Assembly: GCA_964490005.1 (NCBI GenBank)
Contig: CAZBBB010000007.1
Location: 842-64,841, forward strand
Direction of reading: 5' to 3'
DNA length: 64,000 nucleotides
From: an uncultured Phycisphaerales bacterium
GTDB taxonomy: Bacteria > Planctomycetota > B15-G4
How positions within the stretch are numbered: the first letter of the stretch is position 1; each line of letters opens with the position of its first letter. The notes under the pieces were generated by a model, which made no database searches, had not been told where the DNA came from, and worked only from the letters and a program-made list of their open reading frames with translations. Below are positions 1-64,000 of this stretch, piece after piece. A program made the position numbers and the translations under genes.

Positions 1-2
1 TC

Positions 3-374
3 GAGGAGCGCCTCGAGCTCGAGGCGCGGACGCGCGCCCGGCGCGTCGAGGCCGAGGACCTGCTGCGCCTCGCCAAGGAGCGCTTCGCGGCGGCGCAGCG
101 CCAGCAGGCCGAGCTGGCCGAGAAGATCGTCCGCGAGCGCGACGAGGCCCAGGCGAAGGTGAAGGCGGCCGGCGACGCGATGGCGGCGGCGATGGCGCTG
201 CAGCGGCAGAGCTCGGACCGTTCGGTCGACGAGCGGCGCAAGGCGCAGGCCGAGTTCGACGAGGCCGCGCGCGCCCTCGAGCAGGCCGAACTCAAGTCGC
301 GCGAGATCTTCGAGGGCATCCGCCGGGCGATGCACAGCCAGGCCAAGGACGTCGAGATCCCCGACAGCATGTAG
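3..374 (+). CDS. 3' end of a coiled-coil protein (gene starts upstream of the window)
   Basis: Frame 3 is open from the window edge to TAG at 372-374. The sequence is Glu/Ala/Arg/Gln-rich and heptad-like (EERLELEAR...AELAEKIVRERDEAQAKV...). No family recognised. Confidence 0.45.
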   Translation, partial: EERLELEARTRARRVEAEDLLRLAKERFAAAQRQQAELAEKIVRERDEAQAKVKAAGDAMAAAMALQRQSSDRSVDERRKAQAEFDEAARALEQAELKSREIFEGIRRAMHSQAKDVEIPDSM

Positions 375-453
375 GGGGGCCGCGCGCCCGGCCTTGATCC
401 GCGAGGCCGCGATGGTGGAGACTGCGCCTGCCGCGCCCCGTGCGCGGCGACGT

Positions 454-529
454 GGGCGGATAGCTCAGTTGGTAGAGCACTGCACTGAAAATGCAGGTGT
501 CCCCGGTTCGAATCCGGGTCTGCCCACCA
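454..529 (+). tRNA. tRNA-Phe (anticodon GAA), CCA encoded
   Basis: Hand-folded cloverleaf: acceptor GGGCGGA/TCTGCCC, D arm GCTC-AGTTGGTA-GAGC, anticodon arm CTGCA-CTGAAAA-TGCAG, T arm CCCGG-TTCGAAT-CCGGG, discriminator A plus CCA. Length 76 nt. Confidence 0.95.
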
Positions 530-534
530 TGTCT

Positions 535-569
535 CCGCCCGCCCGCGGCGGCGCTCAGACGGCGGGCGG
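535..569. terminator. GC-rich hairpin between convergent tRNA-Phe and ribF (possible bidirectional terminator)
   Basis: CCGCCCGCC (535-543) pairs with GGCGGGCGG (561-569) around a 17-nt loop. There is no U-tract, and it overlaps the ribF stop codon. Confidence 0.25.
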
Positions 570-1505
570 CAGGCGGCGGGCCACGGCCCGCGCGGCCTGA
601 CAGTCGCGCGCGATCTGGGCGCGCAGCGCGTCGGCGTCCGCGAAGCGTTGCTCGCGCCGCAGCAGCTCGTGCAGGAACACCTCGACCGTCTCGCCGTAGA
701 GCGCGAGGTCCGTGCGGTCGAGCACGTGCACCTCGAACACGGCGTGCGACTCGTCCTGCCGGAAGGTCGGGCGCAGGCCGTAGTTCATCACGGCCGGCAG
801 ATCGCCCTGCGCGCAGCGCGCGGTCACGGCGTACACGCCCAGCGGCGGGAAGGCCTCGCTGTGCACCTCGAGGTTGGCGGTCGGGAACCCGAGGCTCGCG
901 CCGCGGCCGTCGCCGCGCACGACCGTGCCGAGCAGCGAGACCGGGCGGCCCAGCAGCCGCGCCGCGTGGGCCAGGGCGCCCTCCGCGATGGCGCGGCGCA
1001 CCGCCGTGGAGGAGACGACCTCGCCGTTCACCGTGACGCCGCCCACGGCCACGACGCGGAAGCCGTGGCGCCGCCCGGCCGCCGCGAGGAAGGCCGCGTC
1101 GCCGCGGCGCTGCCGGCCCACCGCCGTGTCGTGCCCGATGACCAGCTCGCGCGTCCCGAGGCGCCGGACGAGCAGCTGTTCGACGAAGTCCTCGGGTTCG
1201 GTCGCGGCCAGCGCGTCGGAGAACTCGAGCACGACGACGTCGCCCACGCCGGCGCGCTCGAGCAGCGCGAGGCGGTGCTCGAGCGAGAGGATCTGCCGCG
1301 GGGCCTCGCCGCGCAGCACCGCGCGGGGGTGCACCGAGAAGGTCACGCAGACCGAGGGCAGGCCGTGCTCGAGCGCCGCGCGCAGAAGGCGCTGCAGGAT
1401 CGACGCGTGGCCGAGGTGCACGCCGTCGAACACGCCGATGGTGACGACCGAGGCCGCGTGCAGGACGCCGAGCTGCGCGAGGTCGCCGACGCGGTGCCGG
1501 CGCAC
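555..1505 (-). CDS. ribF: bifunctional riboflavin kinase / FMN adenylyltransferase
   Basis: FAD-synthetase motif VVTIGVFDGVHLGH and a riboflavin-kinase half (GRPVSLLGTVVRGDGRGASLGFPTANL). The track start at 1742 would overlap def by about 235 nt. An in-frame GTG at 1505 lies 2 nt after the def stop and leaves about 20 aa before the motif, so I use it. Confidence 0.9.
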   Translation of the reverse strand: MRRHRVGDLAQLGVLHAASVVTIGVFDGVHLGHASILQRLLRAALEHGLPSVCVTFSVHPRAVLRGEAPRQILSLEHRLALLERAGVGDVVVLEFSDALAATEPEDFVEQLLVRRLGTRELVIGHDTAVGRQRRGDAAFLAAAGRRHGFRVVAVGGVTVNGEVVSSTAVRRAIAEGALAHAARLLGRPVSLLGTVVRGDGRGASLGFPTANLEVHSEAFPPLGVYAVTARCAQGDLPAVMNYGLRPTFRQDESHAVFEVHVLDRTDLALYGETVEVFLHELLRREQRFADADALRAQIARDCQAARAVARRLPPAV

Positions 1506-1507
1506 GC

Positions 1508-2017
1508 TCAGGTCGCGGCCTCGAGCAGTTCCTCGAGCTCGCGCCGCCAGCGGATGCGGTCGACCGGGCTCATCCGGTGCCAGAGCAGCACGCCGTCGAG
1601 GTGGTCCATCTCGTGCTGCAGGATGCGCGCGACGAAGTCGTTGAAGTCGGCTTCGTGGCGAGCGCCCTGCACGTCCTGCCAGGCGAGGCGCAGGCCCGCG
1701 GGCCGCTCGACCTCGACGAAGATGTCGGGGAAGGACAGGCAACCCTCCTCCTTGCGGTCCTTGCCCCAGCGCTTGAGCACGCGCGGGTTGATGACCGTCA
1801 GCGCGGCGCTCTCGTCGGCGCGCTCGCCGGCCGGATTGAGCACCAGCACGCGCGCGCTCCAGCCGACCTGCGGCGCCGCGAGGCCCACGCCGTGCTCCTC
1901 GTACATGATCGTGTACATCTCGGCCACGCGCGCGGCCAGCTCGTCGTCGAAGACCGTGACGGGCGGCGCGACGCGCGTGAGTTCGGGATCGGGGTACAGG
2001 CGCAGGGTGAGTTGCAT
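1508..2017 (-). CDS. def: peptide deformylase
   Basis: The three deformylase motifs GVGLAAPQ, EGCLSFP and HEMDH are present. 169 aa from ATG at 2017. The longer track ORF (to 3739) is an Arg/Ala-rich upstream extension antisense to the TPR gene. Confidence 0.95.
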   Translation of the reverse strand: MQLTLRLYPDPELTRVAPPVTVFDDELAARVAEMYTIMYEEHGVGLAAPQVGWSARVLVLNPAGERADESAALTVINPRVLKRWGKDRKEEGCLSFPDIFVEVERPAGLRLAWQDVQGARHEADFNDFVARILQHEMDHLDGVLLWHRMSPVDRIRWRRELEELLEAAT

Positions 2018-2098
2018 GGCGGGCGCATTATGGCACGGAGGCCGGCGCCTCCGCCCGCGCGCGGCGCGCGCACGCCGCCGTGTGCTAGTTTGCGCGCC

Positions 2099-3436
2099 AT
2101 GGACGTCGACAAGTTCATCGACAAGGCCGAGCAGGCGCTGCGGCGCCGCGCGCCCGACCAGGCCATCGCGCTGTACCGGCAGGTGCTCGTCGCGTCGCCG
2201 GGTCACGCGGCCGCGCGCCAGGGCCTGATGTCGGCCTACCGCAAGCGCGCCGAACTCAAGGGCGGCCCCTCGATGCTCGACCGGGCCGCCGCCAAGTCGC
2301 TGCATGCGGCCGCGCTCGGGCTGCGCGGCGGCAAGAAGTGGGAGGCCGTCGCCAAGAGCTGCGACGCGGCCCTCGAGAAGGCGCCCGCCGACGCGGGGCT
2401 GCTCGCGCTGCTGGCCGAGGCGCTCGAGGCGCTCGACCGCGGGCCCGAGGCCCTGGCGGTCTGGCGCGCGCAGCTCGACGCCGACGAGAACGACCTGACG
2501 GCGCTCAAGGCGGCGGGGCGGCTGCACTACCAGCAGCGCCAGATCGCCGAAGCGATGGAGTGCCTCGAGCGCGCCCACCGGCTCGACGCGCGTGATCCCG
2601 AGATCGAGCGGCTGCGCAAGAACCTGGCCGCCGAGGGCACGCTCGCGGCGACGCGCTACGAGACGGCGACCTCCTCGCGCGACGTCATCAAGGACAAGGA
2701 CGCCGTGCGCCGCGCCGAGCAGGCCGGGCGCGTGCACCGCGACGCCGCGCAACTGGGCGCCGACATCGACGCGCTCCGCGCGCGCTTCGACGGCGAGCCG
2801 GCCTCCGCCGACCTGCGCCGGCGGCTGGTCAAGGCCCTGACGGCCGCGGGCCGGCACGACGAGGTGCTCGCCGTGCTCGACCGGGCGGCCGACGCCCTGC
2901 CCGGCGACGAGGCCCTCGCCGACGAGCGGGGCGATGCCGCGCTGGCCGCCAACGAGGCGGGCCTGCGGGCGGCGCAGGCCGCCGGCGACGCCTCGGCCCT
3001 GGCGCGCCTGAAGGACGAGCGCACCGAACTCGAGATCGCCGAGTACGGCCGTCGGGCGCAGCTGCACCCCGGCGACGCCGGCGTGCGGCTGCGCCTGGGG
3101 CGCGCCTGCTACCGCGCGCAGCGCACCGAGGAGGCGATGGCGGCCTTCCAGGCGGCCATGGCCGACCCGCGCTGCAAGCTCGAGGCGCAGCAGGGGCTGG
3201 GGGCCTGCTTCGTGCGCAAGGGGCTCTTCCCGCTGGCGCAGCGCCAGTTCGAGGCGGCGCTCGAGGCGGCCGGGGGCGTGGGCAGCGAGCGCGGCAAGGA
3301 GATTTGCTACCATCTGGGGCTCGTCGCCGAGCGGATGAACGACCGCCCGGGGGCCCTGTCGCGGTATCTGGCGATCTACGAGGTCGACATCAACTACCGC
3401 GACGTGGCCGGCAAGCTCGACGAGCTGAAGACCTGA
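2099..3436 (+). CDS. tetratricopeptide-repeat (TPR) protein
   Basis: 445 aa from ATG 2099 (MDVDKFIDKAEQALRRRAPDQAIALYRQVL...). Repeated A-x-x-x-Y/L...P...A helical-hairpin pattern throughout. An alternative in-frame ATG at 2030 lies only 13 nt from the def start. Confidence 0.8.
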   Translation: MDVDKFIDKAEQALRRRAPDQAIALYRQVLVASPGHAAARQGLMSAYRKRAELKGGPSMLDRAAAKSLHAAALGLRGGKKWEAVAKSCDAALEKAPADAGLLALLAEALEALDRGPEALAVWRAQLDADENDLTALKAAGRLHYQQRQIAEAMECLERAHRLDARDPEIERLRKNLAAEGTLAATRYETATSSRDVIKDKDAVRRAEQAGRVHRDAAQLGADIDALRARFDGEPASADLRRRLVKALTAAGRHDEVLAVLDRAADALPGDEALADERGDAALAANEAGLRAAQAAGDASALARLKDERTELEIAEYGRRAQLHPGDAGVRLRLGRACYRAQRTEEAMAAFQAAMADPRCKLEAQQGLGACFVRKGLFPLAQRQFEAALEAAGGVGSERGKEICYHLGLVAERMNDRPGALSRYLAIYEVDINYRDVAGKLDELKT

Positions 3437-3493
3437 CCGCCCTTTCCCTCCGCCGCCGGCCCACGGCGGCCCCCAGAGACCGGACGACCTGAC

Positions 3494-3772
3494 ATGACGA
3501 GCAGCCTCCAAGCCGCCAAGCGCGTTCGCCAGAACGAGAAGCGTCGCCTGCGCAACCGCGCCAAGTCCTCCGCGATGAAGAGCTCGATGAAGCGCGTCGA
3601 GGGCGCCATCGCGGCCGGCGATGCGGCGGCCGTCAAGCTGGCCCTCGACGAGGCCTACAGCCGCATCGACAAGGCCGCGCGCAACAAGGTCATCCACCCG
3701 AACACGGCCGCCCGGCGCAAGGCGCTCATCGCGCGGCACGCCGCCGCCGCGGGCAGGACCGCCAAGGCCTGA
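3494..3772 (+). CDS. rpsT: 30S ribosomal protein S20
   Basis: 92 aa, basic, with a typical S20 N-terminus (SLQAAKRVRQNEKRRLRNRAKSSAMKS...IHPNTAARRKA). Confidence 0.95.
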   Translation: MTSSLQAAKRVRQNEKRRLRNRAKSSAMKSSMKRVEGAIAAGDAAAVKLALDEAYSRIDKAARNKVIHPNTAARRKALIARHAAAAGRTAKA

Positions 3773-3791
3773 GCGGCCCGCTCGCCGCCGC

Positions 3792-5312
3792 TCAGCGCGC
3801 GTAGCGCAGCGGCAACTCCATCGTGAGCGCGAGCAGCGCCGTGGCGTAGACGCGCCCGCCCTGCGAGCCCCAGGGGTCGAGTTGCGGGTCCCAGCTCCCG
3901 CGCAGCTCGCCCTGCGCGTGCTGTCCGGTCGTGACCGCGGCGATCAGCGACTTCTCCCAGGCGGGCCAGGCGCGGCCGCCCCGCTCGTGCAGCGCGTAGG
4001 CGCCGTAGTACCAGTAGTAGTAGTCGCGCCGGCCGGGCAGGGCCTCGTCCCAGGCGGGGGGCAGCGCCGCGAGGCGCGCCGCGCCGCGCTCGAGGCGTTC
4101 GGCCGCGGCCGGCTCGGTGACGCGCGCGCCGCCGAACAGCCGGCTCAGGACCGCGACGGCGGTCATCGACTCCGAGTCATCCGCGGGCCAGTGCCCGGCC
4201 GTCCCCGGCAGGCGCGCGGGACCCGCGCCGCGCTCGACGTAGCCGGCGCGGCCGGTGTCCGGGTCGGTGAGTTCCTCCACGAGGAGCAGGCCGTCGGCCC
4301 AGGCCCGCTCGTCGACCGGCAGGCCCGCCGTCTCGGCGGCCGCGAGCGCGAGCAGCGCCCACCCGGTCACGGAGAGGTCCTGCGCGTGCGCGGCCTGCTC
4401 GGGGTGCCCGGCGCGATAGCGCCAGCCGCCGCCCGGGGCGCGCAGCGCCGAGAGCCGGGCCAGCGCGCGCGTGGCCGGCTCGCGCAGCAGGCTGTCGCGC
4501 GACATCGCGTAGGCCTCGACGATCGCCAGCGTGGCGATGGCGTGATCGTAGGTCGACTGCAGCAGGCGCTCGTCGCCGAAGTCGCCGTCGGGCGCCTGCT
4601 GGTCGACCAGCCAGCGCAGCGCCTGGCGCACCTGCCCGGCCCAGGCGCCCGGCTGGCGATGATGGTGGCCGGCGCCGAGGAAGGCCAGCACCGCCAGCGA
4701 CGTGACGCCGACGTCGTGCTGCGGGTTGCCCAGGCCGTCGCAGACCGCGTCGTCGCCGAGCTTGCCGCACTCGACGTCGAAGGCCGCCGCCGACCAGTGG
4801 CCCGCCTCGCTCTGGTGCGCCGAGAGCCAGGTGAGCGCGGCCGTGACGACGGCCGAGTAGGCCGGGGGCAGCTCGCCGCCGCGACCGGGGTAGCCGCCGG
4901 GAGGGCCGCCCGCGCCCTCGGTTCCGCCGCCGAGGCCCAGCGGCGAGAACACGCTCGACGCGGCATCGGACGGTGTCGGACTCGCATCGACCAAGCTCGG
5001 CACGTCGGCGGGCGTCGGATCGGGCACGTCGACCAGGCTCGGCTCGAGTCGCGTCTCGGTCGGCGGAGGCTCGAGGGCCGTCTCGGGCGGCGGCACGATC
5101 GGCGGCGGCGGCTCGAGCAGCGCCTCGGGGCGCGCGGTCAGCACGCGCGCGGGGTCGGCGGGCGGCGGCGGGGCGGCCGTCGCGAGCAGCACGATCAGCA
5201 CCGCGTGCAGCGCGACCGAGATCGCGAGGTAGGGCGATTCGCGCAGCGCGTCGCGCAGCTGCTCGGCGAAGCCCGGTGCGTGGGCCAGAGTCGGGGATCC
5301 GGTGCTCGACAT
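3792..5312 (-). CDS. membrane-anchored prenyltransferase / terpene-cyclase-like (alpha/alpha toroid repeat) protein, copy 1
   Basis: ATG start. TM helix (SPYLAISVALHAVLIVLLA), a Pro-rich spacer, then repeated QxxxGxW/F-type motifs (HQSEAGHWS, DQQAPDGDFG, APGGGWRY). Paralogous to 5400-7010. Confidence 0.85.
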   Translation of the reverse strand: MSSTGSPTLAHAPGFAEQLRDALRESPYLAISVALHAVLIVLLATAAPPPPADPARVLTARPEALLEPPPPIVPPPETALEPPPTETRLEPSLVDVPDPTPADVPSLVDASPTPSDAASSVFSPLGLGGGTEGAGGPPGGYPGRGGELPPAYSAVVTAALTWLSAHQSEAGHWSAAAFDVECGKLGDDAVCDGLGNPQHDVGVTSLAVLAFLGAGHHHRQPGAWAGQVRQALRWLVDQQAPDGDFGDERLLQSTYDHAIATLAIVEAYAMSRDSLLREPATRALARLSALRAPGGGWRYRAGHPEQAAHAQDLSVTGWALLALAAAETAGLPVDERAWADGLLLVEELTDPDTGRAGYVERGAGPARLPGTAGHWPADDSESMTAVAVLSRLFGGARVTEPAAAERLERGAARLAALPPAWDEALPGRRDYYYWYYGAYALHERGGRAWPAWEKSLIAAVTTGQHAQGELRGSWDPQLDPWGSQGGRVYATALLALTMELPLRYAR

Positions 5313-5399
5313 GCTTCGGGCCTCCGTCGGGGGAACGACGGGGCCCGCTAGGCGGGGCCGCTCAGGCGGGCAACGGAACGCCGGGCCGCCGAGCGCGGC

Positions 5400-7010
5400 T
5401 CAGTGCGCGCCCATGACGGTGTCGTAGCGGTAGAAGACCTCGAGCGTCAGCGCCAGGATCGACGTGCTGTACACGCGGCCGCCGATGCTGCCCCACGGGT
5501 CTTCCTGCGGGTCCCAACTGCCCTTGCGCTCGCCCTCGCGGAACTGATGGTCGGCGATCGCGGGCACGATGGTCTTCTCCCACTCCTTCCACTCCTTGCC
5601 GCCCCACTGGTAGAGCGCGTAGCTGCCGTAATACCAGTAGTAGAAGTCGCGGCGCCCGGGCTTGGCGTCGTCCCAGACGGGGGGCAGCGCGCTGATGATC
5701 TTGACGCCCTTCTCGACCATCTCCTTGTTGTTGGGGCGCTCGAGCTTGGAGTCGGCGAAGATGCGGCACAGCACGCCGACCGCCGTCATCGACTCGGTCT
5801 GGTCCTCGGGCCAGTTGGTGCGCATCACGCCCTCTTCGCGCGCCGGCGAGCCGCCGCGGTCGTAGTAGCCCGTGACCCCGTCGAGCGGATTGGTCATCTC
5901 CTCCAGGAACAGCATGCTGTCCTCGAGCGCCGTCTCGTCGAAGGGCATGCCGTACTCGCGCGCGAGCGTCATCGCCATGATCGCCCAGCCCGTGACCGAC
6001 ATGTCGTTCATCTTGCCGGGGACCATCTCGGGGCTCGACGCGGCGTAGCGCCAGGCCGCCCCGGGATTGCGGATCGAGTACATGTACTTGAGCGCCTTCT
6101 CGGCCGGCGCCTTGAACATGTACTGCTTGGTGAGCGCGTAGGCCTCGACCACCGCCAGCGTGGCGATGAAGTGGTCGTAGGTGTAGTTCGCGACGAGCTC
6201 GTTGCCGAAGTTGCCGTCGCGCTGCTGGTTCTCGATCAGGTAGCGCAGGCCCGACTTGACCGTCTTGGCGTACTTGCCCTCCGTGTGGGTGTTGCCCGCA
6301 CCCAGGAAGGCGAGCAGCGCGAGGCCCGAGACGCCCACGTCGTACTGCGGCCGGCCCAGGCCGTCGCAGATGACGTCGTCGCCCTGCTTGCCGCACTCGG
6401 TGTCGAAGGCCGAGCAGCTCCAGTGGCCGCTCTCGATGCTCTGGTGGTTCATCAGCCACTTGAGCGCGTCGTCGACCGAGCGCTGGATGGCGTCGCCGGC
6501 GCGCCCGCCGCCCTTGCCGCGACCGCCGAGCTTGCCGAAGCCCGAGCCGCCGCCGCCGCCCACGCCGATGACGTCGTTGAGGCCCGTGCTGTCGAACTCG
6601 CCGCGGCTGTCGGAGATCGTCTCGACCTGGTCGACGACCTCCTCGGTGGTCTCGACCTCGGAGATCGTGGGGTCTTCGACGACCTCGACGACCTCTTCGA
6701 TCTTGGGTTCGGGCGGGGGAGGCGGCGGAGGAATGGGCTCCTCGAGCTCCTGGTTGCTGGCCTTGATCGTCTGCTCCTTGGGGGCGAGCGTCGGCGGCGA
6801 GGCCGTGGCGAAGATCAGCAGCAGGACGAAGTGCAGCGCGGCCGACGCGACGAGGTACGGAGAGCTGCGCAACAGCTCACGCAGCGTGTCCTCGAAGGTC
6901 TGCGCCTCCGAGCCATGGCCGGGTCGGTGATCGGCCTGCGTCACCAGCTCGGGAATGCCCTTGTCGGCCACGATGTCAGCTCCGGGGGACGATCGATTGC
7001 GCGCGCGCAC
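5400..7010 (-). CDS. membrane-anchored prenyltransferase / terpene-cyclase-like protein, copy 2
   Basis: Same architecture as copy 1 (SPYLVASAALHFVLLLIFA; NHQSIESGHWS, ENQQRDGNFG, NPGAAWRY; GRRDFYYWYYGSYAL). The longest ORF starts at GTG 7010. An in-frame GTG at 6971 has GGAG 8 nt upstream and may be the true start. Confidence 0.85.
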   Translation of the reverse strand: MRARNRSSPGADIVADKGIPELVTQADHRPGHGSEAQTFEDTLRELLRSSPYLVASAALHFVLLLIFATASPPTLAPKEQTIKASNQELEEPIPPPPPPPEPKIEEVVEVVEDPTISEVETTEEVVDQVETISDSRGEFDSTGLNDVIGVGGGGGSGFGKLGGRGKGGGRAGDAIQRSVDDALKWLMNHQSIESGHWSCSAFDTECGKQGDDVICDGLGRPQYDVGVSGLALLAFLGAGNTHTEGKYAKTVKSGLRYLIENQQRDGNFGNELVANYTYDHFIATLAVVEAYALTKQYMFKAPAEKALKYMYSIRNPGAAWRYAASSPEMVPGKMNDMSVTGWAIMAMTLAREYGMPFDETALEDSMLFLEEMTNPLDGVTGYYDRGGSPAREEGVMRTNWPEDQTESMTAVGVLCRIFADSKLERPNNKEMVEKGVKIISALPPVWDDAKPGRRDFYYWYYGSYALYQWGGKEWKEWEKTIVPAIADHQFREGERKGSWDPQEDPWGSIGGRVYSTSILALTLEVFYRYDTVMGAH

Positions 7011-7046
7011 CTCGCTCGCCGGAGCGGGCGGCCGAACGGCGCGATT

Positions 7047-8078
7047 CTAGGGGCGCGACGGAGGGTTGGCAACCGCGGCCGGCGCGTCGTGAAACAGCTC
7101 GCGCGGCCACACGAGGGCCTTCTGCGAGAGGGTCACGACGAGGTGCCGGCGGGCCTCGGCCAGCAGATCGTCGAGCAGCAGCGTGCGCAGTCGCTGCTGC
7201 GAGGACGCGTAGTCGGCCTCCCGGGCCGGGAGGCGCTCGGCCACGACGAGCACGAAGGGGCCCTCGCCGGTGCTGAAGGCCTGCCCCGCGCCGGGCGCGG
7301 CCTCGCGCGCGAACTCGGCCAGCGCGGCCGGGAAGACGCGCGGCAAATCGACGAGCGCCAGCGTGCGCCTTGCGGGCGGCGGGCCGGGCGGCCGCTCGCC
7401 GCGCGCCAGCGCCTGCTCGTGGCCGAGCGCCGCGGCCGGGTCGTCGAAGCGCAGCAGGTCGCAGACGACGCGCTCGGGCGTGCCCAAAGAGTCGCGGTTG
7501 GCCTCGAAGGCCGCGCGCAGCTGGCTCGGCGTCACGCTCACGAGCCGCACCAGCAGCGGATCGGGCGTGAGCAGGTTGCCGTGCTCGTTGCGCAGTCCCA
7601 CGCGGTGCAACAGGTACAGCTCGGCGAGCGCCGCGCGGTGGGCCAGGTCCTTCTGGCGCGCGACGCTCGTGCCCGTCAGCGCGGCGATCGCCTGGTAGTC
7701 GGGCGCCGAGCCGCGGCGGCGCTCCCAGTACTCGCTCACGTCGCGCTCGGTGAGGTGCACGCCGAGCCGGCTGGCCTCGCCGGCGAGCAGGATCTCCTCG
7801 CCGATCGAGCGGCGCGCCGCGTGGTTCAGGCTGGCGAGCGGCACGTCGGGGTAGTCCTCGGCCAGCAGGCGCACGTGGACGGCGATGTCCTCGGGCGTGA
7901 TGGCCTCGCCGTTGACGGTCGCGGGGCGCTCCCAGCGGGCGCTCGGCGGGGCGGACGCGGGTGTCGACGCGCTGCCGGGCGCCGCGCCCTGCGCCGCGAG
8001 GCTGCCGGCGCAGACCAGCGACGCGCCGAGCGCGGCGAGCAGGCGGCAGGCGGGCGCGGGCGGCATGCGCGCCATCAT
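7047..8078 (-). CDS. SurA/PpiD-like periplasmic chaperone (signal peptide)
   Basis: Signal peptide MMARMPPAPACRLLAALGASLVCAGSLAAQG followed by a SurA-N-like segment (TVNGEAITPEDI...). The ATG at 8078 overlaps the mfd stop (ATGA). The rest of the 1102-aa track ORF is out of frame over mfd. Confidence 0.75.
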   Translation of the reverse strand: MMARMPPAPACRLLAALGASLVCAGSLAAQGAAPGSASTPASAPPSARWERPATVNGEAITPEDIAVHVRLLAEDYPDVPLASLNHAARRSIGEEILLAGEASRLGVHLTERDVSEYWERRRGSAPDYQAIAALTGTSVARQKDLAHRAALAELYLLHRVGLRNEHGNLLTPDPLLVRLVSVTPSQLRAAFEANRDSLGTPERVVCDLLRFDDPAAALGHEQALARGERPPGPPPARRTLALVDLPRVFPAALAEFAREAAPGAGQAFSTGEGPFVLVVAERLPAREADYASSQQRLRTLLLDDLLAEARRHLVVTLSQKALVWPRELFHDAPAAVANPPSRP

Positions 8079-11000
8079 AGGGAACGCGCGCGGCGGGCGG
8101 GCGCCGGGTCGGCCGCGCCCGCGGAGAAGCGCCGCAGCAGCCACTCCAGGCGTTCGTGTCCGGCGCGCGCCTCGCGCGGCCACTCGATGCGCCAGCGGCC
8201 GGGCGCCAGCGGGGTCAGTTCGTCGCGCGTGAAGGGGCTGCGCTGCGCCCAGCGCGGCGGATCGGACACCACGAGCACCGCGCCGCCGTGGCCGTCGGTG
8301 AGCAGCGAGGCGAGCCCGGCGAGCTTGACCGCGCGGCGCAACCGGAACAGGTCGAGCAGTTGCGCGGCCGGGCGCGGCAGCTTGCCGAAGCGGTCGACGA
8401 GTTCGCGCTGCAGCAGGTCGAGCCGGCGCCGGCCGCCCTCGGCCATGCGGCGCAGCAGGCTCATGCGCAGCCCCTCGTCGGGCACGTAGTCGACGGGCAG
8501 ATACGCCGTCAGGCCGAGTTCGACCTCGGTTTCGCCGGCCTCGTCCTCGACCGCCTCGCCGCGCGCGCTCCCGACCGCGCGCCGCAGCAGGCGGCAGTAC
8601 ATGTCGTAGCCGACCGTGAAGATGTGGCCCGACTGCTCGCCGCCGAGCAGGTTGCCCGCGCCGCGCAGCTCGAGGTCGCGCAGCGCGATGGGCAGCCCCG
8701 AGCCGAGGCGGCTGTACTCCTCGATGGCCTTGAGGCGGCGCTCGGCGTCGCCGGCCAGCGGCGCGTCGCGGGGCACGAGGAAGTGCGCCCAGGCCTGCGT
8801 GTGCTCGCGGCCGACGCGCCCGCGCAACTGGTGCAGGTCGGCCAGCCCGTAGCGGTCGCTGTCGGTGACGATGATCGTGTTGGCGCGCGGGATGTCGATG
8901 CCCGACTCGACGATCGAGGTGCAGACCATCACGTCGATCTCGCCGTCGGCGAAGGCGGCGACGGCGGCGCGCAGCTCGGCGGCCGAGAGCTGCCCGTGCG
9001 CCTCGCGCACGCGCGCGGTCGGCACGAGACGGCGCACGCGCTCGGCGACCGTCCCCAGCGTCTGCACGCGGTTGTGCAGCACGAAGACCTGCCCACCGCG
9101 GCCGACCTCGTGCAGGATCGCGGCGCGCAGCGCGCCGTCCTCGTCGTAGCCGACCTTGGTGATCACGGCGCGCCGGCCGGGCGGCGGCGTGCGGATGGTG
9201 GAGATGTCGCGCAGGCCCGACATCGCCATGTGCAGCGTGCGCGGGATGGGCGTGGCCGAGAGGGTCAGGACGTCGACGGTGGCGCGCAGCCGCTTGAGGC
9301 GCTCCTTGTGCGCGACGCCGAAGCGCTGCTCCTCGTCGACGATTAGGAGCCCCCGCTCGGTGAAGCGCACGTCGGCGCCGAGCAGCCGGTGCGTCCCGAT
9401 GACGATGTCGACCTTGCCGGCGGCCAGGTCGGCCAGCACCGCCTTGATCTCGCCCTCGCTGCGGAAGCGCGAGAGCACTTCGAGGCGCACGGGCTCCTCC
9501 GCCATGCGGCTCGAGAAGGTCTCGTGATGCTGCTCGGCGAGGATCGTCGTCGGCACGAGCACGGCGCACTGCCTGCCGGCCAGCACGCACTTGTAGGCCG
9601 CGCGCACGGCGATCTCGGTCTTGCCGAAACCCACGTCGCCGACGAGCAGGCGGTCCATCGGCCGGGGCCGCTCCATGTCGAGCCGGATCTCGCGCCAGAC
9701 GGTCTCCTGGTCGGGCGTGTCGGCGTGCGGAAAGGCGGCCTCGAAGCGCGCCTGGCTGCCGTCGTCGGGGGGGAAGGCGAAGCCCGCGCCGTCGGCGCGC
9801 CGGCTCTGCACCTCGAGCAGTTCGCTGGCCAGGTCGGCCACGGCGCGCGCGACCTTGTCCTTGCGGCGCTTCCAGGTGCGCCCGCCGATGCGGTCGAGCT
9901 TCGGCGGGCGCGCGTCGGCGCCGATGAAGCGCTCCACCAGGTCGATGCGGCTGGCCGGCACGTAGAGCCGCGTCTCCTCGGCGAACTCGAGCACGAGGAA
10001 GTCCTCCTCGCCCTGCTCGCGCGCGCGGCGCTCCATGCCCAGGTAGCGGCCCACGCCGTGCGTGAGGTGCACGACGTGGTCGCCGGCGTGCAGCTCGGCG
10101 AGATCGGCCAGAGCGCGCGTGGCGAGCACGCGGCGCACGGGGCTGCGGCGCACCGGCCGCCGGCCGATGAGTTCGTGGTGGTGCACGAGCACCGGCCCCT
10201 CGTCCGGCAGCGCGAAGCCCGTCGCGAGGCGGCCGACGGCCAGGTGCAGGCCCTCCCAGGGCGGCGTGCCGCGCTCGGCGAGCGCCTCCGCGAGCCGCTC
10301 GCACTCGGCCTGCGTGTCGGAGAGCAGCCAGACGCCGCGCCCGGCCCGTCGCCACGCGTCGAGCACGACGTGCTCGGGACGCCCGTCGCCGGCGACCGAT
10401 CGCAGCGAGAGGTCGCGCGCCGGATCGCCGAGGTCCAGCGGCCAGCAGTCGGCGCCCGGGCTCTGCGCGAGACGCGCGCGCAGCGCTTCGATCTCGGCCG
10501 GGTGGCGGCCGTGCTCGAAGGCGACCTCCGCGAGGCGGTCCTTCAGGCGCGCGGGGTCGAGCACGACGATCGGCAGCTCGGGCGGCACGCGCTCGAGCAG
10601 GCGGCTCGTGCGGCCGCCGGCGCGCGGCGCGCCGCCAAGCGGCAGGACGACCTCGTCGAGCACCGCCACCGAACGCTGAGTCTCGATGTCGAAGCGGCGC
10701 AGCTCCTCGATCTCGTCGTCGAGCAGCTCGACGCGCAGCGGGGCCGACGCCGCCCAGGCGTAGACGTCGAGGATGTCGCCGCGCACCGAGAACTCGCCCG
10801 GCGCGGCGACGAGGTGCGCGCGCACCAGGCCCGCGTCGAGCAGGCGGGCGACGAGCGCCTCGCGGTCGAGGCGTGCGCCGCGGCGCAGCGCGAGGCGCTC
10901 GCCTTCGTCGGCCGGCAGCTCCTCGAGCAGCACGGGCCCCGGCACGATCAGCCAGCCGTCGCCGGAGCCCTGCAGCTCGGCCAGCGCGACGAGGCGCTCG

Positions 11001-11314
11001 GAGCGGTTGGCCGCCAGCTCGGGGCCCTCGCTCAGACCCTCCTCCTCGACCGGCAGGAGCGTGACGGGGACGTGGGGAAACAGCAGCGCGAGGTCGAGCG
11101 TCAGCGCGTCGGCCGCCTCGGCGGCGGGCGCGACGATCAGCGCGCGGCCGCGGCCCGCCAGCAGCAGGCCCGCGACGAGCGCGCCGCCACTGCCCCAGGC
11201 GCCGCCGATCTCGTGGCGCGCGTCGGGCCGCGCGCGCGCCGCCCGCAGCACCGGGTGCGCGCAGAGCGCCTCGTGCAGCGCCCGCAGGGCGCCGGCGTCC
11301 TCAGTCCTCGTCAT
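8075..11314 (-). CDS. mfd: transcription-repair coupling factor
   Basis: 1079 aa. Contains an UvrB-homology N-terminal region, helicase motifs GDVGFGKTE and VDEEQRFG, a TRG-like region and a C-terminal domain typical of Mfd. Confidence 0.97.
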   Translation of the reverse strand: MTRTEDAGALRALHEALCAHPVLRAARARPDARHEIGGAWGSGGALVAGLLLAGRGRALIVAPAAEAADALTLDLALLFPHVPVTLLPVEEEGLSEGPELAANRSERLVALAELQGSGDGWLIVPGPVLLEELPADEGERLALRRGARLDREALVARLLDAGLVRAHLVAAPGEFSVRGDILDVYAWAASAPLRVELLDDEIEELRRFDIETQRSVAVLDEVVLPLGGAPRAGGRTSRLLERVPPELPIVVLDPARLKDRLAEVAFEHGRHPAEIEALRARLAQSPGADCWPLDLGDPARDLSLRSVAGDGRPEHVVLDAWRRAGRGVWLLSDTQAECERLAEALAERGTPPWEGLHLAVGRLATGFALPDEGPVLVHHHELIGRRPVRRSPVRRVLATRALADLAELHAGDHVVHLTHGVGRYLGMERRAREQGEEDFLVLEFAEETRLYVPASRIDLVERFIGADARPPKLDRIGGRTWKRRKDKVARAVADLASELLEVQSRRADGAGFAFPPDDGSQARFEAAFPHADTPDQETVWREIRLDMERPRPMDRLLVGDVGFGKTEIAVRAAYKCVLAGRQCAVLVPTTILAEQHHETFSSRMAEEPVRLEVLSRFRSEGEIKAVLADLAAGKVDIVIGTHRLLGADVRFTERGLLIVDEEQRFGVAHKERLKRLRATVDVLTLSATPIPRTLHMAMSGLRDISTIRTPPPGRRAVITKVGYDEDGALRAAILHEVGRGGQVFVLHNRVQTLGTVAERVRRLVPTARVREAHGQLSAAELRAAVAAFADGEIDVMVCTSIVESGIDIPRANTIIVTDSDRYGLADLHQLRGRVGREHTQAWAHFLVPRDAPLAGDAERRLKAIEEYSRLGSGLPIALRDLELRGAGNLLGGEQSGHIFTVGYDMYCRLLRRAVGSARGEAVEDEAGETEVELGLTAYLPVDYVPDEGLRMSLLRRMAEGGRRRLDLLQRELVDRFGKLPRPAAQLLDLFRLRRAVKLAGLASLLTDGHGGAVLVVSDPPRWAQRSPFTRDELTPLAPGRWRIEWPREARAGHERLEWLLRRFSAGAADPAPARRARSL

Positions 11315-13181
11315 CGTCGCCCGTCGCGGACTGCAGGCCGGCGCGCGCCCGCAGCGCCCGCAGCGCGGCGCGCGCGGCGCGCTGCTCGGCCTGCCGCTTG
11401 TTGCGCCCGGTGGCGACGGCCAGCTCCTCGCCGTCGACGACGGCCGCGACGGTGAAGGTCTTGGCGTGGTCGGGGCCGCTGGCCTGCAGCACGCGGTACT
11501 CGGGCGTGCTGCCGTCCTTGCCCTGCGTGAGCGTCTGCAGGTCCGACTTGGCGTTGGCGCTGCGATGGCGGTCGGACGAGGCCTCGATGAGCGGGCCGAA
11601 GTCGGTCTCGACGATGCGCCGCACGGCCGCGAGCCCGCCGTCGAGATAGACCGCGCCGAGCACGGCCTCGACCGCGTCGGCCACGACCGAGGGCGGGATC
11701 GATCCGATCGAGCGGATGCCGCCGCCCAGATCGAGCAGCGGCGCCAGGCCCCAGGCGCCGGCGATGCGGCGCAGCGCGTGGCGGCTCACGACCGCGCTCT
11801 TGATGCGCGAGAGCTCGCCCTCGTCGCGCTCGGGGTAGCGCCGATACAGATCGGCCGCGACGCACAGCCCGAGGATCGCGTCGCCCAAAAACTCGAGGCG
11901 CTCGTTGGGCGCCTGCTCGGCCGAGCGCGCCGACGCGTGGGTCAGCGCCGTCGCCGCCAGCGCACGGTCGTGGAAGGCGTGGCCGATGGCGTGCTCGAGC
12001 GCGGCGACGCGCGCGTCGAGCTGCGGGCTGCGCGCCGGCGCCGCGATCGTCACGCGCGCCTCGGCCAGCCGCCGGCTCTCGTCCATCGCGAAACGGTCGG
12101 TCATGCCGGCGACGTAGTCGCAGACGCTGCGCGGCAGGCCCTCGGCCTCGGCGCGCGCGCGGTAGTCGTCGGGCAGTTCGTCGGCGTGGCTCGCGTAGTG
12201 GCGCACGATCACGGCGATGGCCTGCCGCGCCGTGGCCGCCGAGCGCAGCACGCGCGGGTGCCGGTAGAAGCGCTCGAGCAGGAAGCCGCCGAGCGCCGCG
12301 TGCAGCCTGGCCCGCTCGGGCGAGAAGCGCACCAGCCTGCCTTCGCGCGCCGCGACCTGCTCGGCGCTCGTGCAGCCGGAGGCCGCGATCGCCGCCGACG
12401 CGCTCGCCACGATGTCGTGCAGGCTGGCCTTGACCATCACGTTCAGGATCGCCTTGCGCGCGTGGCGATCGCCGCCGCGCCCCGCCGCGCCGGCCTCGTC
12501 GCGCGCGCGGCGCCAGATCTCGAGTTCGTCGAGTTCCTCGGCGCGCAGGATGCCGGCGCGCAGTCCGTCCTCGAGATCGTGGTGCTGGTAGGCGGTGCTG
12601 TCGGCCAGGTCGACCACCTGCGCCTCGAGCAGCAGCCCCGGCGCGATCGGCGCGCCCCGTCCCGCATCGCCTCCGTGCTTGAGGATCGAGCGGCGCAGCA
12701 CCTGCGTGAGGTTGAGCCCCGGGCGATCGGCATACGGGCTCTCGAGCACATCGACGATGCGCAGCGCCTGCGCATTGTGATCGAAGGGCACGCCTGCCTC
12801 CTCCTCGAGGATGCGCTCGCCCTCGTGTCCGAAGGGCGGGTGCCCGCTGTCGTGCACCAGCGCGAGCGATTCGCCCACCGTCTCGTTGAGCCGCAGCGCC
12901 CGGCACAGAAAGCGCGCCATCTGCGCGACCTCGAGCGTGTGCGTCAGCCGCGTGCGGTAGAAGTCGCCCTCGTCGATCACGAAGACCTGCGTCTTGTCCT
13001 TCAGCCGCCGGAACGCTCCGCAATGCACGATGCGGTCGCGGTCGCGCACGAAGGCCGTGCGGAACGGATCGGGGGGCTCGGGAACCGGGCGCGCATCATG
13101 CGCGTCGGAGAAGCACGCCGGTGCGATGAGCGTCGCGCGCTCGGCTCGCTCGGCGTCCTCGCGCGTGGCGATGGACGACAT
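11301..13181 (-). CDS. single ORF fusing a dGTPase-like HD phosphohydrolase (N-terminal, about 376 aa) to ribonuclease III (C-terminal, about 250 aa)
   Basis: N-terminal part has RLTHTLEVAQ, HDSGHPPFGH and DYVAGMTDRFA (Dgt family). C-terminal part has the RNase III signature ERLEFLGDA, ADAVEAVLGAVYLD and a dsRBD (PEYRV...GPDHAKTFTV...NKRQAEQRAARAAL). There is no stop between the two parts. An internal in-frame GTG lies at 12053. Confidence 0.85.
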   Translation of the reverse strand: MSSIATREDAERAERATLIAPACFSDAHDARPVPEPPDPFRTAFVRDRDRIVHCGAFRRLKDKTQVFVIDEGDFYRTRLTHTLEVAQMARFLCRALRLNETVGESLALVHDSGHPPFGHEGERILEEEAGVPFDHNAQALRIVDVLESPYADRPGLNLTQVLRRSILKHGGDAGRGAPIAPGLLLEAQVVDLADSTAYQHHDLEDGLRAGILRAEELDELEIWRRARDEAGAAGRGGDRHARKAILNVMVKASLHDIVASASAAIAASGCTSAEQVAAREGRLVRFSPERARLHAALGGFLLERFYRHPRVLRSAATARQAIAVIVRHYASHADELPDDYRARAEAEGLPRSVCDYVAGMTDRFAMDESRRLAEARVTIAAPARSPQLDARVAALEHAIGHAFHDRALAATALTHASARSAEQAPNERLEFLGDAILGLCVAADLYRRYPERDEGELSRIKSAVVSRHALRRIAGAWGLAPLLDLGGGIRSIGSIPPSVVADAVEAVLGAVYLDGGLAAVRRIVETDFGPLIEASSDRHRSANAKSDLQTLTQGKDGSTPEYRVLQASGPDHAKTFTVAAVVDGEELAVATGRNKRQAEQRAARAALRALRARAGLQSATGDDDED

Positions 13182-13374
13182 GGGGGCAGCCTCTGGAAGT
13201 GTCTCAGGGCCGCCCGTGGCGAAAAGTCACCGGGCGCTGACTCGCGGAGCCCGGTGGCCTGCCGTCACGGACGATGGGACGCGGCATCGTAGCACCGGGG
13301 CGGGAACGGCGTCGGGCGGCCGTGCGCGACGGCACATCACGGCACGGCGCCGGGCGGCACCCGCTCAGGGCGCT

Positions 13375-13491
13375 CGCGCGAGGGAGTGCCCCGAGGCTCG
13401 GACAGACTCCCTCGCCTTCGCGAGCGGTGACGGTGAAGCTGTCACCGCTCTCGAAGGCTACGAAGCTCGCCTCGGAGCACTCCCTCGCGCG
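13375..13491. repeat. two-tier imperfect inverted repeat (long hairpin) in the divergent intergenic region
   Basis: Outer arms 13375-13397 and 13469-13491 pair at 22 of 23 positions. Inner arms 13415-13431 and 13441-13457 pair at 16 of 17 positions, with a 9-nt apical loop. All pairs checked by hand. Confidence 0.9.
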
Positions 13492-13600
13492 CCGCCCGCC
13501 GATGCACGGGGGGTGGCGGGGGGCGCGAACTGCGGGACGGGGCGTGTCGAGCGGCGGATCGGGCGTGAGTAGCATCTCGTTGAGACGAGAGGAGGTCATC

Positions 13601-14974
13601 GTGAAGGCTTCGTCGGTACCTTTGCAGAGTGTGGTGGCGCTTGCGTTCATCACTTGCATCGGATGCATGGCTCCTGCCGTGATCGAGACGGCATGGGGGC
13701 CGGCCCACTGGGAGCACGCACTCGCTCCGGGGGTCGTGGTCGGCTCGCTGACATGCATCGACGATGTCGACGGCGACGGTTGCGCCGAGATCGTGGCGAG
13801 ACTCTCGACCGACCGCGCGATGAATGGCGAGCAAGTGCATGACGAGAGCGGTGCCGAACTCGTCGCGATGGATGCCGAGCGCGTGCTCCTGCTGAGCGGC
13901 CGAACGGGAATCGTATTGCGTACGATCGCCTCCGAGCACGGTTCGTGGTCTTTGGGGCAGTCGACTGCCGTGCTCGGGTCGGGTGACGGCGGGCCGCACC
14001 TCGCGATCGGGGATCCGGATGCCGAGGGCCTCGCGGGCCGGGTCGTGCTGTGCGCCGCGACGGCGTCGGACGGGGTGAGGTTCATGGCGGCGCCCGAGGG
14101 TGCACGAGGATTTGGAAGGGGTCTGCTTGCGACGCGCGATCTGGACGGAGACGGCGAACGCGACCTGCTTGTCGTCGCGCCCGGCTCATCGGGCCGTCAT
14201 GGACTCGTTGGAGCGAGCGCGATCTACGCCATGTCCTCGCGTCGGGACGAGATGCTCTGGGCTCTTCACGACGATCGCCGATACGGGTCGGCGCTCTGGC
14301 CCATGAGCGCGGCCGGCGAGTCGGCCTCTGACGCGCTGCACGTTGCGGCATGGGGCGGCGGACAGGCCAACTGCCCTCTTCGGGTGTTCTGCTTCGACGT
14401 GCGCAGCGGTGCCATCGTGTGGGAGTCGGAGCTGCGAATCGAGCCCTACGAAATCGGCAGCATCCTGCGCGGAGTGTGCGTCGGCGATGTCGATGGCGAC
14501 GGCGAGGTCGATGTCGTCGTGCTGGTGAGGACTGGGCCTCGGGGCGGAGGCAAGCAGAACAACACACTAGTGGTGCTGTCCGGCGCGAGCGGCGACGTGC
14601 TTGCGAGTTGCGCCACACGCGAAGGCTGGCGCTGGATGGCCTTCGACCTGGTGCCGTTCCGATGGCATTCAGGTGCGGACTCCGCGGCCGGCCTGTTGAT
14701 GCTGACCTGCGTCGATGAGGCGTACGGACCGCGTTGGTCGAAGGGGCTCGACCTCACGCGCTTCGCACTCGGCCACGTCGATGATCGCGTCTCGTTCGCG
14801 GTGTCCGCGCACCGCTTCGTGGCTGCTGAGGGCGACGTGATGGCATGCCTGCTTGCGGACGATGCCGACCCGTTCGCCGCATGGCCAAGGCCGGTCGTCG
14901 CCATCGCGCGGAGATCGCCCGGCGAACTCGTGCGCACGTCCATCATCGTGCTTCCGTCACCAGGCGGAGACTGA
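13601..14974 (+). CDS. FG-GAP/VCBS-repeat lipoprotein
   Basis: GGAGG lies 5 nt upstream of GTG 13601. Signal peptide with a lipobox-like ALAFITCIGC. Repeated Ca-binding-type DxDGDG motifs (DDVDGDGCAE, RDLDGDGERD, GDVDGDGEVD). The track ORF start (13274) adds Arg-rich junk. Confidence 0.8.
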   Translation: MKASSVPLQSVVALAFITCIGCMAPAVIETAWGPAHWEHALAPGVVVGSLTCIDDVDGDGCAEIVARLSTDRAMNGEQVHDESGAELVAMDAERVLLLSGRTGIVLRTIASEHGSWSLGQSTAVLGSGDGGPHLAIGDPDAEGLAGRVVLCAATASDGVRFMAAPEGARGFGRGLLATRDLDGDGERDLLVVAPGSSGRHGLVGASAIYAMSSRRDEMLWALHDDRRYGSALWPMSAAGESASDALHVAAWGGGQANCPLRVFCFDVRSGAIVWESELRIEPYEIGSILRGVCVGDVDGDGEVDVVVLVRTGPRGGGKQNNTLVVLSGASGDVLASCATREGWRWMAFDLVPFRWHSGADSAAGLLMLTCVDEAYGPRWSKGLDLTRFALGHVDDRVSFAVSAHRFVAAEGDVMACLLADDADPFAAWPRPVVAIARRSPGELVRTSIIVLPSPGGD

Positions 14975-15015
14975 CTCGCCTCCGATCACTCGCGTGTGGT
15001 CGCTGCGATGCGCGG

Positions 15016-15636
15016 CTAGTTCGCGTCGGGTATCCAGGTCGCGGCGGACTCGAGGCGGTCGATCGCGTTCAGCACGGCCTTGAACGTCGGGTGCTCGTCA
15101 TCGTCGAGCAGGACCATCGAACCGAGAACGCAGTCGGGGCGATCGCGACGACTCACGAAGACGAAGGCCGTCTCGCAGTGCGTGCCCCAGGTCGTGACCG
15201 CCTCTCCTTCGAAGCGGAAGAGGCCCGACTCCGCGACTACGCGGGTGAGCGCATTCCACTGGTCCTCTGAGACGGTTCCGTACGCCTCGGACGACTCACG
15301 AGCCTTGAATGAGCCGATCCCTTCGGGAGGAGCTTCAATGGGGACGCGAATCGAGCGCTTGGCGGAGAGTCTGTCCCGAATCACGATGTCCTTTTCGACG
15401 AAGGACATGCCGCCCGCGCTTCGTTCGAGCCGTATCGCCGTGATCGTGCTGGCGTCCGAGGCCCACTCGGGTGCGGGGCCGGCTCCGTGGCACGCATCAC
15501 AGCGCATCTTCGGAAAGAACGCCATCGCTTCCTCGGCTCGTGCCAGCCCTGGATCGATGGGCTCGCGAGGCTCCACCGTGCAGCCGACACCGGCCCACAG
15601 CGCGACGCACAGTGCGAGCAGCCGTCGTGAGGTCAA
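15016..15636 (-). CDS. lipoprotein with a single CxxCH haem-c-type motif
   Basis: TTG start. Signal peptide plus lipobox (LLALCVALWAGVGC). The motif FFPKMRCDACHGAG is present. Lower GC and ordinary amino-acid composition support coding. Confidence 0.7.
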   Translation of the reverse strand: MTSRRLLALCVALWAGVGCTVEPREPIDPGLARAEEAMAFFPKMRCDACHGAGPAPEWASDASTITAIRLERSAGGMSFVEKDIVIRDRLSAKRSIRVPIEAPPEGIGSFKARESSEAYGTVSEDQWNALTRVVAESGLFRFEGEAVTTWGTHCETAFVFVSRRDRPDCVLGSMVLLDDDEHPTFKAVLNAIDRLESAATWIPDAN

Positions 15637-15822
15637 GCGTCACGCTCGCCGTGCGGAGGTTGAGTGCGCACCGGTTGCGGCAATCCGGACGCTTGCCCCA
15701 AGCATTGCGTGCTCATGCGCCGACCATGCTACCCATGTTATTGGGGGCGATGGTCGCCGCGCATGCGGGGTGCGTTGCGGCGGAGCGGGAAGGCCTCTGC
15801 TCGCAATGTCCGGCGAGGATTG

Positions 15823-17511
15823 TCAGTCACGCAGCGCTTCGACGAGCACGCGGCCGTCGAGGTCGCGCGGGGCGGGGACGCGCGCGAGGTGCGCGAGCGT
15901 CGGGGCGAGGTCGAGGGGGGCGGCGGTGGTGCGCAGCACGCCGGGTTGGATGCCTGCGCCGTAGAGCAGCACCGGGACGTGGCGGTCGTCGGGGTGGTGG
16001 CCGCCGTGGTCGGCTTTCACGCCGCGGGGCATGGAGGTGCCGGGGGCGAGGAGGAAGAGCACGTCGCCGGAGCGGGTGGGGTGCAGGTCGAGGGCGAGCG
16101 CGTGGAGGTCGGGGTCGACGGACGGCGCGGAGGTGGAAGACGACGCGATGAGTTGCAGCTCGGTGTGCGTGGCGGCGTGGCTGACGCCGGGGATCGTGAG
16201 GAGCACGTCGACGAGTCCGCGGGCGAGGTCCTCGCGCGCGCGGCCTGAGCCCTCGACGGCGGCGTGTGCGAGCCAGAGCGACGGGCGGTAGAAGTCGGCG
16301 AGCCAGGTGCCGCCGGCGGGCTCGCCGTAGCGCTTCGTCATGCCGGCTTCGATCGCGGCCACGAACTCGGTGTCGACCATGGCGGTGCCGCCGGTCTGCT
16401 CGGCGAGGGGCACGACGCCGTGGTCGCTGCTCAGCGCGAGCGTCCAGCGGCCGGGGCCGACGCGCTCGTCGAGCCGCTGCATGAGTCGCGCGAGGCAGCG
16501 GTCGACGCCGAGCAGCACGTCGAGCACTTCGCGGCTGTCGGGGCCCCAGGTGTGTCCGGCGTAGTCGAGGGCCGAGAAGCCGATGGCGAGCAGGTCGGTG
16601 CGGCGATCCTGGCCGAGCGACTCGTGCTCCAGTGCGCCGAGCGCGACCTGCAGCACGAGTTCGTCGGCGCAGGGCGTGTGCGCGACGGCGCCGGAGAGCG
16701 CGCGCATGTCGTCGGCCGGGGGCAGTCGGCGCGGGAAGCTCGCGCCGAGCGGCGGGGCGTCGTCCTCGCCGGGGGCGAGGTCGGGGCCGGTGAGCGCGGC
16801 CGCCTCGGCCTCGCCCAGCGCGGGCGTCCAGGCGCGCTCGGCGAGCCGCGCGACGGGGCCGCGGCGATCGAGCGTCGCGAGCCAGTCGGGCAGCCGCGCG
16901 CGCAGCGCGCTCGTCGTGACCCAGGTGCCGCTGTTGCGCTCCATGAACCAGCTGTCGCCGCCGGCGCGCGCGCCGAGCAGCAGCGCCGAGCGGTCCTTCC
17001 ACGAGACGCTGACGATGCGCGTCGCGGGGCCCTGCGCGGCGAGCATCCAATCGGCCAGCGTCGACCGCTCGAGCTGCGCGGCCGAGACGCGCGCGTCGGG
17101 CAGGCCCGGCACCGCGCCGACGAGTCGCGCGTCGGGATCGGCGACGCAGTAGACCTTCTTCTGCGTGTCGACGGCGAGCCAGACGTTCTCGGGCATGCCG
17201 GCGCGCGCGGGCAGGCAACCCGTCGCAATCGCCGCGTGCCCCGGGCCCGTCGACGTGGCCGTGTGCGTGTGCGCCGCGTTCACGAACCAGGCGCCGTCCT
17301 CCATCAGGCGCCGCAAGCCGCCCTCGCCGAAAGCCGGCTCGAAGCGCGGCAGGTAGTCCGAGCGCAACATGTCGACCACGACCAGCACGATGAGACGCGG
17401 CGGCTCGTCGGCGCCCGTCGTCTCTGTCTGCGCCGTGGCGCCGGACAGCACCGCCACCGACAAGATCCACGCGCGAATCATCCGACGCAGCATCCCGCCG
17501 ATCGTATCCAT
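15823..17511 (-). CDS. alkaline-phosphatase-superfamily nucleotide pyrophosphatase/phosphodiesterase-type enzyme (secreted)
   Basis: Signal peptide (MLRRMIRAWILSVAVLSGATAQ). Metal/nucleophile motifs VVVDMLRSDY, TSTGPGHAAIATG, DYAGHTWGP and SSDHG. The start could be the second ATG at 17493. Confidence 0.85.
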   Translation of the reverse strand: MDTIGGMLRRMIRAWILSVAVLSGATAQTETTGADEPPRLIVLVVVDMLRSDYLPRFEPAFGEGGLRRLMEDGAWFVNAAHTHTATSTGPGHAAIATGCLPARAGMPENVWLAVDTQKKVYCVADPDARLVGAVPGLPDARVSAAQLERSTLADWMLAAQGPATRIVSVSWKDRSALLLGARAGGDSWFMERNSGTWVTTSALRARLPDWLATLDRRGPVARLAERAWTPALGEAEAAALTGPDLAPGEDDAPPLGASFPRRLPPADDMRALSGAVAHTPCADELVLQVALGALEHESLGQDRRTDLLAIGFSALDYAGHTWGPDSREVLDVLLGVDRCLARLMQRLDERVGPGRWTLALSSDHGVVPLAEQTGGTAMVDTEFVAAIEAGMTKRYGEPAGGTWLADFYRPSLWLAHAAVEGSGRAREDLARGLVDVLLTIPGVSHAATHTELQLIASSSTSAPSVDPDLHALALDLHPTRSGDVLFLLAPGTSMPRGVKADHGGHHPDDRHVPVLLYGAGIQPGVLRTTAAPLDLAPTLAHLARVPAPRDLDGRVLVEALRD

Positions 17512-17570
17512 TCAGCGCCCGCTCTCCTCTCTCCGGGCCGAGGTGGTGGCCATCGTATGATGCGCGCGCC

Positions 17571-18756
17571 TTGACGAGCCGAGACCTGACCGCGCCGCTC
17601 GGAGTCGCCCTGCTGCTCAAGGCGGTGCTCATCGCGCTGCTGCTCGCGGCCGCGGCCCGCTGGCCGGCGGATCTCTCGCACGTGGGGCCGCGCGAGCCCG
17701 GTGCGCCCGAGGCGGTGTGGCAACTCGCGCGCGGCTGGGACAGCCACGCGTATCAGCGCCTGGCCGCGAACGGCTACGAGAACGCGTTCAGTCGCGCCTT
17801 TCCGCCGGGGTATCCGTGGCTGATCGCCGCGGCCGCGCCGCTCTGCGGCGGCACGCAGACCGCGGCGCTGCTCGTGGCGAACTTCGGCGCGCTGATCGCG
17901 CTGCTGCTCTTCGCGGCGCTCGCGCGGCGCTACGCGACGCGCCTCGGGCGCGGCGACGTGACTCTGGCGATCCTGATCTTCGCCTGCATGCCCGGCGTGC
18001 TGGCCTACGGCAGCGTCGCGTACAGCGAAGGCCCCTTCCTCGCGCTGCTGCTCGGCGCGTGGCTGGCCTATCTCGCCGCGGAGGGGCCGGCGGCATCGCC
18101 GGGAACCGACGCGACCGCGCCGCGCCCCGCTTCGGTGGCCGACGCGCCGCGCTCGCTCCCGCTGCTCGCCCTCGCCGCGCTGCTCGGCCTCGCCGCGACC
18201 TTCGTGCGCAACGCGGCGGTGGTGCTGTTCCTCGCGTGGGGCGCGTGCGAGTTCCGGCGCGTGATCGTCGCGGACGCCGCGCGCCGCGGCCGCGCGCTGG
18301 GCGAAGCCGTCGCGCTGCTGTGGGGCGGCCTGGCCCTGCTGCCGTGGTTCGCCTGGCAATACGGCGCCCACGATCTGGCCGGCGCGCAGCGCGAGGGTGT
18401 TCGGCATGGAGTTCTCCTTCCTCGGCGGCCTGCCCTCGCTGCTGCGTCTCGGCACTGCGCCCGAGTACATCGTGCAGATCCTGTTCTCGCTGCCGCTCGT
18501 CGGGCTGCTCATCGGGCGGCTGCTGCGCGTCGACGCGCGCCTCGCGCTGCTGGCGCTGCTGCTCGCCGTGCTCTCGCTCTCCTACACCGGCATCGCCGCG
18601 CAGTCGGCGGGCCGCTACCTGTGGAGCATCGGCCCGCTCGCTCTCGGCGCGCTGCTCATCACCGACCGCGCGCTGGGCTACGCGCTCGCGGCGTTCCTCT
18701 TTCTGCTCTCGCTGCAGGCCGGCATCGGCCACGTCCTCGGAACTTCGATGCTGTGA
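17571..18756 (+). pseudogene. PIG-V-type (GT-C fold) integral-membrane mannosyltransferase, interrupted by a +1 frameshift near 18395-18397
   Basis: Frame 0 (17571 onward) gives a multi-TM protein with WDSHAYQRLAANGYE...FPPGYPW. It turns into Arg-rich junk after ...AQREG. The hydrophobic continuation (FGMEFSFLGGLPSLL...) is in frame +1 (18397-18756). Deleting one G from the GGG run joins the two parts. Confidence 0.6.
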
Positions 18757-18971
18757 GCTTTGCGTTCCGACCACCACCTCGCCACACGACGCGAATCGCG
18801 GGGCGCGCGGTGCGGGGGTGGTCCGCCGCGAGTTAGCGGAGGCGGAGGGCGCTGCTGCCCGGAGAGTGTTGTGCGCTGGGAGTGCGTCGGGGGCAGCAGC
18901 GCCCGCAGCCGGAGCGTGTCTGAGCGCCGGACCACCCCCGCACCGCGCGCCCTGAGCGCCTTCCGCCGCCC

Positions 18972-19559
18972 TCAACTCCCGAGCAGTTGCTGCTGACTCA
19001 GCGCCTCGGGCGCCGCGACGATCGTCGTGCCGCCATCGGCCGCGACGGTCAACTCGACGACGCCGAGCGTCGGCACGAAGTGGCGCATCGATTCGGCCGG
19101 GCTCCAGCCGGCGGCGCGGGCCATGAGGACGCGCACGACGTGGGCATGCGCGACGATGATCAGCAGCGGGGGACTCGCCGCGGTGCCGGCGCCCGCGCCG
19201 GCGCGTCGCAACTCGCCGAGCAGGTTCGCGAAGGCGCGCTCCACGCGCGCGACGAGCTGGCTCTCGCGCTCGCCGCCCGGCGCCGCGTGGCCCTCGGGAT
19301 CCTCCGCGTAGCGCGCGATGCGGCCCGGCGACTCGCGCTCGATGTCGGCCTTGGCGCGGCCGGCCCAGGCGCCGCGATCGAGTTCGCGCAGATCGGCGTC
19401 GGGCAGCAGCGGGCAGCCGGCCGCGCTCGCGATGGCCGCCGCCAGCGTGTGCGCGCGGGCCAGCGGCGAGCAGCCGACGAGCGTCGGCTTGCGCCCGGCG
19501 AGTCGCGGCGCCAGCTCGAGGCTCTGTATCAGGCCCCGCTCGGAGAGCGGGACGTCCAT
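18972..19559 (-). CDS. histidine phosphatase (phosphoglycerate-mutase-like) family protein
   Basis: Family pattern D.PLSERG...ELDRG.W.G...PGGES. The catalytic RHGE motif (TVLLVRHGEVAAP) is encoded in frame upstream of the first canonical start, so the true start is probably near 19616 (CTG). Confidence 0.75.
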   Translation of the reverse strand: MDVPLSERGLIQSLELAPRLAGRKPTLVGCSPLARAHTLAAAIASAAGCPLLPDADLRELDRGAWAGRAKADIERESPGRIARYAEDPEGHAAPGGERESQLVARVERAFANLLGELRRAGAGAGTAASPPLLIIVAHAHVVRVLMARAAGWSPAESMRHFVPTLGVVELTVAADGGTTIVAAPEALSQQQLLGS

Positions 19560-19632
19560 GCAGCCGTAGAAGGTGCCTCGATGCGGCGCCGCGACTTCGC
19601 CGTGGCGGACCAGCAGGACGGTGGCCGGCGCC

Positions 19633-20283
19633 TCAGAGCGCAGCCGCGTGGTCCTTGAGGTAGGTGGCCACGCCCGCGGCCGTGGGCTTCATGCCCGCCT
19701 TGCCGGAGGACCAGTTGGCCGGGCAGACCTCGCCGTTCTTGGTGTGGAAGTCGAGCGCGTCGACCATGCGCAGCATCTCGTCGATGTTGCGGCCGAGCGG
19801 CAGGTCGTTGACGACCTGGTGGCGCACGACGCCGTTCTCGTCGATCAGGAAGCTGCCGCGCAGGGCGACGCCGCCGCCCAGCTCGCAGCGCGTGTTGCCG
19901 TCCTTGTCGGTGAAGCAGGCGTTGCCGAGCAGCACGTCGTACTTGGCCGCGATGGTCTTGTTGAGGTCGGCGACGAGCGGGTAGCCCAGCTTGCCGATGC
20001 CGCCCTGCTCGACCTTGGTGTTGCTCCACGCCAGGTGCGTGAAGTGGCTGTCGACCGAGCAGCCCACGACCTGCGTGCCGCGCTTCTCGAACTCCTTGAT
20101 GCGGTTGTGGAAGGCCAGCAGCTCGGAGGGGCACACGAAGGTGAAGTCGAGCGGATAGAAGAACAGCACGACCTTCTTCTTGCCCTTGTAGTCGCTGAGC
20201 TTGAAGTCGGCCTTGAAGCTGCCGTCGGGCATGAGCGCCGTGGCGGTGAAGTCGGGGGCGGGCTTGGTGACGAGAACGGCCAT
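19633..20283 (-). CDS. ahpC: typical 2-Cys peroxiredoxin (AhpC/Tsa family)
   Basis: Peroxidatic Cys motif DFTFVCPSE and resolving Cys EVCPANW. Strong RBS GAGGAG 6 nt before the ATG. Confidence 0.93.
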
Positions 20284-20337
20284 CGGAAACTCCTCGTGGG
20301 TCGTTGGATGCGTGGGGGAAAGGGTGCGGTGGGGGCT

Positions 20338-20354
20338 GGGCGCTTTGCGCGCCC
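20338..20354 (-). terminator. short hairpin just downstream of bfr
   Basis: GGGCGC-TTTGC-GCGCCC (6-bp stem) sits 9 nt after the bfr stop. No U-tract. Confidence 0.3.
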
Positions 20355-20362
20355 CGGAACGC

Positions 20363-20848
20363 TCAGTCGGCCTTGGCGTCGCCGTACTGCTGGTGCGCGA
20401 GCCAGTGTTCGATGCCGATGCGCTCGATCTTGGCGAGCTGCGTCTCGATCCAGTCGATGTGCTGCTCCTCGTTCACGAGGATGTGCTCGAACAGCTCGCG
20501 CGTGCCGTGGTCGTTGTGCGCCATGGCGGTCGCGATGCCGGCGCGCAGATGCTCGAGCGCGCGCAGCTCGAGACCGAGGTCGGCCTCGAGCATGCCCTTG
20601 GCGTCGGCGCCGACCTTGATCTTCTCGTAGCGCATCATGTTCGGCGCGCCGTCGAGGTAGAGCATGCGGTCGATGACCTGGTCGGCGTGGCGCATCTCGT
20701 CGAGCGACTCGTTCCACTCGAACTTCGCCAGGCGCTCGAAGCCCCAGTTCTTGGCCATCTTCGAATGGATGAAGTACTGGTTGATGCCGGTCAGCTCCAT
20801 CGTGAGCACGACCTGCAGCGCGTCGAGGATCTCTTTGTGGCCCTTCAC
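20363..20848 (-). CDS. bfr: bacterioferritin
   Basis: Ferritin-like di-iron residues and the haem-ligand Met context ([13 protein letters not shown]). GTG at 20848 ([11 protein letters not shown]) has AGAGG 6 nt upstream and gives 161 aa. The track start at 20884 adds 12 aa. Confidence 0.93.
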
Positions 20849-21046
20849 GATGTGCCTCTTGCCGGGGGCGGGCGTCGAACGCACCTGAATAACACGCGGG
20901 CCGCGCGACGCGCCACCGCGGGGCGGCCCGCGCGCGGCCGTTCATGACGCGAGGGCGCCGAGTCCGCGGGCCACTCGCGTGGCCGGGGCCTCGACGCCCT
21001 CGCACACGACGCCTCCGTCAGGAGGTCGTCGTCGACAAGCCGGAAC

Positions 21047-21292
21047 TCAGTTGGTCGCGCCGGTCGACGGGCACTCCTTGGCCGTCTCGCTGCACTCGGT
21101 CTTGGCCTTCTCCGAGCACTCCTTGGCGGCGGCCTCGCAGGCGGCCTTCTTCTCGGCGCTGCACTCGGTGGCGCAGTTCTTGGCGTTGGCGTCGAAGCCG
21201 ACCGAGGCCTCGTCGGCCGTCGTGGCCGTGCTGCCGCAGGCGACGAGACCGAAGGCGAGGATGGCCGAGCTGAGGATGTTGCGGGTACGCAT
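21047..21292 (-). CDS. small Cys-rich lipoprotein (81 aa)
   Basis: Signal peptide plus lipobox (ILAFGLVAC). The mature part is Lys/Glu/Ala-rich with six further Cys spaced 4, 8, 7, 8 and 7 residues apart (NCATECSAEKKAACEAAAKECSEKAKTECSETAKEC). Locally lower GC. Confidence 0.65.
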   Translation of the reverse strand: MRTRNILSSAILAFGLVACGSTATTADEASVGFDANAKNCATECSAEKKAACEAAAKECSEKAKTECSETAKECPSTGATN

Positions 21293-21453
21293 GGATCAGG
21301 AACTCCGGACAGGGGGATGGTGCCCGGCGATTCTAGCAAAACCCTGCGGGTGCCGGGCCGGGGGACCGCGTGGAGGGCCGACTGACGGATCGCGCCGGAG
21401 GGCCGTTGGATGGCAAGGTGGCGCGCGTCACCGCCCCGTCCCGGGACCGATCC

Positions 21454-22719
21454 ATGTCCGATGCCTCGCCTCGCGCCCCGGGAGGCGGTCCGCGACGGCG
21501 CGCCGACGAGCGCTCGCCGCTCGGCGCGCACTGGGGCCTCGACCCCGACATCACCTTCCTGAACCACGGCTCGTACGGGGCCTGCCCGCTCGTCGTGCGG
21601 CAGGCGCAGCAGCGCTGGCGCGACCGGCTCGAGGCCGAGCCCGTCGACTTCATGCAGCGGCAGCTCGAGCCCGCGCTCGAGCGGGCCCGGCAGGCGCTGG
21701 CGGACTTCGTCGGGGCCGACGCCGAGGACCTGGTGTTCGTCCCCAACGCGACCACCGGCGTGAGCACCGTGCTCGCGAGCCTGCCGCTGCAGTCCGGCGA
21801 CGAGCTGCTCGTCACCGACCACGCCTACAACGCCTGCCGCAACGCGCTCGATGTCGCGGCGCGGCGGCACGGCGCGCGCGTCGTCGTGGCGCGCGTGCCC
21901 TTCCCGCTCGCGAGCCTCGAGCAGGTCGACGAGGCCGTGCTTTCGGCCGCCGGCCGCCGCACGCGCCTGGTGCTGCTCGACGCGGTGACGAGCCCGACCG
22001 GCCTCGTGCTGCCCGTGGCGCGGCTCGTCGCGGCGCTCGCCGAGCGCGGCATCGACACGCTCGTCGACGCGGCGCACGCGCCCGGAATGCTGCCGCTCGA
22101 CCTGCGCGCGCTGGGGGCCGCGTACGTCACGGGCAACGCGCACAAGTGGCTGTGCACGCCGAAGGGCAGCGCCTTCCTGCACGTGCGGCGCGACCGGCAG
22201 GCGGCCCTCGCGCCGCTCGTGACCAGCCACGGCCACAACTCGCCGCGCCGCGACCGCTCGCGCTTCCAGCTCGAGTTCTCGTGGGGAGGCACCGACGACC
22301 CCTCGCCGTATCTGTGCCTGCCCGACGCGCTCGAGTTCATGGGCGGACTGTTCCCCGGCGGCTGGCCCGAACTGCGGGCGCGCAACCGGGCCCTGGCCTT
22401 GCAGGCGCGGGCGACGCTCTGCGCCGCGCTCGGCACCGCGCCCGCCGCGCCCGAGGAGGCGATCGGCGCGCTCGCGACCGTGGTCCTGCCCGAGGGCGGC
22501 CCCCCGCGGCCCGCGCCCGGCCAGCGTGACGTCCTGCACGACCGGCTGTTCGAGACGCACCGCATCGAAGTGCCGGTGATGCACTTTCCCGGGTCAAGCC
22601 TGCGCCTGCTGCGCGTTTCGGCCCAGGCCTACAACGCGCCGGCCGAATACGAACGGCTCGCGGCGGCCCTCTCGGCCGAGTGGGGAAGCGGGCTCCCCGG
22701 AGCGCCCGCCAGGCGGTAG
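21454..22719 (+). CDS. class V (PLP-dependent) aminotransferase, isopenicillin-N-epimerase/cysteine-desulfurase-like
   Basis: FLNHGSYGA, PNATTG and the PLP-lysine context GNAHKWL. ATG at 21454 is preferred over the GTG at 21370. Confidence 0.88.
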   Translation: MSDASPRAPGGGPRRRADERSPLGAHWGLDPDITFLNHGSYGACPLVVRQAQQRWRDRLEAEPVDFMQRQLEPALERARQALADFVGADAEDLVFVPNATTGVSTVLASLPLQSGDELLVTDHAYNACRNALDVAARRHGARVVVARVPFPLASLEQVDEAVLSAAGRRTRLVLLDAVTSPTGLVLPVARLVAALAERGIDTLVDAAHAPGMLPLDLRALGAAYVTGNAHKWLCTPKGSAFLHVRRDRQAALAPLVTSHGHNSPRRDRSRFQLEFSWGGTDDPSPYLCLPDALEFMGGLFPGGWPELRARNRALALQARATLCAALGTAPAAPEEAIGALATVVLPEGGPPRPAPGQRDVLHDRLFETHRIEVPVMHFPGSSLRLLRVSAQAYNAPAEYERLAAALSAEWGSGLPGAPARR

Positions 22720-22752
22720 ATTGCACCGCGCTCCCGCCGGGCCTCTCTCGGC

Positions 22753-23547
22753 GTGCATCCGACGTCCGGTCGGGGGCAGACGCCAGTCCAGACCCGACCC
22801 CTGCGACCGGCGGAGGCGCACCGCGACGTGGACCCGTCCGCGCTGAGGCATCGTCTGCAGTCCCTGCCCGAGGCGTCGAGCCTGCGGCATCTGCCGCACT
22901 TCGACGCGCGCGACGACGCGCACCTCGAGGAGGCGGCGGCCTTCCTCATCGAGCGCTTCCGCGCGACCAACGACGCCGAGGCGCTCGCGCTGCTGTTCGA
23001 ACTGAGCCACGAGCGACTGCACCGCATCGCGCGGCAGGTCACGCGGCAGCTCGCCGTGGCGCTCGACCCCGACGACCTGGTCGCGGGCTTCATGGCGCGG
23101 CTGTTCGTCGACGTGCGCCGCCCGCTTCCGACGGTGCGCCGCTTCCTCGGGCTGGCGCACACGGCGATGCGCAACGACGCGCGCAACCAGTTGCGCGCCG
23201 CCTCGCGCGCCTTCAAGCGCGGCCTGGCCTGGCACGCCCTGCAGATCGCGCCCGACGATCCGGCGCGCGCTCTCGACGAGCGCGAGCGCGCGGCGGCCTG
23301 CGCCCGCATCGGCGCGACGGTCGCGGCGGTCGTCCAGGGCTGCTTCCACGGCCTGGCCGCGCGCGACCGGCGCATCCTGCTGCTGCGCGAGGTCGAGTCG
23401 CTGAGCTACGAAGATCTGTCCCGCGAGATGGGCCTGCCGGCCAACCAGGTCGGCACCGTGCTCAAGCGGGCCAGGGACCGACTGCTGCGCCGCGTGGCGC
23501 AGACGCTCGCGGCCGGTGGCGCCGCGTCGAAGGAGGACGGAGCATGA
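22753..23547 (+). CDS. ECF-type sigma-70 family RNA polymerase sigma factor with an N-terminal extension
   Basis: Region 2-like segment (ALALLFELSHERLHRIARQV...DLVAGFMARLF) and region 4 HTH (LLLREVESLSYEDLSREMGLPANQVGTVLKRARDRL). GTG start; about 60 aa precede region 2. Confidence 0.85.
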   Translation: MHPTSGRGQTPVQTRPLRPAEAHRDVDPSALRHRLQSLPEASSLRHLPHFDARDDAHLEEAAAFLIERFRATNDAEALALLFELSHERLHRIARQVTRQLAVALDPDDLVAGFMARLFVDVRRPLPTVRRFLGLAHTAMRNDARNQLRAASRAFKRGLAWHALQIAPDDPARALDERERAAACARIGATVAAVVQGCFHGLAARDRRILLLREVESLSYEDLSREMGLPANQVGTVLKRARDRLLRRVAQTLAAGGAASKEDGA

Positions 23548-24407
23548 ACGACCGACCGCTCGACCCCGCGCTGCGCCCCGAGCGGCGCTTTCTGCCCGAG
23601 GCGCTCGGCTACCTCTCGGGCGAGGGCCGTCGCCACGACGCCGAACAGCTGCTGGCGCGCCTGCGCGAACGCTTCCGGCACGAGGGCCGCCTCAAGCTGG
23701 CCGACCTGCTCTACGAGATGGCCAAGGCCTGCCTCACGTCGCTCCCCGACTTCTCGGTGCGCACGCTGCTGCGCGAGGTGCCGCGCGCGCCCGAGGTCAT
23801 CGCCGGCGAGCTGTCGACGCTGGGCGAGTGCCTGGCGAGCGTGGACGCCCCGGCCGAGCTCGGGCGCGTGGCGCGCCGGCGCCCGGAGGCCGACGCGGCG
23901 CTCGCCGATGCCCGCAAGTGTCTCGACGCCCTCGGCGCGCTCGAGCGCGACTCGGGCCGTCGACAGCTGGCGCTCGCGCTGCTCGCGATCCACGCCGGGC
24001 GCCCCGACGACGCCGAGCCGCTGCTGCGCGAGCTGCTCGAGCGCGCCGCCGAGAGCGACGAGATCCGGCGCATCGCCGAGGTGAACCTGGCCTTCTCGCT
24101 CGTGCGGCAGGGGCGCTACCAGCCGGCGCTGGCCGTGGCCGAATCGGCGCGCGAGAAGTCGCCCGACGACCCGGTCCCGCTCTTCAACCTGCTCGCGGCC
24201 GCCGCCGAACTGCACGATCTGGCGCGCTTCGAGCAGGGCGTCGAGCGGCTGCGCGCGCTGTATCTGCGGACGCGCGCGCCGCTGATCCTCAACTGGATCG
24301 AGCACGACCTGCCGATGCTGTGCCGCGTGGCCGGCGTCGACGGCGCGCGGGCGCAGCGGCTCACGACGTGGCGCGGCGAGACCTCCGAGACCGGAGGGAG
24401 CAACTGA
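23544..24407 (+). CDS. soluble helical-repeat (TPR-like) protein, translationally coupled to the ECF sigma gene
   Basis: AGGAGG RBS. The ATG overlaps the sigma stop (ATGA). 287 aa with no TM segment. The C-terminal half has TPR-like helices (AEVNLAFSLVRQGRYQPALAVAESA...). Confidence 0.75.
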   Translation: MNDRPLDPALRPERRFLPEALGYLSGEGRRHDAEQLLARLRERFRHEGRLKLADLLYEMAKACLTSLPDFSVRTLLREVPRAPEVIAGELSTLGECLASVDAPAELGRVARRRPEADAALADARKCLDALGALERDSGRRQLALALLAIHAGRPDDAEPLLRELLERAAESDEIRRIAEVNLAFSLVRQGRYQPALAVAESAREKSPDDPVPLFNLLAAAAELHDLARFEQGVERLRALYLRTRAPLILNWIEHDLPMLCRVAGVDGARAQRLTTWRGETSETGGSN

Positions 24408-24409
24408 TC

Positions 24410-25018
24410 ATGAGGCGGGTCTCGCGCATCGCCGTGCTGTCGTGGCTGGTGCTCGCCGGAGCGGCGAGCGCGGCGGCGCAGTCGGCGGCGGGCCCGCCGG
24501 GCCACGGCGGCGGACCGTACACGACCTCCGGCTCGGGCGGCGGCGAACTGCCCAAGGCCATGCCCAAGACCCCGCCGGGGACGCCCGGCGGCCCGGTCGT
24601 CAGCGCACCGCACCCGCCCGGCACGGGCGGGATGCCGCCCAAGGTGAAGGTGTCGGGCGGCGTGTCGACGTCGCCTGGCGGCGGGCACGGTTCGGGCGGC
24701 GGCGGCGGTACAGGCGGCGGCGGCGGTGGCTCGGGCGGCGGTACCGGCGGCGGCGATCCCCCCGACGACGGCAGCGGCGGCAGCCTGGCCGCCGGGGCGC
24801 CGCCGTCGACGCGCGTTGTGCCTCGGGCCGCACCCGATGATGGCGACTCGGTGTCGTCGAGCGCGTTGCGCCTGTTCGTCGTCGCCGACGCACGGGGCGT
24901 CCTGCGCGGCTGGCTGCTGCGGATCGACGCGCGCGGCGCGGTGCGCGCCTCGCTCGAGATCGACGGCGAGACGCTGCACGCGCTGCTCGGCGTGCGCCGG
25001 GGCCCGCCGCACCCGTAG
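24410..25018 (+). CDS. secreted Gly/Pro-rich protein
   Basis: GGAGGGAG RBS; the ATG is 2 nt after the previous stop. Signal peptide (RIAVLSWLVLAGAASAAAQ), about 130 aa of Gly/Pro-rich low complexity, then about 60 aa of ordinary sequence. Confidence 0.7.
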   Translation: MRRVSRIAVLSWLVLAGAASAAAQSAAGPPGHGGGPYTTSGSGGGELPKAMPKTPPGTPGGPVVSAPHPPGTGGMPPKVKVSGGVSTSPGGGHGSGGGGGTGGGGGGSGGGTGGGDPPDDGSGGSLAAGAPPSTRVVPRAAPDDGDSVSSSALRLFVVADARGVLRGWLLRIDARGAVRASLEIDGETLHALLGVRRGPPHP

Positions 25019-25077
25019 CATGGTGCGCGGACGCGTGCGCCCCGCGGCGCGCGCGCCGGCCTTCCGGAGCCCCGCCC

Positions 25078-28000
25078 ATGAATCCCGCCACGACGTCCTC
25101 CGCGTCCCCGCCCAAGCGCCGTCGCTGGCCGCTCGTCGTCGGCGGCACGCTCGCGCTGCTCGTGGTGCTCGTGATCGTGGCGCCGCTGATCGCGGCGCCG
25201 ATCGTGCGCGGTCTCATCGAGGAGCAGGGGAGCGCGAACATCCACGGCACGGTGGCGCTCGCCGACCTCTCGCTCTCGCTGGGCGGCTCGGCCAGCGCGC
25301 GCGGCCTGGAGGTCGTCGACGACCGCGGCGAGCGCGTGGCGACGATCGGCCTGATCGACGTGCAGGCGGAAGTGCTGCCCGCGCTCTCGGGGCGCTACCG
25401 CGCCGATGTGATCGTCGAAGACCTCGAACTGCACGTGCGGCGCGACGCGGACGGCACGCTCAACCTCGCGCGGTTGGCGAAGCCCGCCGCCGCGGGGGAC
25501 GCGGCCAGCCCGGGCAGCAGGGCGGGCGCCGGCGGGGCCTCGACGATTCCGGACGTGACGGCCAGCCTCAAGCTGCAGCGCGGCACCGTCATCGTGCATG
25601 GCACGGCCGGCCGCACCGAACTGCGCGACCTCACGCTGCAGGCCCACGTCGTGGCCCTCGACCAACCGGCCCCCTTCGACCTGAGCGCGCGCGTCGTCGG
25701 CCCCTCCGGCGAGGGCGGCACGCTGCGGGTCAGCGGCAGCGCGACGGCGGCGGGCAACGGCCGGCTCGACGGCAGCGGGCTGTCGGCGGTCGTCGAGTAC
25801 GCGCTCGACTCGCTGCTGCTCGAGGCGCTCGCTCCGGCGGTCTCGGCCTTCGCGCCCGTCGACGCGTTGGGCGGCGGGCTGCAGGCGAGCGGCTCCTGGG
25901 CCTGGAACGGCGGGCTCGCGCTCACCGGCCAGACCGAGTGGGCGCTGTCGAACGTGCGGGTCGTGGCCGCGGCGCTGGGCGAGGAGGCGGTGGCGATCCC
26001 CTCGATGCGGCTGTCGGCGCGCGCCGAACTCGACGCGCAGGGTGACGGCCGGCAGGGGGTGCAGATCGACGCCGGCTCGCTGCTCACGCTGCGCTACGAG
26101 GGCACGGTGCGCGGCGCGACGGGCGCCGCGCCGGCGCTCGCGGGCACCGTTCAGGCCAGCGGCCAGCTCGCCGAAGTGCTGGCGCTGGCGGGCGAGCATC
26201 TCTCATTGAAGGCCGGCGTGCAGCCTTCGGGTGCGTTCACGGCGGGTGCCGAGTTCGACCTGCAATTCTCGGAGACGGGCCTGCCGGGCGGGCGCCTGTC
26301 CGCCAACGTGGGGCTGGCCGAACTGGCGGCGCGCGACGCCGAGGGTCGGCCGATCGACCTCGGCGAACTCACGTCGGTCGACGTCGCGGTCGCGGCCACG
26401 GCCGATCCGTCCGCGGGGCGCATGGAGTTGACCTCTCTGCAGCTCACGGCCGGGCCCGTCGTGGCGCGGGCCCAGGGCCGGATCAGCGGCTGGATCCCCG
26501 ACGGCGATCCGGCCCGCCTCGAGGTCTCCGACGGCGAACTCTTCGCGAGCGCGGACCTCGATCGGCTGCAGACGCTGCTCGCGCCGCTGCTGGCGTCCGG
26601 CGTGCCGGCGCTGGGAGGCCGCGTCGAGATCGAGTCGACGCTCGGCATGCGCGAGGGGCGCCTGGCGGCGCTGAGCAACGTGCGCGTCGAGCGGCTGCTC
26701 GCGCGCGGCGTGCCCGCGGGCGACGGCCTCGCCGACCTCGGGCCGCTCGACCTGACGCTGCTGCAGGAGGCCGATTTCGACCCGGCGCCGGGCGGCGAGG
26801 CGCGGCTGCATCGCCTGCAACTGCGCTCGGCCGCGCTCGACGTCGACGCCTCCGGCGCCGTGAAGGACCCGCTCGATGCGGCGCGTCGCGCCGGGCGCAT
26901 CACGCAGTCGGTGCGCGTGCGGCCGGCGCTGGCCGCGCAGCAGTTCGGCGCCTTCCTGGCGGGTTTCGTGCCTGCCGGTGAGGCGCTGACGATCGACCAG
27001 ACGCTCGACATCGACGGGGCGCAGCTCAGCGTCGCCGCGCGCGTGACGGCGCCGCAGCTCGCGGTGCATGGCGGCGCGCTCGGCGAAGAGGGCGCGCGCG
27101 TCGCGGACCTCGACGTCGAACTCGCGGCGGCGGCCGGGATGGAGACGCTCGCCGTCGACGTGCGCTCGTTCCGCGCCGCGTTCAGTGCGTTGAGCGCGAT
27201 GGGCAGCGAGCTGCCTGCCGTGGCTGCCACGCTGCAGGCGCGCTGGGATCCGGCCGCCGGGCTGCTCGAGGTCCCGTCCTTGCGACTCGACTCGCCGCTG
27301 CTCGCAGGCGGAGGCAGCGTGCGCGTGGGCGGTCTGCCCGACGCGCCGGCCGCGTCGGCCGATCTGGTCTTCGAAGGCCAGACCGAGCCGCTCCGGGCCT
27401 TCGTCGCCGGCTTCCTGCCGGCGCTCGCGCCGGCACGCGGCGAAGGTTCCTGGCGCGTGGCGCTTTCGGCCGCCAACGAGGGCCAGCGCACGCGCGTGCA
27501 GCCGGAGTTCCGCACGACGGGCCTGTCGCTCACCGGGCTCGTCGTGGACGGCCGCGAGTTGCCCCTGCGGGACGCCGACCTGGCGCTCACGGGCGACATC
27601 GACTTCGACGCGTCGGGCGGCGGGCGCGCGCTCATCGAAGCGCTGCGGTTCGTCGGCCCCGGAGTCGAACTGGACGTCAAGGGCAGCGCCGCCGGCCTGC
27701 TGGCGCTCACGCCCGGGGCGCTGCTGCCGCCCGAACTCGAGAGCGAACTCCAGGTGCAGCTGCAGGCGCAGCCCGGCCTGCTCGCCGAGCGCCTGTCGGC
27801 CTTCCTCGGCGGCCTCGGCCTGCAGGGCGAGGCGCTGGCCGCCGGCGTCGATCTCGCGACCCGCGACGGACGCGCGCAGGTCAAGGCGCAGCTCTCCGGC
27901 CCGCGTCTGCGCATCGACCTGCCGCCCGACGAGGCGAGCGGCAAGGGGCCGGCCACGATCGAGCAGCGCGACCTGGCGCTGAACGTCGACGCGGAGGCGG

Positions 28001-29727
28001 ACCTGCGCGCGGGCTCGGACCTGCTCACGATCCGCGCGGCGGAGTTCCGTTCCGCGACGGCGCAGGCCTCGGTGGTCGGCGAGGTGCGCAGCTTCCTGCA
28101 GCCGGCGGCGCTCTCGAGCGACCTGACCCTGCGCGTCGACGCGACGCTGCAGCGGCTGCTCGCCGACCTGGGCGCGGTGCTGCCGCTGGCCGGCTGGCAG
28201 GGGAGCGGCGCGCTCGCGCTGGAAGGCGCGGTGCGCGGCACCGCCGGGCGCGTCGGCGTGCGGGCGCGCGCGAGCATCGCCGACCTCGACCTCAAGCTGC
28301 CGGCCTCGACGCCCGGCGGCGCGCCGGTGGCGATCGCCGATCGCGACGTCGCGCTCGACATCGATGCCGACGTGACGCTGCCCGCCGTCGACCTCGACTT
28401 GCGGGAGGCGACGGTACGTTCGAGCTTCCTGCGCGGCACGCTGAGCGGCCAGGCCCGCGCGCTGGCGCGCGCCGGCGCCGGGCCCGACGCCGCGGGCGCC
28501 GTCGCGACGCTCGCCCCGTTGAAGGGCGAGCTGTACTACGTGCCCGACAAGCTCGGCGCGCTGCTCGCACCCTTCGTGCCCGTCAAGCTCTCGGGCGCCG
28601 ACGAGCGCCCGCTGAGCTTCCGCTTCGACGGGCCGCTCTCGTCCTTCGATCCGGTCGCGCTGCTGGGCGGGCTGCAAGGCGAGGCGACGGTGGGGCTGGG
28701 CCGGCTCGAACTGGCGGGCTTCACCGCGGGCGGGGCGCTGAGCACGCGCCTCGCCGAGGGCCGGGCCGATGTCGACGGCACGCTGCAGCTGCTCGGCGGC
28801 GCGGTCACGGTGCAGGCCCGGCTCGATGCGCGCCCGGCGGGCGCCGGTCCCGTCTCGCGTCTGCAGGTCACGGCCAAGGACGTGGGCGCCGACGGCAGCC
28901 TGGGCCCGCTGCTGGCGATGGTGCACCCGCTGCTCGCGGGCGCCAAGGATGCCGACGTCGGCAGCTACGGCGCGCGCCTGTCCACGACGCTCGACTTCAG
29001 CTGGGCCGGGGCGCTGCCCCTCGACGGCGCGCTGCCGACCGACTTCAAGGCGCTCTCCGGCACCGGCCTGGTCGACCTCAGCCAGCTGAAGCTCTCGGCT
29101 TCGCCGCTGCTGGGCCAGATGCTCAGTCAGCTCGATCAGGGCTCGACGAAGGAGTTCGCGCTGCAGCCGCTGGAGTTCGCGGTCAAGGACGGGCGCGTCG
29201 GCTACACGAAACCTTGGGTCTGGTCGATCTCGAAGGTGCCGACCAGCTTCACGGGATCGGTTGGCCTCGACGGCAGCCTCGACCTGACGTGGAACGTGCC
29301 GGTCACGGACAAGCTGCGCGAGAAGCACAAGTTCCTCGCCAAGCTGGGCGCCGAGTCGCTGGCGATCCCGATCCGCGGATCGGCCGCCGCGCCCGACCTG
29401 CAGTGGGGCGCGACGCTCGAGAATCTCGCCAAGCAGGCCCTCGAGAAGGAGCTCAAGGACAAGGTCGACGAGAAACTCGGCGGAGTGCTCGGCGGACTGG
29501 GCGGACTGGGCGGACTGGGCGGCGCGAAGGACGATGCGCCCCCGCCTCCCGGCGGGGCGAACGTGACGCCTGAGGCGCTGCTCGCCCAGGCCGACGCGTT
29601 GTGGGCGCAGGGCAACAAGGCCGACGCGATGCCGCTCTATCAGCGCCTGAAGGACGACTTCAAGCTGACGATGGTGTTCATCCTCAACAAGAAGAAGATC
29701 GAGAAGCGCGCCAAGGGCGAGGACTGA
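25078..29727 (+). CDS. AsmA/TamB-like giant envelope protein (1549 aa)
   Basis: N-terminal TM anchor (WPLVVGGTLALLVVLVIVAPLIAAP). Long beta-rich Ala/Leu/Gly/Asp repetitive body. AsmA-like C-terminal region (PLEFAVKDGRVGY...IPIRGSAAAPDLQW) followed by a Lys-rich tail. Confidence 0.85.
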   Translation: MNPATTSSASPPKRRRWPLVVGGTLALLVVLVIVAPLIAAPIVRGLIEEQGSANIHGTVALADLSLSLGGSASARGLEVVDDRGERVATIGLIDVQAEVLPALSGRYRADVIVEDLELHVRRDADGTLNLARLAKPAAAGDAASPGSRAGAGGASTIPDVTASLKLQRGTVIVHGTAGRTELRDLTLQAHVVALDQPAPFDLSARVVGPSGEGGTLRVSGSATAAGNGRLDGSGLSAVVEYALDSLLLEALAPAVSAFAPVDALGGGLQASGSWAWNGGLALTGQTEWALSNVRVVAAALGEEAVAIPSMRLSARAELDAQGDGRQGVQIDAGSLLTLRYEGTVRGATGAAPALAGTVQASGQLAEVLALAGEHLSLKAGVQPSGAFTAGAEFDLQFSETGLPGGRLSANVGLAELAARDAEGRPIDLGELTSVDVAVAATADPSAGRMELTSLQLTAGPVVARAQGRISGWIPDGDPARLEVSDGELFASADLDRLQTLLAPLLASGVPALGGRVEIESTLGMREGRLAALSNVRVERLLARGVPAGDGLADLGPLDLTLLQEADFDPAPGGEARLHRLQLRSAALDVDASGAVKDPLDAARRAGRITQSVRVRPALAAQQFGAFLAGFVPAGEALTIDQTLDIDGAQLSVAARVTAPQLAVHGGALGEEGARVADLDVELAAAAGMETLAVDVRSFRAAFSALSAMGSELPAVAATLQARWDPAAGLLEVPSLRLDSPLLAGGGSVRVGGLPDAPAASADLVFEGQTEPLRAFVAGFLPALAPARGEGSWRVALSAANEGQRTRVQPEFRTTGLSLTGLVVDGRELPLRDADLALTGDIDFDASGGGRALIEALRFVGPGVELDVKGSAAGLLALTPGALLPPELESELQVQLQAQPGLLAERLSAFLGGLGLQGEALAAGVDLATRDGRAQVKAQLSGPRLRIDLPPDEASGKGPATIEQRDLALNVDAEADLRAGSDLLTIRAAEFRSATAQASVVGEVRSFLQPAALSSDLTLRVDATLQRLLADLGAVLPLAGWQGSGALALEGAVRGTAGRVGVRARASIADLDLKLPASTPGGAPVAIADRDVALDIDADVTLPAVDLDLREATVRSSFLRGTLSGQARALARAGAGPDAAGAVATLAPLKGELYYVPDKLGALLAPFVPVKLSGADERPLSFRFDGPLSSFDPVALLGGLQGEATVGLGRLELAGFTAGGALSTRLAEGRADVDGTLQLLGGAVTVQARLDARPAGAGPVSRLQVTAKDVGADGSLGPLLAMVHPLLAGAKDADVGSYGARLSTTLDFSWAGALPLDGALPTDFKALSGTGLVDLSQLKLSASPLLGQMLSQLDQGSTKEFALQPLEFAVKDGRVGYTKPWVWSISKVPTSFTGSVGLDGSLDLTWNVPVTDKLREKHKFLAKLGAESLAIPIRGSAAAPDLQWGATLENLAKQALEKELKDKVDEKLGGVLGGLGGLGGLGGAKDDAPPPPGGANVTPEALLAQADALWAQGNKADAMPLYQRLKDDFKLTMVFILNKKKIEKRAKGED

Positions 29728-29752
29728 ACCGGGGCGGGCGCGGGCCGCGGTC

Positions 29753-31006
29753 TCAGCCCGACGCGGCGCGCACGCCCGCCGAGAGCGCCTCGATCAGGCG
29801 CGGCACGGCCGCGACCGGCGTGCTGCACAGCGCCACGCGGACGGCGCCGGCCAGCGGCACGACGAACACGCCCGACTCGCGCATGCGGGCCGCCGTGCGT
29901 TCGGCGTCGGGCGTGGCGACCGTGACGAAGAAACCGCCCTCGTAGCGGGGGTGGCGCAGCTTGGCCGCGGCCGCGCCCGCGTTGAAGGCCGCGACGCGCT
30001 CGTCGAGCAGGCGGCGCAGGCGGTCGCGCTCGGCGTCGGCGCGCCGCTTGAGGCTCGGGTCGGTCAGCAGGTCGGTGATCGCGAGCATGCCGTGGTGGTT
30101 GCAGTTCGACCAGGTGCCGCGGCAGGAGAAGGACAGGGCGTTGCCGATGCGCGCGCGCTCGTCGTCGTCCGGCGTGCAGGCCAGCAGGGCACCGACGCGC
30201 GCGCCGTACTGCGCGAAGGCCTTGCTGGCCGTCCAGGCGACGAGCAGCAGCACCTCGCCGAGCAGGGGCTGCACGTGCCGCAGCCAGCGCATCGGGTCGC
30301 CGCCGGCGAAGCGGGCGTAGGCGAAGTCGATGAGCAACGCGACGGGGCCGGCCGCCGCCGCGGCGCGCAGGCTGGCCGCCACGCCCTCCCAGTCGGCGTC
30401 GTCGAGCGAGTAGCCGGTCGGGTTGTGGCAGGGCGTGTTCAGGATGAGCAGGGCGCGGCCCTGCTTCTGCATCTGCCCCTTGAGCGTGCGGTCGAGCGCG
30501 GCGCCGTCGAAGCGTCCGACCGCGTCGAACATGGTGAAGGTCTCGACGCGCCGCCGCGTGTGGGTCGCGAGCGTGCCGTACGGACCCCAGTAGAAGTGGC
30601 TCGTGAGCAGCGCCTCGCCGGGCTGCAGGAAGTTCACGATCGCGTGGTGCAGCGCGCCCGTGCCGCCGGGCGTGGCGGCCGCGACGCAGTGCGCCGCGAG
30701 CGGACCGTCCCCGAAGAGGTCGCGCGCGACGGCCGCGAGGAACGCGGGCTGGCCGGCGATGGGGGCATAGGCGGCGGCCTTCTCCGGCGGCACGCGGCCC
30801 AGCGCCTCGAAGACGGAGGGCATGATCGCCAGCCGCCCGTCGTCCTCCATGAGGGCGCCCAGGGTGGCGTTGAGGACGGACTCCCCCGCCCGGGCGCGAC
30901 GGACGGCCTCGGCGTTCAGGGCGAAGATGGGGTCGTCGGCCGGGCGCTGGCTGCTGTCGGGGATGAGGTAGCCGGTGGTGCGATCAGACGAGGTGATGGG
31001 TGGCAA
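29753..31006 (-). CDS. class I aspartate/aromatic-amino-acid aminotransferase
   Basis: AspC/TyrB-type motifs: DPIFALN, NPCHNPTG-like (NTPCHNPTG) and the PLP-lysine context ASKAFAQYGARVG. TTG start at 31006. Confidence 0.9.
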   Translation of the reverse strand: MPPITSSDRTTGYLIPDSSQRPADDPIFALNAEAVRRARAGESVLNATLGALMEDDGRLAIMPSVFEALGRVPPEKAAAYAPIAGQPAFLAAVARDLFGDGPLAAHCVAAATPGGTGALHHAIVNFLQPGEALLTSHFYWGPYGTLATHTRRRVETFTMFDAVGRFDGAALDRTLKGQMQKQGRALLILNTPCHNPTGYSLDDADWEGVAASLRAAAAAGPVALLIDFAYARFAGGDPMRWLRHVQPLLGEVLLLVAWTASKAFAQYGARVGALLACTPDDDERARIGNALSFSCRGTWSNCNHHGMLAITDLLTDPSLKRRADAERDRLRRLLDERVAAFNAGAAAAKLRHPRYEGGFFVTVATPDAERTAARMRESGVFVVPLAGAVRVALCSTPVAAVPRLIEALSAGVRAASG

Positions 31007-31375
31007 TTTCGGGAGCTCGGCCGGGCGGAAGGCAGGGGAGGGCCCTGTTTATCACATGCGCCGAGGGCGGCGCGCGCGGCCCGAAATGCCATCGGCACGC
31101 CACTTTTTGCCAGAAACGTATTGAATTGGCGTCTCCCCGCCTCCTCCACCCGGGCCGGCGGTCGTCGCGACCGATCCTCTCAAGTGCGACGAATCGCCCG
31201 ACCGATGTGGCCGTGCCTTTCCTGAGTTCGGGACCGGCGACTTGATCGACCCTCAGGAATGCATGGGCTAAAGTAGATGGATTTCCTCTCCCTTCGGCAA
31301 TTCGGCTCGTCGCTGTCGAAGTCTCGCGCCAGGCAACAGCCCACACCCCGATCTGCATTCACACAGGAGCAACGC

Positions 31376-33088
31376 ATGTCCTTCAACGTCCCCGGATCTC
31401 TCTGCGCCCGAACTGCCCTCGTGGCAGTCGCCCTCGGATCCGCCTTGGCCTTCCCGGTCACGGCGCAGAACTCACCCGGCAAGGTCACTTCGGGAGCGAA
31501 GATCAGCTCGACCAGTGGTTCGGGCCCGGTCTCCGCGGACGGTGACCGCTTCGGCGAGGCGGTGGCCGCTCTCGGCGACCTCGACAACGACGGCGTCGAA
31601 GACATCGCCGTCGGCGCCTACTTCGCGGACGCCGGTGGCACCGACCGCGGCCAGGTCTACGTGCTGTTCCTGAACTCCGACGGTTCGGTGAAGTCGTCGA
31701 CCTCGATCGGTCACGGCACGGCGGGCATCAGCTTGGCCGACGGGGACTGGTTCGGCCGCTCGCTGGCGGGTCTCGACGACGTCGACGGTGACGGCGTCAC
31801 CGACCTGGCGATCGGCGCGGTGAAGGACGACACGGGCGGCCCGGACCGCGGCGCCGTGTACGTCTGCATGCTCAACACGAACGGCACCGTGAAGGGGACC
31901 GCGACGAAGATCACGTCGGCCTCGGTCGCGGGCATCGCCGACGGCGACTTCTTCGGCAACGCCGTCTCCTCGATCGGCGACCTCGACACCGACGGCGTCT
32001 GCGACCTCGCGATCGGCGCCATCCGTGACGACACCGGCGGCAGCAACCGTGGCGCGGTCTACGTCTGCTTCCTGAACGCGGACGGCACGGTGGACTCCAG
32101 CGTCAAGCTCGCCGACGGCACGGGCGGCTTCAGCGGCGTGCTCGCGAACGGCGACGAGTTCGGCGAGTCGATCGCCGACCTCGGCGACGTCGACGACGAC
32201 GGCGTGACGGACCTCGTCGTCGGTGCGCCCCGCTCGGACGTGGGCGGAGCCGATCGCGGTTCGGTCTTCGTCGTCTTCATGAACGCCAACGGCACCGCCA
32301 AGGGCCAGTTGAAGATCGCGGACGGCGCGGGCGGCTTCGCCGGCGGTCAGCTCGACGACTCCGACTTCTTCGGCTGGTCGGTGGCGCGCCTCGGCGATCT
32401 CGACAACGACGACGTCCCGGACATGGCCGTGGGCGCCGTGCTCGACGACGATGGCGGCACGAACCGCGGTGCGTTCTACGTGCTGTTCCTGACCGCGACG
32501 GGCACGGTGAAGTCTTCGGTCAAGGTGAGCGACACGACCGGCCTGCTCGCGGGCGGCGGGATCGCCGTCCTCGACAACGACGATTCCTTCGGCCGTTCGC
32601 TCGCGTGCCCCGGCGACATCAACGGTGACCTGATCAACGACCTGGTCATCGGCGCCTACCTCGACGACGACGGCGGCCCCGATCGCGGCGCGGTGTGGGT
32701 CGGTTTCATGCACTCGAGCATCATCGAGGACCTCGGCAACGCCCTGCCCGGAACGAACGGGACCGCGTTGCTCGACGGCATCGGCTCGATGGTGCCCGGT
32801 GAGTCGTTCCGCCTGAACCTGACGAACGCCAAGGGCTCGGCTCCGCTGTTCATCTTCATCGGGTTCTTCGCGATCAACGCGCCGTTCAAGGGCGGCACGC
32901 TGGTGCCGGATGCCGGTCTGACCTTCGCCTTCGCGACGTCGCCGAGCGGCACCTTCCCGATCGGTCCGCTGCCGTGGCCGGCGGGAATCCCCACGGGCTT
33001 CCAGCTCTGGATCCAGGAGTGGTTCGCGGACGCGGGCGGGCCCAACGGTGCGGCCGCCAGCAACGCGATCCGGCTCAAGACGCCGTGA
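31376..33088 (+). CDS. secreted FG-GAP (integrin-alpha-type beta-propeller) repeat protein
   Basis: AGGAG RBS and a signal peptide. Six clear repeats of about 60 aa (DGD.FG..v..lGDlD.DGv.DlaiGA..dD.GG.dRGAvYV.F) plus a C-terminal beta-rich domain. Confidence 0.9.
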   Translation: MSFNVPGSLCARTALVAVALGSALAFPVTAQNSPGKVTSGAKISSTSGSGPVSADGDRFGEAVAALGDLDNDGVEDIAVGAYFADAGGTDRGQVYVLFLNSDGSVKSSTSIGHGTAGISLADGDWFGRSLAGLDDVDGDGVTDLAIGAVKDDTGGPDRGAVYVCMLNTNGTVKGTATKITSASVAGIADGDFFGNAVSSIGDLDTDGVCDLAIGAIRDDTGGSNRGAVYVCFLNADGTVDSSVKLADGTGGFSGVLANGDEFGESIADLGDVDDDGVTDLVVGAPRSDVGGADRGSVFVVFMNANGTAKGQLKIADGAGGFAGGQLDDSDFFGWSVARLGDLDNDDVPDMAVGAVLDDDGGTNRGAFYVLFLTATGTVKSSVKVSDTTGLLAGGGIAVLDNDDSFGRSLACPGDINGDLINDLVIGAYLDDDGGPDRGAVWVGFMHSSIIEDLGNALPGTNGTALLDGIGSMVPGESFRLNLTNAKGSAPLFIFIGFFAINAPFKGGTLVPDAGLTFAFATSPSGTFPIGPLPWPAGIPTGFQLWIQEWFADAGGPNGAAASNAIRLKTP

Positions 33089-33109
33089 GCTGAGCTGCGG
33101 ACTCTCGGA

Positions 33110-33958
33110 TCAGGGACCCAGCGGGTCGGCGGCTCCGGTCGCCGGCCCGCTGGCGTTCAGGCCGACCGTCGGCGCGTCCGCGTGGTCCGTCCAGCGCGCT
33201 TCGAAGCGCCGCAACTCGTCGGGCGCGTAGAAGCGCCGCACCCACGGTGCCGCGTACGCGGCGCGGACGACGCGGGCGGGCAGGCGAACGTCCTGCAGGA
33301 AGCGCGCGTACAGCGCGCCCGCGACTCCATCCACGCCGCGGTGCACCGGCCGCCAATCGATGCCGGCGAGACCGAGCAGCCGGCCGAGCGCCGCGGGCGC
33401 CACGCGATCGAGGTCCTCGAGGCGCAACAGGAGCAGTTCGGCCCGGGGTGATGCGTGCCGCGCATGCCCCTGGTCCCACGGGAAGTCGCGGGCGCAGACG
33501 TCGAGGCCGGTCAGCGGCCGCAGTTCCTCGTCGAACCAGCGCGTCGACTGCGCCAGCCAGAAGTCCAGTCGCTCCAGGAGCGCCGCCTGCAGCCGGGACG
33601 ACACGTCGCCGGGGTGCGCACCCGGATCGATCAACTCGGGATGTCGTCGCGGCAGCGTGTGGAAGAAGGCCGAGACGGCGCGCGCCACGGGCTCGCGCAC
33701 GGTCGTCACCACCGCGATGCGCGCGTCGATCGCCGCGATGGAGGCCGCCAGCCGGCGCAGCCGCTCTCCCTTGGCGGCGTACTTGTCCGTGCCGGGAAAC
33801 TCGCGCTGCAGCGCGTCGTAGCGCTCGGCCGCCTGCGCCGAGAGGGCGTGCGCGTGATGCACGGGAACGCTGCCGGCGGCGCGCTTGAGCGCCTCGTGCA
33901 GCGTCTTGGAACCGCACTTGGGGAGTTGGAAGACGAGCAGGGCACCGAAGGCGCTCAT
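33110..33958 (-). CDS. sulfotransferase-family protein
   Basis: 282 aa from ATG 33958. N-terminal PAPS-loop-like VFQLPKCGSKTL. The 561-aa track ORF continues across the tRNA-Gly gene and is not credible upstream of 33958. Confidence 0.7.
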   Translation of the reverse strand: MSAFGALLVFQLPKCGSKTLHEALKRAAGSVPVHHAHALSAQAAERYDALQREFPGTDKYAAKGERLRRLAASIAAIDARIAVVTTVREPVARAVSAFFHTLPRRHPELIDPGAHPGDVSSRLQAALLERLDFWLAQSTRWFDEELRPLTGLDVCARDFPWDQGHARHASPRAELLLLRLEDLDRVAPAALGRLLGLAGIDWRPVHRGVDGVAGALYARFLQDVRLPARVVRAAYAAPWVRRFYAPDELRRFEARWTDHADAPTVGLNASGPATGAADPLGP

Positions 33959-34049
33959 CGATGGCGGCACTCGACGCGGCCGCGCTCCGGGGGCACGGCG
34001 CCGGGGATGCGGCAGAGCCGCGACGGAGCGCGCGGGCGGCGCCGATCGG

Positions 34050-34125
34050 TGGAGCGGGTGACCGGGTTCGAACCGGCGACATTCAGCTTGGGAAGCTGAC
34101 ACTCTGCCAACTGAGTTACACCCGC
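34050..34125 (-). tRNA. tRNA-Gly (anticodon CCC), CCA encoded
   Basis: Hand-folded: acceptor GCGGGTG/CACCCGC, D arm ACTC-AGTTGGCA-GAGT, anticodon arm TCAGC-TTCCCAA-GCTGA, T arm GCCGG-TTCGAAC-CCGGT, discriminator U plus CCA. Length 76 nt. Confidence 0.95.
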
Positions 34126-34163
34126 GACCTCGGTCGCCCGGTACGGGACGACCTCCGGCCGAG

Positions 34164-34193
34164 AGGATATTCGCGACTCGCACGGGCTGGCAA
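34164..34193 (-). promoter_or_regulatory. candidate sigma-70-type promoter for tRNA-Gly
   Basis: On the minus strand: TTGCCA, 18-nt spacer, TATCCT. The -10 ends 38 nt before the mature tRNA 5' end. It lies in one of the few AT-containing patches nearby. Confidence 0.35.
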
Positions 34194-34303
34194 GGGCCGT
34201 GCGTCGTCGCCCACGACGCTCGCGCGATCGCCGATTGACTCGCCGGGGCGCCGCGCCGGACACTCGCGATTCCTTCCGACCACGGCCCGCAGCGGCGCCA
34301 CGC

Positions 34304-34816
34304 ATGGTCTCCGATCGCCCCTCGACCACCCTCCTGCGCAGTCTGCGCCTGGTCGTCTTCGATTTCGACGGCGTGTTCACGGACAACACCGTGATCGTGC
34401 ACCAGGACGGGACCGAGTCGGTGCGTTGCTGGCGCAGCGACGGCTTGGGGATCGCGCGCCTGCGGGCCACCGGCGTGGAACTCGCGGTGCTCTCGACGGA
34501 GCAGAACCCGGTCGTCAGCGCGCGCTGCGCCAAGTTGCGCCTCGAGTGCATCCAGGGTTGCGAGGAGAAGGGCGCCGCCCTGCGCGCGCTCGCGGCGCGC
34601 CGTGCCGTTCCGCTGGCGCGGGTCGCATACGTCGGCAACGACGTGAACGACATCACGAGTCTCCGGCTCGCGGGTCTGCCGATCGCGGTCGCCGATGCCC
34701 ACCCGAGCATCCTCCCGTTGGCGGAATACCGCACGCGGGCCCGCGGAGGCCGCGGTGCCGTGCGCGAGATCTGCGACATGATCGCCGCCGCGCACGAGGC
34801 GTCGCCCGAGTGCTGA
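34304..34816 (+). CDS. HAD-superfamily YrbI/KdsC-type ulosonate-phosphate phosphatase
   Basis: VFDFDGVFTDN nucleophile motif, then S-T...K and GNDVND motifs typical of KDO-8-P/KDN-9-P phosphatases. ATG at 34304; the track start adds an Arg-rich extension. Confidence 0.85.
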   Translation: MVSDRPSTTLLRSLRLVVFDFDGVFTDNTVIVHQDGTESVRCWRSDGLGIARLRATGVELAVLSTEQNPVVSARCAKLRLECIQGCEEKGAALRALAARRAVPLARVAYVGNDVNDITSLRLAGLPIAVADAHPSILPLAEYRTRARGGRGAVREICDMIAAAHEASPEC

Positions 34817-34887
34817 GGCGCCTGCGCCTCGATGGCAAGCCCGCGACCTCCGCGATACGATGCGCCGTGCAGCGTCGTGATGGGTGA

Positions 34888-37131
34888 ATGGCGCGTCGCA
34901 CGTTCACGATTCGAGCCGGGATGTCACGCACGACCAAGGGACTCTTCGCGCTGGCCGCCGCCGCGATCCTGAGCTGCGGCGCCTGGTACGGCGGCCTGGA
35001 CGGGGCGAGTCTGGCCCTGCTGGCCGTCTTCGCGGCTGCGAGCTGGGTCGCCTACCGGCGAGTCATGCGCCGGCAGCACAAGGACACGGTGCTGCTCGCC
35101 GACGCCTTGGACGAGCAGGCGCGCGCGTGCGCCGAGTTGCGCCGGCAATTGGATTCCCGCACGGAGAGCCTCGAGGAGGTCGTGCGCGGGACGAGCACGG
35201 CGCTCGCGGCGGCGCTGTCGGCCCGCTTCGACGAACTCAAGAAACGATCGGCGGCGACCGACGAGGCGCTCCGGGAACTCGACACCCGGCTGCGGCTCGC
35301 GACCGAGGACCAGCGCGGCCGTCTCGACGAAGTCCGCGCCGAGGGACGTGAGCGGGCCGGGAAGCTCGAGCAGATCGTCGCCGAGCACGCACTGCGCGCG
35401 GAGGAGGCGCGCCGGGTCGCCGAAGCCGTGCGCGCGGCCGCGGCGTCCGGCGAGCACGCGCTGTCCCGCCTCGACGCCCTGGTCCGCGGACACTCCGAGG
35501 CCCTGGACACGCATGCGCGGAGTCTGGAGGAAGCGCTCGACCTCCGTGCACGCCGCTTGGACGAAGTGCTGGAGACCCGTGCCCGGGACCTGGCCGAGGC
35601 CCTGGACACGCATGCGCGGCGTCAGGCGGAGGCGCATGCGGCGCTGCTGCGCGAGCAGGCCGAAGCGACCTCGCGCCTCGATGCGCTCGCGCAGGGCCAG
35701 GCGAGCGGCGGCGAGGGCGACCGCATCCGGCACGCCGAACTCGTCGCGGCGCTCCAGCGACTCGAGTCCGCCGGGAGCGCCGCGGCCGACGCCACCGCCC
35801 GGCACGGTGACGCGCTGATCCGCGCCAGCGAGAGGATGCTCGCGGGCATCGAACTCGTCCGGGAGGCGCAGCGATCGTCGACGACCTCGCACGCGCAGTT
35901 CTCGGAGCGCCTCGAGCGCGAGCTGGCCGGCCTCGCCCGCGCGGAGGACCTCGCCCGCCTGCTCGAGGCGGGGCGACGGCTGAAGGAATCCTCTGAGGAG
36001 AACTTCGACGGGCTGCGCCAGGCACTGGGAGCGCTCGCCGGAGACCTCGAGCGGCAGACCGCACCGGCAGCGACGAAACTGGCCGACCTGCTGCGGGCCG
36101 CCGACGCGACGAGCGTGCGACTCGACGCGTTGGGGGAGCAGGCGCGCGCCGCGCACGCCACGCTCGAGCGCCTCGCGGAGCAGGCGGCGCGGCTGCCGTC
36201 CGCGCCGGACGCCGAGCGCCTGCAGGCCGAGTTTCGCGACGCGGCGAAGGCGCGCGCCAAGGTCGTCAAGGCGGTGCGCGTGTCCGGCGAGTCGCTCCAG
36301 CGCGAGCTGCGCTACCTCGTCGACACGATGCTGCACGACAAGCTCCATCCGCCCGCGGCCCCGGACAACGAACTCGCGAAGTACGCGCAGCGGCGCTTCG
36401 AGAAGCACCGGGAGACGATCGACTTCGCGCGGGCCGTCGAGGACAGCCGGCTGCGCGAGCTGTATCTGGCCGAGATCCTGCCCGACGTCGCCAAGGTGTC
36501 GCTCCCCGTCGGGGCCGTGCAGGAACTCACCGGCCACGCGAACAAGGTGGACATGCTGTTCGTGTGCGCCATCGCCAAGCACCGCAAGGCCCGGCGCATC
36601 CTCGAGTTCGGCACCTACCTCGGGCGCACGACCTACCACCTCACGTACGCGTCTCCCTCGGCGCACGTCACCACCGTGGCCCTGCCCGACGCGCAGGCGG
36701 CGGTCTACGGCGCGTTCGAGGTCGGCAGCTTCTACCGAGGCACCGCTCGGGAGAAGCGCATCACCGAACTGCGCCTCGACTCGGGGCAGCTCGACGAGCA
36801 GGAGTACGAGCAGCGGTTCGACTTCATCCTGATCGACGGCGACCACAGCTACGAGGGCGTGCGGAGCGACTCCGAGAAGGCCTTCAAGATGCTGCGCCGG
36901 GGCGGCGCGATCCTGTGGCACGACTTCGCGCCCAAGACGCCGGGCGTCGTCCGCTATGCTCGCGAACTGTCGCAGCAGCTGCCGCTGTTCCGGATCAAGC
37001 GCACGAGCCTGCTCATGCACATCGACGGCGTCGATCCGCTGGGCTTCAAGGAGCACCCGCTGCCCGACTCGCTCGAGTTGCGGCGCCTGCGCGAGGACCC
37101 GTTCTTCATCGAGGAGCTCTACCATGCGTGA
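34888..37131 (+). CDS. membrane-anchored long coiled-coil protein with a C-terminal class I SAM-dependent methyltransferase domain
   Basis: Two N-terminal hydrophobic helices, then about 430 aa of heptad-like E/R/A/L sequence. C-terminal domain has ILEFGTYLGRTT...FDFILIDGDHSYEG...GGAILWHD (Methyltransf_24 / O-MT family 3-like). Confidence 0.85.
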   Translation: MARRTFTIRAGMSRTTKGLFALAAAAILSCGAWYGGLDGASLALLAVFAAASWVAYRRVMRRQHKDTVLLADALDEQARACAELRRQLDSRTESLEEVVRGTSTALAAALSARFDELKKRSAATDEALRELDTRLRLATEDQRGRLDEVRAEGRERAGKLEQIVAEHALRAEEARRVAEAVRAAAASGEHALSRLDALVRGHSEALDTHARSLEEALDLRARRLDEVLETRARDLAEALDTHARRQAEAHAALLREQAEATSRLDALAQGQASGGEGDRIRHAELVAALQRLESAGSAAADATARHGDALIRASERMLAGIELVREAQRSSTTSHAQFSERLERELAGLARAEDLARLLEAGRRLKESSEENFDGLRQALGALAGDLERQTAPAATKLADLLRAADATSVRLDALGEQARAAHATLERLAEQAARLPSAPDAERLQAEFRDAAKARAKVVKAVRVSGESLQRELRYLVDTMLHDKLHPPAAPDNELAKYAQRRFEKHRETIDFARAVEDSRLRELYLAEILPDVAKVSLPVGAVQELTGHANKVDMLFVCAIAKHRKARRILEFGTYLGRTTYHLTYASPSAHVTTVALPDAQAAVYGAFEVGSFYRGTAREKRITELRLDSGQLDEQEYEQRFDFILIDGDHSYEGVRSDSEKAFKMLRRGGAILWHDFAPKTPGVVRYARELSQQLPLFRIKRTSLLMHIDGVDPLGFKEHPLPDSLELRRLREDPFFIEELYHA
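35495..35619 (+). repeat. exact 26-nt direct repeat inside the coiled-coil region
   Basis: CCGAGGCCCTGGACACGCATGCGCGG occurs at 35495-35520 and 35594-35619, offset 99 nt (33 codons). It encodes (S/A)EALDTHAR twice. Confidence 0.9.
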
Positions 37132-38773
37132 GGCGCCGGGCGGCACGCCGCCCGCCCCCGGCGGCTGGGCGGGGCTCCTCGGCCGGGACGCGGCGGCCTG
37201 GGAGCGGGCGCGCGCCGACGCGCAGGGGCCGCGCGTGCTGTTCGCGACGAGCATGGGCGGCTTCGTGCTCGGCTCGCTGGTCGAGAGCGCGCTGGCCGCC
37301 GCGCTCACGCTGCGCGGAGCGCGCGTCGAGTTCCTGCTCTGCGACAGCGCCCTGCCCGGCTGCCAGCAGACCGAGATCGGCAACACGACGCCCGCGCAGG
37401 TGCGCGAGGCTCCGCCGCTGCCCCGCTGCGAGAAGTGCGAGCGCGTGGGCGGCGAGATCCTCGACCCGCTCGGCCTCGTGGTCCACCGCTACGGCGACGA
37501 GCTCGAACCCCGCGACCGGGAGGAGGCGGCGCGCCTCGCCGCGTCGGTGCCGCTCGCGGAGGTCGGCGCCTTCCGGCACGACGGGCTCGCGGTCGGCGAG
37601 CACGCCCGCGCCGGCGCCCTGCGCTATTTCGCGCGGGGCGACTTCGAGGGCGAGCCCGAGGCCCCGCTCGTCGTGCGCCGCTTCCTCGAAGCCGCGCTGC
37701 TCACGGTTCGCGCCACGCGCCGCCTCATCGCGCGGCGCGGCATCGAGATCGCCTGCTTCCACCACGGGATCTACGTGCCGCAGGGCCTGATCGGCGAGGT
37801 CTGCCGGTCGATGGGCGTGCGCGTCGTGAACTGGAACCCCTCCTACCGCCGCGGCACCTTCGTCTTCAGCCACCACGACAGCTACCACCGCACGATGATC
37901 AGCGAACCGGTCGCGACCTGGGAGGACCGGCCGTGGGGGCCCGAGACGGAGCGCGCGACGATGGCCTACCTCGCGAGCCGCCGCCGCGGCACCGAGGACT
38001 GGATCTGGTTCCACGAGACGCCCGAGGAGGACGCGCGCGCCATCGAGCGCGCCTGCGGCGTGGACTTCTCGCGACCGTGCGTCGCGCTGCTGACCAGCGT
38101 CGTGTGGGACGCGCAACTGCACTACGCGAGCAACGCCTTTCCCGACATGACGAGCTGGGTGCTGCGCACGATCGAGTGGTTCGCCGGCCGGCCCGACCTG
38201 CAGCTCGTCGTGCGCGTCCATCCCGCCGAGATCCACGGGGGCGTCCCCTCGCGGCAGCGGATGGCCGACGAGATCGCCCGCCGCTTCGCCGCGCTGCCGC
38301 CGAACGTGTTCGTGCTCGGTCCGGAGAGCAGCGCGAGCACCTACACGATCGTCGACCGCTGCAACGCCGCACTCATCTACAACACCAAGACCGGCATCGA
38401 GGTCAGCGCGCAGGGCATCCCCGTGATCGTGGCCGGGGAGGCCTGGGTGCGCGGCAAGGGCTTCACGCTCGACGCCCGCAGCGCGGCCGAGTACTTCGAA
38501 CTGCTCGGCCGCCTGCCGCTCCCGGGCCGCCTGCCGGCCGCGCAGGTGCTGCGCGCGCGCCGCTACGCGCACCACTTCTTCTTCCGGCGGATGATCCGCC
38601 TGCCCTTCGTGGCTCAGGACCCCAAGGGCCGCTTCGTGCTCGGCGTGGAGAGCCTGCAGCGGCTCGCGCCGGGCGCGACGCCCGAACTCGACGCGGTGTG
38701 CGCCGGCATCCTCGAGGGGCTGCCGTTCGTGTTCGATCCCGCGCCGCGGGAGGGCGTCGCGCATGGGGCCTGA
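37124..38773 (+). CDS. capsule-polysaccharide-biosynthesis (KpsC/KpsS-like, Capsule_synth family) protein, paralogue A
   Basis: 549 aa. The ATG overlaps the previous gene's end. Conserved blocks are shared with 48052-49755 (HHG.YVPQGLIG, VVNWNP, VVWDAQLHY, LVVRVHPAE, GIPVIVAGEAWVRGKG). 4-Cys motif LLCD.ALP.C...C..C. Confidence 0.7.
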   Translation: MREAPGGTPPAPGGWAGLLGRDAAAWERARADAQGPRVLFATSMGGFVLGSLVESALAAALTLRGARVEFLLCDSALPGCQQTEIGNTTPAQVREAPPLPRCEKCERVGGEILDPLGLVVHRYGDELEPRDREEAARLAASVPLAEVGAFRHDGLAVGEHARAGALRYFARGDFEGEPEAPLVVRRFLEAALLTVRATRRLIARRGIEIACFHHGIYVPQGLIGEVCRSMGVRVVNWNPSYRRGTFVFSHHDSYHRTMISEPVATWEDRPWGPETERATMAYLASRRRGTEDWIWFHETPEEDARAIERACGVDFSRPCVALLTSVVWDAQLHYASNAFPDMTSWVLRTIEWFAGRPDLQLVVRVHPAEIHGGVPSRQRMADEIARRFAALPPNVFVLGPESSASTYTIVDRCNAALIYNTKTGIEVSAQGIPVIVAGEAWVRGKGFTLDARSAAEYFELLGRLPLPGRLPAAQVLRARRYAHHFFFRRMIRLPFVAQDPKGRFVLGVESLQRLAPGATPELDAVCAGILEGLPFVFDPAPREGVAHGA

Positions 38774-40553
38774 ACCGCGCCGGCCGCTCGCGCTCGGCAT
38801 CCACTGGGCGCACGACGCGGCCGTCGCCATCTGCTCGCCCGACGGCCTCGTCTTCGCGCTCGCCGAGGAGCGGCTGTCGCGCATCAAGCACCACTACGGC
38901 TTTCCGATCCGCGCCGTTCGCGAGGCGCTCTCGGCTTGCGGCCTGAGCGGCGCCGACATCGACGTCTTCGCGTTCTCCTCGACCAAGCGCTTCTTCCCGC
39001 AGCATCGCAACGACGCGATCGTCCAGCAGGACGGCCGCTGCACGCTGCCGGAGCCGCCGCCCGGCGGCTTCGTGACGCCGAGTCCACGCGTCCATCCCGC
39101 CCCCGAGACGCTCGGCCCGCAGTGGCGCGGGTTCGAGGACCGCCACTGGGCGCACCACGCGCCCGAGCTCGAGCGCCTGGGCCTGATGGACGAGCGCATC
39201 CGCTACTACTGCGTGGCGCACCACCGCGCCCACGCCGCGAGCGCCTTTCGCCTCGGCGGCATGGAGGAGGCCGCCGTGCTCACGATCGACGGCAAGGGCG
39301 ACGGCCTGGGGGCGACGATCAGCCGCGGCCACGCCGACGGCCGGCTCGAGCTGCTGCGGACCTCGCGCGCGCAGGACAGCCTCGGATCCTTCTACCAGGC
39401 CGTGACCGAGACGCTCGGCTTCGTGCCCGTCGACGGCGAGTACAAGACGATGGGGCTGGCGGCCCTGGCCGAGGCGCCGCCGGACGCCAATCCCTTCGAG
39501 GGCCTCGTGCGCGTCGAGGACGGCGTGCTGCACTCGCGGATGGCCTGGGAGTTCCGCGACTTCAACGCCGCCAACCCGGCCCTGGCCGTGCCCAACCCGA
39601 TCACCTCGCCGCGGCAGTGCGAGGACTTCAAGCGCTTCCTGCGCGAGCTGTCGCGCGAGCAGCTCGCGGCGCACGCCCAGGCGCACTGCGAGCAGAACGT
39701 GCTGGCGCTGGCGCGCGACGCGCTGCGCCTCACGGGGCGGCGGCGGCTCGTCGCGGCGGGCGGCGTGATGCTCAACGTGAAGGCCAATGCGCGCATCCGG
39801 GACGAGCTGGGCCTGGCGCAGGACGACGTGTTCGTGTTCCCCGACGCCTCCGACTCCGGCCTCGCGGCCGGCGCGGCGATGGAGGCGCTCTGGCAGGCCG
39901 GCGCCGTGCGCGCGCCGCTGCGCCTGCACTCGCCGTATCTCGGGCCCGCGTTCGCGCCGGCCGCGATCGACGCGGCGGTCGCCGACTGGCGCGCGACGGG
40001 CCGCGTCCTCGCCGAACCCTGCACGCCCGCGCAGCTCGCCGGCCACCTCGCGGGCGGCGCCGTCGTCGGCAGCTTCCAGGGACGCATGGAGATGGGGCCG
40101 CGCGCCCTCGGCAACCGCTCGGTGCTCGCCGATCCGCGCGACCCGCGCGTCAAGGACCGCATCAACGGCATGCTCAAGGGCCGCGAGTGGTTCGTGCCCT
40201 TCGCGCCCGCGGTGCTGGCCGACGAGGCCCCGGGGCTGTGGGACGGCGGAGGCGAGCACCGCTTCATGACCTTCGCCGTGCGCGCGAGCGAGCGGGCGCG
40301 GCGCGTCGCGCCCGCGGTCGTGCACGTCGACGGCACGATGCGGCCCCAGGTCGTCACGCCCGAATCCAACGCCTGGCTGCACGAGGTGCTGAGCGCGTTC
40401 CGCGCGCGCACGGGCGTCGGAGTGCTGCTGAACACCTCCTTCAATCGCCACGGCCTGCCGATCGTGGGTTCGCCCGGCGACGCGCTCGAGCACCTCGAGC
40501 GCGGCTGGGTCGACGCGCTCGCGATCGGGCGCTGGTACGTGCGGCGGAGCTGA
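38763..40553 (+). CDS. carbamoyltransferase (NodU/CmcH family)
   Basis: 596 aa. Contains HDAAVAI, ERLSRIKH, VAHHRAHAASAF, GGVMLNVKAN and NTSFN motifs typical of the family. Confidence 0.92.
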   Translation: MGPEPRRPLALGIHWAHDAAVAICSPDGLVFALAEERLSRIKHHYGFPIRAVREALSACGLSGADIDVFAFSSTKRFFPQHRNDAIVQQDGRCTLPEPPPGGFVTPSPRVHPAPETLGPQWRGFEDRHWAHHAPELERLGLMDERIRYYCVAHHRAHAASAFRLGGMEEAAVLTIDGKGDGLGATISRGHADGRLELLRTSRAQDSLGSFYQAVTETLGFVPVDGEYKTMGLAALAEAPPDANPFEGLVRVEDGVLHSRMAWEFRDFNAANPALAVPNPITSPRQCEDFKRFLRELSREQLAAHAQAHCEQNVLALARDALRLTGRRRLVAAGGVMLNVKANARIRDELGLAQDDVFVFPDASDSGLAAGAAMEALWQAGAVRAPLRLHSPYLGPAFAPAAIDAAVADWRATGRVLAEPCTPAQLAGHLAGGAVVGSFQGRMEMGPRALGNRSVLADPRDPRVKDRINGMLKGREWFVPFAPAVLADEAPGLWDGGGEHRFMTFAVRASERARRVAPAVVHVDGTMRPQVVTPESNAWLHEVLSAFRARTGVGVLLNTSFNRHGLPIVGSPGDALEHLERGWVDALAIGRWYVRRS

Positions 40554-40560
40554 GCGGCAC

Positions 40561-41661
40561 GTGCGCGTCCTCCACGTCATCCCCGACAGCGCCGGGAAGG
40601 AGCGCCATCGCTTTCTCGGCAGCACCAAGGACGCCCTCGGCCGCACGGAGTACTTCGAGGCGCGCGGCATCGCCTGCGAGACGATGCCGGTTCCCGAGCG
40701 CTCGGACGAGCGGTTGCGCGAGCAGCTGCGCGCCGCCGACCTGCGCGGCTTCGACGCGGCGGTCCTCGAGCTGCCGCTCTACCCGAAGTCGATCGCCTGG
40801 CTGCGGCGCACGCACCCGGCGCTGCGGATCTTCACGCGCGCGATCAACGCCGAGTTCCTGCACCAGCTGCACCTGGTCCGCAGCCACCGGCGCTACCCGT
40901 TCGCGGGCAAGAACCGCCACGAGGCGCTGCGCGACGTCGCGCGGGGGCTGCTGCGCCTGCGCCTCGACCGGGCCTGCGCGCGCCGCTCGCACGCGCTGCT
41001 CAGCATCACGGAGTGGGAGTCGCGCCACTACTGGCGCCGCCTGGCGGGCGCCGAGCGCGTGCGCACCGTGCCGTACTTCCTGCCGCGCGCGTACGTCGAC
41101 GAGATCCCGCGCGGCGTCGCCAAGGCCAACCATTGCGTCTGCATGCTGAGCACGTCATTCTCGCTGACGCCCTTCCCGCTCGACGCGGCCAGCAACTTCG
41201 GCGAGATGGTCCGCCACCTCGGTGCCAAGCGCCCGGAGTGGGAATTCTCGATCACCGGCTCGCTGGAGGTGCGCACGCGCCACTACCGCGTGCTGGACAC
41301 GACGTTGTGGATGCCGCCGCGCGTGCGCAAGCTGGGTTTCGTCGAGTCGCCGCTGGACGTGCTGGCCGGCGCGCGCGTGATGGCCGTGCTGAGCGACCTC
41401 GGCTACGGCTTCAAGACGAAGATCCTCGACGCCATCCTGAGCGGCTGCCACGTGCTCGTGACGGCCCGCTTGCTCGAGCGCCTGCCCGAAGTCGTCCGGC
41501 CGCACTGCCTCGTCGTCGACCTCGCGCACCCGCGCACCTTCTTCGAGGCGCTCGACCGCTGCCGCGACGCCGAGCCGGCCGGCGAGCCCAACACGGCGCT
41601 GCGCGGGCAGGCCTTCGCGGCGCTCGACGCGCTGTTCGCTCCGGCCGGGGGCCGTCCGTGA
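40561..41661 (+). CDS. divergent GT-B-fold glycosyltransferase-like protein (function unknown)
   Basis: GTG start. N-terminal MRVLHVIPD and C-terminal YGFKTKILDAILSGCHVLV resemble GT-B nucleotide-sugar transferases. No canonical EX7E motif seen. Confidence 0.65.
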   Translation: MRVLHVIPDSAGKERHRFLGSTKDALGRTEYFEARGIACETMPVPERSDERLREQLRAADLRGFDAAVLELPLYPKSIAWLRRTHPALRIFTRAINAEFLHQLHLVRSHRRYPFAGKNRHEALRDVARGLLRLRLDRACARRSHALLSITEWESRHYWRRLAGAERVRTVPYFLPRAYVDEIPRGVAKANHCVCMLSTSFSLTPFPLDAASNFGEMVRHLGAKRPEWEFSITGSLEVRTRHYRVLDTTLWMPPRVRKLGFVESPLDVLAGARVMAVLSDLGYGFKTKILDAILSGCHVLVTARLLERLPEVVRPHCLVVDLAHPRTFFEALDRCRDAEPAGEPNTALRGQAFAALDALFAPAGGRP

Positions 41662-42950
41662 GCGCCTCGGGCCGCACGGTCGACGTGCTCTGGCTGTTCG
41701 AGCACGTGGCCCGCGAACTCGACGTGGCCTGCGCCTGCGCCGCGATCCTGCGCGAGGCGCACGGGCTGAGCGTCGACGTGCGGCACGTCTACCGCGACGC
41801 GCGCGCCTGCCTCGAGGGACCGACGCCGCGCGTCGTCGCGCATCCCTTCGTCTACTTCATCGAGGGCGCGCTGGCGACCGAGGACTACGTGCGCGCCTGG
41901 CCCGCGGCGGTGCACTTCAACCTGGCCTGGGAGCAGCTGCACTACTCGGCCAACGTGAAGATGAAGGCGCCCGCCGACGCGTTCACGCGCGAGCGCGTGC
42001 GGCACCACGCCTGGGGGCGCTTCTACGGCGACTGGCTCGTGCGGCAGGGCGTCCCCGCCGACGGCGTGTTCGTCAACGGGCAGCCGGCCTACGCGCTCTA
42101 CCGGCCGCCGTACCGCGGGGGCTTCGAGTCGCGCGCCGAACTGGCCGCCCGGCACGGCCTCGACGCGGAGCGGCGCTGGGTCTTCGTGCCGGAGAACTAC
42201 CGCTGGGCCTTCGTGTCCGACAAGCGGCTGGCGACGCTCGTCGCGTGGGGGGGCGACGCCGACGAGATCCGCGAACTGCGCGCGGTCTCGCACGCCTCGC
42301 TCGCCGAGCTGCTGCGCTGGTGCCGCGACCTGGGGCGGCACGACGGGGTCGAGGTCGTCTTCCGCACGCGGCCGGCGACCGGCGAGGCGCTCATGCGGCG
42401 CTTCTTCGACGAGCAGGTGGGCGAGGGCTCGGCCGGCCTGCGCTTCCTCAAGGAGGGTTCGGTGCGCGAGTGGGTCCTGGCGTCCGATCTCACCGTCTCC
42501 TCCTACAGCACGAGCCTGATCGAAGCCGCGGTGGCCGGCCGGCACGCACTCATGGCGCTGCCGCGCGCGCTGCCCGCCGGCCTGCACTGCGACTGGTACG
42601 ACCTCGCGCCCTGCGTGCGCGATCAGGCGGCCTTCGAGCGCGTCTGCCTGGAAGGCGGCGCGCCGGCGACGGCGCTGGCGGCCTGGGCCGAGCGCGAATT
42701 GCTGCCGGCCGCCGACCCCATCGGCGCCCTGGCGGACGAGGTCGCGCGCCTCGTCCGCGAGCAGGCGGGCCGCGCGGCGCCCGCGCCCGCGCCCGTCGCG
42801 GCGCCGCCGGCCGACAGGACGTACTTCAATCCCGCCACGCATGACCGGGACGACCTGTCCCTCGCCGAGATCGAGGCCCGCATCGCACACTGGTCGCGGG
42901 TGCTGCGGCCACGGACGCCGTGCACTCCGGAGAGCATCGCCGAGCCATGA
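41658..42950 (+). CDS. polysaccharide-biosynthesis protein of unknown function (TagF/GT-B-like C-terminal half)
   Basis: The GTG start overlaps the upstream stop (GTGA). 430 aa. The segment LASDLTVSSYSTSLIEAAVAGRHAL resembles the C-terminal sugar/polyol-phosphate-transferase pattern. Confidence 0.65.
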   Translation: MSASGRTVDVLWLFEHVARELDVACACAAILREAHGLSVDVRHVYRDARACLEGPTPRVVAHPFVYFIEGALATEDYVRAWPAAVHFNLAWEQLHYSANVKMKAPADAFTRERVRHHAWGRFYGDWLVRQGVPADGVFVNGQPAYALYRPPYRGGFESRAELAARHGLDAERRWVFVPENYRWAFVSDKRLATLVAWGGDADEIRELRAVSHASLAELLRWCRDLGRHDGVEVVFRTRPATGEALMRRFFDEQVGEGSAGLRFLKEGSVREWVLASDLTVSSYSTSLIEAAVAGRHALMALPRALPAGLHCDWYDLAPCVRDQAAFERVCLEGGAPATALAAWAERELLPAADPIGALADEVARLVREQAGRAAPAPAPVAAPPADRTYFNPATHDRDDLSLAEIEARIAHWSRVLRPRTPCTPESIAEP

Positions 42951-43825
42951 ACGAGATCATCAACCGCACCATGAGCCGGGCCGACCTGCTCACCGAGGAG
43001 GGGCGCGCCGACTGCCGCGCCATCGACGAGCTGCTGCGGCGGCTGCGCGCGCGCGGACTGGCGACCTCGTCGTGGGTCGGAACGCTGCCGCCGCGCGAGG
43101 CCGAGCTGGCGGCCGCCGCCGCGGACGGCGGGCCGGCCTCCGGCATCGACGCCGACGGCATCGGCATGGATCAGCGCCTCGACTACCAACCCGTGCCGGG
43201 CGCGGCCGAGGACGCCCGCATCCCCTGGTTCCTGTACTGGGAGATCCACTGGGTGCTGCACGTGACGCGGCCGCTGCTCCGCCCCGGCATGCGCCTGCTG
43301 GACGCGGGCGGGGCGAGTTCGCTGTTCTCGTGCTTCCTCGCGTCGATGGGCTATCGCCTCGACACCGTCGACCTCAAGCAGGACCTCATGGACAACGGCA
43401 ACCTCATCGCCCGCGAGATGGGGTGGCCGGCGCGCGCGCACCGCATGGACCTGCGCGCGCTCGACTTCCCCGACGCGACCTTCGACCATGCCTATTCGAT
43501 CTGCGTCTTCGAGCACATCGACCACCCCGTGAAGCTGCAGGCGCTGGCCGAGATCGCGCGCGTGCTCAAGCCCGGCGGAATGCTCAGCCTGACCTTCGAC
43601 TGGCGCAACCCCGCTCCGGGCGTCAAGGGCTTCGGCAAGGACACGCGCCCCCAGAACCAGCTCGCGACCCAGGCCGACCTCGAGCGCAGCCTGCTCGCCG
43701 AGCCGCGCTTCGAACTGGTCGGCAACCGCCGCTTCGTGGACAACGGCGAGAACTACCTCGTGCACCGGCGCTTCGGCGACACGCCCTACACCTTCGGCGC
43801 GCTGTTCCTCAGGAAACGCGCGTGA
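42947..43825 (+). CDS. class I SAM-dependent methyltransferase
   Basis: ATGA overlap with the upstream stop. Motif I-like RLLDAGGASS and a post-I/II region (FDHAYSICVFEHI...LKPGGMLSLTF). Confidence 0.8.
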   Translation: MNEIINRTMSRADLLTEEGRADCRAIDELLRRLRARGLATSSWVGTLPPREAELAAAAADGGPASGIDADGIGMDQRLDYQPVPGAAEDARIPWFLYWEIHWVLHVTRPLLRPGMRLLDAGGASSLFSCFLASMGYRLDTVDLKQDLMDNGNLIAREMGWPARAHRMDLRALDFPDATFDHAYSICVFEHIDHPVKLQALAEIARVLKPGGMLSLTFDWRNPAPGVKGFGKDTRPQNQLATQADLERSLLAEPRFELVGNRRFVDNGENYLVHRRFGDTPYTFGALFLRKRA

Positions 43826-44781
43826 ACCCGATGATCTCGGTCATCGTCTGCACCTACAACCGCGAGGCGCTGCTCGCGCGTTGCCTGGACAGCCTGGCCG
43901 AGCAGACGCTGGACCGCGCGCTCTACGAGGTGGTCGTCGTCGAGAACAACTGCACCGACGGGACGCGGGCGCTGCTCGAGCGCCGCGCCGCTGCACAGGC
44001 CAACCTGCAGTGGACCTCCGAGACGAACCAGGGGCTGTCCTGGTCGCGCAACCGCGGGGCCACGGTGGCGCGCGGCGCCTGGCTGGCCTACATCGACGAC
44101 GACGCGCTGGCGCCGCCCGAGTACCTGCGCGGCATCCACGACGTGATCCGCGAGCACGCGCCGGACATGATCGGCGGCCCGATCCTGCCCTACTACCTCG
44201 ACAGGAAGCCGAGCTGGTTCCTCGACGAGTACGAGATCCGCAAGTACCAGGACGCGTCGGGCTTCTCGCGGACCTGCGGCGTCAAGGGCAGCAACTACGT
44301 CCTGCGCAAGGACCTGCTCGCGAAGCTGGGCGACTTCGACGTCGAGCTCGGCATGAAGGGCACGACCTCGGCCTACGGCGAGGACCGCGCGCTGCTCGTG
44401 AAGTACCGCGCGACGACGCCCAAGGCCGAGCAGCGCGTCTACTACGCGGCGCACTGTCCGATCCTGCACCTCGTGCCGCGCCACAAGATGCGGCTGGGCT
44501 ACATCATGCGCCGCCAGTACGAGGGCGGCCGCATCAGCATCTCGCTCAAGGGCAAGGTGCGCAGCGGCCGCGAGGGTCTGCGCATGCTCGCCCGCCTGCC
44601 CCTCGAGTACCTCTACGACGTGCGCAAGATCGACCGCGGTCGTCCCGAGCGGAGCTACTTCGCGGTCGAGTTCCTGCGTCGCTCGGCGCTCTACGCCGGC
44701 AAGCTGGTCGAGTGCGTCCGCATGACGGCGGGCTTCGCGCTGCGGCGGCTGTCCGGTCGCGCGCCGCGGCGGCGGGACTGA
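43822..44781 (+). CDS. family 2 glycosyltransferase
   Basis: ISVIVCTYNRE, NNCTDGT and YIDDDA motifs. GTG 43822 overlaps the upstream stop; ATG 43831 is an alternative start. Confidence 0.9.
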   Translation: MNPMISVIVCTYNREALLARCLDSLAEQTLDRALYEVVVVENNCTDGTRALLERRAAAQANLQWTSETNQGLSWSRNRGATVARGAWLAYIDDDALAPPEYLRGIHDVIREHAPDMIGGPILPYYLDRKPSWFLDEYEIRKYQDASGFSRTCGVKGSNYVLRKDLLAKLGDFDVELGMKGTTSAYGEDRALLVKYRATTPKAEQRVYYAAHCPILHLVPRHKMRLGYIMRRQYEGGRISISLKGKVRSGREGLRMLARLPLEYLYDVRKIDRGRPERSYFAVEFLRRSALYAGKLVECVRMTAGFALRRLSGRAPRRRD

Positions 44782-44794
44782 GCGCGACGGCGCC

Positions 44795-46042
44795 TCAGTG
44801 CGCCGCGGCGGCGCCCCGGCCCTCGTCGCGCGGGGCGCCCGCGGCCGACGGCTGGCCGGGCTCGTCGTCCGGCGCGGCTTGCGCCGACCACGCGCTCTCG
44901 ACGACCAGATCGCCCCACTTGTTCGGCGGGAGGCGGCCGGTGCCGAGGCAGTCGGAGTCGCTCACGGCCAGGCTGCACAGGTTGACGAGCTTGTCGGCCA
45001 GCTGGCGATCGGCGAAGCAGCTCACGACGAGGTCGTAGGTGCCCGGCAGCAGCGGCAGGCGCGGCACCGTGCAGACCCAGCGGCCGCGCCGCCCGGCCCG
45101 CGCGAGCGGCGTGCGCGCGATCTCGCTGCCCAGTCCGAACAGGCGGCTGCCCTTGCTGCCCTCGACGATCACCGTGAGCGTGACCTCGCCCGGCGGTTCG
45201 GGCAGCGCGCTCTCGTAGTCGAAGACGAGGCGCGCCGGCGCGCCCGCCGGCACCGCGGGCACCGGCGTGCCGGCGCCGTCCTGCAGCTCGAAGCGGACGA
45301 TCCGCAGCGCGCCGCTGCCCTTGCGGCCTTCGCTGCGGCGCAGCACGGCGCCGCCGCCGGGGCCCAGCATGAGTTCGCGGTAGGCCTTGATCACCGCGTT
45401 GGGTGCGTCGTCCAGGCGGAGCTCGCCGCCTTCGAGCAGGATCGCGCGCGAGCACAGCGACTGCACCGCGCCCAGGCTGTGGCTCACGAACAGGACCGTG
45501 CGCCCCTCGCCCGACGTGAGGTCGCCCATCTTCTGCAGGCAGCGCTCGCGGAAGGCGATGTCGCCGACGGCGAGCACCTCGTCCACGAGCAGGATCGCCG
45601 TGTCGAGGTGCGCCGCGACCGCGAAGGCCAGGCGCGCCTTCATCCCCGACGAGTACTTGCGCACGGGCGTGTCGATGAAGGCGCCGACGCCCGAGAACTC
45701 GACGATCGCATCGAGCCGCGCGCGGATGTCCTGCGGGCTCATGCCCAGGATCGTGCCGTTGAGCGCGATGTTCTCGCGCCCCGAGAGGCTCTCGTGCATG
45801 CCGGTGCCGGTCTCGAGCAGCGTGCCCACGCGACCGCGCACGCGGGCGCGGCCTTCCGTGGGCGAGGTGATGCGCGCGAGGATCTTCAGCAGCGTGCTCT
45901 CGCCCGCCCCGTTGCGGCCGATGATGCCGAGCACCTCGCCGGGCGCGACTTGCAGGTCGACGTGCCGCAGCGCCCAGAACTCCCGGCCCTTGAGGTCGTA
46001 GCGCTTGCCGAGGCCGGCGATCTCGAGGGCGGGCAGGCTCAC
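44795..46042 (-). CDS. Wzt/TagH-type polysaccharide ABC-exporter ATPase with a C-terminal Wzt_C-like extension; Walker A lysine replaced by Glu
   Basis: Walker A GRNGAGEST (Glu codon at 45899-45901), signature YSSGMKARL, Walker B LLVDEVLAVGD and H-loop VSHS. A beta-rich tail of about 170 aa follows the NBD. The GTG overlaps the permease stop (GTGA). Confidence 0.9.
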   Translation of the reverse strand: MSLPALEIAGLGKRYDLKGREFWALRHVDLQVAPGEVLGIIGRNGAGESTLLKILARITSPTEGRARVRGRVGTLLETGTGMHESLSGRENIALNGTILGMSPQDIRARLDAIVEFSGVGAFIDTPVRKYSSGMKARLAFAVAAHLDTAILLVDEVLAVGDIAFRERCLQKMGDLTSGEGRTVLFVSHSLGAVQSLCSRAILLEGGELRLDDAPNAVIKAYRELMLGPGGGAVLRRSEGRKGSGALRIVRFELQDGAGTPVPAVPAGAPARLVFDYESALPEPPGEVTLTVIVEGSKGSRLFGLGSEIARTPLARAGRRGRWVCTVPRLPLLPGTYDLVVSCFADRQLADKLVNLCSLAVSDSDCLGTGRLPPNKWGDLVVESAWSAQAAPDDEPGQPSAAGAPRDEGRGAAAAH

Positions 46043-46923
46043 AGCGTGTCGACCAGTCGGCTCTCGACGCGACTGAAGGCGCGCAGGCCGAGCCACAGCA
46101 GGAGCGCGATCGCCGCCGCCGACCAGGCCAGCGCGCCGGCGGGCGGCGGCGTGTCGCCCATGAGGGCCCAGCGGAAGCCCTGCAGCAGGCCCGCGAGCGG
46201 ATTGGCGTAGTAGACGGCCTGCCAGCGCTCGGGGATGAGCGAGGCGGGATAGGTGACGGGCGAGGCGTAGAGCAGCGCGCGCAGCGCGACGGGCAGCGCG
46301 ATCTGGACGTCGCGCCGTTCGACCGAGAGCGCGGCGAGCAGCAGGCCCGCGCCGAGCGCGAGCAGCACGACCGCGAGCAGCAGCGGGAGGGCGGCGAGCG
46401 CGCCCCAGCCGGGGGCGATCCCGTAAGCGGCCATCAGGAGCAGGCAGATGCCGAGCACCGCGAGCAGGTCGAAGCTGCCGGTGCTCACGCTCGTGAGCGG
46501 CGCGATCAGGCGCGGGTAGTAGACCTTCGAGAAGGTGCCGACGTGCGCGGCGAGCGAGCCGGCCGTCTGGCGCACTGCCCCGCTGAAGAACAGGTAGATC
46601 CCCACGCCCGAGAAGATGAACAGCGGGATCGGGATGCGGTCGGCGCGCACGCCGAGCAGCACGCCGAAGACCAGCCAGTACACCGCGGCCAGCAGCAGCG
46701 GCTGCAGCAGCACCCACCAGAAGCCGAAGAAGGTGGAGCGGTAGCGCGCACGCAGCTCGCGCAGCACGAAGTGCTTCAGCAGGTGCCGGTAGGCCCACGC
46801 CTGCGGCAACCCGTAGCCGCGCCCGACCGAGTCGGGGCCGATCTCGACGCACGCGTCGGGGCCTGCGTCCGCCGGGTCGCCGACCGGGGGCGCATTCGGG
46901 AGCGTCAGGTCGGACATGGACAT
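46039..46923 (-). CDS. ABC-2-type polysaccharide exporter permease (Wzm/KpsM-like)
   Basis: 294 aa from ATG 46923, with GAGG 5 nt upstream. Six hydrophobic segments and an N-terminal YRHLLKHFVLRELRARYRSTFFGFWW motif typical of ABC-2 permeases. Confidence 0.9.
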   Translation of the reverse strand: MSMSDLTLPNAPPVGDPADAGPDACVEIGPDSVGRGYGLPQAWAYRHLLKHFVLRELRARYRSTFFGFWWVLLQPLLLAAVYWLVFGVLLGVRADRIPIPLFIFSGVGIYLFFSGAVRQTAGSLAAHVGTFSKVYYPRLIAPLTSVSTGSFDLLAVLGICLLLMAAYGIAPGWGALAALPLLLAVVLLALGAGLLLAALSVERRDVQIALPVALRALLYASPVTYPASLIPERWQAVYYANPLAGLLQGFRWALMGDTPPPAGALAWSAAAIALLLWLGLRAFSRVESRLVDTL

Positions 46924-46945
46924 TCTCGCCTCGGTCGCGCGCGGA

Positions 46946-48052
46946 TCACGGCGCGCCCGGGACCGGGGAGTCCGCAGGGTATGCGGCGGCGCGGCCCTCG
47001 ACAATGCCGAGGAAGGCGGCGGCCGCGTCCGCCCAGCGGAAGCGCGCGGCGCGCCGTCGCCCGCGCTCGGCGAGTTCGCGCCGCGCCTCGGGATCGCCCA
47101 GCAGCTCCGCCAGCGCGCGCGCGAGCGCCGCGTCGTCGCCCGTCTCGAAGAAGCGCGCGGCGTCGGCGCAGACCTCGGGCAGCGCGCCGGCCCGCGCCGC
47201 CAGGACCGGCACGCCGACCGCCAGGGCCTCGAGCGCCGGAAGGCCGAAGCCCTCGTGCCGCGACGGATGCACGAGGAGGTCGGCGGCGGCGTACAGGCGC
47301 GCGAGGCGGGCGTCGTCGACGCGACCGGTCCACTCGATGTCGGCGCCGGAGGCCGCACGCGCCCGCGCCGGGGAAGCGCCGACGATCGTCAGCCGCCGCC
47401 CGGCGCGCGCGGCCGGCGGCAGGCGCGCCCAGGCGCGCAGCAGGGTCGGCGCGTCCTTGCGCGGCGAGCCCGCGCCCACGCACAGCACGCGGCGCGGGCC
47501 CTCGGCAGGGGGCGGCGCGGGCCCGAGGAACAACTCCGGCACGCCGTGGGGCACGACGTGCAGGCGCGCGGCCGGCGCGACGCCGCAGCGCAGCAGCTCG
47601 TCGCGCGAGAAGGCGCTGACCGTGACCACGGCCTGCACGCGGCGGCCCAGCCGCGGCTGCAGCCAGCGGTAGGCGCGCGCGAAGGCCCACGGGAACCAGC
47701 GCGGTTCGACGAACACCGCGGCGTCGTGGATCGTCAGGATCTGCCGCGGCACGTCGAGCGGCCCCGTGTTCGCGGGGCACCACAGCAGCTCGCCGTCCCA
47801 GCGCCGCAGCCAGTGCGCCAGGCGCAGCTGCTCCCAGGCGTGGCCGCCCAGCGGGGCGCGGTCGACGAGCAGCTCGACGCCGGGCGGCGCGCCCGCCCGC
47901 GCCGCCGCCTCGGCCCGCGCCGGGACGACGACGCCCAGCGCCCAACCCTCCGGCCGCGCGCGCGCGAGCGCCGTGAGCAGTTCGCGCGCGGCGCGCTGCA
48001 CGCCGCCCGCGGGCTGGCCGAAGAAGCGCCCGTTGACGAGCAGGCGTCGCAT
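46946..48052 (-). CDS. family 4 (GT-B) glycosyltransferase
   Basis: 368 aa. PSRHEGFGLPALEALAVGVPVLA (EX7E region). The ATG overlaps the upstream stop (ATGA at 48055-48052 region). Confidence 0.9.
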   Translation of the reverse strand: MRRLLVNGRFFGQPAGGVQRAARELLTALARARPEGWALGVVVPARAEAAARAGAPPGVELLVDRAPLGGHAWEQLRLAHWLRRWDGELLWCPANTGPLDVPRQILTIHDAAVFVEPRWFPWAFARAYRWLQPRLGRRVQAVVTVSAFSRDELLRCGVAPAARLHVVPHGVPELFLGPAPPPAEGPRRVLCVGAGSPRKDAPTLLRAWARLPPAARAGRRLTIVGASPARARAASGADIEWTGRVDDARLARLYAAADLLVHPSRHEGFGLPALEALAVGVPVLAARAGALPEVCADAARFFETGDDAALARALAELLGDPEARRELAERGRRRAARFRWADAAAAFLGIVEGRAAAYPADSPVPGAP

Positions 48053-49755
48053 CAGCGCGCGACGGGCGCGTCGGCTGCGGAGTGGATGAAGGCGCGCCGT
48101 TCGAGGATGCCGCGGCAGATCGTGTCGAGCCCCGGGTCGGCGCCCGGCCGCAGCGCGTCGAGCGAGCGCGCCGCGACGCGGTACAGCGGGCGTCCCGCCG
48201 CGGGCCGCACCGAGCGCACGGGGATCATGCGGCGGTCGAAGAAGTGCCAGGCGTAGCGGCGCGCGCGCGCGACGGCGTCCGCGCCCAGGCGCCGCCCGAA
48301 GGGCAGCCGTTCCAGCAGCGCGAAGTACGCGTCGGCGTCGCTCGCGTCGTGCGTCAGGCCCTTGCCGCGCACCCAGGCCTCGCCCGCGACGATGACCGGG
48401 ATCCCCATGCTGGCGAGTTCGACGCCGGCCTTGGTGCCGTAGATCAGCGCCGCGTCGCAGCAGCGCAGGATGCCGTAGGTGCTCAGCGGATCGTCGGGGC
48501 CGACGACCCGCACGTTCGCCGGCAGGCGCTCGAAGGCGCGCGCCAGCTCGGCCTCGACCGGTTGCCGCGAGACGATGCGCGCGCGCGTCTCGGCGGGGTG
48601 CACGCGGACGACGAGCTGCAGCGCCGGGTGGCGCTCGAACCAGGCGATCGTGCGCATGAGCCAGTCGAGCATGTCGGGGAAGGCGCGCGCGGGGTAGTGC
48701 AGCTGCGCGTCCCAGACGACGTTCGTGAGCAACCCGATCCAGGGACGCGCGGGGTCGAGGCCCAGGCGCCGGGCGATCTCCGCCGGCCGCTCCTCGGTGG
48801 CGTCGTGGAAGCGGATCCAGTCCTCGCTGCCGCGCCGGCGGCTGGCCAGGTAGGCGTCGAGCGCGGCCTCCTCGCGCGGCTCGAGCGCGCGATCCTCCCA
48901 GGCGGAGGTCGGCTCGCGCATGAGCTCGTGGTGGTAGGTCTCGCCGTGGCTGAACAGGAAGCGGCCGCGCCGCACGGCGGGGTTCCAGTTGACGACGCGC
49001 ACGCCCTGCTCGCGCGCCGCGTCGCCGATGAGCCCCTGCGGCACGTACAGCCCGTGATGGAAGACGGCGACCTCGGGCCGGCGCGCGTCGAGCAGACGCC
49101 GCGCCGCGTGCATCGCGAGCAGCGCGGCCTCGACGTAGGCGCGCAGCACGCTCTCGCCGCGGGGCTCGTCGTCGAGCGTGCCGCGCGCGAAGAAGCGCAG
49201 CGCCCCGGCGAGCGCGTGCTCGCCGACGGCGACGCCGCCGTCGCGCAGCGTGGCGATGCGCTCGCGGGCCAGCGTGCGGGCGCGCAGCCGCGCGTCGGCG
49301 CGCGCCTCGGGCGCGAGCAGTTCCGAGTAGCGGTGCACGTGCAGCCCGAGCGGCGCGAAGACGGCCTCGCCCGGCGCCGCGCAGGAGCCGCACAGATGCG
49401 CGCTCACGCGGCCGTCGCCGAGCGCCGCGGGCTGTTCGTGCCAGGCGAAGGTGGCTTCCATGCAGGCCGGCAGGGCCTCGTCGCACAGCAGCAGCTCGAC
49501 CTCCGCCCCGCGCAGGGTGAGTGCCACGGCCAGCAGGCTCTCGAGCGTGGTGCCCGGCCGGAAGCCGCCGACGCTCGTGGCGACGAGCACCCGCGGGCCG
49601 CCGCGCGCCGCGGCCCGCGCGCGCTCCCAGGCCTGCCGCTCGGCGCCCAGGAGCGAGGCCCAGTCGGCGTAGGCGGCCGGCCGCGCGTAGAAGCGCCGCA
49701 GCCAGCGGCGCACCCGCGGCGATCCGTCGTGCAGCCGGCGCAGGGCGTCGATCAT
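48052..49755 (-). CDS. capsule-polysaccharide-biosynthesis (KpsC/KpsS-like) protein, paralogue B
   Basis: 567 aa. Roughly half of the positions are identical by eye to 37124-38773 over the full length. Same 4-Cys motif (LLCDEALPAC...LCGSC). The ATG overlaps the transketolase stop. Confidence 0.7.
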   Translation of the reverse strand: MIDALRRLHDGSPRVRRWLRRFYARPAAYADWASLLGAERQAWERARAAARGGPRVLVATSVGGFRPGTTLESLLAVALTLRGAEVELLLCDEALPACMEATFAWHEQPAALGDGRVSAHLCGSCAAPGEAVFAPLGLHVHRYSELLAPEARADARLRARTLARERIATLRDGGVAVGEHALAGALRFFARGTLDDEPRGESVLRAYVEAALLAMHAARRLLDARRPEVAVFHHGLYVPQGLIGDAAREQGVRVVNWNPAVRRGRFLFSHGETYHHELMREPTSAWEDRALEPREEAALDAYLASRRRGSEDWIRFHDATEERPAEIARRLGLDPARPWIGLLTNVVWDAQLHYPARAFPDMLDWLMRTIAWFERHPALQLVVRVHPAETRARIVSRQPVEAELARAFERLPANVRVVGPDDPLSTYGILRCCDAALIYGTKAGVELASMGIPVIVAGEAWVRGKGLTHDASDADAYFALLERLPFGRRLGADAVARARRYAWHFFDRRMIPVRSVRPAAGRPLYRVAARSLDALRPGADPGLDTICRGILERRAFIHSAADAPVAR

Positions 49756-51647
49756 CGGCCGGCGGCGAGCGCCTCGCGCAGGCGCGCGTCGAGCGACGCG
49801 GCGTCGAGGCGGTGCGCCGCGAGCACCTCGTCGTTCTGCCCGCCCGCCGGCAGGCCCTCGACGCCGAAGCTGAAGGCGCGCACGCGCGCGGCGAGCGGCG
49901 CGCGGGCCAGTTCGGCCAACAGCCGCTCGCCCTGGCCGCCGGCGAGGTAGTGGTCGTCGAGCGTGAAGATCGCCGGCTGCCCCGCGACGACGTCGGCGAG
50001 CCAGTCGAGGTCGAAGACGTTGAGCCAGGGCAGGTTGACGAGCTTCAGCCGGACCCCGTGCTCGCGCCGCAGCGTCTCGATCGCGTCGAAGGCCTGGCTG
50101 AGCATCACCGGCCCGTAGGCGAACAGCACGCCGTCGCTGCCCTCGGTGAGGGCCCAGCCGCGGCCGCGGCGCAGTTCGGTGCGCTCGGGCGTGGCGAAGG
50201 GCACGATCCAGGGGATCGAGCACAGCCGCAGGTAGCCCGGGCCGGCGTGGCGTTCGAGCAGGTAGGCGGCGCACAGCTCGACCTCGCGTTCGGTCGCCGG
50301 AGCGAGCAGTTCCATGCCGGGCATCGCGCCCAGCGCCGAGATGTCGCGCACCGCCTGGTGCGAGTGCCCCGGCGTGCCCGGCAGCAGTCCCGCGAGCGTG
50401 GCGACGTGCACGACGTGGCTGCCCTCGGTCGCGTTCGTGTAGATCTGCTCGTTGGGGCGCGCCGAGAGGAAGCACGCGAAGGAGTGCACGACCGGCAGCA
50501 GGCCCTTCAGGGCCAGCCCGCCCGCCTGGCTGACCATGTCCTGCTCGGCGATGCCGCACTCGATGAAGCGCTCGGGGAAGCGCTCGGCGAACGGCCCGAG
50601 GCCGCAGTCCTTGACGAGGTCGGCGTCGAGCGCGACGAGGCGCGGCTCGCGCTCGGCGTGCGCCACGAGCGTACGCGACCAGGCCTCCACCAGTCGCTGG
50701 CGGGGCGCCGGCGAGTGGCTCACGGCGTGCGCCTGCGTCTCGGTGCGCAGCGGCGCCGCGTCCAGTCTCGCGAGGCGGCTCTCGACGTCGGCGCGCAGCT
50801 CGGCCAGCGCGCGCTCGTAGCTGTCGTCGTCGGGCGCGCCGCTGTGGAAGGCGTAGAAGCGCCCCTCGGCTTCGAAGCGCTCCATGAACGAGACGCCGCG
50901 TCCCTTGATCGTGTCGGCGAGGATCACGCGCGGGCGGGGCGCGCCCGCGCCGAAGGACCTCCACGCGCGGGCGAGCGCGTCCACGTCGTGGCCGTCGCAG
51001 CGCGCCACCTGCCAGCCGCAGGAGGAGAAGCGGGCCGGCAGGTCGCCGAGATCGCAGACGCGCGCGACCCAGGTGTCGGACTGGATCGCGTTGCGGTCCA
51101 CGATCACGGTGAGTTCCGACAGGCCGCGGTTGGCGGCGCCGACGAGCGACTCCCAGATCTGGCCCTCCTGCAGCTCGCCGTCGCCGGTCAGGACCACGAT
51201 GCGGCCGCGCGGCCCGAGCCGCCGCCGGGCCTCGGCCATGCCCTTGGCCTTCGAGATCCCCATGCCCAGCGAGCCGGTGTTCGCCTCCATGAAGGGGATG
51301 CGCACCTCGGGGTGCCCCGGCAGGCCGTCGCGGCGGCGCAGGCGCCGCAGCAGCGCCGGGTCGAGGCGCCCGAGGCCCGCGAGCGCCGCGTAGAAGGCCG
51401 GCGCGTCGTGCCCCTTCGACGAGAACACGATGTCCTGCGGCAGGCGCAGCTCCTCGAGCATCAGCCACGAGACGATGTCGAGGCAGCTGAAGGAGGTGCC
51501 GAGGTGGCCCGAGCCGGCGTGCTTCACCATCGTGAGCACCTGCAGGCGGCACATCGAGGCGAACAGCGCGGTGCGCTCGTGTCCGGCGCCTTCGAGGGCC
51601 AGCACGCGCTCGAACTCGTCCGGCGGGATCCAGTGCAGTTCAACCAC
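49752..51647 (-). CDS. transketolase-family thiamine-diphosphate enzyme (N- and C-terminal halves fused)
   Basis: 631 aa. GSGHLG, the TPP-binding GDGELQEG...NAIQSD, and a pyrimidine-binding half (FIECGIAEQDMV). GTG start; 8-nt overlap with the upstream gene. Confidence 0.9.
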   Translation of the reverse strand: MVELHWIPPDEFERVLALEGAGHERTALFASMCRLQVLTMVKHAGSGHLGTSFSCLDIVSWLMLEELRLPQDIVFSSKGHDAPAFYAALAGLGRLDPALLRRLRRRDGLPGHPEVRIPFMEANTGSLGMGISKAKGMAEARRRLGPRGRIVVLTGDGELQEGQIWESLVGAANRGLSELTVIVDRNAIQSDTWVARVCDLGDLPARFSSCGWQVARCDGHDVDALARAWRSFGAGAPRPRVILADTIKGRGVSFMERFEAEGRFYAFHSGAPDDDSYERALAELRADVESRLARLDAAPLRTETQAHAVSHSPAPRQRLVEAWSRTLVAHAEREPRLVALDADLVKDCGLGPFAERFPERFIECGIAEQDMVSQAGGLALKGLLPVVHSFACFLSARPNEQIYTNATEGSHVVHVATLAGLLPGTPGHSHQAVRDISALGAMPGMELLAPATEREVELCAAYLLERHAGPGYLRLCSIPWIVPFATPERTELRRGRGWALTEGSDGVLFAYGPVMLSQAFDAIETLRREHGVRLKLVNLPWLNVFDLDWLADVVAGQPAIFTLDDHYLAGGQGERLLAELARAPLAARVRAFSFGVEGLPAGGQNDEVLAAHRLDAASLDARLREALAAGR

Positions 51648-52407
51648 CGTCGTGCTCCCGTCGAGTGCCGGCCGCGACGGCAGCCACCTCCGGCAGCCGT
51701 GCCTCGCCGGTGCGCGCGAGGTGCTCGGCCACGATCCAGTCGAGCGGGTCGTTGATGTCGAAGCCCTCGTGGCCGCGCGTGAGGAAGGGCACGATCTCGG
51801 TGCCCGCGATCGTGCGCGTGGCGCGCACGACCGCGACCCGGGCGATCTCGAGGCTGGCGTTCTGCACGAGCACGGGCGGCAGGGCCTGATAGGGCGTGCT
51901 GTGCCAGGGCGGGTCGACGGGGCCGCCTTCGAGCAGCGGGCGCAGCCGCTCGCCGTCCCGCACCCACATCTTGCCGGGATGCTGGCGGCAGGGTTCGACG
52001 GCGCGGAGCGAGTGCGCTTCGGGCTGCGCCTCGAAGGTCGCCGCGGCGCGCCGGATCGTCTCGGCCGTGCGGAAGGGGCTCGTCGGACGCAGCAAGGCGA
52101 AGGCCTCGGGGCGCCGCCCGGACTGCGCCAGCGCGTCGAGCGCGTGCAGCACCCAGTCGATGTCGGGCGAAGTCGGGCCGGCCAGCTCGGCGGGCCGCAG
52201 GAAGGGCGTCTCGGCGCCGTACGCGCGCGCGATCGCGGCGATGCGCGCGTCGTCCGTCGACACGATCAGGGCGTCGAACAGCCCGCTGTCGCGCGCCGCA
52301 CAGATGGTGTAGGCGATCATCGGGTGCCCGGCGAGCGTCCGGATGTTCTTGCCGGGGACGCGCGCCGAGCCGCCGCGCGCCGGGATGAGGGCGATGCAGG
52401 CGCGCAC
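51640..52407 (-). CDS. acylneuraminate/ulosonate cytidylyltransferase (CMP-sugar synthetase family)
   Basis: N-terminal LIPARGGSARVPGKN motif and the family pattern ...STDD...; 255 aa; GTG start. Confidence 0.88.
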   Translation of the reverse strand: MRACIALIPARGGSARVPGKNIRTLAGHPMIAYTICAARDSGLFDALIVSTDDARIAAIARAYGAETPFLRPAELAGPTSPDIDWVLHALDALAQSGRRPEAFALLRPTSPFRTAETIRRAAATFEAQPEAHSLRAVEPCRQHPGKMWVRDGERLRPLLEGGPVDPPWHSTPYQALPPVLVQNASLEIARVAVVRATRTIAGTEIVPFLTRGHEGFDINDPLDWIVAEHLARTGEARLPEVAAVAAGTRREHDGG

Positions 52408-52411
52408 GGGC

Positions 52412-53875
52412 TCAGGTCTCGCCGGGCGCCGAGTGCAGGTAGACCGTCTTCCACTCCGAGTAGACGTCGAGCGCCTCGGTGCCGGCCTCGCGCGTGCCGT
52501 TGCCCGACAGGCCGAGGCCGCCGAAGGGCAGGTGCGGCTCGCTGCCGTAGGTCGCGCCGTTCACCGAGACGACGCCGGTGCGGACGCGATTCATGAACAC
52601 GAGCGCGCGGTTCACGTCGCGCGTGTGGATGGCGGCCGTGAGGCCGAAGGGCGAATCGTTGGCCAGCGCGAGCGCGGCCTCGAAGTCGGGCACGCGGTGC
52701 AGCACGGTGATCGGGCCGAACAGCTCGCAGGCGGAGAGCGGGTCGCCCGGCGGCAGCTCCTCGAGCACGGTGGGCGCCATGTAGCAGCCGGCGGCGCGGC
52801 CCGCATCCGTCAGGCGCGTGCCGCCGATCGCGACGCGCGCTCCGCGGCCCGTCGCGGCCTGCACGGACTGCAGCATCGCGCGCAGTTGCGTCTCGTTGAT
52901 CACCGGCCCGAGGTCGTCCTCGTCGAAGGGGCCCACGCGCAGCGCGCGCGTGCGCTCGAGCAGCGCCCGGCGGAAGGGTTCGTACACGGACTCGAACACG
53001 ATCAGCCGGCTGGCCGCGGCGCAGCGCTGGCCGGCGTTGCTGAAGGCCGAGAGCACGGCGACGTCGGCGGCGCGCTCGAGTTCGGCGTCGTCGCAGACCA
53101 CGAGCGCGTTCTTGCCGCCGAGTTCGAGGCAGGTGCGCGCCAGGCGCCGGCCGGCGGCGACCGCGATGCCGCGCCCGACCTCGGCCGAACCGGTGAAGCT
53201 GACGAGGTCGACGCCGGCGTGCTCGACGAGCGGCGCGCCGGCCTCCGGGCCGAGCCCGTGCAGCGTGTTGAGCACGCCGGCCGGCAGGCCGGCCTCGTGG
53301 AGCAGCCGGCCGAACAGCGCCGCCGTGGCGGGGGCGTCCTCGCTCGACTTGAGCACGGCGGCGTTGCCGCAGAGCAGCGCCGGAAAGGCCTTCCAGGCGA
53401 CGTTCGCGATCGGCGTGTTCGCGGGCACGATCAGCCCCGCGACGCCGACCGGCTGACGCAGCGTGAGCGCCTGGCGGTGGGGCACGGCGCTCGTCGTCGT
53501 GCGGCCGTAGAGCCGGCGACCCTCGCCCGCCACGAACAGGCCCATCTCGATCGCGGCCGAGGTCTCGCCGCGCGCGTCCTTCAGGGACTTGCCGGTCTCG
53601 AGGTGCACGACGCGCGCGACGTCCTCGAGGCGCTCGCGCAGGGCCAGCGCGCCCGCCCGCAGCAGATCGCCGCGCTCGACCGCCGTGCGGGCCGCCCAGG
53701 CCGGCTGCGCCGCGCGGGCGGAGGCCACCGCCGCCGCCACGTCGGCCGCGCGCGAGCGCGCCGCCGTGCACAGTTCGCGTCCGTCGACCGGGGACTGCTT
53801 GGGAAAGCGCTCGCCGTCGGCCGCCGGCCGCTCGCGGCCGGCGATGACGTTGTCGATCCGCGCCGGGATCACCAT
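52412..53875 (-). CDS. NAD(P)-dependent aldehyde dehydrogenase
   Basis: 487 aa. Catalytic Glu context LELGGKNA and Cys context NAGQRCAAAS. ATG at 53875 overlaps the SDR stop by 7 nt. Confidence 0.92.
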   Translation of the reverse strand: MVIPARIDNVIAGRERPAADGERFPKQSPVDGRELCTAARSRAADVAAAVASARAAQPAWAARTAVERGDLLRAGALALRERLEDVARVVHLETGKSLKDARGETSAAIEMGLFVAGEGRRLYGRTTTSAVPHRQALTLRQPVGVAGLIVPANTPIANVAWKAFPALLCGNAAVLKSSEDAPATAALFGRLLHEAGLPAGVLNTLHGLGPEAGAPLVEHAGVDLVSFTGSAEVGRGIAVAAGRRLARTCLELGGKNALVVCDDAELERAADVAVLSAFSNAGQRCAAASRLIVFESVYEPFRRALLERTRALRVGPFDEDDLGPVINETQLRAMLQSVQAATGRGARVAIGGTRLTDAGRAAGCYMAPTVLEELPPGDPLSACELFGPITVLHRVPDFEAALALANDSPFGLTAAIHTRDVNRALVFMNRVRTGVVSVNGATYGSEPHLPFGGLGLSGNGTREAGTEALDVYSEWKTVYLHSAPGET

Positions 53876-54678
53876 GCCGTGTACCCGCCGTCGACGCGCA
53901 GTTCGATGCCGGTGACGTAGCGCGCGGCGCGCGACGCGAGGAAGACCAGCGGGCCGCCGAGTTCGTCCTCCTGCGCGAGCCGTCCGAGCGGGACGTGCGC
54001 GCCGTAGCGGGCCTTGAAGCGCTCGTCCTGCCCGCCGAGCACGCCGCCCGGGGACAGCGCGTTGACGCGCACGCCGTGCGCGCCCCAGTGCGCCGCCAGA
54101 TAGCGCGTGAAGCCGAGGACGGCCGACTTCGAGGCGCCGTAGGCCAGCGGCTTGACGAAGGGCGGATCGCGGTCGAGATGCTCGTAGTAGCGCGGGTCGG
54201 GCGCGCGCGAGGCGTAGACCGAACCGATGTTCACGATCGAGCCGCGACCGGCGCGACACATCGGTCCGCCGAAGACCTGGCTGCACGTGACGGTGCCCAC
54301 CAGGTTGACGTCGAGGATCTGGCGCGTGAGTTCGGCGGGGAAGTCCTCGATGGCCCACGTGGGGGCGCCGGGTGCGGGCGGCTGGTCGATGCCGGCGTTG
54401 TTCACCAGGATCGAGGCCGGGCCCAGCTCGCGCGCCGCGAGGTCGCGCGCGGCGCGCAGCGCGTCGGCGTCGCGGACGTCGGCCTCGAGCCGGAGCAGCG
54501 CCTCGCCGTGCCGGTCGGCCAGCGCCTGGAAGCGCGCGTCGGGCGCGACGCCGGGCCGGTCGAGCGCGAGCACGCGCGCGCCGGCCGCGGTCAGCGCCTC
54601 GACCCAGACGGGCCCCAGACGCCCGAGCGCTCCGGTGACGACGGCCGACTCCCCGTCGAGCGAGAAGTCGGGCCTCAT
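53869..54678 (-). CDS. short-chain dehydrogenase/reductase (SDR)
   Basis: VVTGALGRLG cofactor motif, NNAG, and the catalytic S...YGASK. The ATG overlaps the NeuB-like stop (ATGA). Confidence 0.92.
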   Translation of the reverse strand: MRPDFSLDGESAVVTGALGRLGPVWVEALTAAGARVLALDRPGVAPDARFQALADRHGEALLRLEADVRDADALRAARDLAARELGPASILVNNAGIDQPPAPGAPTWAIEDFPAELTRQILDVNLVGTVTCSQVFGGPMCRAGRGSIVNIGSVYASRAPDPRYYEHLDRDPPFVKPLAYGASKSAVLGFTRYLAAHWGAHGVRVNALSPGGVLGGQDERFKARYGAHVPLGRLAQEDELGGPLVFLASRAARYVTGIELRVDGGYTAW

Positions 54679-55775
54679 GGGGCCGGATCGGCGGCCCGTG
54701 CGCGCGGCGTCTCCGCCGCGGCGAGCGGCTCGAGGTGCCCGAGCGCGAGCGGCACCTCGACGTCGAGCGCGACGCGCAGCGCGCGTCCGAGCACCGCGCC
54801 GAGTTCGGCGGGCGGCACGCCGCCCCCGGGCGACTTGATGCGCAGGTCGCCCTCGGCGAGCACGTGGCCGACCGGCAGCGCACGCGCGGTGTACAGGCTC
54901 TTGCCCATCTTGCGTCGGGCCTCGGCCTCGATCGGCAGCACGCGCTTGACGCCGTCGCCGAGCGCGACGCGCGCGCGCTCGAGGTCCCGCACCATCTTGC
55001 GCAGACCGGCGGGCTCGAGCGAGAAGGCGTGGTCGGTGCCCTTCATGGCGCGATTGAGCGTGAAGTGCTTCTCGATCACGCGCGCGCCCAGGACGTAGGC
55101 CGCGACGGCCATGGCGATGCCGCTGTCGTGCATCGAGGCGCCGATGACGGCGCCCGGCAGTTCGCGGCGGTAGCTGTCGATGACGTTCAGGTTGAGGTCG
55201 GAGAACTCGTTCGGGTAGCTGGCCGTGCACTGCAGCAGCGCCAGCTGCGGGTTGATCGGCATGATCGTGTCGTGCGCGCGCCGCACGTCGAGCATCGCGG
55301 CCGCGCCCGTGCTCACGATCATCGGCTTGCCGATGCGCGCCACGTGCCGCAGGAGCGGCAGGTTCGTCAGGTCGCCCGAGGCGATCTTGACGGCCGGAAC
55401 GTCGAGTTCGGCCAGGAAGTCGGCGCTCTCGAAGTCGAAGGCCGTCGCGAAGAAGGCCAGGCCGAGTTCGTCGCAGCGGCGTCGCAGCACGAGGTACTCG
55501 TCGCGGCCGAACTCCAGGAACTCGCGATGCTGACCGTAGGTGCGGCCGAAGGAGTTCTCGCTCTCGTAGGGCCGATCGTACATCTCCCGCGTGTAGAGCG
55601 AGCGGTTGTCCCGCTTCTGCAGCTTGACCGCGTGCGCCCCGGCCTCGTGCGCCGCCTCGACCAGCTTGAGCGCCGTCTCGAGACTGCCCTGGTGATTGTG
55701 GCCGACCTCGGCGATGACGTAGCAGGGTGCGTCGTCACGCACGGTGACGCCGCCGATCACGATCTCTCGGTTCAA
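54675..55775 (-). CDS. NeuB-family ulosonic (sialic-acid-type) acid synthase with a C-terminal SAF domain
   Basis: YVIAEVGHNHQG, AVKLQKR, KIASGD, IVSTG and EKHFT motifs plus a SAF-like tail. TTG at 55775 (GGAG 9 nt upstream) leaves 18 aa before IAEVG. The track start at 55871 adds Arg-rich junk. Confidence 0.9.
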   Translation of the reverse strand: MNREIVIGGVTVRDDAPCYVIAEVGHNHQGSLETALKLVEAAHEAGAHAVKLQKRDNRSLYTREMYDRPYESENSFGRTYGQHREFLEFGRDEYLVLRRRCDELGLAFFATAFDFESADFLAELDVPAVKIASGDLTNLPLLRHVARIGKPMIVSTGAAAMLDVRRAHDTIMPINPQLALLQCTASYPNEFSDLNLNVIDSYRRELPGAVIGASMHDSGIAMAVAAYVLGARVIEKHFTLNRAMKGTDHAFSLEPAGLRKMVRDLERARVALGDGVKRVLPIEAEARRKMGKSLYTARALPVGHVLAEGDLRIKSPGGGVPPAELGAVLGRALRVALDVEVPLALGHLEPLAAAETPRARAADPAP

Positions 55776-55917
55776 GGTTCGCTGCTCCCGCCGCTCTCGA
55801 TGCGCTGGCCCGCCGGCCGCGCCGGGCGCCCGCTCCGGCCGACGCCGGAACGCGGGCGCAGAGTATACCAACGCGCCGAACGGCGGCGGAGCGGAGCGGA
55901 CGCTCGCGGCGCCCTGC

Positions 55918-56667
55918 TCAGTGCGCCGCGCGGCGATGGATCAGGTTGAGGATGCGCGTGCCCTTGACCAGGCGCGGCGCGTTGCCCGGCACGCCGTCGT
56001 CGCGCTGCAGGCCGGCCGCGCTCAGCACGCGTCCGATCTCCGCGACCTCGTCCGCGTCGTCGAGGTCGACCTCGACGAGCACCGAGCGCAGCTCCGGCGC
56101 CGCGAAGGTGCGGGCGCCGCCGCGCACGACGGCCGTCTCGAGGCCGTCGACGTCGATCTTGACGTGCTGCGGCGCGGGCAGCCCGTACTGCTCGCGCAAC
56201 GCGTCGATGCTCAGCGCGAGCGCCCCCTGCTGCCAGGCCGGCACGAAGGTCTCGCGCTTGAAGTCGACGGCGCTCCCGAACACGTGCAGCGAGCCGCCGA
56301 CGCGGTTGTCGCGCATGCGCAGCGTGTCGATGCGGCAGCGCTCGTCGAGCGCGAGGGGCAGGGCCCGCACCCGGGCGTCGAGGCCGTTGCGGAGGATGTT
56401 GCAGTTGAGGCCGTGGAAGTTGGCCGCTCCGGGCTCGAAGGCCCAGACGGTGCAGTCGCGCGCCACGGCGGCGTAGAGCGCGTAGGTGCCGACGTTGGCG
56501 CCGATGTCCCACAGCACCTCGCCCGGCCGGAAGCCGTCGATCCAGGCGATCGTGCCCGGCTCCTTGTCGAAGAGCGTCTCGGCGCGCCGGCGCGCGAGTT
56601 CGGTGGGGCACTCGAAGGCCAGCGTCCGGCCGGCGATGCGGTGCGTCACGATGGGGGGCTCGTCCAC
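55918..56667 (-). CDS. FkbM-family methyltransferase
   Basis: VLWDIGANVGTYALYAA...VWAFEP pattern typical of FkbM-type SAM methyltransferases. GTG start. Confidence 0.85.
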   Translation of the reverse strand: MDEPPIVTHRIAGRTLAFECPTELARRRAETLFDKEPGTIAWIDGFRPGEVLWDIGANVGTYALYAAVARDCTVWAFEPGAANFHGLNCNILRNGLDARVRALPLALDERCRIDTLRMRDNRVGGSLHVFGSAVDFKRETFVPAWQQGALALSIDALREQYGLPAPQHVKIDVDGLETAVVRGGARTFAAPELRSVLVEVDLDDADEVAEIGRVLSAAGLQRDDGVPGNAPRLVKGTRILNLIHRRAAH

Positions 56668-56840
56668 CTCGGCCTCGATCCTCCGTGCGCGGCGCGCGAG
56701 CGGCCCGCGCGCGCACCGCGCGCGACGCGTGGGCCGTGCATCCTGCGCTTCGCCGCGCGACGCGTCCAGATCGGCCGGCGCGGGAAGCGCGCAGGCGCCT
56801 GGTAGACTCGCGACGCCGAGCCAGGGGATCCTGCACCGCG

Positions 56841-57974
56841 GTGAGCACGCAGAACGACGCCCGCTTCCTGTTCCTCGCCGGCGGGCCGCGAACCGGGACG
56901 AGCATGCTCGTCCGGCACTTCGACGCGCACCCCGACCTGCTCGTGTTCCCGATCGAGGTCTCGCTCCTCCGCGACGTGGCGCGCACCGGCGACTGCGCCG
57001 AGGCCGCGCGCGAGTACCGCGCGCCCGCCGGCAGCGCCCGCAAGGAGCTGTTCTTCATCGAGCGCGCCCGGCTCGAGGCCTATGTCGGTCGACTGCAGGC
57101 CGAGGGGCTCGACCGCGCCGACCTGTACCGTCAGGTCGACGGCGCGCGCTTCGCGGAGGCGCTCGCGGCGGCCCTGCGCGCGCCGGGCCCGGAGGGCCCC
57201 GGCAAGCTGCTGCTCGCGCTGGGCGCGGCGCTCTCGGCCGGACATCCCGCCGCCGGGCCGCCGCCCTCGGCCGGGCGCGCGCTGGCGCTCAAGCTGCCGT
57301 TCTACGCGGAGATGGCGGCGCCCGCGCTGGCCGCGGCGCTCCCCGGCGCCCGCTTCGTGCACCTGCTGCGCGAGCCGCTGCCGCGCTACGTCTCGAGCAA
57401 GGCGCGCCGCCTGCGCACGCGCGGCGGGCGCGTCGGGGCGGTCGGGACCGTCGACTACACGACCTTCCAGATCGAGCTCGGGATCGCCTCGCGCGTGCTC
57501 GCCGAGGACAACGCGCGGCGCCTCGGGTCGCGCTACGTGCACGTGCGCTTCGAGGACCTCGTCGCCGACTCCGAACGCGCGCTGCGCGGCTTGTGCGCCG
57601 CGCTCGGCCTCCGCTACGATCCCGTGCTGCTCGCGCAGACGGCCTTCGGGCAGGAGCAGCGCGTCCCCTCCTCCCACGGGTTCATCGACCATGAGCCTGA
57701 GCGCGATGCGGCACGCCGACAGGCCGCGACGTTGCGGATCACGAACGCCGACGAGCGCGAATACGTCTCGGCGCGCTGCGAGGCGGCCTTCGGCGCGCCC
57801 GACCCCGAGCGCCTGGCCGCGCTCATGCGCCGGCGCATGGCGCACGAGGACGACGAGGCCGCCGAACTGCGCCGCGCCGCGGCCGGGCGCCTGCAGGTCG
57901 AGGCGCTGTCGGCGCGCGCGACCTGCGAGCGCGTGCTCGCCGCGCTGCGCGACAAGCCGCTGCCGCTGATCTGA
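56841..57974 (+). CDS. sulfotransferase-family protein
   Basis: GTG 56841. 5'-PSB-like FLFLAGGPRTGTSML and 3'-PB-like RFVHLLREPLPRYVS. The track start (56685) adds Arg-rich sequence. Confidence 0.75.
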   Translation: MSTQNDARFLFLAGGPRTGTSMLVRHFDAHPDLLVFPIEVSLLRDVARTGDCAEAAREYRAPAGSARKELFFIERARLEAYVGRLQAEGLDRADLYRQVDGARFAEALAAALRAPGPEGPGKLLLALGAALSAGHPAAGPPPSAGRALALKLPFYAEMAAPALAAALPGARFVHLLREPLPRYVSSKARRLRTRGGRVGAVGTVDYTTFQIELGIASRVLAEDNARRLGSRYVHVRFEDLVADSERALRGLCAALGLRYDPVLLAQTAFGQEQRVPSSHGFIDHEPERDAARRQAATLRITNADEREYVSARCEAAFGAPDPERLAALMRRRMAHEDDEAAELRRAAAGRLQVEALSARATCERVLAALRDKPLPLI

Positions 57975-57985
57975 GCCGACGCACC

Positions 57986-59146
57986 GTGCGCATCCTGCAT
58001 CTCTTCGCCAACTGGAAGTGGACCGGCCCGGCCGAGCCGGCGCTCAACGTCGCCTGGCGGCAGGCGCGCGCGCACGAGGTGCGCTTCCTGAGCGGCACGC
58101 CGCCCGAGGGGCAGACCTCGCGCATCGAACCGCAGGCGCAGGCGCGTGGCGTGCCGACCGAGGGCGGCTACTACCTGGGCAAGCACGCCCGGCTGCGCCG
58201 CAACCGGCACGACGCGCGCCGCCTGGCCGAATTGCTGCGCTCGTTCCGGCCCGAGATCGTGCACTGCCATCTCGACAACGACCACCGCATCGCGTCGATG
58301 GCGGTCGCGCGCACCGGCATCGGCCGGCTCGTCCGCACGGCCTACGACGTGGAGGGCCTGCGCTCGACGCTGCGGCTGCGGCGCGTCGCGCGGCGGGCGC
58401 TCGCGGGCCTCATCGTCAGCACGCGCGCCGGCCGCGAGGCGACGCTGGCGGCCTGGGGCGGCTCGGAGCGCTCGATCTCGGTGGGCGCGCGCGTGTGCCC
58501 GATGACGCTCGTCGAGGGCGCGATCGACCTGGCGCGCTTCGACCCCGAACGCTTCGACCGCGCCGCGACGCGCGCGCGTCTGGGCCTGCAGCCGGACGAC
58601 GTGGCCGTCGGCATCGTCGCCCGCGTGCAGGCGCACCGCCGCTTCGAGATCCTGCTCGAGGCGCACGAGCGCGTCGCGAAGCTCGACCCGCGGCTCAAGC
58701 TCGTCGTCATCGGCCGCGGCACGCAGATCGGCCCGCTGCTGCTGCGCCCGATCGAGGCGCGCGGGCTGCAGGGCAGCGTACTCACCACGGGCTACCTCGC
58801 GGGCGACGCCTATCCCGAGGCGCTGGCCGCGCTCGACGCCTGCCTGTTCCTCGTGCCGGGCAGCGACGGGACCTGCCGCGCGCTGCGCGAACTGCAGGCC
58901 ATGGGGCTGGCCGCGATCGTGACGCCGCGGCCGCCGCTGCCCGAGATCGTCGAAGAGGGCAGCAGCGGCCTGGTCGTGGCCGAGTCGGCCGCGGGGCTCG
59001 CCGACGGGCTGTCGCGGCTGGTCGCCGGGCAGGCGCTGCGCGAACGCCTGCGCCGGGGCGCCCTCGACTCGGCGCGCCGGCGCTTCGATCTCGACGAGCA
59101 GGCCCGGCGCATCGAGGCCTTCTACGCGCAGGTGCTGGCGGGCTGA
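57986..59146 (+). CDS. GT-B-fold (family 4-like) glycosyltransferase
   Basis: N-terminal MRILHLFANWKWTGPAEP and a C-terminal GT4-like half (VGIVARV...LKLVVIG...). The EX7E region is divergent. Confidence 0.8.
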   Translation: MRILHLFANWKWTGPAEPALNVAWRQARAHEVRFLSGTPPEGQTSRIEPQAQARGVPTEGGYYLGKHARLRRNRHDARRLAELLRSFRPEIVHCHLDNDHRIASMAVARTGIGRLVRTAYDVEGLRSTLRLRRVARRALAGLIVSTRAGREATLAAWGGSERSISVGARVCPMTLVEGAIDLARFDPERFDRAATRARLGLQPDDVAVGIVARVQAHRRFEILLEAHERVAKLDPRLKLVVIGRGTQIGPLLLRPIEARGLQGSVLTTGYLAGDAYPEALAALDACLFLVPGSDGTCRALRELQAMGLAAIVTPRPPLPEIVEEGSSGLVVAESAAGLADGLSRLVAGQALRERLRRGALDSARRRFDLDEQARRIEAFYAQVLAG

Positions 59147-59149
59147 GCC

Positions 59150-60340
59150 TCAGCCGGCGCGCTCGACGAGCGCGACGGCCCGCACCTCGATCGCCGCCCC
59201 CTCGCCGACGGGGCCGAGCCGCTCGAAGGTCTTGCCCTTCACGGCGACCTGGCCCGGCTCGAGCCCGAGCGCGTCCGCGATCGAGGCCCCCAGACGCGCG
59301 CGCAGCGGCGCGATCTTCGGCGCCTCCGCCAGCACGATCGCGTCGACGTTGAGCACGCGCACGCCGGCCGCGGCGAGGCGGCCGGCCACGTCGCGCGCCA
59401 TGGCGAGGCTCGACGCGCCCGCATGGCGCGGGTCGGAGTCGGGGTAGAGCGAACCGAGGTCGGGCAGCCCGGCCGCCGACAGCAGCGCGTCGAGGATCGC
59501 GTGCAGCAGCACGTCGCCGTCCGAGTGCGCCACCAAGCCGCGCTCGTCCGGCAGCGTGAGGCCGCCGAGCACGAGCGGTCGCTGCGCGCCCGTGCGGTGC
59601 ACGTCGAATCCCAGACCGACGGCCAGTCGTCCCATGGGGCGGTCTCCCGTGCCGGAACCGGCCTGCAGCGTCGCCTGCGCGAGCGCCAGGTCCGCCGGCG
59701 TCGTGATCTTGAAGTTGCGGGCCGAGCCGGGCACGCAGGCGATCGGCGCCCCGTCGGCCTCGTACAGCGCCGCCTCGTCGGTGACGGTGCGGCCTTCGGC
59801 CTGAGCGCGCTGCAGGCGCTCGAGCAGTTCGCGCCGACGGAAGGCCTGCGGCGTCTGCGCCGCGTGCAGCGCCTCGCGCGGGAGCGTGGTCTCGACGCGC
59901 GCGCCGCGCACCTGCTTGATCGTGTCGGCGAGCGGTTGCGTGAGCAGCGCGGCGCCGTGCGCGGCCGCCGCGTCCGCCAGCGCGGCCAGCGCGTCGACCG
60001 GCACGAAGGGCCGCGCCGCGTCGTGCACGAGCACGATCGGCGGAGCGTCGTCGCCGAGCGCGCGCAGGCCGGCCTGCACCGAGTCCTGCCGGCGCGCGCC
60101 GCCCGCGACGAGCGACACGGGCCGCGGCCAGTGCGCCGCGAGCGCCTCGACCTCGGCGCGGTCCTCGGCGTGGACCACGAGCACCACCGGGTCGAGCCAC
60201 GGCAGCTTCAGCAGCCGCAGCAGCGCGTGCTCGAGCAGCGGCCGCCCGCCGAGCCGCACGAGCGCCTTGTGCCGCGCGGCGCCCAGCCGCGACCCGGTGC
60301 CGGCCGCGACGATCACCAGGCCCGCGCGTTCAGTCGGCAT
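59150..60340 (-). CDS. ispDF: bifunctional 2-C-methyl-D-erythritol 4-phosphate cytidylyltransferase / MEcPP synthase
   Basis: IspD part (VIVAAGTGSRLG...VLVHDAARPF...TPQAF) fused to an IspF part (GLGFDVHR...AHSDGDVLLHA...). 396 aa. Confidence 0.95.
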   Translation of the reverse strand: MPTERAGLVIVAAGTGSRLGAARHKALVRLGGRPLLEHALLRLLKLPWLDPVVLVVHAEDRAEVEALAAHWPRPVSLVAGGARRQDSVQAGLRALGDDAPPIVLVHDAARPFVPVDALAALADAAAAHGAALLTQPLADTIKQVRGARVETTLPREALHAAQTPQAFRRRELLERLQRAQAEGRTVTDEAALYEADGAPIACVPGSARNFKITTPADLALAQATLQAGSGTGDRPMGRLAVGLGFDVHRTGAQRPLVLGGLTLPDERGLVAHSDGDVLLHAILDALLSAAGLPDLGSLYPDSDPRHAGASSLAMARDVAGRLAAAGVRVLNVDAIVLAEAPKIAPLRARLGASIADALGLEPGQVAVKGKTFERLGPVGEGAAIEVRAVALVERAG

Positions 60341-60375
60341 GCGGACCGGCCTGCGTCGGGCTGTAGGATGAGGCC

Positions 60376-60975
60376 ATGCTCGTTCTCGGCATCGACCCCG
60401 GCAGCCGCGTCACGGGCTGGGGGCTCGTGGCTCGCGAGGGTAGCCGATGGGTGCTGAGAGACTGCGGCCTGATCCGGCTGCCGGCGGGCGCGGCCCTGCA
60501 CGAGCGCCTCGCGCAGCTGCATGCGGCCATCGCCGAACTGTGCGCCCGCCACCGCCCGGAGGCGGCGGCCATCGAGGCGGTCTTCCACGGCGTGAACACG
60601 CGCTCGCTGGTGACGCTCGGCCAGGCGCGCGGCGCCGCGATGGCGGCGGTCGGCGCCTGCCGTCTGCCGCTCACCGAACTCTCGCCGGCCGAGATCAAGA
60701 AGGCCGTCACGGGCCGCGGTCAGGCGAGCAAGGAACAGGTCGCGCAGATGGTCGGCGTGCTGCTCGGCCCGCAGGCCCGCGCGCGGCTCGCGCAACTCGG
60801 GCGCCTCGATGCCTCCGACGCCCTGGCCGTCGCGCTCGCGGCCCTTCATCGCGGCGCCTTCGCCGGCAAGCTCGCCGAAGCGCAGGCGCGCGGGTCAAAT
60901 CATTCAGCCGAGGATCTTTCGGGAAAGGGGGAGGAGGTTTTTACGCGCGGGTGTCGCACAACCTCGGCTGAATGA
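60376..60975 (+). CDS. ruvC: crossover junction endodeoxyribonuclease RuvC
   Basis: LGIDPGSRVTGWG, IEAVF and DASDALAVAL catalytic motifs. The C-terminal tail of about 40 aa is unusually long and coincides with an AT-richer inverted repeat. Confidence 0.92.
   Translation: MLVLGIDPGSRVTGWGLVAREGSRWVLRDCGLIRLPAGAALHERLAQLHAAIAELCARHRPEAAAIEAVFHGVNTRSLVTLGQARGAAMAAVGACRLPLTELSPAEIKKAVTGRGQASKEQVAQMVGVLLGPQARARLAQLGRLDASDALAVALAALHRGAFAGKLAEAQARGSNHSAEDLSGKGEEVFTRGCRTTSAE
60900..60975. repeat. perfect 14-bp inverted repeat spanning the last 25 codons and stop of ruvC
   Basis: TCATTCAGCCGAGG (60900-60913) and CCTCGGCTGAATGA (60962-60975), separated by 48 nt of lower-GC sequence containing GGGGGAGGAGGTTTTT. 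Confidence 0.9.
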
Positions 60976-61161
60976 CGGTTTGACAACCGTTCGGCCGTTG
61001 GGCTGGCTCCTCGTCGTGGCGGCCCATTCGGGCAGTCAGGGACGCTCGTTTCTCGGGGCCCGACCGAACGGCCCGTAGACTAGCGCAGCCCGCCGATCCT
61101 TGCACGCCGGCGAGAAAAGCTTTTCGCGCCTTCCGCCGCCGCGTCGCAGGGCGCGGCCGCC

Positions 61162-61191
61162 TTGCCCCCCCGGCGCCGCCTCGGCTATTCT
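61162..61191 (+). promoter_or_regulatory. candidate sigma-70-type promoter for the CAU tRNA
   Basis: TTGCCC, 18-nt spacer, TATTCT. The -10 ends 22 nt before the tRNA 5' end. Same TTGCC-18-TAT.CT layout as upstream of tRNA-Gly. Confidence 0.35.
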
Positions 61192-61213
61192 CCGCCCCCC
61201 GCGCGCGAGCGCT

Positions 61214-61290
61214 GGCGGAGTAGCTCAGATGGTTAGAGCAGCGGATCCATAATCCGCGTGTCGGGGGTTCGATTCCCTCCTCCGCTACCA
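61214..61290 (+). tRNA. tRNA with CAU anticodon (Met-like; Ile2/lysidine identity not excluded), CCA encoded, atypical C33 and G1-U72
   Basis: Hand-folded: acceptor GGCGGAG/CTCCGCT, D arm GCTC-AGATGGTTA-GAGC, anticodon arm GCGGA-TCCATAA-TCCGC, T arm GGGGG-TTCGATT-CCCTC, discriminator A plus CCA. Length 77 nt. Confidence 0.75.
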
Positions 61291-61354
61291 CCCCGCGCCG
61301 CCGAGCCTGCCGTTTCGACCGCTTCGCGCCCCCCGGGGGGCCGTTCGGCGGGCT

Positions 61355-62263
61355 TCAGGGGCCCCGGCGCCAGCGGCCGCACAGTCCGGCGGGCAGCAGG
61401 CGCTCGCCGCCCTGCTGCGCGATGGCCAGTTCGCCGGCCTCGATCTCCCCGGCGCCGAACTCGCCGAGCAGGTTGCGAAAGGCGAGCGGCGAGGTGCCCA
61501 CCGCGTAGCACGAGAGCACGACGAAGGCCGGCCCCGGTGCGAGCAGCCCGCGGCAGGCTTCGAGCAGCCCGGCGACGTCCTTCTCGAACTCCCACAGTTC
61601 GCCCTGCGGGCCGCGGCCGTAGGGCGGCGGGTCGAGCAGGATGCCGCGGTAGCGCCGGCCGCGTCGCGCTTCGCGCGCGACGAAGCGCGCCGCGTCGTCC
61701 TCGATCCAGCGCACGGCGTCGTCGGCCAGCGCCGAGCGCTGCGCGTTCTCGCGCGCCCAGCGCAGGGCCGGCTTGCTGGCATCGACGTGCGTCACGAACG
61801 CGCCGGCCCGGCTCGCCAGCACCGTCGCGGCGCCGGTGTAGGCGAACAGGTTGAGCAGCGCGGGGCGCGGCTCGTGCGCGCGCAGCTCTTCGACGCGCTG
61901 GCCGACCCACGACCAGTTGCCGGCCTGCTCGGGAAACAGGCCGATGTGCTTGAAGGGCGTGGGACGCAGGATGAAGCGCGCGCCGCGATGCGACAGCTCC
62001 CATGACTCGGGCACGGCGCGGCGAGTGCCGCGGCCCGGCTCCCAGCGGCCGCCGCGATCGTTCTCGCGCACGAAGACCAGTTCGGCCGAGTCCCAGTCGC
62101 TCGCGGGCAGCGTCGGCCGCCACATCGCCTGCGGGTCGGGTCGGCGCAGGCGCACGCCGCCGACCTGTTCGAGCTTCTCGCCGGCGCCGCAGTCGAGCAG
62201 CGCGTAGCCGTCGACCGGCTCGACGGGCAGCACGCCCGGAGGGAGATCGCGTTCCGCCACCAT
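61355..62263 (-). CDS. class I SAM-dependent methyltransferase (COG1092 / RlmI-RlmK-like catalytic domain)
   Basis: 302 aa from ATG 62263. LLNLFAYTGAATV (motif I), HVDASK and ILLDPPPYG (motif IV). The upstream part of the 873-aa track ORF is antisense to the next gene. Confidence 0.85.
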   Translation of the reverse strand: MVAERDLPPGVLPVEPVDGYALLDCGAGEKLEQVGGVRLRRPDPQAMWRPTLPASDWDSAELVFVRENDRGGRWEPGRGTRRAVPESWELSHRGARFILRPTPFKHIGLFPEQAGNWSWVGQRVEELRAHEPRPALLNLFAYTGAATVLASRAGAFVTHVDASKPALRWARENAQRSALADDAVRWIEDDAARFVAREARRGRRYRGILLDPPPYGRGPQGELWEFEKDVAGLLEACRGLLAPGPAFVVLSCYAVGTSPLAFRNLLGEFGAGEIEAGELAIAQQGGERLLPAGLCGRWRRGP

Positions 62264-62485
62264 GTCGCTGCGATCATGACATGCCGACGCCGCGGCTTGC
62301 GCGTTTCGCGAACGGGGCCTAGAGTCCCCCTCGTCGCGCGGTTCGGGCCGCGGCGGGCGGATTTCGGGTCGCCCCCGCGACGTACCGCGCGCGTTTGCGG
62401 ACGTCGTGCTTCGTTGGAGATCTCTCCTCTCCTCGAGACGCGTCGTCGGTGCCGTGCCGCCGGGGGGCGCGCGGCGCGGCGGCGC

Positions 62486-64000
62486 ATGCTGTGGGCGTGC
62501 ATCGTGGCCGCGTGCGGCTCGATCACGACGGCCTCGGCGTCCATCCAGGCGTTGGGCATCGACGCCGACGCCGCCGAGCGCGAGGCGGCGCCTTCGCGCG
62601 ACGAGGCGCGGAGCTTCGCCTTCCGACCCGTGCCGGCGCGCGAGAGCGGCCTGGCCTTCGTGCATCGCTCGGGTCGCGCGGGCGCCGCCAAGGGCTGGAT
62701 GCTGGAGTGCGTGGGCGCCGGCCTGGCGCTGTTCGACGCCGACGGCGACGGCGACCTCGACCTGTACTTCCCGCAGGGCGGCGGCGTCGACGAGGCCGGC
62801 GTGCCCGAAGCCGACCCGGAGGGCGACCAGCTCTACCTGAACGACGGGCGCGCGCGCTTCTCGCGCGCGACGACCGGCGAACTCGGACGCGGCTTCGCCT
62901 TCGGCGTGTGCGCGGCGGATGTCGACGCCGACGGCGACGAGGACCTGTTCGTCGCGTGCCTCGGCGCCAATCGCCTGCTGCTCAACGACGGGCACGGCCG
63001 CTTCACGCCGGCTCCCGACGCGGGCGGCCTGGCGGGAGGCGCGCGGGACTGGAGCGTCGCGGCCGCCTTCGCCGACGCCGACGGCGACGGCGACCTCGAC
63101 GCCTACGTCGTGAACTACCTCGCGCACGACCTGTCCCATCCCCAGCTCGGCGGCCCGAGCCGCTGCCGCTGGCTCGGCTGCGTCGTGCCCTGCGGGCCGC
63201 GCGGGCTCGACGCGCAGGCCGATCGCTTCTTCCTCAACGACGGCACCGGGCGCTTCACCGAGGCCGGCGACGCGTGCGGACTGGGCCAAGTCGCGCCGGC
63301 CTACGGCTTCCAGGCGTCGTGGACCGACGCCGACGGCGACGGCGATCCCGACCTGTTCGTCGCCAACGACACGCTGCCCAACTTCCTGTTCGAGAACCTC
63401 GGCCCGGCGCCGGACGGTCGCCCGCGCTTTCGCGAGGTCGCGCTGCGCGCCGGCGTGGCGCTCTCGGACGTCGGGCGCGAGCAGGCCGGCATGGGTGTCG
63501 CGGCGGGCGACGTCGACGGCGACGGCGGCATCGACCTGTTCCTCACGAACTTCAGCCAGGAGCCGAACACGCTCTACCGCAACGCGAGCACCGTCGGCAG
63601 CGGGCCGCTGTACTTCGACGAGACCGCGCGCAGCGGACTGGCCTGGCCCAGCTACTTCGACCTGGCCTGGGGCGCCAGCTTTCTCGACGCCGACCTCGAC
63701 GGCGACCTCGATCTGTACGTCGCGAACGGGCACGTCTATCCGCAGGTGGACGGCTGCGAGCTGAGCCGCATCGAGTACGCGCAGCGCGACCGGCTGTTCG
63801 AGAACGCCGGCGGCGGCGTGTTCCTCGACGCCAGCGAGCGCGCGGGCGAGGGGCTGCGTCTGCGGCTGCCGAGCCGCGGCTGCGCGGCCGGCGACCTCGA
63901 CGGCGACGGCGACCTCGACCTCGTCGTGACGACGCTCGACGGCCCGCCGGTGCTGCTGCTCAACGAGACCGAGCACGCCGGAGGCTGGCTGGCCGTCGCG
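62486..64000 (+). CDS. CRTAC1/ASPIC-UnbV-type FG-GAP/VCBS repeat protein (3' end beyond the window)
   Basis: Not in the ORF track because there is no stop in the window. Frame 2 is open to the edge. Lipoprotein-like N-terminus (MLWACIVAACGS). Repeated FDADGDGDLDLY, ADVDADGDEDLFV, ADADGDGDLDAYV, TDADGDGDPDLFVAND, GDVDGDGGIDLFLTN, DADLDGDLDLYVANG. An alternative TTG start lies at 62414. Confidence 0.85.
   Translation, partial: MLWACIVAACGSITTASASIQALGIDADAAEREAAPSRDEARSFAFRPVPARESGLAFVHRSGRAGAAKGWMLECVGAGLALFDADGDGDLDLYFPQGGGVDEAGVPEADPEGDQLYLNDGRARFSRATTGELGRGFAFGVCAADVDADGDEDLFVACLGANRLLLNDGHGRFTPAPDAGGLAGGARDWSVAAAFADADGDGDLDAYVVNYLAHDLSHPQLGGPSRCRWLGCVVPCGPRGLDAQADRFFLNDGTGRFTEAGDACGLGQVAPAYGFQASWTDADGDGDPDLFVANDTLPNFLFENLGPAPDGRPRFREVALRAGVALSDVGREQAGMGVAAGDVDGDGGIDLFLTNFSQEPNTLYRNASTVGSGPLYFDETARSGLAWPSYFDLAWGASFLDADLDGDLDLYVANGHVYPQVDGCELSRIEYAQRDRLFENAGGGVFLDASERAGEGLRLRLPSRGCAAGDLDGDGDLDLVVTTLDGPPVLLLNETEHAGGWLAVA

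Follow-up and report, generated by a model that had tools for sequence, protein, structure and literature searches.

A Dgt-type dNTP triphosphohydrolase joined to RNase III in a clade of Planctomycetota

Dgt-type enzymes convert dNTPs to deoxynucleosides and triphosphate, and they form homo-oligomers (hexamers or tetramers). Class-1 RNase III is a homodimer that cleaves dsRNA and leaves 2-nt 3′ overhangs. Nucleic-acid metabolism of Planctomycetota is poorly studied. Here, we analyzed a 64,000-nt stretch of genomic DNA from an uncultured Phycisphaerales bacterium (hereafter, the window), in which one ORF carries a Dgt-type dNTP triphosphohydrolase in its N-terminal half and an RNase III in its C-terminal half. 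A full-text literature search found no paper on this dNTPase–RNase III domain pair; the statement in a first-pass annotation of the window that the pair is undescribed thus holds for the searchable literature. Fused proteins are already present in public databases, where they were automatically named "ribonuclease III" or "dGTPase". Pathway reconstructions that rely on such one-half names can miss the other activity.

The two halves of the fusion protein

The fusion ORF was located at 11301..13181 on the minus strand. It was complete, starting with an ATG at 13181-13179 and ending with a TGA at 11303-11301, and encoded 626 aa (approximately 68 kDa) with no internal stop codon, as the first-pass annotation had described. 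The N-terminus lined up with the N-termini of 27 orthologues, and the motifs quoted in that annotation (GHPPFGH, DYVAGMTDRFA, and NERLEFLGDA) were all found in the translation.

The Dgt-type half comprised residues 1-376 (12054..13181, minus strand) and was identified by Pfam, NCBIfam, a PDB match, and Foldseek. An HD domain was detected at residues 78-197 (12591-12950, minus strand; PF01966, 46.3 bits with a cut-off of 22) and an HD_assoc domain at residues 284-371 (12069-12332, minus strand; PF13286, 75.9 bits with a cut-off of 22.2). The score against the NCBIfam model TIGR01353 (dGTP_triPase) was 251 bits, above the family cut-off of 152.35, which together with the two Pfam domains supported the earlier assignment of this half to the Dgt/HD group. 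None of the NCBIfam equivalog models of the PRK01286 series scored above its cut-off, the best being NF002326 with 333.7 bits against 390. By these model scores, the half is assigned to TIGR01353 at the subfamily level only, and not at the equivalog level. The metal-binding residues His81, His110, Asp111, Asp191, and Asp194 were invariant in the alignment of 28 fused proteins. Residues 18-373 matched residues 15-375 of the 376-aa chain in PDB 2DQB (E = 4.5e-78). In a Foldseek comparison of the AlphaFold2 model with the same entry, the target-normalized TM score was 0.90, the rmsd was 2.7 Å, and the identity was 42%.

A complete RNase III followed the Dgt half, in agreement with the first-pass annotation. 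Its catalytic (endonuclease) domain was assigned to residues 393-526 (11604..12005, minus strand) by PF14622, PF00636, and TIGR02191, with Pfam matches of Ribonucleas_3_3 at residues 405-526 and of Ribonuclease_3 at residues 427-516, and contained the NERLEFLGD signature. A single C-terminal dsRBD was found at residues 544-610 (11352..11552, minus strand; PF00035 dsrm, 61.8 bits, E = 9.6e-17), and it adopted an alpha-beta-beta-beta-alpha fold in the AlphaFold2 model. The TIGR02191 (RNaseIII) score was 203.9 bits against an equivalog cut-off of 166.25, and positions 2-218 of the 219 model positions were covered. Solved bacterial RNase III structures matched this half with E values of 1e-38 to 3e-33, and the target-normalized TM score of the model against the Aquifex RNase III 2ez6 (Foldseek) was 0.84. 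The closest stand-alone Rnc relatives on long contigs showed at most 50% identity to it.

We take the acidic metal ligands of RNase III to be those of the Escherichia coli enzyme, Glu41, Asp45, Asp114, and Glu117, and Asp502 of the fusion protein to correspond to Asp114 (E. coli numbering counted by hand). Glu430, Asp434, and Glu505 were invariant in the 28 sequences. Asp502 was present in the window protein and in at least 90% of the orthologues, and was replaced by Asn in two of the 28 (P0030 and P0037). This replacement and the position of the Dgt half below the strict equivalog cut-offs would suit a protein in which one half has decayed to a non-catalytic pseudo-enzyme, kept solely for scaffolding or as a tail that binds RNA. 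However, five metal-binding residues of the Dgt half and three acidic residues of the RNase III half are invariant, the halves are about equally conserved (mean orthologue identity to the window protein, 68% and 65%, respectively), and both gave full-length structural matches. We consider the loss of catalysis in either half very improbable.

Junction, linker, and neighboring genes

Codon 377 was GTG (12053-12051), and with the A at 12050 it forms GTGA, the TGA of which lies in the +1 frame. The junction was as the first-pass annotation had quoted it. That annotation had offered two explanations: a genuine fusion of a nucleotide hydrolase with a dsRNase, or a single-nucleotide indel or assembly error close to where dgt ends, which merged two coupled genes. 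As an artefact of sequencing or assembly, such a merger of two separate, overlapping genes would be confined to this contig. The +1 TGA favors the indel, as does the fact that a dgt/rnc ATGA overlap does occur in an unfused relative (L090). On the other hand, approximately 47 protein clusters had the same uninterrupted five-domain architecture. P0002-P0047 were 56-74% identical, and HD, HD_assoc, both RNase III models, and dsrm were detected in all of them. The fused clusters were derived from independent projects, assemblers, and assemblies (JGI, NCBI, ENA, and Logan), and the contigs that carry them included CBDFJQ010000002.1, with the maximum length of 5.29 Mb, and Ga0315336_1000007, with 1.88 Mb. 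Six species-representative genomes encoded both halves in one frame, including all five other complete genome loci (L001-L004 and L041), in which tblastn matched both halves in the same frame. The orthologues thus contained neither a stop codon nor a frame change between the halves. In addition, the GC content at codon position 3 was 0.95-1.00 in each 20-codon window across codons 301-472, indicating no frame change at the junction, and Dgt homology stayed in frame 0 up to residue 373 or beyond. On the basis of the orthologue conservation, the same-frame tblastn matches, and the GC3 profile, we rejected the assembly artefact as extremely improbable and regarded the fusion as genuine.

The halves were connected by a linker of 16 residues (residues 377-392; 12006..12053, minus strand) that starts with the in-frame GTG at 12053-12051. 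The AlphaFold2 pLDDT was below 50 at residues 377-383, compared with a mean of 83 for the whole model (pTM 0.58), and the linker is predicted to be disordered. Its mean orthologue identity was 19%, and its length differed by up to 40 residues among orthologues.

The first-pass annotation had also raised the possibility that RNase III is independently initiated at the GTG at 12053. In such a case, one gene would give two products, the full-length protein and a free RNase III made by re-initiation in the linker (at this GTG or nearby), and the expression mode of the ancestral coupled genes would be kept. Each of the seven DNA sequences examined had an in-frame GTG, ATG, or TTG in the linker or immediately ahead of it, and the ancestral rnc start was at the linker position (L090 and L092). 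The RNase III half can also exist as a separate gene, as is seen from the stand-alone rnc of L084, which is nested among the fused sequences. However, GTG is very frequent in DNA of 74% G+C, and Val occupied the codon-377 column in three of the 28 fused proteins. When every such codon in the linker was listed for the seven DNA sequences, no conserved position of an in-frame ATG, GTG, or TTG and no Shine-Dalgarno-like motif before these codons was found; the start-type codons were indistinguishable from ordinary Val or Met codons. Initiation at 12053 was thus left without comparative support, and we consider the two-product arrangement improbable.

Downstream of the fusion gene lay mfd, encoding the transcription-repair coupling factor of 1079 aa (8075..11314, minus strand; Pfam UvrB_inter, CarD_TRCF_RID, DEAD, Helicase_C, and TRCF). 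Its ORF, which begins with the ATG at 11314, shared 14 nt with the end of the fusion ORF. The overlap was 17 nt in L081, L082, and L083; overall, an overlap of 14-17 nt between the rnc and mfd ORFs was seen in the fused loci, the window included, as well as in L084, L090, and L092, and a 1-nt gap separated the two ORFs in L085 and L086. The conserved gene string ended with a SurA/PpiD-like PPIase gene (7047..8078, minus strand; Pfam Rotamase_2), and a SurA-like gene after mfd was also found in L085, L086, and L092. The mfd stop codon and the start codon of the PPIase-like gene formed ATGA at 8078-8075, an example near the fusion of the start/stop overlap habit that the first-pass annotation had pointed out. 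Upstream, a divergent gene for an FG-GAP repeat protein (13274..14974, plus strand; Pfam FG-GAP) marked the 5′ boundary of the operon, and FG-GAP genes were likewise divergent and upstream of dgt in the unfused L090. The synteny was kept in the loci of relatives, where the gene for ribosomal protein S20 was nearby. No second rnc or dgt was found within the 64-kb window, in which only chance matches of 24 bits appeared.

Distribution and origin of the fusion

An exhaustive HMMER search of 1.84 billion representatives of 50%-identity clusters yielded a single representative with both halves, P0046 (709 bits). The next-best match was a stand-alone Dgt of 397 aa (319 bits), and the fusion was not found in any other lineage in this search. 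In neighbor-joining trees of the Dgt and RNase III halves, the fused proteins were monophyletic in each, and the two trees were broadly congruent. Since the fused proteins form one 50%-identity cluster and these trees broadly agree, the fusion probably arose once, in one clade of Planctomycetota. The stand-alone rnc P0153 (L084) was placed inside the fused clade, a position that may reflect either a fission in the history of the fusion or limited precision of the tree.

In a search with the RNase III half only, full-length fusions were not among the matches listed, probably owing to the word-index candidate step. With the exception of L084, the matches of at least 57% identity that lacked a full Dgt half were all on contigs of at most 2.2 kb. 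Most of these look like truncated fusion genes, several of them still with HD_assoc. When both halves were compared by tblastn with 80 genome loci, each extended by at most 10 kb on either side, they were found together in fused loci only.

Adjacency of dgt and rnc without fusion was observed in specific Planctomycetota relatives only and was absent at L089, L091, and L093. In L085 and L086, which came from two independent assemblies, dgt was followed by a 374-nt spacer, rnc, mfd, and the SurA-like gene. In L090, dgt and rnc overlapped by 4 nt in ATGA. In L092, an in-frame TGA closed dgt and the ATG of rnc followed after 6 nt; from such an arrangement, one substitution would be enough to fuse the two genes.

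Based on these loci, we propose that the ancestor of a single clade of Planctomycetota had adjacent and translationally coupled dgt and rnc genes at the start of a dgt-rnc-mfd-PPIase string, with dgt encoding a dNTP triphosphohydrolase like TT1383 of Thermus and rnc encoding RNase III. Either a small frameshift or the disappearance of the stop codon of dgt would have brought them into one reading frame, which would then have become fixed. The linker is probably a remnant of the spacer or of an N-terminal extension that rnc formerly had. The idea in the first-pass annotation that two coupled genes had merged failed as an account of an error in the window, because the uninterrupted orthologues refute it by the very test which that annotation had proposed, but it fits the evolutionary history, with adjacent coupled dgt and rnc in unfused relatives. 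The case is a clean natural example of the origin of a multidomain enzyme, the intermediates of which survive in relatives, where dgt and rnc are set apart by 374 nt, overlap by 4 nt, or are divided by one in-frame stop codon.

Functional interpretation and comparison with known systems

Taken together, the locus most likely encodes a genuine and evolutionarily fixed bifunctional protein that arose by an ancestral merger of coupled housekeeping genes and whose tethered modules act independently. The predicted product would be an N-terminal HD-domain dNTPase followed by a C-terminal RNase III (catalytic domain and dsRBD), with a short, disordered, and fast-evolving linker in between. We infer both enzyme activities from conservation alone. 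Each module would retain its own chemistry irrespective of the other: the Dgt module would turn dNTPs into deoxynucleosides and triphosphate, and the RNase III module would introduce Mg-dependent staggered cuts in dsRNA such as rRNA precursors. Because of the TIGR02191 equivalog score and the synteny, we also infer that the fusion is the housekeeping RNase III of the cell. The main effect of the fusion would probably be to enforce 1:1 co-expression and co-localization.

Alternatively, the tether may have been selected because the two activities cooperate with each other and perhaps also with the co-translated Mfd. RNase III might be gated by a Dgt module that serves as a sensor of dNTPs or single-stranded nucleic acid, or the protein might act at R-loops or transcription-replication conflicts or combine antiviral dNTP depletion with dsRNA cutting. 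In favor of such coupling, the dgt-rnc-mfd order is older than the fusion and is kept by at least three unfused lineages and the fused clade, rnc and mfd overlap in fused and unfused loci as described above, and the fusion has been kept through divergence down to 56% identity. Regulation of some Dgt/SAMHD1 homologues by bound oligonucleotides is described in PMC7854603 and predicted in PMC9257424. Furthermore, the PADLOC dGTPase model matched the fusion protein with 270 bits. On the other hand, the linker is unconserved, variable in length, and predicted to be disordered, at a pTM of 0.58 the halves are not confidently placed relative to each other, and most dgt genes outside this branch do not adjoin rnc. 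Fusion of adjacent operon genes is also a common neutral event. We regard functional coupling as unlikely, and the clade-wide persistence of the fusion is equally compatible with neutral fixation and with selected coupling.

The antiviral version was compared with anti-phage dGTPases (the Sp-dGTPase type; NF041026; PADLOC dGTPase), which share the HD dNTPase superfamily with the fusion protein. The score against NF041026 (antiphage_dGTPase) was 186 bits, below the cut-off of 400, and the target-normalized TM score of the fusion model against the Shewanella enzyme 9p8w was 0.58 (Foldseek). The neighbors were mfd, the PPIase gene, and the FG-GAP gene, a housekeeping surrounding and not a defense island or mobile gene setting. 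Despite the PADLOC match, the reading as a defense system was rejected.

A structural question is how the obligate RNase III dimer is accommodated when the N-terminal half of the same chain is similar to a dNTPase that forms hexamers. Given the six chains in the TT1383 crystal and the dimeric state of RNase III, a hexamer that carries three dimers of RNase III is conceivable. In an adaptive form of the tether, the Dgt hexamer would scaffold up to three RNase III dimers, binding of dNTPs or single-stranded nucleic acid at the HD module would allosterically control cleavage of dsRNA or R-loops, and this particle would cooperate with Mfd, to which it is translationally coupled, where transcription complexes have stalled. 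We consider this form quite unlikely; if true, it would connect the sensing of dNTP pools with RNA processing and transcription-coupled repair in a way that was not recognized before. As a "Rosetta-stone" fusion, the protein hints that in Planctomycetota, Dgt-type dNTPases are functionally linked to RNase III and Mfd. Should the modules prove to be independent of each other, as is most likely, the significance would be confined to annotation and evolution.

Among known systems, the unfused Planctomycetota dgt-rnc-mfd operons (L085/L086, L090, and L092) have the same gene order and flanks as the window, with FG-GAP or Kdo-kinase-like genes upstream and mfd, the SurA-like PPIase gene, and a squalene-hopene-cyclase-like gene downstream, but they encode two separate ORFs, whose products were 48-52% (Dgt) and 47% (Rnc) identical to the halves of the window protein. 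TT1383 of Thermus thermophilus HB8 (PDB 2DQB; Dgt/SAMHD1 HD superfamily, TIGR01353) matches the Dgt half over its full length and shares with it the HD and HD_assoc domains and the H..HD..D metal ligands. The bacterial class-1 RNase III enzymes of E. coli (7R97), Mycobacterium tuberculosis (2A11), Campylobacter jejuni (3N3W), and Aquifex aeolicus (2EZ6) have the same single catalytic domain and single dsRBD, as well as the NERLEFLGD signature and acidic residues found in the C-terminal half. The chain ends after the dNTPase in TT1383 and in all other Dgt homologues of the PDB search, whereas the window protein continues into RNase III; likewise, Rnc of the canonical bacterial type stands alone, with approximately 220-270 aa, whereas the RNase III of the fusion bears a 376-aa N-terminal dNTPase.

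Domain composition and conservation of the fused protein

The fusion gene is an uninterrupted ORF of 626 codons on the minus strand, running from the ATG at 13181 to the TGA at 11301, and the first-pass annotation, which had described a single ORF joining a dgt-like HD hydrolase to RNase III, was thereby confirmed. Pfam placed an HD domain at residues 78–197, a phosphohydrolase-associated domain (HD_assoc) at residues 284–371, an RNase III catalytic domain at residues 405–526, and a dsRBD at residues 544–610. The N-terminal half scored above the cut-off of the NCBIfam dGTP_triPase subfamily model TIGR01353 (251 bits vs 152), and the C-terminal half above that of the RNase III equivalog TIGR02191 (204 bits vs 166). 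Family membership was thus established at the subfamily level for the Dgt half and at the equivalog level for the RNase III half, and both halves are ordinary representatives of well-known families.

Conservation was analyzed across 28 aligned fused proteins. The HD metal ligands H81, H110, D111, D191, and D194 and the RNase III residues E430, D434, and E505 were invariant, and D502 was kept in at least 90% of the sequences. This column presumably corresponds, by our own count of the E. coli sequence, to the metal ligand D114 of E. coli RNase III. It is occupied by Asn in P0030 and P0037, in which all other catalytic residues are intact. Relative to the window protein, the Dgt half averaged 68% identity and the RNase III half 65%, against 19% for linker residues 377–392, and the linker length varied by up to 40 residues among the fused proteins. 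An AlphaFold2 model built with 28 fused sequences (mean pLDDT 83, pTM 0.58) predicted two confident folds with a flexible hinge between them, pLDDT falling below 50 at residues 377–383. As both halves are conserved and their catalytic residues are near-invariant, both enzymes are under purifying selection, and the connector behaves as a mere tether; that one half has decayed is highly improbable.

Authenticity and origin of the fusion

The first-pass annotation had left open that a 1-nt indel or an assembly error merged two genes. A search against 5.8 billion protein clusters gave approximately 47 clusters of fused orthologs (P0002–P0047), which were 56–74% identical over 94–100% of the query and carried, in every cluster, the same five Pfam domains as the window protein. 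They came from independent JGI, NCBI, ENA, and Logan assemblies, on contigs including those of 1.16, 1.88, and 5.29 Mb. In a collection of species-representative genomes, the gene was present in five more complete loci (L001–L004 and L041) and one truncated locus (L005), all titled 'Planctomycetota bacterium'. In each of the five complete loci, tblastn placed the two halves in one frame, and no other fetched locus besides the fused ones contained both; these five and another fused locus, L082, read through the gene without a stop (6/6). In the window, whose G+C content is 74%, GC at codon position 3 was 0.95–1.00 in each 20-codon window across codons 301–472, and nothing pointed to a change of frame at the junction. 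The same-architecture clusters, the same-frame loci, and the steady GC3 profile rule out an artifact, whose probability we regard as negligible, and the fusion is almost certainly real and ancient. When the RNase III half alone was used in a word-index homolog search, fragments and stand-alone enzymes were retrieved without full-length fused proteins, which bears on architecture counts.

When 1.84 billion representatives at 50% identity were searched exhaustively with HMMER, a single full-length fusion was recovered (P0046, 709 bits), and the next match was a stand-alone Dgt at 319 bits. No second, distant fusion of the two families appeared in this list, which had a floor of 209 bits; such a protein is expected to score well above that floor and would therefore have been listed. 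The fused proteins formed one clade in the neighbor-joining tree of each half, with broadly matching sub-groups, although the trees are rough and lack support values. A single fusion event is the simplest reading. A stand-alone 272-aa RNase III, P0153, is encoded within 1–930 of L084, a 1.95-kb contig (ENA ERZ23498364 scaffold_392137), between the 3' end of a gene for a FabF-like ketoacyl synthase (ATGCCTGA overlap) and mfd. It shares 67% identity with the RNase III halves of the fused P0039 and P0041 and groups within the fused clade of the same type of rough, unsupported tree, suggesting, from one short contig, a later fission or rearrangement.

Two other RNase III architectures were met in the representative library. 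P0160 (480 aa) carries two complete RNase III units in tandem, each made up of a catalytic domain and a dsRBD; this short, prokaryote-like protein would form a 'dimer' within one chain, reminiscent of Drosha or Dicer. P0244, a giant protein of 2391 aa, has an RNase III-like segment at 1424–1645 sharing 38% identity with the RNase III half of the window protein.

Gene neighborhood and pre-fusion gene order

The ATG of mfd, the transcription-repair coupling factor gene, lies at 11314–11312 on the minus strand, so that mfd and the 3' end of the fusion ORF share 14 nt. An overlap of 17 nt between mfd and the rnc part is seen in the fused L081, L082, and L083 and in the unfused L084, L090, and L092; in L085 and L086, mfd abuts rnc with a 1-nt gap and no overlap. 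The recurrent overlap suggests that RNase III and Mfd are translationally coupled and that this coupling is conserved in the branch of the window. Of the start/stop overlaps described earlier as recurrent in the window, one instance was borne out: a 4-nt ATGA in which the mfd stop overlaps the start codon of a PPIase-like gene (8075–8078, minus strand). An 839-aa ORF antisense to the fusion gene (10773–13292, plus strand) and a 1102-aa alternative-frame ORF overlapping mfd (7047–10355, minus strand) have translations rich in Arg, Ala, and Pro. Non-coding ORFs of this kind are expected at 74% G+C; only the last 343 codons of the latter are a real gene (PPIase). At the gathering threshold, Rfam detected only three tRNA genes in the window (454–526, plus; 34053–34125, minus; 61214–61287, plus), with no riboswitch or leader RNA near the fusion gene.

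The window, the other fused loci, and unfused relatives share mfd and a SurA-like PPIase gene as flanks and, further on, squalene-hopene-cyclase-like and S20 genes. L085 and L086, two independent assemblies, carry dgt, a 374-nt spacer, rnc, and then mfd and the SurA-like gene; their Dgt, P0050, is the closest stand-alone homolog (52% identity), and their rnc product is 47% identical to the window half. At 3747–3758 of L092 (GCA_040758315.1; P0111), the dgt TGA is followed by six bases (two codons) and an in-frame rnc ATG. One substitution in this stop codon would give a fusion of the window kind, and stop-codon read-through could already make a fused product. In L090 (P0064), an ATGA combines the stop of dgt with the start of rnc. 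This assembly (GCA_046349655.1) has mfd in 862-aa and 88-aa pieces and an FG-GAP gene in four (4021–5655 and 7861–10896), and probably carries indel errors or pseudogenes; its overlapped state is therefore taken with some caution, whereas L085, L086, and L092 are free of this problem. No rnc was found beside the stand-alone dgt in L089, L091, and L093, and the adjacency is therefore specific to the branch of the window. L085, L086, L090, and L092 preserve the pre-fusion state.

Junction, proposed function, and comparison with known enzymes

Codon 377 is, as first noted, a GTG (12053–12051, minus strand) whose next base, A, creates a TGA in the +1 frame. Internal initiation at such a site, giving a separate RNase III besides the full-length protein, would be compatible with the main explanation below, and each of the seven available DNA sequences has an in-frame GTG, ATG, or TTG within the linker or shortly ahead of it. 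However, GTG is abundant in DNA of 74% G+C, Val occupies this column in 3 of the 28 fused proteins, and no Shine-Dalgarno-like sequence was found upstream of these codons in the seven sequences; we consider dual products unlikely. The GTGA may be a relic of an ancestral start/stop overlap or a coincidence.

We favor a bifunctional housekeeping enzyme, which is the likely overall explanation, and its modules probably act independently. The HD module would hydrolyze dNTPs, and the RNase III module would dimerize and cleave dsRNA; the flexible linker would only tie the synthesis of both at the head of the dgt/rnc–mfd–PPIase string, and the genome presumably lacks a second rnc. The alternative that the two activities are functionally coupled by selection, perhaps together with Mfd or for defense, agrees with a match to the broad PADLOC dGTPase model, but it seems doubtful given the unconserved linker, the housekeeping gene context, and a score well short of the cut-off for the curated anti-phage dGTPase model (186 bits vs 400).

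The fused proteins are already in public databases, each named after one half or the other, and full-text literature searches found no paper on the dNTPase and RNase III domain pair, in line with the earlier remark that no description of it was known. The N-terminal half matches the dNTP triphosphohydrolase TT1383 of Thermus thermophilus from end to end (PDB 2DQB, an entry with six chains), with residues 18–373 aligning to 15–375 of 376 (E = 4.5e-78), and the C-terminal half matches the solved bacterial RNase III structures 3N3W, 2A11, and 7R97 (E = 1e-38 to 3e-33). With Foldseek, the target-normalized TM score was 0.90 against 2DQB and 0.84 against the RNase III of Aquifex (2EZ6), and neither it nor the sequence search found a PDB entry spanning both halves. 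The unusual part is the combination: a lineage-specific domain architecture that arose by a textbook mechanism, with its intermediates still visible.

Follow-up and report, generated by a model that had tools for sequence, protein, structure and literature searches.

The window analysed here is a 64,000-nucleotide stretch of a contig from an uncultured Phycisphaerales bacterium (Planctomycetota). At positions 33110–59146, a third-codon-position GC frame plot revealed 21 protein genes (g03–g23), which are interrupted by a tRNA gene and arranged as follows:

33110–33958, minus strand: g03, sulfotransferase-fold protein, NKWYS / Sulfotransfer_2-like (NKWYS PF10364, 34.7 bits)
34050–34125, minus strand: tRNA-Gly(CCC) (Rfam tRNA, 67 bits, and ARAGORN)
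34304–34816, plus strand: g04, HAD phosphatase of the KdsC / Kdn-9-P phosphatase (YrbI) family (NCBIfam matches, DFDGV motif)
34888–37131, plus strand: g05, membrane-anchored O-methyltransferase, 747 aa (Methyltransf_24, 43.5 bits at residues 572–680)
37124–38773, plus strand: g06 (CapS1), KpsC-like fold, proposed CMP-ulosonic-acid transferase (Capsule_synth, 23.4 bits, cut-off 20)
38763–40553, plus strand: g07, O-carbamoyltransferase of the NodU/CmcH type (Carbam_trans_C, 197 bits; Carbam_trans_N, 107 bits)
40561–41661, plus strand: g08, divergent GT-B glycosyltransferase (Glyco_trans_1_4, 33.6 bits, weak)
41658–42950, plus strand: g09, GT-B-fold "surface carbohydrate biosynthesis protein" (distant TIGR04396, 36 bits)
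42947–43825, plus strand: g10, SAM methyltransferase, alternative GTG start at 42920 (Methyltransf_11, 55.7 bits)
43822–44781, plus strand: g11, GT2, last gene of the plus-strand operon (Glycos_transf_2, 93 bits)
44795–46042, minus strand: g12, Wzt ABC ATPase (ABC_tran, 70 bits)
46039–46923, minus strand: g13, Wzm ABC-2 permease, start corrected (ABC2_membrane, 59.6 bits)
46946–48052, minus strand: g14, GT4 (Glycos_transf_1, 103 bits; Glyco_transf_4, 52 bits)
48052–49755, minus strand: g15 (CapS2), paralog of g06, final gene of the conserved cassette (Capsule_synth, 16.7 bits, below cut-off)
49752–51647, minus strand: g16, transketolase-like ThDP enzyme (all three transketolase domains)
51640–52407, minus strand: g17, cytidylyltransferase, CMP-sugar synthetase (CTP_transf_3, 73.9 bits)
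52412–53875, minus strand: g18, NAD(P)-dependent aldehyde dehydrogenase, ALDH (Aldedh, 476 bits)
53869–54678, minus strand: g19, sugar-acid-type short-chain dehydrogenase, SDR (adh_short_C2, 144 bits)
54675–55775, minus strand: g20, NeuB-family PEP-condensing synthase with SAF domain, first gene of the cassette (NeuB, 256 bits)
55918–56667, minus strand: g21, FkbM-family methyltransferase upstream of the cassette operon (Methyltransf_21, 35 bits)
56841–57974, plus strand: g22, sulfotransferase (Sulfotransfer_3, 76.3 bits)
57986–59146, plus strand: g23, GT4, final gene of the locus (Glycos_transf_1, 62 bits; Glyco_transf_4, 33.5 bits)

The 21 genes form four transcription units, two of which are translationally coupled operons: throughout g05–g11 and g20–g12, start and stop codons overlap by 1–11 bp or are separated by gaps of at most 22 bp. 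The edges of this 26-kb locus are sound, with an FG-GAP protein upstream and IspDF and RuvC downstream; IspDF begins at 59150, right after g23, and the flanking genes are housekeeping genes. The tRNA-Gly(CCC) gene, a non-biosynthetic feature inside the interval, separates the main operon from g03, which is transcribed alone downstream of it. Translation of g04 probably starts at 34304, with an alternative GTG start at 34199. The longest ORF of the Wzm permease carries a spurious, R/P/S-rich N-terminal extension of 145 aa that overlaps g14; the true start of g13 is the ATG at 46923, giving MSMSDL....

The original prediction listed the families expected in this interval, and Pfam and NCBIfam searches recovered each of them almost gene for gene, with g15 below the Capsule_synth cut-off. 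They comprise two sulfotransferases (g03, g22), a NodU/CmcH carbamoyltransferase (g07), three methyltransferases (g05, g10, g21), a GT2 (g11), two GT4-like (g14, g23) and two divergent GT-B-like proteins (g08, g09), two Capsule_synth-like proteins (g06, g15), the Wzm/Wzt pair (g13, g12), and an ulosonic-acid module (g04, g20, g17) accompanied by transketolase, ALDH and SDR (g16, g18, g19). The predicted absence of Wzx/Wzy, a polyprenyl-phosphate transferase and OPX/PCP proteins agrees with the Pfam scan, which matched none of these among the scanned called genes of the window; five called genes lack any Pfam match, and two short ORFs (3–374, the region 17604–18356 aside) were uninformative. 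An initiating transferase, a ligase and PAPS genes were likewise not found on the 65-kb contig.

Within the sugar module, the synthase g20 matches NeuB_NnaB at 281 bits, under the 400-bit cut-off, and is 34% identical to E. coli K1 NeuB. The cytidylyltransferase g17 is nearer to the NeuA/PseF type than to KdsB (PseF 133 bits vs at most 49 bits for KdsB models) and shares only 30% identity over 92 aa with E. coli KpsU. The NeuB and SAF domains, together with the PseF-like cytidylyltransferase, point to a C9-type product. The scores of g04 all lie below cut-offs (NCBIfam KdsC 121.6 bits, TIGR01670 102.9, KDN-9-P phosphatase 82), and these matches suggest an ulosonate phosphate as intermediate. 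Among NCBIfam models, g19 scores highest against mannonate oxidoreductase and gluconate 5-dehydrogenase, KduD ranking further down, and g18 scores highest against the dehydrogenases of 2,5-dioxovalerate and alpha-ketoglutarate semialdehyde without reaching their cut-offs. The nearest PDB match of g16 is human-type transketolase (4kxu, E 5e-49), and residues H48, H80, H112, D156, N186, H268, E368, H430 and R474 are kept in all aligned cassette homologs. In contrast, 33 aligned cassette sequences carry D347, L/Y/F418 and P426 in place of human S345, H416 and D424, with D347 and P426 invariant; relative to the human enzyme, g16 lacks two phosphate ligands and the stereo-determining Asp. On this alignment, g16 retains its catalytic and ThDP-binding residues in a remodelled substrate pocket.

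The minus-strand operon runs NeuB–SDR–ALDH–cytidylyltransferase–transketolase-like–Capsule_synth-like–GT4. We compared it with the surroundings of 401 g06 relatives in GTDB species genomes, a comparison that the original prediction had suggested. The order NeuB–(HAD)–SDR–ALDH–CTP–TK–CapS–(GT4) is conserved in at least eight phyla (Acidobacteriota, Gemmatimonadota, Chloroflexota, Cyanobacteria, Verrucomicrobiota, Nitrospirota, Fibrobacterota and Proteobacteria) and agrees in two Pfam-annotated contigs (L001, L086). Among 84 related loci, homologs of g20 occur in 33 (median identity 61%), of g18 in 28 (median 60%) and of g19 in 26, and g04 homologs lie within the cassette in 13 loci. The transketolase-then-CapS order of g16–g15 is conserved across phyla, and CapS is followed by a GT4 in 29 of the 84 loci; here, the start of g14 overlaps the stop of g15. 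Thirty-six CapS loci have full 10-kb flanks: the cytidylyltransferase is present in 20, and the transketolase, NeuB, SDR and ALDH in 17 each. All five genes occur together in 10 of these loci and at least three in 18, while 12 have none within 10 kb, so CapS proteins may take another donor such as CMP-Kdo.

The two CapS proteins are full-length paralogs (53% identity, E 2e-171) that belong to a large unnamed, uncharacterised family. The AF2 model of g06 (pLDDT 91.6) has KpsC modules as its top Foldseek matches (6mgb, 8fux, 8fuw, 6mgc and 6mgd; E 2e-8 to 8e-6; TM on target 0.49–0.57). In g06 numbering, the family shares an invariant R364-x-H366-P367, an invariant D329 within [N/S]xxxD and four invariant Cys. 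The [N/S]xxxD motif stands where Kdo transferases have QxxxD, with Gln replaced by Asn/Ser, and the Asp-to-His spacing is 37 residues compared with 34 in KpsC-N and KrkA. Direct hhalign of the family profile against E. coli KpsC-N gave a weak local match that places CapS VRVHP on KpsC KVHP (E 3.5e-4, probability 37%), and a very weak one places CapS S-V-V-W-D on KpsS Q-V-Y-N-D (probability 3%). Fusions of CapS domains to GT2 and methyltransferase domains are also seen, an arrangement like that of multidomain polymerases.

Homologs of g08 are found in 20 of the 84 loci, usually immediately after CapS. The GT-B protein g09 has no Pfam match, and its AF2 model (pLDDT 92.3) retrieves generic GT-B folds in Foldseek. 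It is fused to a Methyltransf_11 domain in one related locus (L004) and in numerous other proteins roughly 740 aa long, which indicates functional coupling to g10, and to a sulfotransferase domain in another (L002). In turn, g10 is 51% identical to residues 449–751 of the 755-aa L004 fusion and represents the stand-alone form of its C-terminal half; g11 homologs follow the g09–methyltransferase in L002, L004 and L007.

Both sulfotransferases carry PAPS motifs (PKCGSKT and REPVARAVS in g03; GPRTGTS and REPLPRYVS in g22). The Sulfotransfer_2 match of g03 is weak (E 0.0038) and the protein has a single homolog among the 84 loci. ORFs related to g22 occur in L002, L015, L031 and L071. CapS also adjoins a carbamoyltransferase in L085, L086, L008, L032, L033 and L062, and the FkbM protein g21 (TIGR01444, 62.7 bits, above cut-off) has homologs in five related loci. 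These modifying enzymes are genuine, so it is reasonable to predict a sulfated, carbamoylated and methylated polymer with an acidic sugar of the ulosonic type. Sulfotransferase-like ORFs occur in 7 of 82 related loci and carbamoyltransferases in about 8 (tblastn finds 6, and Pfam adds L085 and L086). The combination of sulfation and carbamoylation is rare, as had been proposed, but each modification recurs with the cassette; both are accessories that loci of this type have only occasionally.

With regard to export, the Wzt ATPase g12 contains a C-terminal Wzt_C carbohydrate-binding domain (residues 240–362, 42.6 bits, cut-off 30.4), as do Wzt proteins in L001 and L004. From its N- to its C-terminus, g05 consists of a membrane anchor, some 400 residues of helical spacer and an O-methyltransferase; PDB matches are of O-methyltransferase type at 538–679 and apolipoprotein type at 46–149. 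Residues 1–392 lack proline, the hydrophobic periodicity is 3.2–3.7 in most windows of residues 57–420 (two peak at 2.9), and the signal at period 3.5 is stronger than in 98.6% of shuffles. Composition and periodicity suggest a coiled coil. The protein, which has no homolog among the 84 loci, is a candidate chain-capping enzyme or ruler. Together, the Wzt_C domain and the membrane-anchored long helix suggest capped-chain export of the O-antigen type, with cap recognition and capping proposed to be handled as for E. coli O9a-type O-antigens. Such export would explain the "missing" capsule export genes: the absence of OPX/PCP and initiating genes is expected for an O-antigen-type Wzm/Wzt whose Wzt has a carbohydrate-binding domain.

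All chemical steps of the following scheme are inferred, as are the acceptor lipid, the cap and the place where the polymer ends up; as a whole, we consider the scheme probable. The NeuB-family synthase g20 would condense PEP with a sugar phosphate, and the KdsC-type phosphatase would remove the terminal phosphate to yield a Kdn-like 3-deoxy-2-ulosonic acid, which SDR, transketolase-like enzyme and ALDH would then remodel. The SDR may oxidize the penultimate hydroxyl to a ketose-like end, the transketolase-like enzyme may take off the terminal two-carbon unit, and the ALDH may oxidize the new aldehyde, giving a chain-shortened 3-deoxy-2-ulosaric (dicarboxylic) acid. A transketolase donor must offer an unblocked HOCH2-CO- terminus in the 3S,4R configuration; read from its omega end, 8-keto-Kdn has exactly such a terminus, and its terminal phosphate must go first. 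The best models of the SDR, which are secondary-alcohol sugar-acid dehydrogenases, and of the ALDH, which act on 2-keto-acid semialdehydes, support this chemistry. Alternatively, the transketolase could supply a precursor or extend a chain. The NeuA/PseF-like cytidylyltransferase would form the CMP-sugar, to be transferred by the KpsC-fold proteins g15 and g06, each paired with a neighbouring GT-B (g14 and g08). Further transferases (g09, g11, g23) would complete the chain, and the sulfotransferases, carbamoyltransferase and methyltransferases would decorate it. Wzm/Wzt would export the finished lipid-linked chain, with the Wzt carbohydrate-binding domain probably recognizing a terminal cap added by the candidate capping enzyme g05.

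One alternative, implied by the original prediction, is a group-2-like capsule, in which g06 and g15 act like KpsS and KpsC to build a beta-Kdo oligomer on phospholipid. Elongation would fall to the other transferases, and export to a KpsMT-like transporter whose partners KpsE and KpsD are encoded elsewhere. The weak Capsule_synth matches, the KpsC modules as closest solved folds of g06, the RxHP and Asp motifs of CapS and a weak KpsM match of Wzm (44.7 bits vs a 300-bit cut-off) all fit this picture. However, CapS proteins are single modules of about 550 aa with four invariant Cys, whereas KpsC is a dual-module protein of 675 aa and KpsS has 401 aa, and neither g06, g15 nor the family profile matched solved KpsC structures at E<=10 in PDB sequence searches. 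Moreover, the family is tied to the NeuB–transketolase cassette rather than to kpsF/kpsU. It keeps this association across phyla, Chloroflexota and one Paceibacterota genome among them, and adjoins a Wzx-type flippase in one locus. These features make a role in building a lipid-linked poly-Kdo primer unlikely. The ATPase carries Wzt_C, which the 219-aa E. coli KpsT lacks, and neither a KpsE nor a KpsD gene lies in the window. We therefore regard a group-2-like capsule as highly improbable. Of the original KpsC/KpsS-like assignment, the fold and the family match of g06 stand, while identity with the primer enzymes does not; on motifs and the structural model, we read g06 and g15 as probable dedicated transferases for the CMP-sugar of the cassette.

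A second alternative accepts the same locus but assigns it an ordinary Kdn- or Kdo-type sugar, with the transketolase boosting precursor supply and the SDR and ALDH serving another part of the polymer, for instance a substituent of uronic or glyceric acid. The known Kdn route is complete with just NeuB, a phosphatase of the YrbI family and a cytidylyltransferase, and canonical transketolases make E4P, R5P and GAP. In addition, ALDH is missing from some cassettes (L001, L038) and HAD from many, a poor fit with an obligatory six-step route. Yet ordinary pentose-phosphate substrates are hard to reconcile with the loss of the phosphate-binding residues (S345 to D, H416 to L/Y/F) and of the Asp by which the acceptor hydroxyl is read (D424 to P), where the replacements D347 and P426 do not vary between phyla, and the fixed position of SDR, ALDH and transketolase between NeuB and CapS in many phyla suggests a single pathway. 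We consider an ordinary sugar doubtful. A juxtaposition of unrelated pathways, in which these three enzymes have central or catabolic roles and the sulfating, carbamoylating and methylating enzymes serve other substrates, could account for the four transcription units, the internal tRNA gene and the few or absent homologs of g03, g05, g22 and g23 in related loci. But codon overlaps tie the three enzymes to NeuB, the cytidylyltransferase, CapS, GT4 and Wzm/Wzt, and g09–g10 and CapS domains exist as fusions with modifying or glycosyltransferase domains. The shared gene order across phyla largely refutes this explanation, to which we give almost no credence.

The codon overlaps in both operons, and the co-occurrence of both locus halves in the same direction in other phyla (L004, L015, L031), support the predicted single, coherent ABC-transporter-dependent cell-surface glycan locus in this Planctomycetota host. 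Mfd agrees with such a host, its best named matches being Planctomycetota MAGs at 59–70% identity. Its core is the cassette from g20 to g15 plus g04, which is present in more than ten phyla and for which we found no published description. Transketolase, ALDH and SDR are conserved members of this cassette rather than bystanders, so its sugar probably differs from plain Kdo, Kdn or sialic acid. The apparent role of the cassette is to synthesize a modified acidic sugar and to attach it.

The G+C content of the window is about 74%, and a plain list of its 122 open reading frames is swamped by spurious frames; genes were called from a third-position G+C frame plot, followed by inspection of start codons. 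Together with Pfam and NCBIfam scans, this resolved 21 protein genes between 33110 and 59146 (g03 to g23, in coordinate order) and recovered every family named in the original prediction of a single glycan locus. The two sulfotransferases (g03 and g22) both carry recognizable PAPS-binding motifs, g07 is a carbamoyltransferase of the NodU/CmcH type, and three genes encode methyltransferases (g05, g10, and g21). The glycosyltransferases comprise a GT2 enzyme (g11), two GT4 enzymes (g14 and g23), and two divergent GT-B proteins (g08 and g09). The sugar module consists of a HAD phosphatase (g04), a NeuB synthase (g20), a cytidylyltransferase (g17), a transketolase (g16), an ALDH (g18), and an SDR (g19). 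For export, the locus encodes both a Wzm permease (g13; ABC2_membrane, 59.6 bits) and a Wzt ATPase (g12; ABC_tran, 70.4 bits), to which the Pfam scan adds a C-terminal carbohydrate-binding domain (Wzt_C, 42.6 bits against a cut-off of 30.4 bits). The start of g13 was corrected from 47358 to 46923, and g04 probably starts at 34304. A tRNA-Gly(CCC) gene (34050-34125, minus strand) separates the sulfotransferase gene g03, which stands alone, from the main operon. Island insertion points are often found at such genes, but the G+C content here does not differ from that of the flanks.

Among the scanned called genes of the window, none matched a Pfam model for a flippase, polymerase, initiating transferase, or OPX/PCP protein. 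Five of these genes have no Pfam match at all, and the predicted absence of Wzx/Wzy, initiating transferase, and OPX/PCP genes holds as far as Pfam reaches. Neither a WecA-type initiation gene nor a WaaL ligase gene is present in the window, whose proteins match an NCBI contig of 65,239 bp exactly and which spans almost all of that contig; Pfam scans found no kpsE, kpsD, or kpsF there. The observational part of the original prediction is confirmed, and its interpretation is partly supported. Outside the locus, the window carries housekeeping or unrelated genes, including RibF, Def, S20, Mfd, an HD-RNase III fusion, peroxiredoxin, and ferritin, and further a sigma factor, a DUF748 protein, IspDF, RuvC, and FG-GAP proteins. 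The closest named relatives of Mfd belong to Planctomycetota MAGs (59-70% identity), and this similarity is the basis for the phylum of the host. Several features outside the locus are listed here.

3792-5276 and 5400-6914, minus strand: tandem paralogs with weak matches to the squalene-hopene-cyclase C-terminal (prenyltransferase-like repeat) domain
11301-13067, minus strand: 588-residue protein, an unusual fusion of an HD phosphohydrolase with HD_assoc (dGTPase-like) to a complete RNase III with dsRNA-binding domain
13274-14974, plus strand: FG-GAP repeat protein with lower third-position G+C (about 0.8 versus about 0.95)
25078-29727, plus strand: 1549-residue protein with an N-terminal DUF748 match, just upstream of the glycan locus region
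31376-33088, plus strand: FG-GAP repeat protein
62456-64000, plus strand: FG-GAP repeat protein

Two of the three FG-GAP proteins flank the glycan locus.

The locus is organized in four units. The gene g03 stands by itself, g04-g11 make up a plus-strand unit and g21-g12 a minus-strand unit, and g22-g23 form the fourth. Neighbouring genes in g05-g11 and in g20-g12 share 1-11 bases or lie no more than 22 bases apart, and such close spacing is typical of translationally coupled operons. A sequence search with g06 returned more than 3400 relatives from many phyla (E ≤ 1e-5, 51-63% identity), and 401 relatives are encoded in GTDB genomes, counted with one genome per GTDB species. We fetched 79 loci out of these 401 and compared all window proteins with the related loci by tblastn. 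A constant gene order emerged, NeuB-(HAD)-SDR-ALDH-cytidylyltransferase-transketolase-CapS-(GT4), where CapS denotes the family of g06 and g15; we refer to the genes from NeuB to CapS, together with the HAD phosphatase, as the cassette. This order is carried by members of the Acidobacteriota, Gemmatimonadota, Chloroflexota, Cyanobacteria, Verrucomicrobiota, Nitrospirota, Fibrobacterota, and Alpha- and Gammaproteobacteria, and the genes g20-g14 of the window follow it exactly. Two contigs annotated independently with Pfam (L001 and L086) give the same picture.

The plus-strand half of the locus also recurs, as CapS-GT-B (g08)-g09-methyltransferase-GT2 in loci L002, L004, and L007, and in L004, L015, and L031 (Nitrospirota and Desulfobacterales) both halves run in one direction, with Wzm/Wzt and a sulfotransferase. 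Because the cassette and the plus-strand half are conserved together in other genomes, the genes do not represent several unrelated pathways; operon spacing and synteny identify a single coherent locus, as originally proposed. Across the 36 loci with complete 10-kb flanks, a cytidylyltransferase occurs in 20, and transketolase, NeuB, SDR, and ALDH in 17 each; all five genes are found in 10 loci and three or more of them in 18, whereas 12 loci have none. The cytidylyltransferase, ALDH, and NeuB have median identities across phyla of 58-61%, which shows that they are orthologs rather than chance neighbours.

A carbamoyltransferase adjoins CapS in several related loci, especially in Planctomycetota (L008, L033, L085, and L086), and single-sequence phmmer, the only method used for this count, detected sulfotransferase-like ORFs in 7 of 82 related loci, which is probably an underestimate. 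Sulfation and carbamoylation therefore appear, from gene content, to be recurrent accessories of such loci. Within this sample both occur in one locus only in the window, in line with the earlier remark that their combination with an ulosonic acid is unusual. Homologs of CapS, the carbamoyltransferase, g08, g09, and the GT2 enzyme, with 40-60% identity to the window, are also found in a contig labelled as a Bifidobacterium breve MAG (L032), which is probably mis-binned. Another contig, L086 (ENA ERZ27254793, 556-20519), carries a cassette variant in which a Wzx-type flippase (Polysacc_synt) replaces Wzm/Wzt; it additionally encodes three radical SAM enzymes, two of them B12-binding and one with SPASM, which may point to additional modification chemistry.

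The window encodes two members of the CapS family, which had been described as KpsC/KpsS-like; enzymes of the KpsC/KpsS family build a lipid-linked Kdo primer.

37124-38773, plus strand: g06 (CapS1), 549 residues
48052-49755, minus strand: g15 (CapS2), 567 residues

These single-module proteins are full-length paralogs with 53% identity, and their Pfam Capsule_synth scores are marginal (23.4 bits for g06 and 16.7 bits for g15). Searches of PDB sequences with g06, g15, and the profile of a 53-sequence family alignment (A1) gave no relevant match. An AlphaFold2 model of g06, built on the 53-sequence alignment (pLDDT 91.6), has a modified GT-B architecture resembling that of solved Kdo transferases. 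In Foldseek, this model comes closest in structure to KpsC beta-Kdo transferase modules (6mgb, 8fux, 8fuw, 6mgc, and 6mgd; E 2e-8 to 8e-6, TM-score on target 0.49-0.57), which rank ahead of generic GT-B enzymes.

Retaining Kdo transferases use CMP-beta-Kdo and form a covalent sugar adduct on an Asp residue. They share a QxxxD element, containing the nucleophilic Asp and a carboxylate-binding Gln, and a CMP-binding (K/R)xHP motif, as set out in a 2026 paper on GT140 (PMC12887879). In the 53 CapS sequences, R364-x-H366-P367 is invariant and corresponds to the (K/R)xHP motif, and the equally invariant D329, within L-T-[N/S]-V-x-W-D, would occupy the Asp position of QxxxD. Its spacing to the HP histidine is much the same as in known enzymes (37 residues, versus 34 in KpsC-N and KrkA), whereas the glutamine position is taken by Asn (27 of 53) or Ser (26 of 53). 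With the E. coli UTI89 kps locus as reference, hhalign places the CapS VRVHP on the KVHP of KpsC-N (E 3.5e-4, probability 37%) and, in a low-probability alignment, the CapS S-V-V-W-D on the Q-V-Y-N-D of KpsS. The family is thus tied to Kdo transferases only by the fold comparison and by these hhalign alignments with the two E. coli proteins, and weakly so. Taken together, the model and the motifs suggest that the CapS family shares the fold and key catalytic elements of retaining Kdo transferases.

CapS is nevertheless a large separate family, neither KpsC nor KpsS, with 4138 clusters at 50% identity at E ≤ 1e-3 and 801 at E ≤ 1e-30. Its members are only 14-15% identical to the retaining beta-Kdo transferases of GT107 (KpsC), GT99 (WbbB), and GT140 (KrkA) and to KpsS, and solved members of this group gave no profile match in the PDB search. 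CapS also contains about 200 extra residues, including a four-cysteine cluster. Some family members are fused to GT2, methyltransferase, or GSCFA domains, and in their fusion to other GT domains they resemble the multidomain polymerases KrkA and WbbB. In the N-terminal domain, the four cysteines are invariant in alignment A1 and arranged as C-x6-C ... C-x2-C (g06 residues 73, 80, 102, and 105), which suggests a structural zinc site that KpsC lacks.

The resemblance to the E. coli group 2 capsule locus (kpsFEDUCS-region 2-kpsTM, UTI89) lies in the combination of an ABC-2 exporter, Capsule_synth-related transferases, and a CMP-sugar pathway. There, however, KpsC consists of two tandem GT107 modules (about 675 residues) and KpsS of one (about 400 residues), and the genes for both lie in one locus with kpsF, E, D, U, M, and T; neither is orthologous to g06 or g15, and KpsT lacks the carbohydrate-binding domain found on the window's Wzt. 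The assignment of g06 and g15 as primer enzymes did not stand, given their single modules of 549 and 567 residues, the lack of a PDB sequence match, and the absence of kpsE, kpsD, and kpsF from the window. We instead read CapS as a dedicated transferase for the CMP-sugar made by the cassette, not as the maker of a poly-Kdo capsule primer, because it holds a fixed position directly after the cassette, adjoins a Wzx-type flippase in L086, and is present in Chloroflexota and one Paceibacterota genome, groups not known to make LPS, and because the kps genes noted above are missing. Its donor is probably the cassette product rather than Kdo.

The cassette contains both a NeuB-family PEP-condensing synthase (g20; 256 bits plus a SAF domain, 34% identity to E. 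coli NeuB) and a CMP-sugar synthetase (g17; CTP_transf_3, 73.9 bits). In NCBIfam, the YrbI-family phosphatase g04 matches KdsC (122 bits) and Kdn-9-P phosphatase (82 bits), and g17 is NeuA/PseF-like (PseF 133 bits, versus at most 49 bits for KdsB). All of these remain below the equivalog cut-offs (NeuB_NnaB 281/400, PseI 229/340, PseF 133/206, and KdsC 122/208). The lack of an aminotransferase, an acetyltransferase, and NeuC implies that the ulosonic acid is not aminated. In Bacteroides thetaiotaomicron, Kdn is made and activated by a Kdn-9-phosphate synthase, a Kdn-9-P phosphatase, and a CMP-Kdn synthetase. The NeuB-family synthase with SAF, the YrbI-family HAD phosphatase, and the CTP_transf_3 cytidylyltransferase appear to follow this logic, but the cassette differs in having three extra conserved enzymes, the SDR, the ALDH, and the transketolase-like protein, inside the operon.

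The transketolase-like g16 is closest to human-type and split transketolases. It keeps the ThDP- and metal-binding and catalytic residues (H48, H80, H112, D156, N186, H268, E368, H430, and R474), a set conserved in all cassette homologs of a 33-sequence alignment. The canonical substrate ligands, by contrast, are not kept. D347 replaces the human phosphate ligand S345 and P426 the stereo-determining D424, both invariantly across the 33 cassette sequences, and position 418 holds L, Y, or F in place of the human phosphate ligand H416; the TIGR00232 score is 114 bits against a cut-off of 682 bits. Because catalytic residues are kept while pocket residues are replaced across the cassette homologs, g16 is predicted to be a conserved enzyme that acts on a non-canonical substrate. 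The best NCBIfam models for the SDR g19, mannonate oxidoreductase and gluconate 5-dehydrogenase, with KduD lower, are sugar-acid secondary-alcohol dehydrogenases, and those for the ALDH g18 act on 2-keto-acid semialdehydes.

A linear scheme using every cassette enzyme can be drawn from these properties, although we hold it, step by step and as a whole, only tentatively. Condensation and dephosphorylation would yield a Kdn-like acid, whose penultimate carbon (C8 of a Kdn-type acid) would be oxidized by the SDR to give an HOCH2-CO- terminus. The transketolase-like enzyme would then take off this two-carbon unit, the ALDH would turn the new aldehyde into a second carboxylate, and the resulting 3-deoxy-2-ulosaric acid would be activated with CMP. 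A transketolase donor needs a free C1 hydroxyl and the 3S,4R configuration. By Fischer-projection reasoning, 8-keto-Kdn and 7-keto-Kdo, read from the omega end, would show exactly this configuration, and the presence of a phosphatase would be explained because the terminal phosphate must go before the transketolase step.

Two other accounts of the cassette were weighed against this scheme. The product could be the plant sugar Dha, a 3-deoxy-heptulosaric acid already described, but stereochemical reasoning argues against it on two counts: trimming of Kdn would give the L-arabino heptulosaric acid, and a precursor of Dha would lack the 3S,4R configuration of a transketolase donor. Alternatively, the transketolase could supply erythrose-4-phosphate, with oxidation taking place at the sugar terminus; this is less likely, given the similarity of the SDR to secondary-alcohol dehydrogenases and the loss of phosphate ligands from the transketolase. 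The trimming scheme is weakened by cassettes in related loci that are short of the ALDH or HAD gene, and by the third of the CapS loci that have no cassette nearby. On balance, it is possible, though we would not presume it, that the cassette represents a new route to CMP-3-deoxy-hept-2-ulosaric acid, a widespread surface-glycan component installed by a KpsC-fold, double-displacement glycosyltransferase family.

At the level of export and chain termination, the locus may work like an ABC-transporter-dependent O-antigen-type pathway with cap recognition. The protein g05 has a membrane anchor, followed by an amphipathic helical region of about 400 residues and a C-terminal O-methyltransferase domain. 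Residues 1-392 are proline-free. Across residues 57-420, most windows show a hydrophobic periodicity of 3.2-3.7 and two have their peak at 2.9; the power at period 3.5 is greater than in 98.6% of shuffles. By analogy, we propose g05 as a candidate capping methyltransferase on a long helical spacer. Together with Wzt_C, it would resemble the arrangement in E. coli O9a-type O-antigen synthesis, in which WbdD acts as ruler and terminator and export depends on the cap. Similar to E. coli O8/O9a (WbdD) and Klebsiella O12/Raoultella terrigena (WbbB), the window's locus combines Wzm/Wzt carrying a Wzt_C domain with a lack of Wzx/Wzy, OPX, and PCP genes. For O12, a transferase related to KpsC adds the cap, which is an ulosonic acid (PMC9587256). 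The differences are that g05 shows no homology to WbdD, has a reversed layout (anchor, spacer, enzyme) and no kinase domain, and is without a homolog in the related loci, and that the cassette also occurs in Chloroflexota and the Paceibacterota genome.

Conserved proteins of about 750 residues in related loci were considered as g05 counterparts and rejected, as they represent g09 fused to a methyltransferase or sulfotransferase. The g09 protein has a generic GT-B fold, and in many organisms g09 and g10 are single fused proteins of about 740 residues. Fusions of a g09-type GT-B with Methyltransf_11 are found in Desulfobacterales (L004 13894-16161) and many metagenomic proteins, and with a sulfotransferase domain in an Omnitrophota genome (L002 13899-16190). 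Because of these fusions, we consider g09 a transferase physically coupled to a modifying activity, and the g09-type scaffold appears to pair with different modifying activities.

Compared with known systems, the locus pairs a CMP-sugar route resembling that of Kdn with transferases that have the fold of retaining Kdo transferases; it differs from all of these systems in its decoration set, in having a transferase family of its own, and in the remodelling of the sugar by three enzymes. No account of the cassette turned up in the literature that could be searched, and ulosaric acids appeared there only in plants and algae. Plant and algal thecal polymers combine sulfate, O-methyl-Kdo, and Dha (PMC3355719), and they are the only described polymers we found with sulfate, an O-methylated ulosonic acid, and a 3-deoxy-heptulosaric acid, the composition that the proposed scheme would predict. 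This resemblance is one of composition only: those polymers are eukaryotic, and their Dha is the D-lyxo rather than the L-arabino isomer expected from Kdn trimming.

Bacterial surfaces are recognized in large part through ulosonic acids such as Kdo and sialic, legionaminic, and pseudaminic acids, to which no more than a handful of biosynthetic routes are known. The cassette occurs in more than 10 phyla, most of them little studied and environmental, and this breadth suggests that there is a further acidic sugar, along with a large transferase family akin in fold and motifs to retaining Kdo transferases. If the transketolase-like enzyme does trim a sugar acid, ThDP chemistry would gain a new role in nucleotide-sugar biosynthesis, and the search for the plant and algal Dha pathway could be guided by it. 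Concrete, cloneable enzyme sets and cultured carriers, including Geminicoccus harenae CPCC 101083 (locus L082) and Moorena bouillonii PNG (L060), make the prediction testable; if true, an unrecognized sugar would be widespread in Planctomycetota, Acidobacteriota, Gemmatimonadota, Chloroflexota, Cyanobacteria, and other phyla.

Follow-up and report, generated by a model that had tools for sequence, protein, structure and literature searches.

The gene at positions 34888-37131 (plus strand) of the window, by which we mean the whole 64,000-nucleotide stretch of DNA analysed here, encodes a protein in which an N-terminal membrane hairpin and a long helical stalk carry a methyltransferase, and sequence comparison supports it as a candidate methyltransferase for capping or terminating an ABC-transporter-dependent glycan. 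In its more specific form, to which we give about even weight, this proposal holds that the protein faces the cytoplasm, is tethered to the membrane and acts, as a sugar O-methyltransferase that depends on SAM and probably on a metal, on the Wzm/Wzt glycan of its locus. The features of the gene and its surroundings are as follows.

34199-34816, plus strand: KdsC/KDN-9-P-phosphatase-like HAD hydrolase (Pfam and NCBIfam), first gene of the plus-strand block.
34888-37131, plus strand: the target gene, 747 aa, with hairpin, helical stalk and Methyltransf_24 head.
34942-35061, plus strand: two transmembrane helices forming a hairpin, aa 19-37 and 40-58 (hydropathy windows).
35065-36342, plus strand: helical stalk, aa 60-485 (AlphaFold2 secondary structure, composition, Pro/Gly positions and periodicity).
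35467-35697, plus strand: hendecad array of about seven 11-residue repeats, aa 194-270, holding the EALDTHAR duplicate.
36304-36333, plus strand: neck motif ELRYLVDTML, aa 473-482, at the junction of stalk and head (read from the target sequence).
36370-37131, plus strand: methyltransferase head, aa ~495-747 (PF13578, conserved motifs, pLDDT >90).
37124-38773, plus strand: Capsule_synth (KpsC/KpsS-like) protein, directly downstream and overlapping the target stop codon.
44795-46042, minus strand: Wzt, an ABC ATPase with a Wzt_C carbohydrate-binding domain (ABC_tran E=7.5e-19, Wzt_C E=2e-10).
46039-46848, minus strand: Wzm, an ABC-2 permease (ABC2_membrane E=4e-16, frame plot), its stop overlapping the wzt start by 4 nt.
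48052-49719, minus strand: putative second Capsule_synth-like protein, assigned through a shared match in contig L002 (tblastn).
49752-57054, minus strand: sugar-acid precursor genes and a methyltransferase (transketolase-like, CMP-ulosonate synthetase-like, aldehyde dehydrogenase, NeuB-like synthase, FkbM).

The open reading frame is a genuine gene: its GC content by codon position (0.77/0.48/0.92, with a GC3 of 0.92) is what genuine genes show in this window, which has 74% GC, and an antisense ORF of 820 aa lying over it was dismissed as a GC-rich shadow. Its start is ambiguous, as the public annotation gives a product of 736 aa and thus a start at M12 (nt 34921) instead of nt 34888. A search with the full-length protein, in which 8000 word-sharing candidates were scored, returned a single match (P0001), which is 736 aa long, is 99% identical to the target and has a 736-aa NCBI member in its cluster. 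Relatives were gathered by protein search with the head alone, which reached at least 49 representative clusters at E<1e-30.

At the N terminus, the two hydrophobic helices reported by the sequence-only reading of this DNA are found at aa ~19-37 and 40-58 by hydropathy, AlphaFold2 models the region as helices H2-33 and H39-185, and hydropathy shows no further hydrophobic segment after aa 58. Clusters of Arg and Lys flank the hairpin on both sides, which implies that stalk and head face the cytoplasm. A signal peptide of the Tat or lipoprotein kind (RRTF...LSC) was judged unlikely: the first hydrophobic helix is followed by another and then by an Arg/Lys cluster, the enzyme uses SAM, and both facts point to the cytoplasm; the annotated start, moreover, omits the RR. 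A two-helix hairpin also occurs in relatives P0123, P0006, P0050, P0013 and P0015, and in P0122, P0124 and P0126 it is placed between a GT2 glycosyltransferase domain and the linker.

The C-terminal part is a SAM methyltransferase, as had been proposed. Pfam Methyltransf_24 (PF13578) matches aa 572-680 (E=6e-11, 43.5 bits against a cut-off of 26.3), and the head, modelled by AlphaFold2 with pLDDT >90, is matched by Foldseek at probability 1.0 to the cation-dependent O-methyltransferases 5log, 3duw and 8c9v. Methyltransf_3 (PF01596) scores 14.1 bits, below its cut-off of 22, although the fold resemblance is still strong, and a PDB sequence search with the head found no close structure, with 3dul as a weak match (E=2e-4). 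The motifs of the head are EFGTYLGR at 573-580 (the SAM motif), DGDH at 650-653 and WHD at 677-679, within which E573, G575, T576, G579, D650, H653 and D679 are invariant among 73 sequences. Just ahead of the head, the neck is itself conserved: in 15 close relatives, the pattern E-[LIM]-R-[YR]-[LIV]-[TV]-D sits 99-102 aa before the FEFGT of the SAM motif. Neither Pfam nor NCBIfam yields a kinase match for the target at E<=1, in agreement with the earlier statement that it has no kinase domain.

The stalk had been described as an uninterrupted heptad-like rod, a claim that holds in part. There is indeed a long helical region rich in A, L, R and E (about 425 residues, ~93% predicted helical, with an A/L/R/E composition of 21/14/13/12% over aa 60-485), and it is helical in two independent AlphaFold2 runs; it is, however, interrupted by breaks and of mixed, part heptad and part hendecad, character. 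Helix breaks common to both AlphaFold2 models fall at aa 270-276, 330-334 and 435-439; one model has others at 186-191, 348-352 and 369-373, and the total comes to between 3 and 7. The sequence is Gly-rich at 268-279, and prolines occupy 393, 437 and 440. In single-sequence mode, AlphaFold2 gives one unbroken helix over aa 56-270, with pLDDT ~80-88 over aa 55-175. The stalk modelled by itself has a low pTM (0.31), and a Foldseek search of that model against the PDB gave a best E of 0.23, the top matches being filamentous microtubule inner proteins, which assigns no fold to it.

Periodicity was scored with a home-made heptad/hendecad heuristic that has one positive control and is not equivalent to COILS or MARCOIL. 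By this crude score, 29% of positions are in heptad register and 41% in hendecad register, compared with 86% for the tropomyosin control, and the register rises above the shuffle null at ~aa 80-260 and 400-480 but not at 261-400. Significant heptad or hendecad register covers only about half of the stalk, leaving ~140 residues (aa 261-400) with no clear register of either kind. Identity autocorrelation peaks at a lag of 11. The exact duplication at 33-codon spacing that had been pointed out does exist, as EALDTHAR at aa 204 and 237, yet it is exact over these 8 residues only and forms part of the 11-mer array; in the DNA, it corresponds to a 26-nt exact core within a 67-nt repeat of 76% identity, and an 8-mer repeat was reached in only 7 of 3000 composition-preserving shuffles. 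As modelled, then, the stalk is a segmented helical region rather than a continuous heptad coiled coil. Fully extended, it would measure ~63 nm by arithmetic (426 aa x 0.15 nm), but in view of its breaks and its registerless middle it could fold back or flex, in which case the effective distance would fall far below this figure.

The head defines a tight orthologue group whose members occur, as the proposed function would lead one to expect, almost exclusively beside exporter genes: wzm/wzt adjoin in 14 of 15 independent loci, while among 71 loci of distant Methyltransf_24 genes wzm is present in one and the Wzt C-domain in none. A homologous Wzt C-domain (27-47% identity) is encoded in 10 of the orthologous loci and a Capsule_synth-like protein (44-55% identity to the one next to the target) in 9, and in nine loci wzt is followed immediately by the methyltransferase gene or fused to it. 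Members of the family come from six or more phyla or classes (Planctomycetia, Coxiellaceae, Alphaproteobacteria, Sulfuritalea, Synechococcus and Anaerolineales), and cultured strains with an orthologue include Rhizobium leguminosarum Tri-43 (locus L012) and Synechococcus sp. CCY 0621 (locus L010). A full-text literature search for Methyltransf_24 or PF13578 returned nothing on glycans.

A variable rod between conserved ends was the other expectation for homologues, and it is borne out. Between membrane and neck, relatives have spacers of 22 to 173 aa and the target one of 414 aa, the longest seen, while the distance from neck to SAM motif stays at 99-102 aa across this ~20-fold range. BLAST of linker against linker across members of the head family found no homology, as expected of a spacer. 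Among orthologues from cultured or GTDB genomes, most are without a membrane helix and their N-terminal helix is only 40-185 aa long, so the enzyme works in many systems without a long rod. Others are fused to further domains. One polypeptide, P0148, combines ABC_tran, Wzt_C, ~480 helical residues and Methyltransf_24, which suggests a further way in which capping may be coupled with export. In P0122 and P0124-P0132, a GT2 domain and the methyltransferase occupy opposite ends of the polypeptide, and in the fusions with a GT2-hairpin-linker-methyltransferase order it is the glycosyltransferase that lies at the membrane, with the methyltransferase distal to it. The GT-like N-domains of P0155-type fusions were compared with the 41658-42947 protein and the Capsule_synth-like protein, and neither match was significant (E=0.18 and 0.087, respectively).

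The locus around the target contains, as had been stated, a Wzt_C-bearing ATPase and genes of KpsC/KpsS type (two here, the second putative), and its gene content supports placing the target in an ABC-transporter glycan locus of the Wzm/Wzt type with a C-terminal carbohydrate-binding domain. The locus also has glycosyltransferases, a GT1 at 40561-41661 and a GT2 at about 43830-44781. The target does not open the plus-strand block, as had been thought; the KdsC-like HAD gene precedes it here and likewise in the near-identical contig L002. Immediately downstream, the 37124-38773 protein matches Pfam PF05159 at 23 bits (cut-off 20) and has no match in a PDB sequence search. The 48052-49719 protein has no Pfam or NCBIfam match; one L002 gene matches it at 54% and the 37124-38773 protein at 98% (tblastn), and this common match, in place of a direct alignment, suggests that the two belong to one family.

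The sugar genes of the locus (NeuB-like, PseF/KdsB-like, KdsC/KDN-phosphatase-like, transketolase-like and aldehyde dehydrogenase) suggest that the sugar of the glycan need not be Kdo, and genes of the kinds found at 49752-57054 also accompany the head family in seven other places (L001, L005, L006, L008, L011, L012 and L015). The locus holds other capping-type candidates, namely Methyltransf_11, FkbM and a carbamoyltransferase, along with a sulfotransferase-like gene, and any of the first three could provide the terminal mark in place of the target.

The mechanism that we find most probable is the following. The hairpin would hold the target in the inner membrane, beside the lipid-linked growing chain and the glycosyltransferases, and the ~425-residue segmented stalk, which probably self-associates, would keep the methyltransferase head off the membrane. 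When the non-reducing end of the chain arrives at the head, it would be O-methylated and further extension blocked; a terminal ulosonic-acid residue may be added by the Capsule_synth-like enzyme before methylation. The methylated end would then serve as the mark for the C-terminal carbohydrate-binding domain of Wzt and so license export. We infer the terminal methyl, the arrest of growth by methylation, the read-out by Wzt and the setting of chain length by stalk length from architecture, gene linkage and precedent.

Several other accounts of the protein can be given. The head might methylate internal residues or side chains of the glycan, with chain length set otherwise and with the hairpin and stalk merely recruiting the head to a membrane assembly complex or oligomerising the protein. 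That many orthologues are short, soluble and devoid of an anchor or long stalk would suit such a decorating enzyme, as would the alternative capping candidates in the locus (FkbM, Methyltransf_11, the carbamoyltransferase and the sulfotransferase-like gene), of which FkbM is kept in several orthologous loci. The strict co-occurrence with a homologous Wzt C-domain and the Wzt plus Wzt_C fusion in P0148 are nevertheless hard to explain in this way, a 414-residue spacer is costly for recruitment alone, and the layout of a spacer with an enzyme at its far end fits known terminators (PMC11231755); we consider decoration somewhat unlikely. Methylation before polymerisation, of a nucleotide-activated sugar acid or a lipid-linked primer, seems very improbable to us. 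The position of the target directly 3' of the KdsC-like phosphatase gene in a locus rich in precursor genes, together with the small-molecule O-methyltransferases that are its nearest solved folds, speaks for a precursor-level enzyme. Such an enzyme would, however, have no need of a membrane anchor and a 425-residue stalk; the fusion partners of the family are Wzt and GT2 plus a membrane hairpin, not precursor enzymes, and its linkage is tightest to wzt rather than to the NeuB-like or CMP-synthetase-like gene.

The remaining account grants that the head caps the chain but denies that the stalk measures it: the helical region would serve as a tether or scaffold that is flexible or folded back, for example in three antiparallel passes of ~125-150 residues each, and chain length would be set kinetically by the ratio of terminator to polymerase. 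Here the breaks that split the stalk into ~aa 60-185, 192-329 and 335-485 carry weight, as do the weak register over aa 261-400 and the linkers, which are unconserved, can have nearly any length between 22 and 414 aa and are missing from many orthologues; in the WbdD system, moreover, occupancy of the polymerase site contributes to the chain-length distribution (PMC11231755). Against this account stand the unbroken helix of the single-sequence AlphaFold2 model over aa 56-270, the low-pTM, coil-only model with no compact-fold match in the PDB, and the precedent of WbdD and WbbB, which favours a distance function (PMC11231755). On balance, we regard a terminator that is not a ruler as unlikely.

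Returning to the reading of the target as a membrane-tethered capping methyltransferase, a wider proposal can be built on it, one that we advance tentatively and at less than even confidence: that the head family is a natural allelic series of one ruler, with the target as the longest ruler known and the Wzt fusion coupling termination to the exporter. Across the family, a hairpin, GT2 plus a hairpin or Wzt itself carries the same neck and methyltransferase, with spacers of 22-414 residues. If the proposal is correct, the ruler of the target would span ~60 nm when extended, about the length of a capsule-length polymer of roughly at least 120 sugars, and the Wzt-spacer-methyltransferase fusion would tie termination physically to the exporter and not to the polymerase, an arrangement of which we found no description in the literature searched. 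Length measurement in ABC-dependent pathways is understood from a few enterobacterial proteins (WbdD, WbbB and those of Klebsiella O4 and O7), and the head family, whose methyltransferase is unrelated, whose anchor is integral and whose polarity is reversed, arrives at the same layout. As its spacers vary ~20-fold in nature between fixed ends, the family allows a direct test of how general the ruler is. For uncultured bacteria, the neck motif and head beside wzt could serve as a sequence signature for annotating capping enzymes.

One of the nearest known counterparts is WbdD, whose coiled-coil proteins add methyl or methyl-phosphate caps that are read by the carbohydrate-binding domain of Wzt and whose coil length sets chain length (PMC3482155, PMC11231755), a distribution also shaped by polymerase-site occupancy. 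WbdD occurs as a methyltransferase only in E. coli O8 and K. pneumoniae O5 and as a methyltransferase plus kinase in E. coli O9a and K. pneumoniae O3. Mutants in wbdD fail to export the polymer and build up lipid-linked chains that are uncapped and over-long. Like WbdD, the target has a SAM-methyltransferase on a long helical region tethered to the inner membrane, lies in a Wzm/Wzt locus whose Wzt has a carbohydrate-binding C-domain, and would follow the logic of capping the non-reducing end before export (PMC3482155, PMC11231755). In WbdD, the catalytic domain or domains come first, followed by a C-terminal coiled coil and a membrane-associating amphipathic end that recruits the polymerase (PMC3482155, PMC11231755). 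The target reverses this order (hairpin 19-58, stalk 60-485, methyltransferase 495-747), and the inverted architecture suggested earlier, with an N-terminal anchor and a C-terminal enzyme, is thus confirmed. Its anchor is an integral two-helix hairpin instead of a C-terminal amphipathic helix, its head comes from another methyltransferase family, Methyltransf_24, with no kinase attached, and its stalk is segmented and ~425 aa long, compared with the C-terminal WbdD region, aa 460-708 in all, that contains the coiled-coil motifs (PMC3482155). A head unrelated to the WbdD methyltransferase is supported: structures of WbdD exist in the PDB (PMC3482155), and WbdD chains are absent from the 27 PDB sequence matches (E<=1) and the best 50 Foldseek matches of the head.

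In WbbB of Klebsiella O12 and Raoultella and in ORF6 of Klebsiella O7, a coiled coil separates the terminator from glycosyltransferase modules (PMC11231755). The GT2-fused relatives share this layout logic (PMC11231755), with the difference that they have a membrane hairpin between GT2 and linker; the target polypeptide itself contains no glycosyltransferase, and its chemistry is methylation by an unrelated head, as opposed to beta-Kdo transfer or methyl-phosphate. By fold, the head resembles SafC, CCoAOMT-like enzymes and Bacillus cereus 3DUW (Foldseek probability 1.0, E ~1e-7), with a TM-score on the target of 0.5-0.64 and a sequence identity of only 14-23%, but enzymes of that type are small, soluble and act on catechols or small molecules, unlike the target. 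The polysaccharide co-polymerases Wzz and KpsE, the other class of helical, membrane-anchored regulators of chain length, likewise influence how long the polymer grows and likewise have membrane helices together with a long helical region. Their helical domain, however, is periplasmic, lies between the two membrane helices and carries no enzyme, whereas in the target the membrane helices are adjacent and a cytoplasmic stalk ends in an enzyme; no Wzz-family Pfam match was found in the target, and a Wzz/PCP identity was rejected since the topology does not fit. Coiled-coil terminators are a characteristic marker of the assembly strategy that uses Wzm/Wzt with a carbohydrate-binding domain (PMC11231755), and the locus of the target has both wzm and a wzt with Wzt_C. 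The concept of a coiled-coil terminator is already known (PMC11231755), and the target represents a new arrangement of the principle described in E. coli and Klebsiella.

The window has a G+C content of 74%, which accounts for long open reading frames on both strands, and the frame at 34888-37131 (+) has a codon-position GC of 0.77/0.48/0.92, the signature of the real genes in the window. A 736-aa protein 99% identical to its 747-aa product is present on another public contig (P0001), and the cluster of P0001 includes an NCBI-derived 736-aa member; a product of that length would begin at M12 (nt 34921), which leaves the first 11 codons uncertain. According to gene annotations, the gene lies in a glycan locus spanning ~33.1 to 59.1 kb of the window.

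Genes of the glycan locus (window coordinates, strand, product)
33110 to about 34000 (-), sulfotransferase-like (Pfam NKWYS)
34050-34125 (-), tRNA-Gly(CCC), inside the locus between the divergent sulfotransferase-like and KdsC-like genes
34199-34816 (+), KdsC-like HAD phosphatase, first gene of the plus-strand block
34888-37131 (+), the 747-aa protein
37124-38773 (+), Capsule_synth-like (KpsC/KpsS-like) protein, overlapping the preceding stop codon
about 38770-40553 (+), carbamoyltransferase
40561-41661 (+), GT1
about 41658-42950 (+), GT-B-like protein, product unknown
42920-43825 (+), Methyltransf_11
about 43830-44781 (+), GT2
44795-46042 (-), Wzt (ABC_tran and Wzt_C)
46039-46848 (-), Wzm
46905-47945 (-), product unknown
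48052-49719 (-), second Capsule_synth-family protein
49752 to about 51647 (-), transketolase-like
51640-52407 (-), CMP-ulosonate synthetase-like
52412 to about 53900 (-), aldehyde dehydrogenase
54675-55940 (-), NeuB-like synthase
55918-57054 (-), FkbM methyltransferase
57701-59146 (+), GT4/GT1

The plus- and minus-strand blocks converge at 44781/44795. The sequence-only reading had our gene opening the plus-strand block, but the phosphatase gene stands before it. It had also placed a Wzt_C-bearing ATPase and KpsC/S-like putative Kdo transferases in the locus; Wzt_C and two Capsule_synth-like genes are indeed present, but all matches to NeuB, PseF/KdsB and KdsC/KDN-phosphatase models fall under the equivalog cut-offs, so the sugar acid is not necessarily Kdo. 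No Wzz, KpsE or KpsD-type Pfam domains were detected among the window ORFs scanned. The transketolase-like, aldehyde dehydrogenase, NeuB-like, CMP-synthetase-like and KdsC-like genes (49752-55940 (-) in the window) recur jointly in four loci carrying relatives (L001, L005, L012 and L015), with scores under the equivalog cut-offs for Neu5Ac, pseudaminic acid and Kdo enzymes; this set could encode a pathway to an unusual 2-keto-3-deoxy sugar acid. By tblastn, the two Capsule_synth-like proteins are 98% and 54% identical to one gene of L002, a contig near-identical to the window, and are thus probably divergent members of one family, which has no PDB sequence match and a marginal Pfam score and accompanies the methyltransferase family described below in 9 loci.

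Elsewhere in the window, a 1628-aa protein with a DUF748 match (24841-29727, +), which we take to be AsmA-like, suggests together with the Wzm/Wzt locus a diderm host. The host lineage is deep-branching, as even its closest non-self IspDF match reaches only 60% identity. One 641-aa stop-to-stop translation (11301-13226, -) matches both HD plus HD_assoc (dGTPase-like) and RNase III plus dsRBD, and is either a fusion or two adjacent same-frame genes.

The two N-terminal hydrophobic helices described earlier were recovered at aa 19-37 and 40-58. Arg/Lys clusters ahead of the first and behind the second, combined with this two-helix topology, place everything past the helices in the cytoplasm. The C-terminal head likewise proved to be a class I SAM methyltransferase: its Methyltransf_24 match (aa 572-680, E=6e-11, above threshold) is the sole Pfam match of the protein, and domain searches found no kinase, as had been supposed. 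AlphaFold2 modelled aa 495-720 with confidence (pLDDT mostly >90), and the model matches cation-dependent class I O-methyltransferases (SafC 5log, 8c9v, 3duw and CCoAOMT-like plant enzymes; Foldseek probability 1.0, E ~1e-7), the same group that a PDB sequence search matched weakly (3dul, E=2e-4); no WbdD chain was among the matches listed by either search. Because E573, G575, T576 and G579 (SAM motif), D650, H653 and D679 are invariant in 73 sequences, the enzyme is probably active, and by analogy with its fold family the acidic residues would bind metal.

A search with the head (aa 500-747) returned 72 proteins at 40% identity or more, and an exhaustive search of 1.84 billion representatives returned 49 clusters at E<1e-30. 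Genomic context was recovered for 15 independent orthologue loci (head at least 40% identical), from Planctomycetia, Coxiellaceae, Alphaproteobacteria, Anaerolineales and Acetobacteraceae MAGs, Sulfuritalea, Synechococcus sp. CCY 0621, Rhizobium leguminosarum Tri-43 and several metagenome contigs. Homologues were not found mainly outside glycan loci: wzm and/or wzt flanked the gene in 14 of the 15, compared with 1 (wzm) of 71 loci with distant Methyltransf_24 proteins (24-39% identity). The flanks encoded a homologue of the Wzt_C domain of the window (27-47% identity) in 10/15 and 0/71, respectively, and a Capsule_synth-like gene (44-55% identity) flanked nine of the orthologues. At nine of the orthologue loci, wzt is either immediately followed by the methyltransferase gene or fused with it.

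The head is mounted in five ways: on a membrane hairpin and helical linker, as here; behind a GT2, two membrane helices and a linker (P0122, P0124-P0132), in one locus (L085) directly 3' of wzm and of wzt with Wzt_C; behind ABC_tran, Wzt_C and ~480 largely helical residues in a single 1084-aa polypeptide (P0148; L001 10001-13255); behind one or two GT-B-like modules (P0145, P0155, P0157); and, most commonly, including in GTDB genomes, behind a 30-230 aa N-terminal helix without a membrane helix. The P0148 locus also encodes Wzm, NeuB, an aldehyde dehydrogenase and a HAD hydrolase, and the domain order of P0148 suggests a capping enzyme tethered directly to the exporter; by eye, its helical part has an internal repeat of roughly 270 aa. 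Seven relatives without membrane helices (P0011, P0014, P0016, P0017, P0018, P0019, P0024) have an N-terminal motif in common, MKxAIxxLLNxLGLYT... with YPIEDILRL after it, which could serve as an amphipathic element that binds the membrane or docks a partner in place of the hairpin. Two GT2, membrane-helix, linker and head proteins, P0164 (626 aa) and P0167 (830 aa, no Pfam methyltransferase match), have degenerate SAM and DGDH motifs (LIFENGGELSRY / IDGGLGYEQ and ILVLGARDDRA / VIVASEHGESH), and their heads may be catalytically dead and retained as structural parts.

Members of the closest subgroup carry a neck motif, E-[LIM]-R-[YR]-[LIV]-[TV]-D (here ELRYLVD, aa 473-479), at a constant 99-102 residues ahead of the SAM motif. 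Relatives have 22, 23, 30, 38, 41, 44, 45, 61, 79, 89, 115, 161 or 173 aa between the last membrane helix and the neck; our protein, by its own coordinates, has 414 aa and is the extreme of the series. The spacer therefore varies while the ends are conserved, the pattern that a survey of homologues had been proposed to look for, and comparison of linkers across relatives detected no sequence similarity.

The stalk itself had been described as an uninterrupted heptad-like segment. It is A/L/R/E-rich and helical in both AlphaFold2 runs (73-sequence alignment; single sequence, aa 55-500), but both models break the helix at aa 270-276, 330-334 and 435-439, and the first also at aa 186-191, 348-352 and 369-373; Gly-rich stretches and prolines fall at breaks. 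Hydrophobic periodicity is significant but mixed (3.5-3.67 residues), and a home-made register score, validated on tropomyosin only, exceeded its shuffle null over ~aa 80-260 and 400-480, but not aa 261-400. The reported exact 33-codon duplication is a real repeat of EALDTHAR (aa 204 and 237), not due to chance since only 7/3000 shuffles reached an 8-mer; its exact core, however, is only 26 nt, inside 67 nt at 76% identity, and its spacing is three periods of an array of about seven 11-residue repeats (aa 194-270; 35467-35697, +; ALDTHARSLEE / ALDLRARRLDE / VLETRARDLAE / ALDTHARRQAE etc., consensus roughly ALDtrARrLaE). One array repeat differs in P0001 (EALDTRAR). Hendecad repeats imply that the coiled coil is straight or right-handed, unlike the classical left-handed heptad coil. 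A stalk-only model reached a pTM of 0.31 and had no PDB match better than E=0.23, indicating no recognisable globular helical domain. The stalk may be an extended rod of ~63 nm (calculated length), a rod with joints, or a bundle folded back to ~19-20 nm; the breaks would allow three passes of ~125-150 residues.

Overall, the sequence-only observation is confirmed in part, and the interpretation placed on it is supported in part. Genomic linkage to wzt and the Wzt C-domain, the existence of fusions and the variation of the spacer were observed directly, and the best-supported reading makes the protein an O-methyltransferase that caps or terminates a Wzm/Wzt-dependent glycan. The hairpin would anchor it, the stalk would space the head away from the membrane, and the head would methylate the glycan terminus, ending growth; Wzt would then recognise the methylated end, with stalk length acting as a ruler. 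As a Capsule_synth-like protein is co-conserved with the head, one might speculate that the cap is made in two steps, an ulosonic-acid residue being added and then methylated. The head could instead decorate non-terminal positions, which we regard as possible but rather unlikely. Slightly less probable is a protein that terminates chains but has a stalk serving as tether or scaffold, with no ruler function, and it would be surprising if the protein methylated a precursor.

In known systems, a coiled-coil protein carries a terminator enzyme at its distal end (WbdD, WbbB, Klebsiella O4 and O7), coil length sets chain length, and the Wzt carbohydrate-binding domain reads the cap (PMC3482155, PMC11231755). 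Our protein is proposed to work like WbdD (E. coli O8 type), yet it falls outside the WbdD family in its orientation, its type of anchor, the family of its methyltransferase and its lack of a kinase, in agreement with the inverted, kinase-free architecture first proposed. Our literature search turned up no publication that links this head family to glycan termination, although surveys may already list it. The protein would fit a broader functional class, the coiled-coil terminators that work with a Wzt bearing a carbohydrate-binding domain; the literature already calls this class widespread, and the protein therefore is not a new principle. Rather, a natural series in which the spacer varies 20-fold but neck and head stay fixed, combined with the Wzt fusion, makes the ruler hypothesis testable outside enterobacteria.
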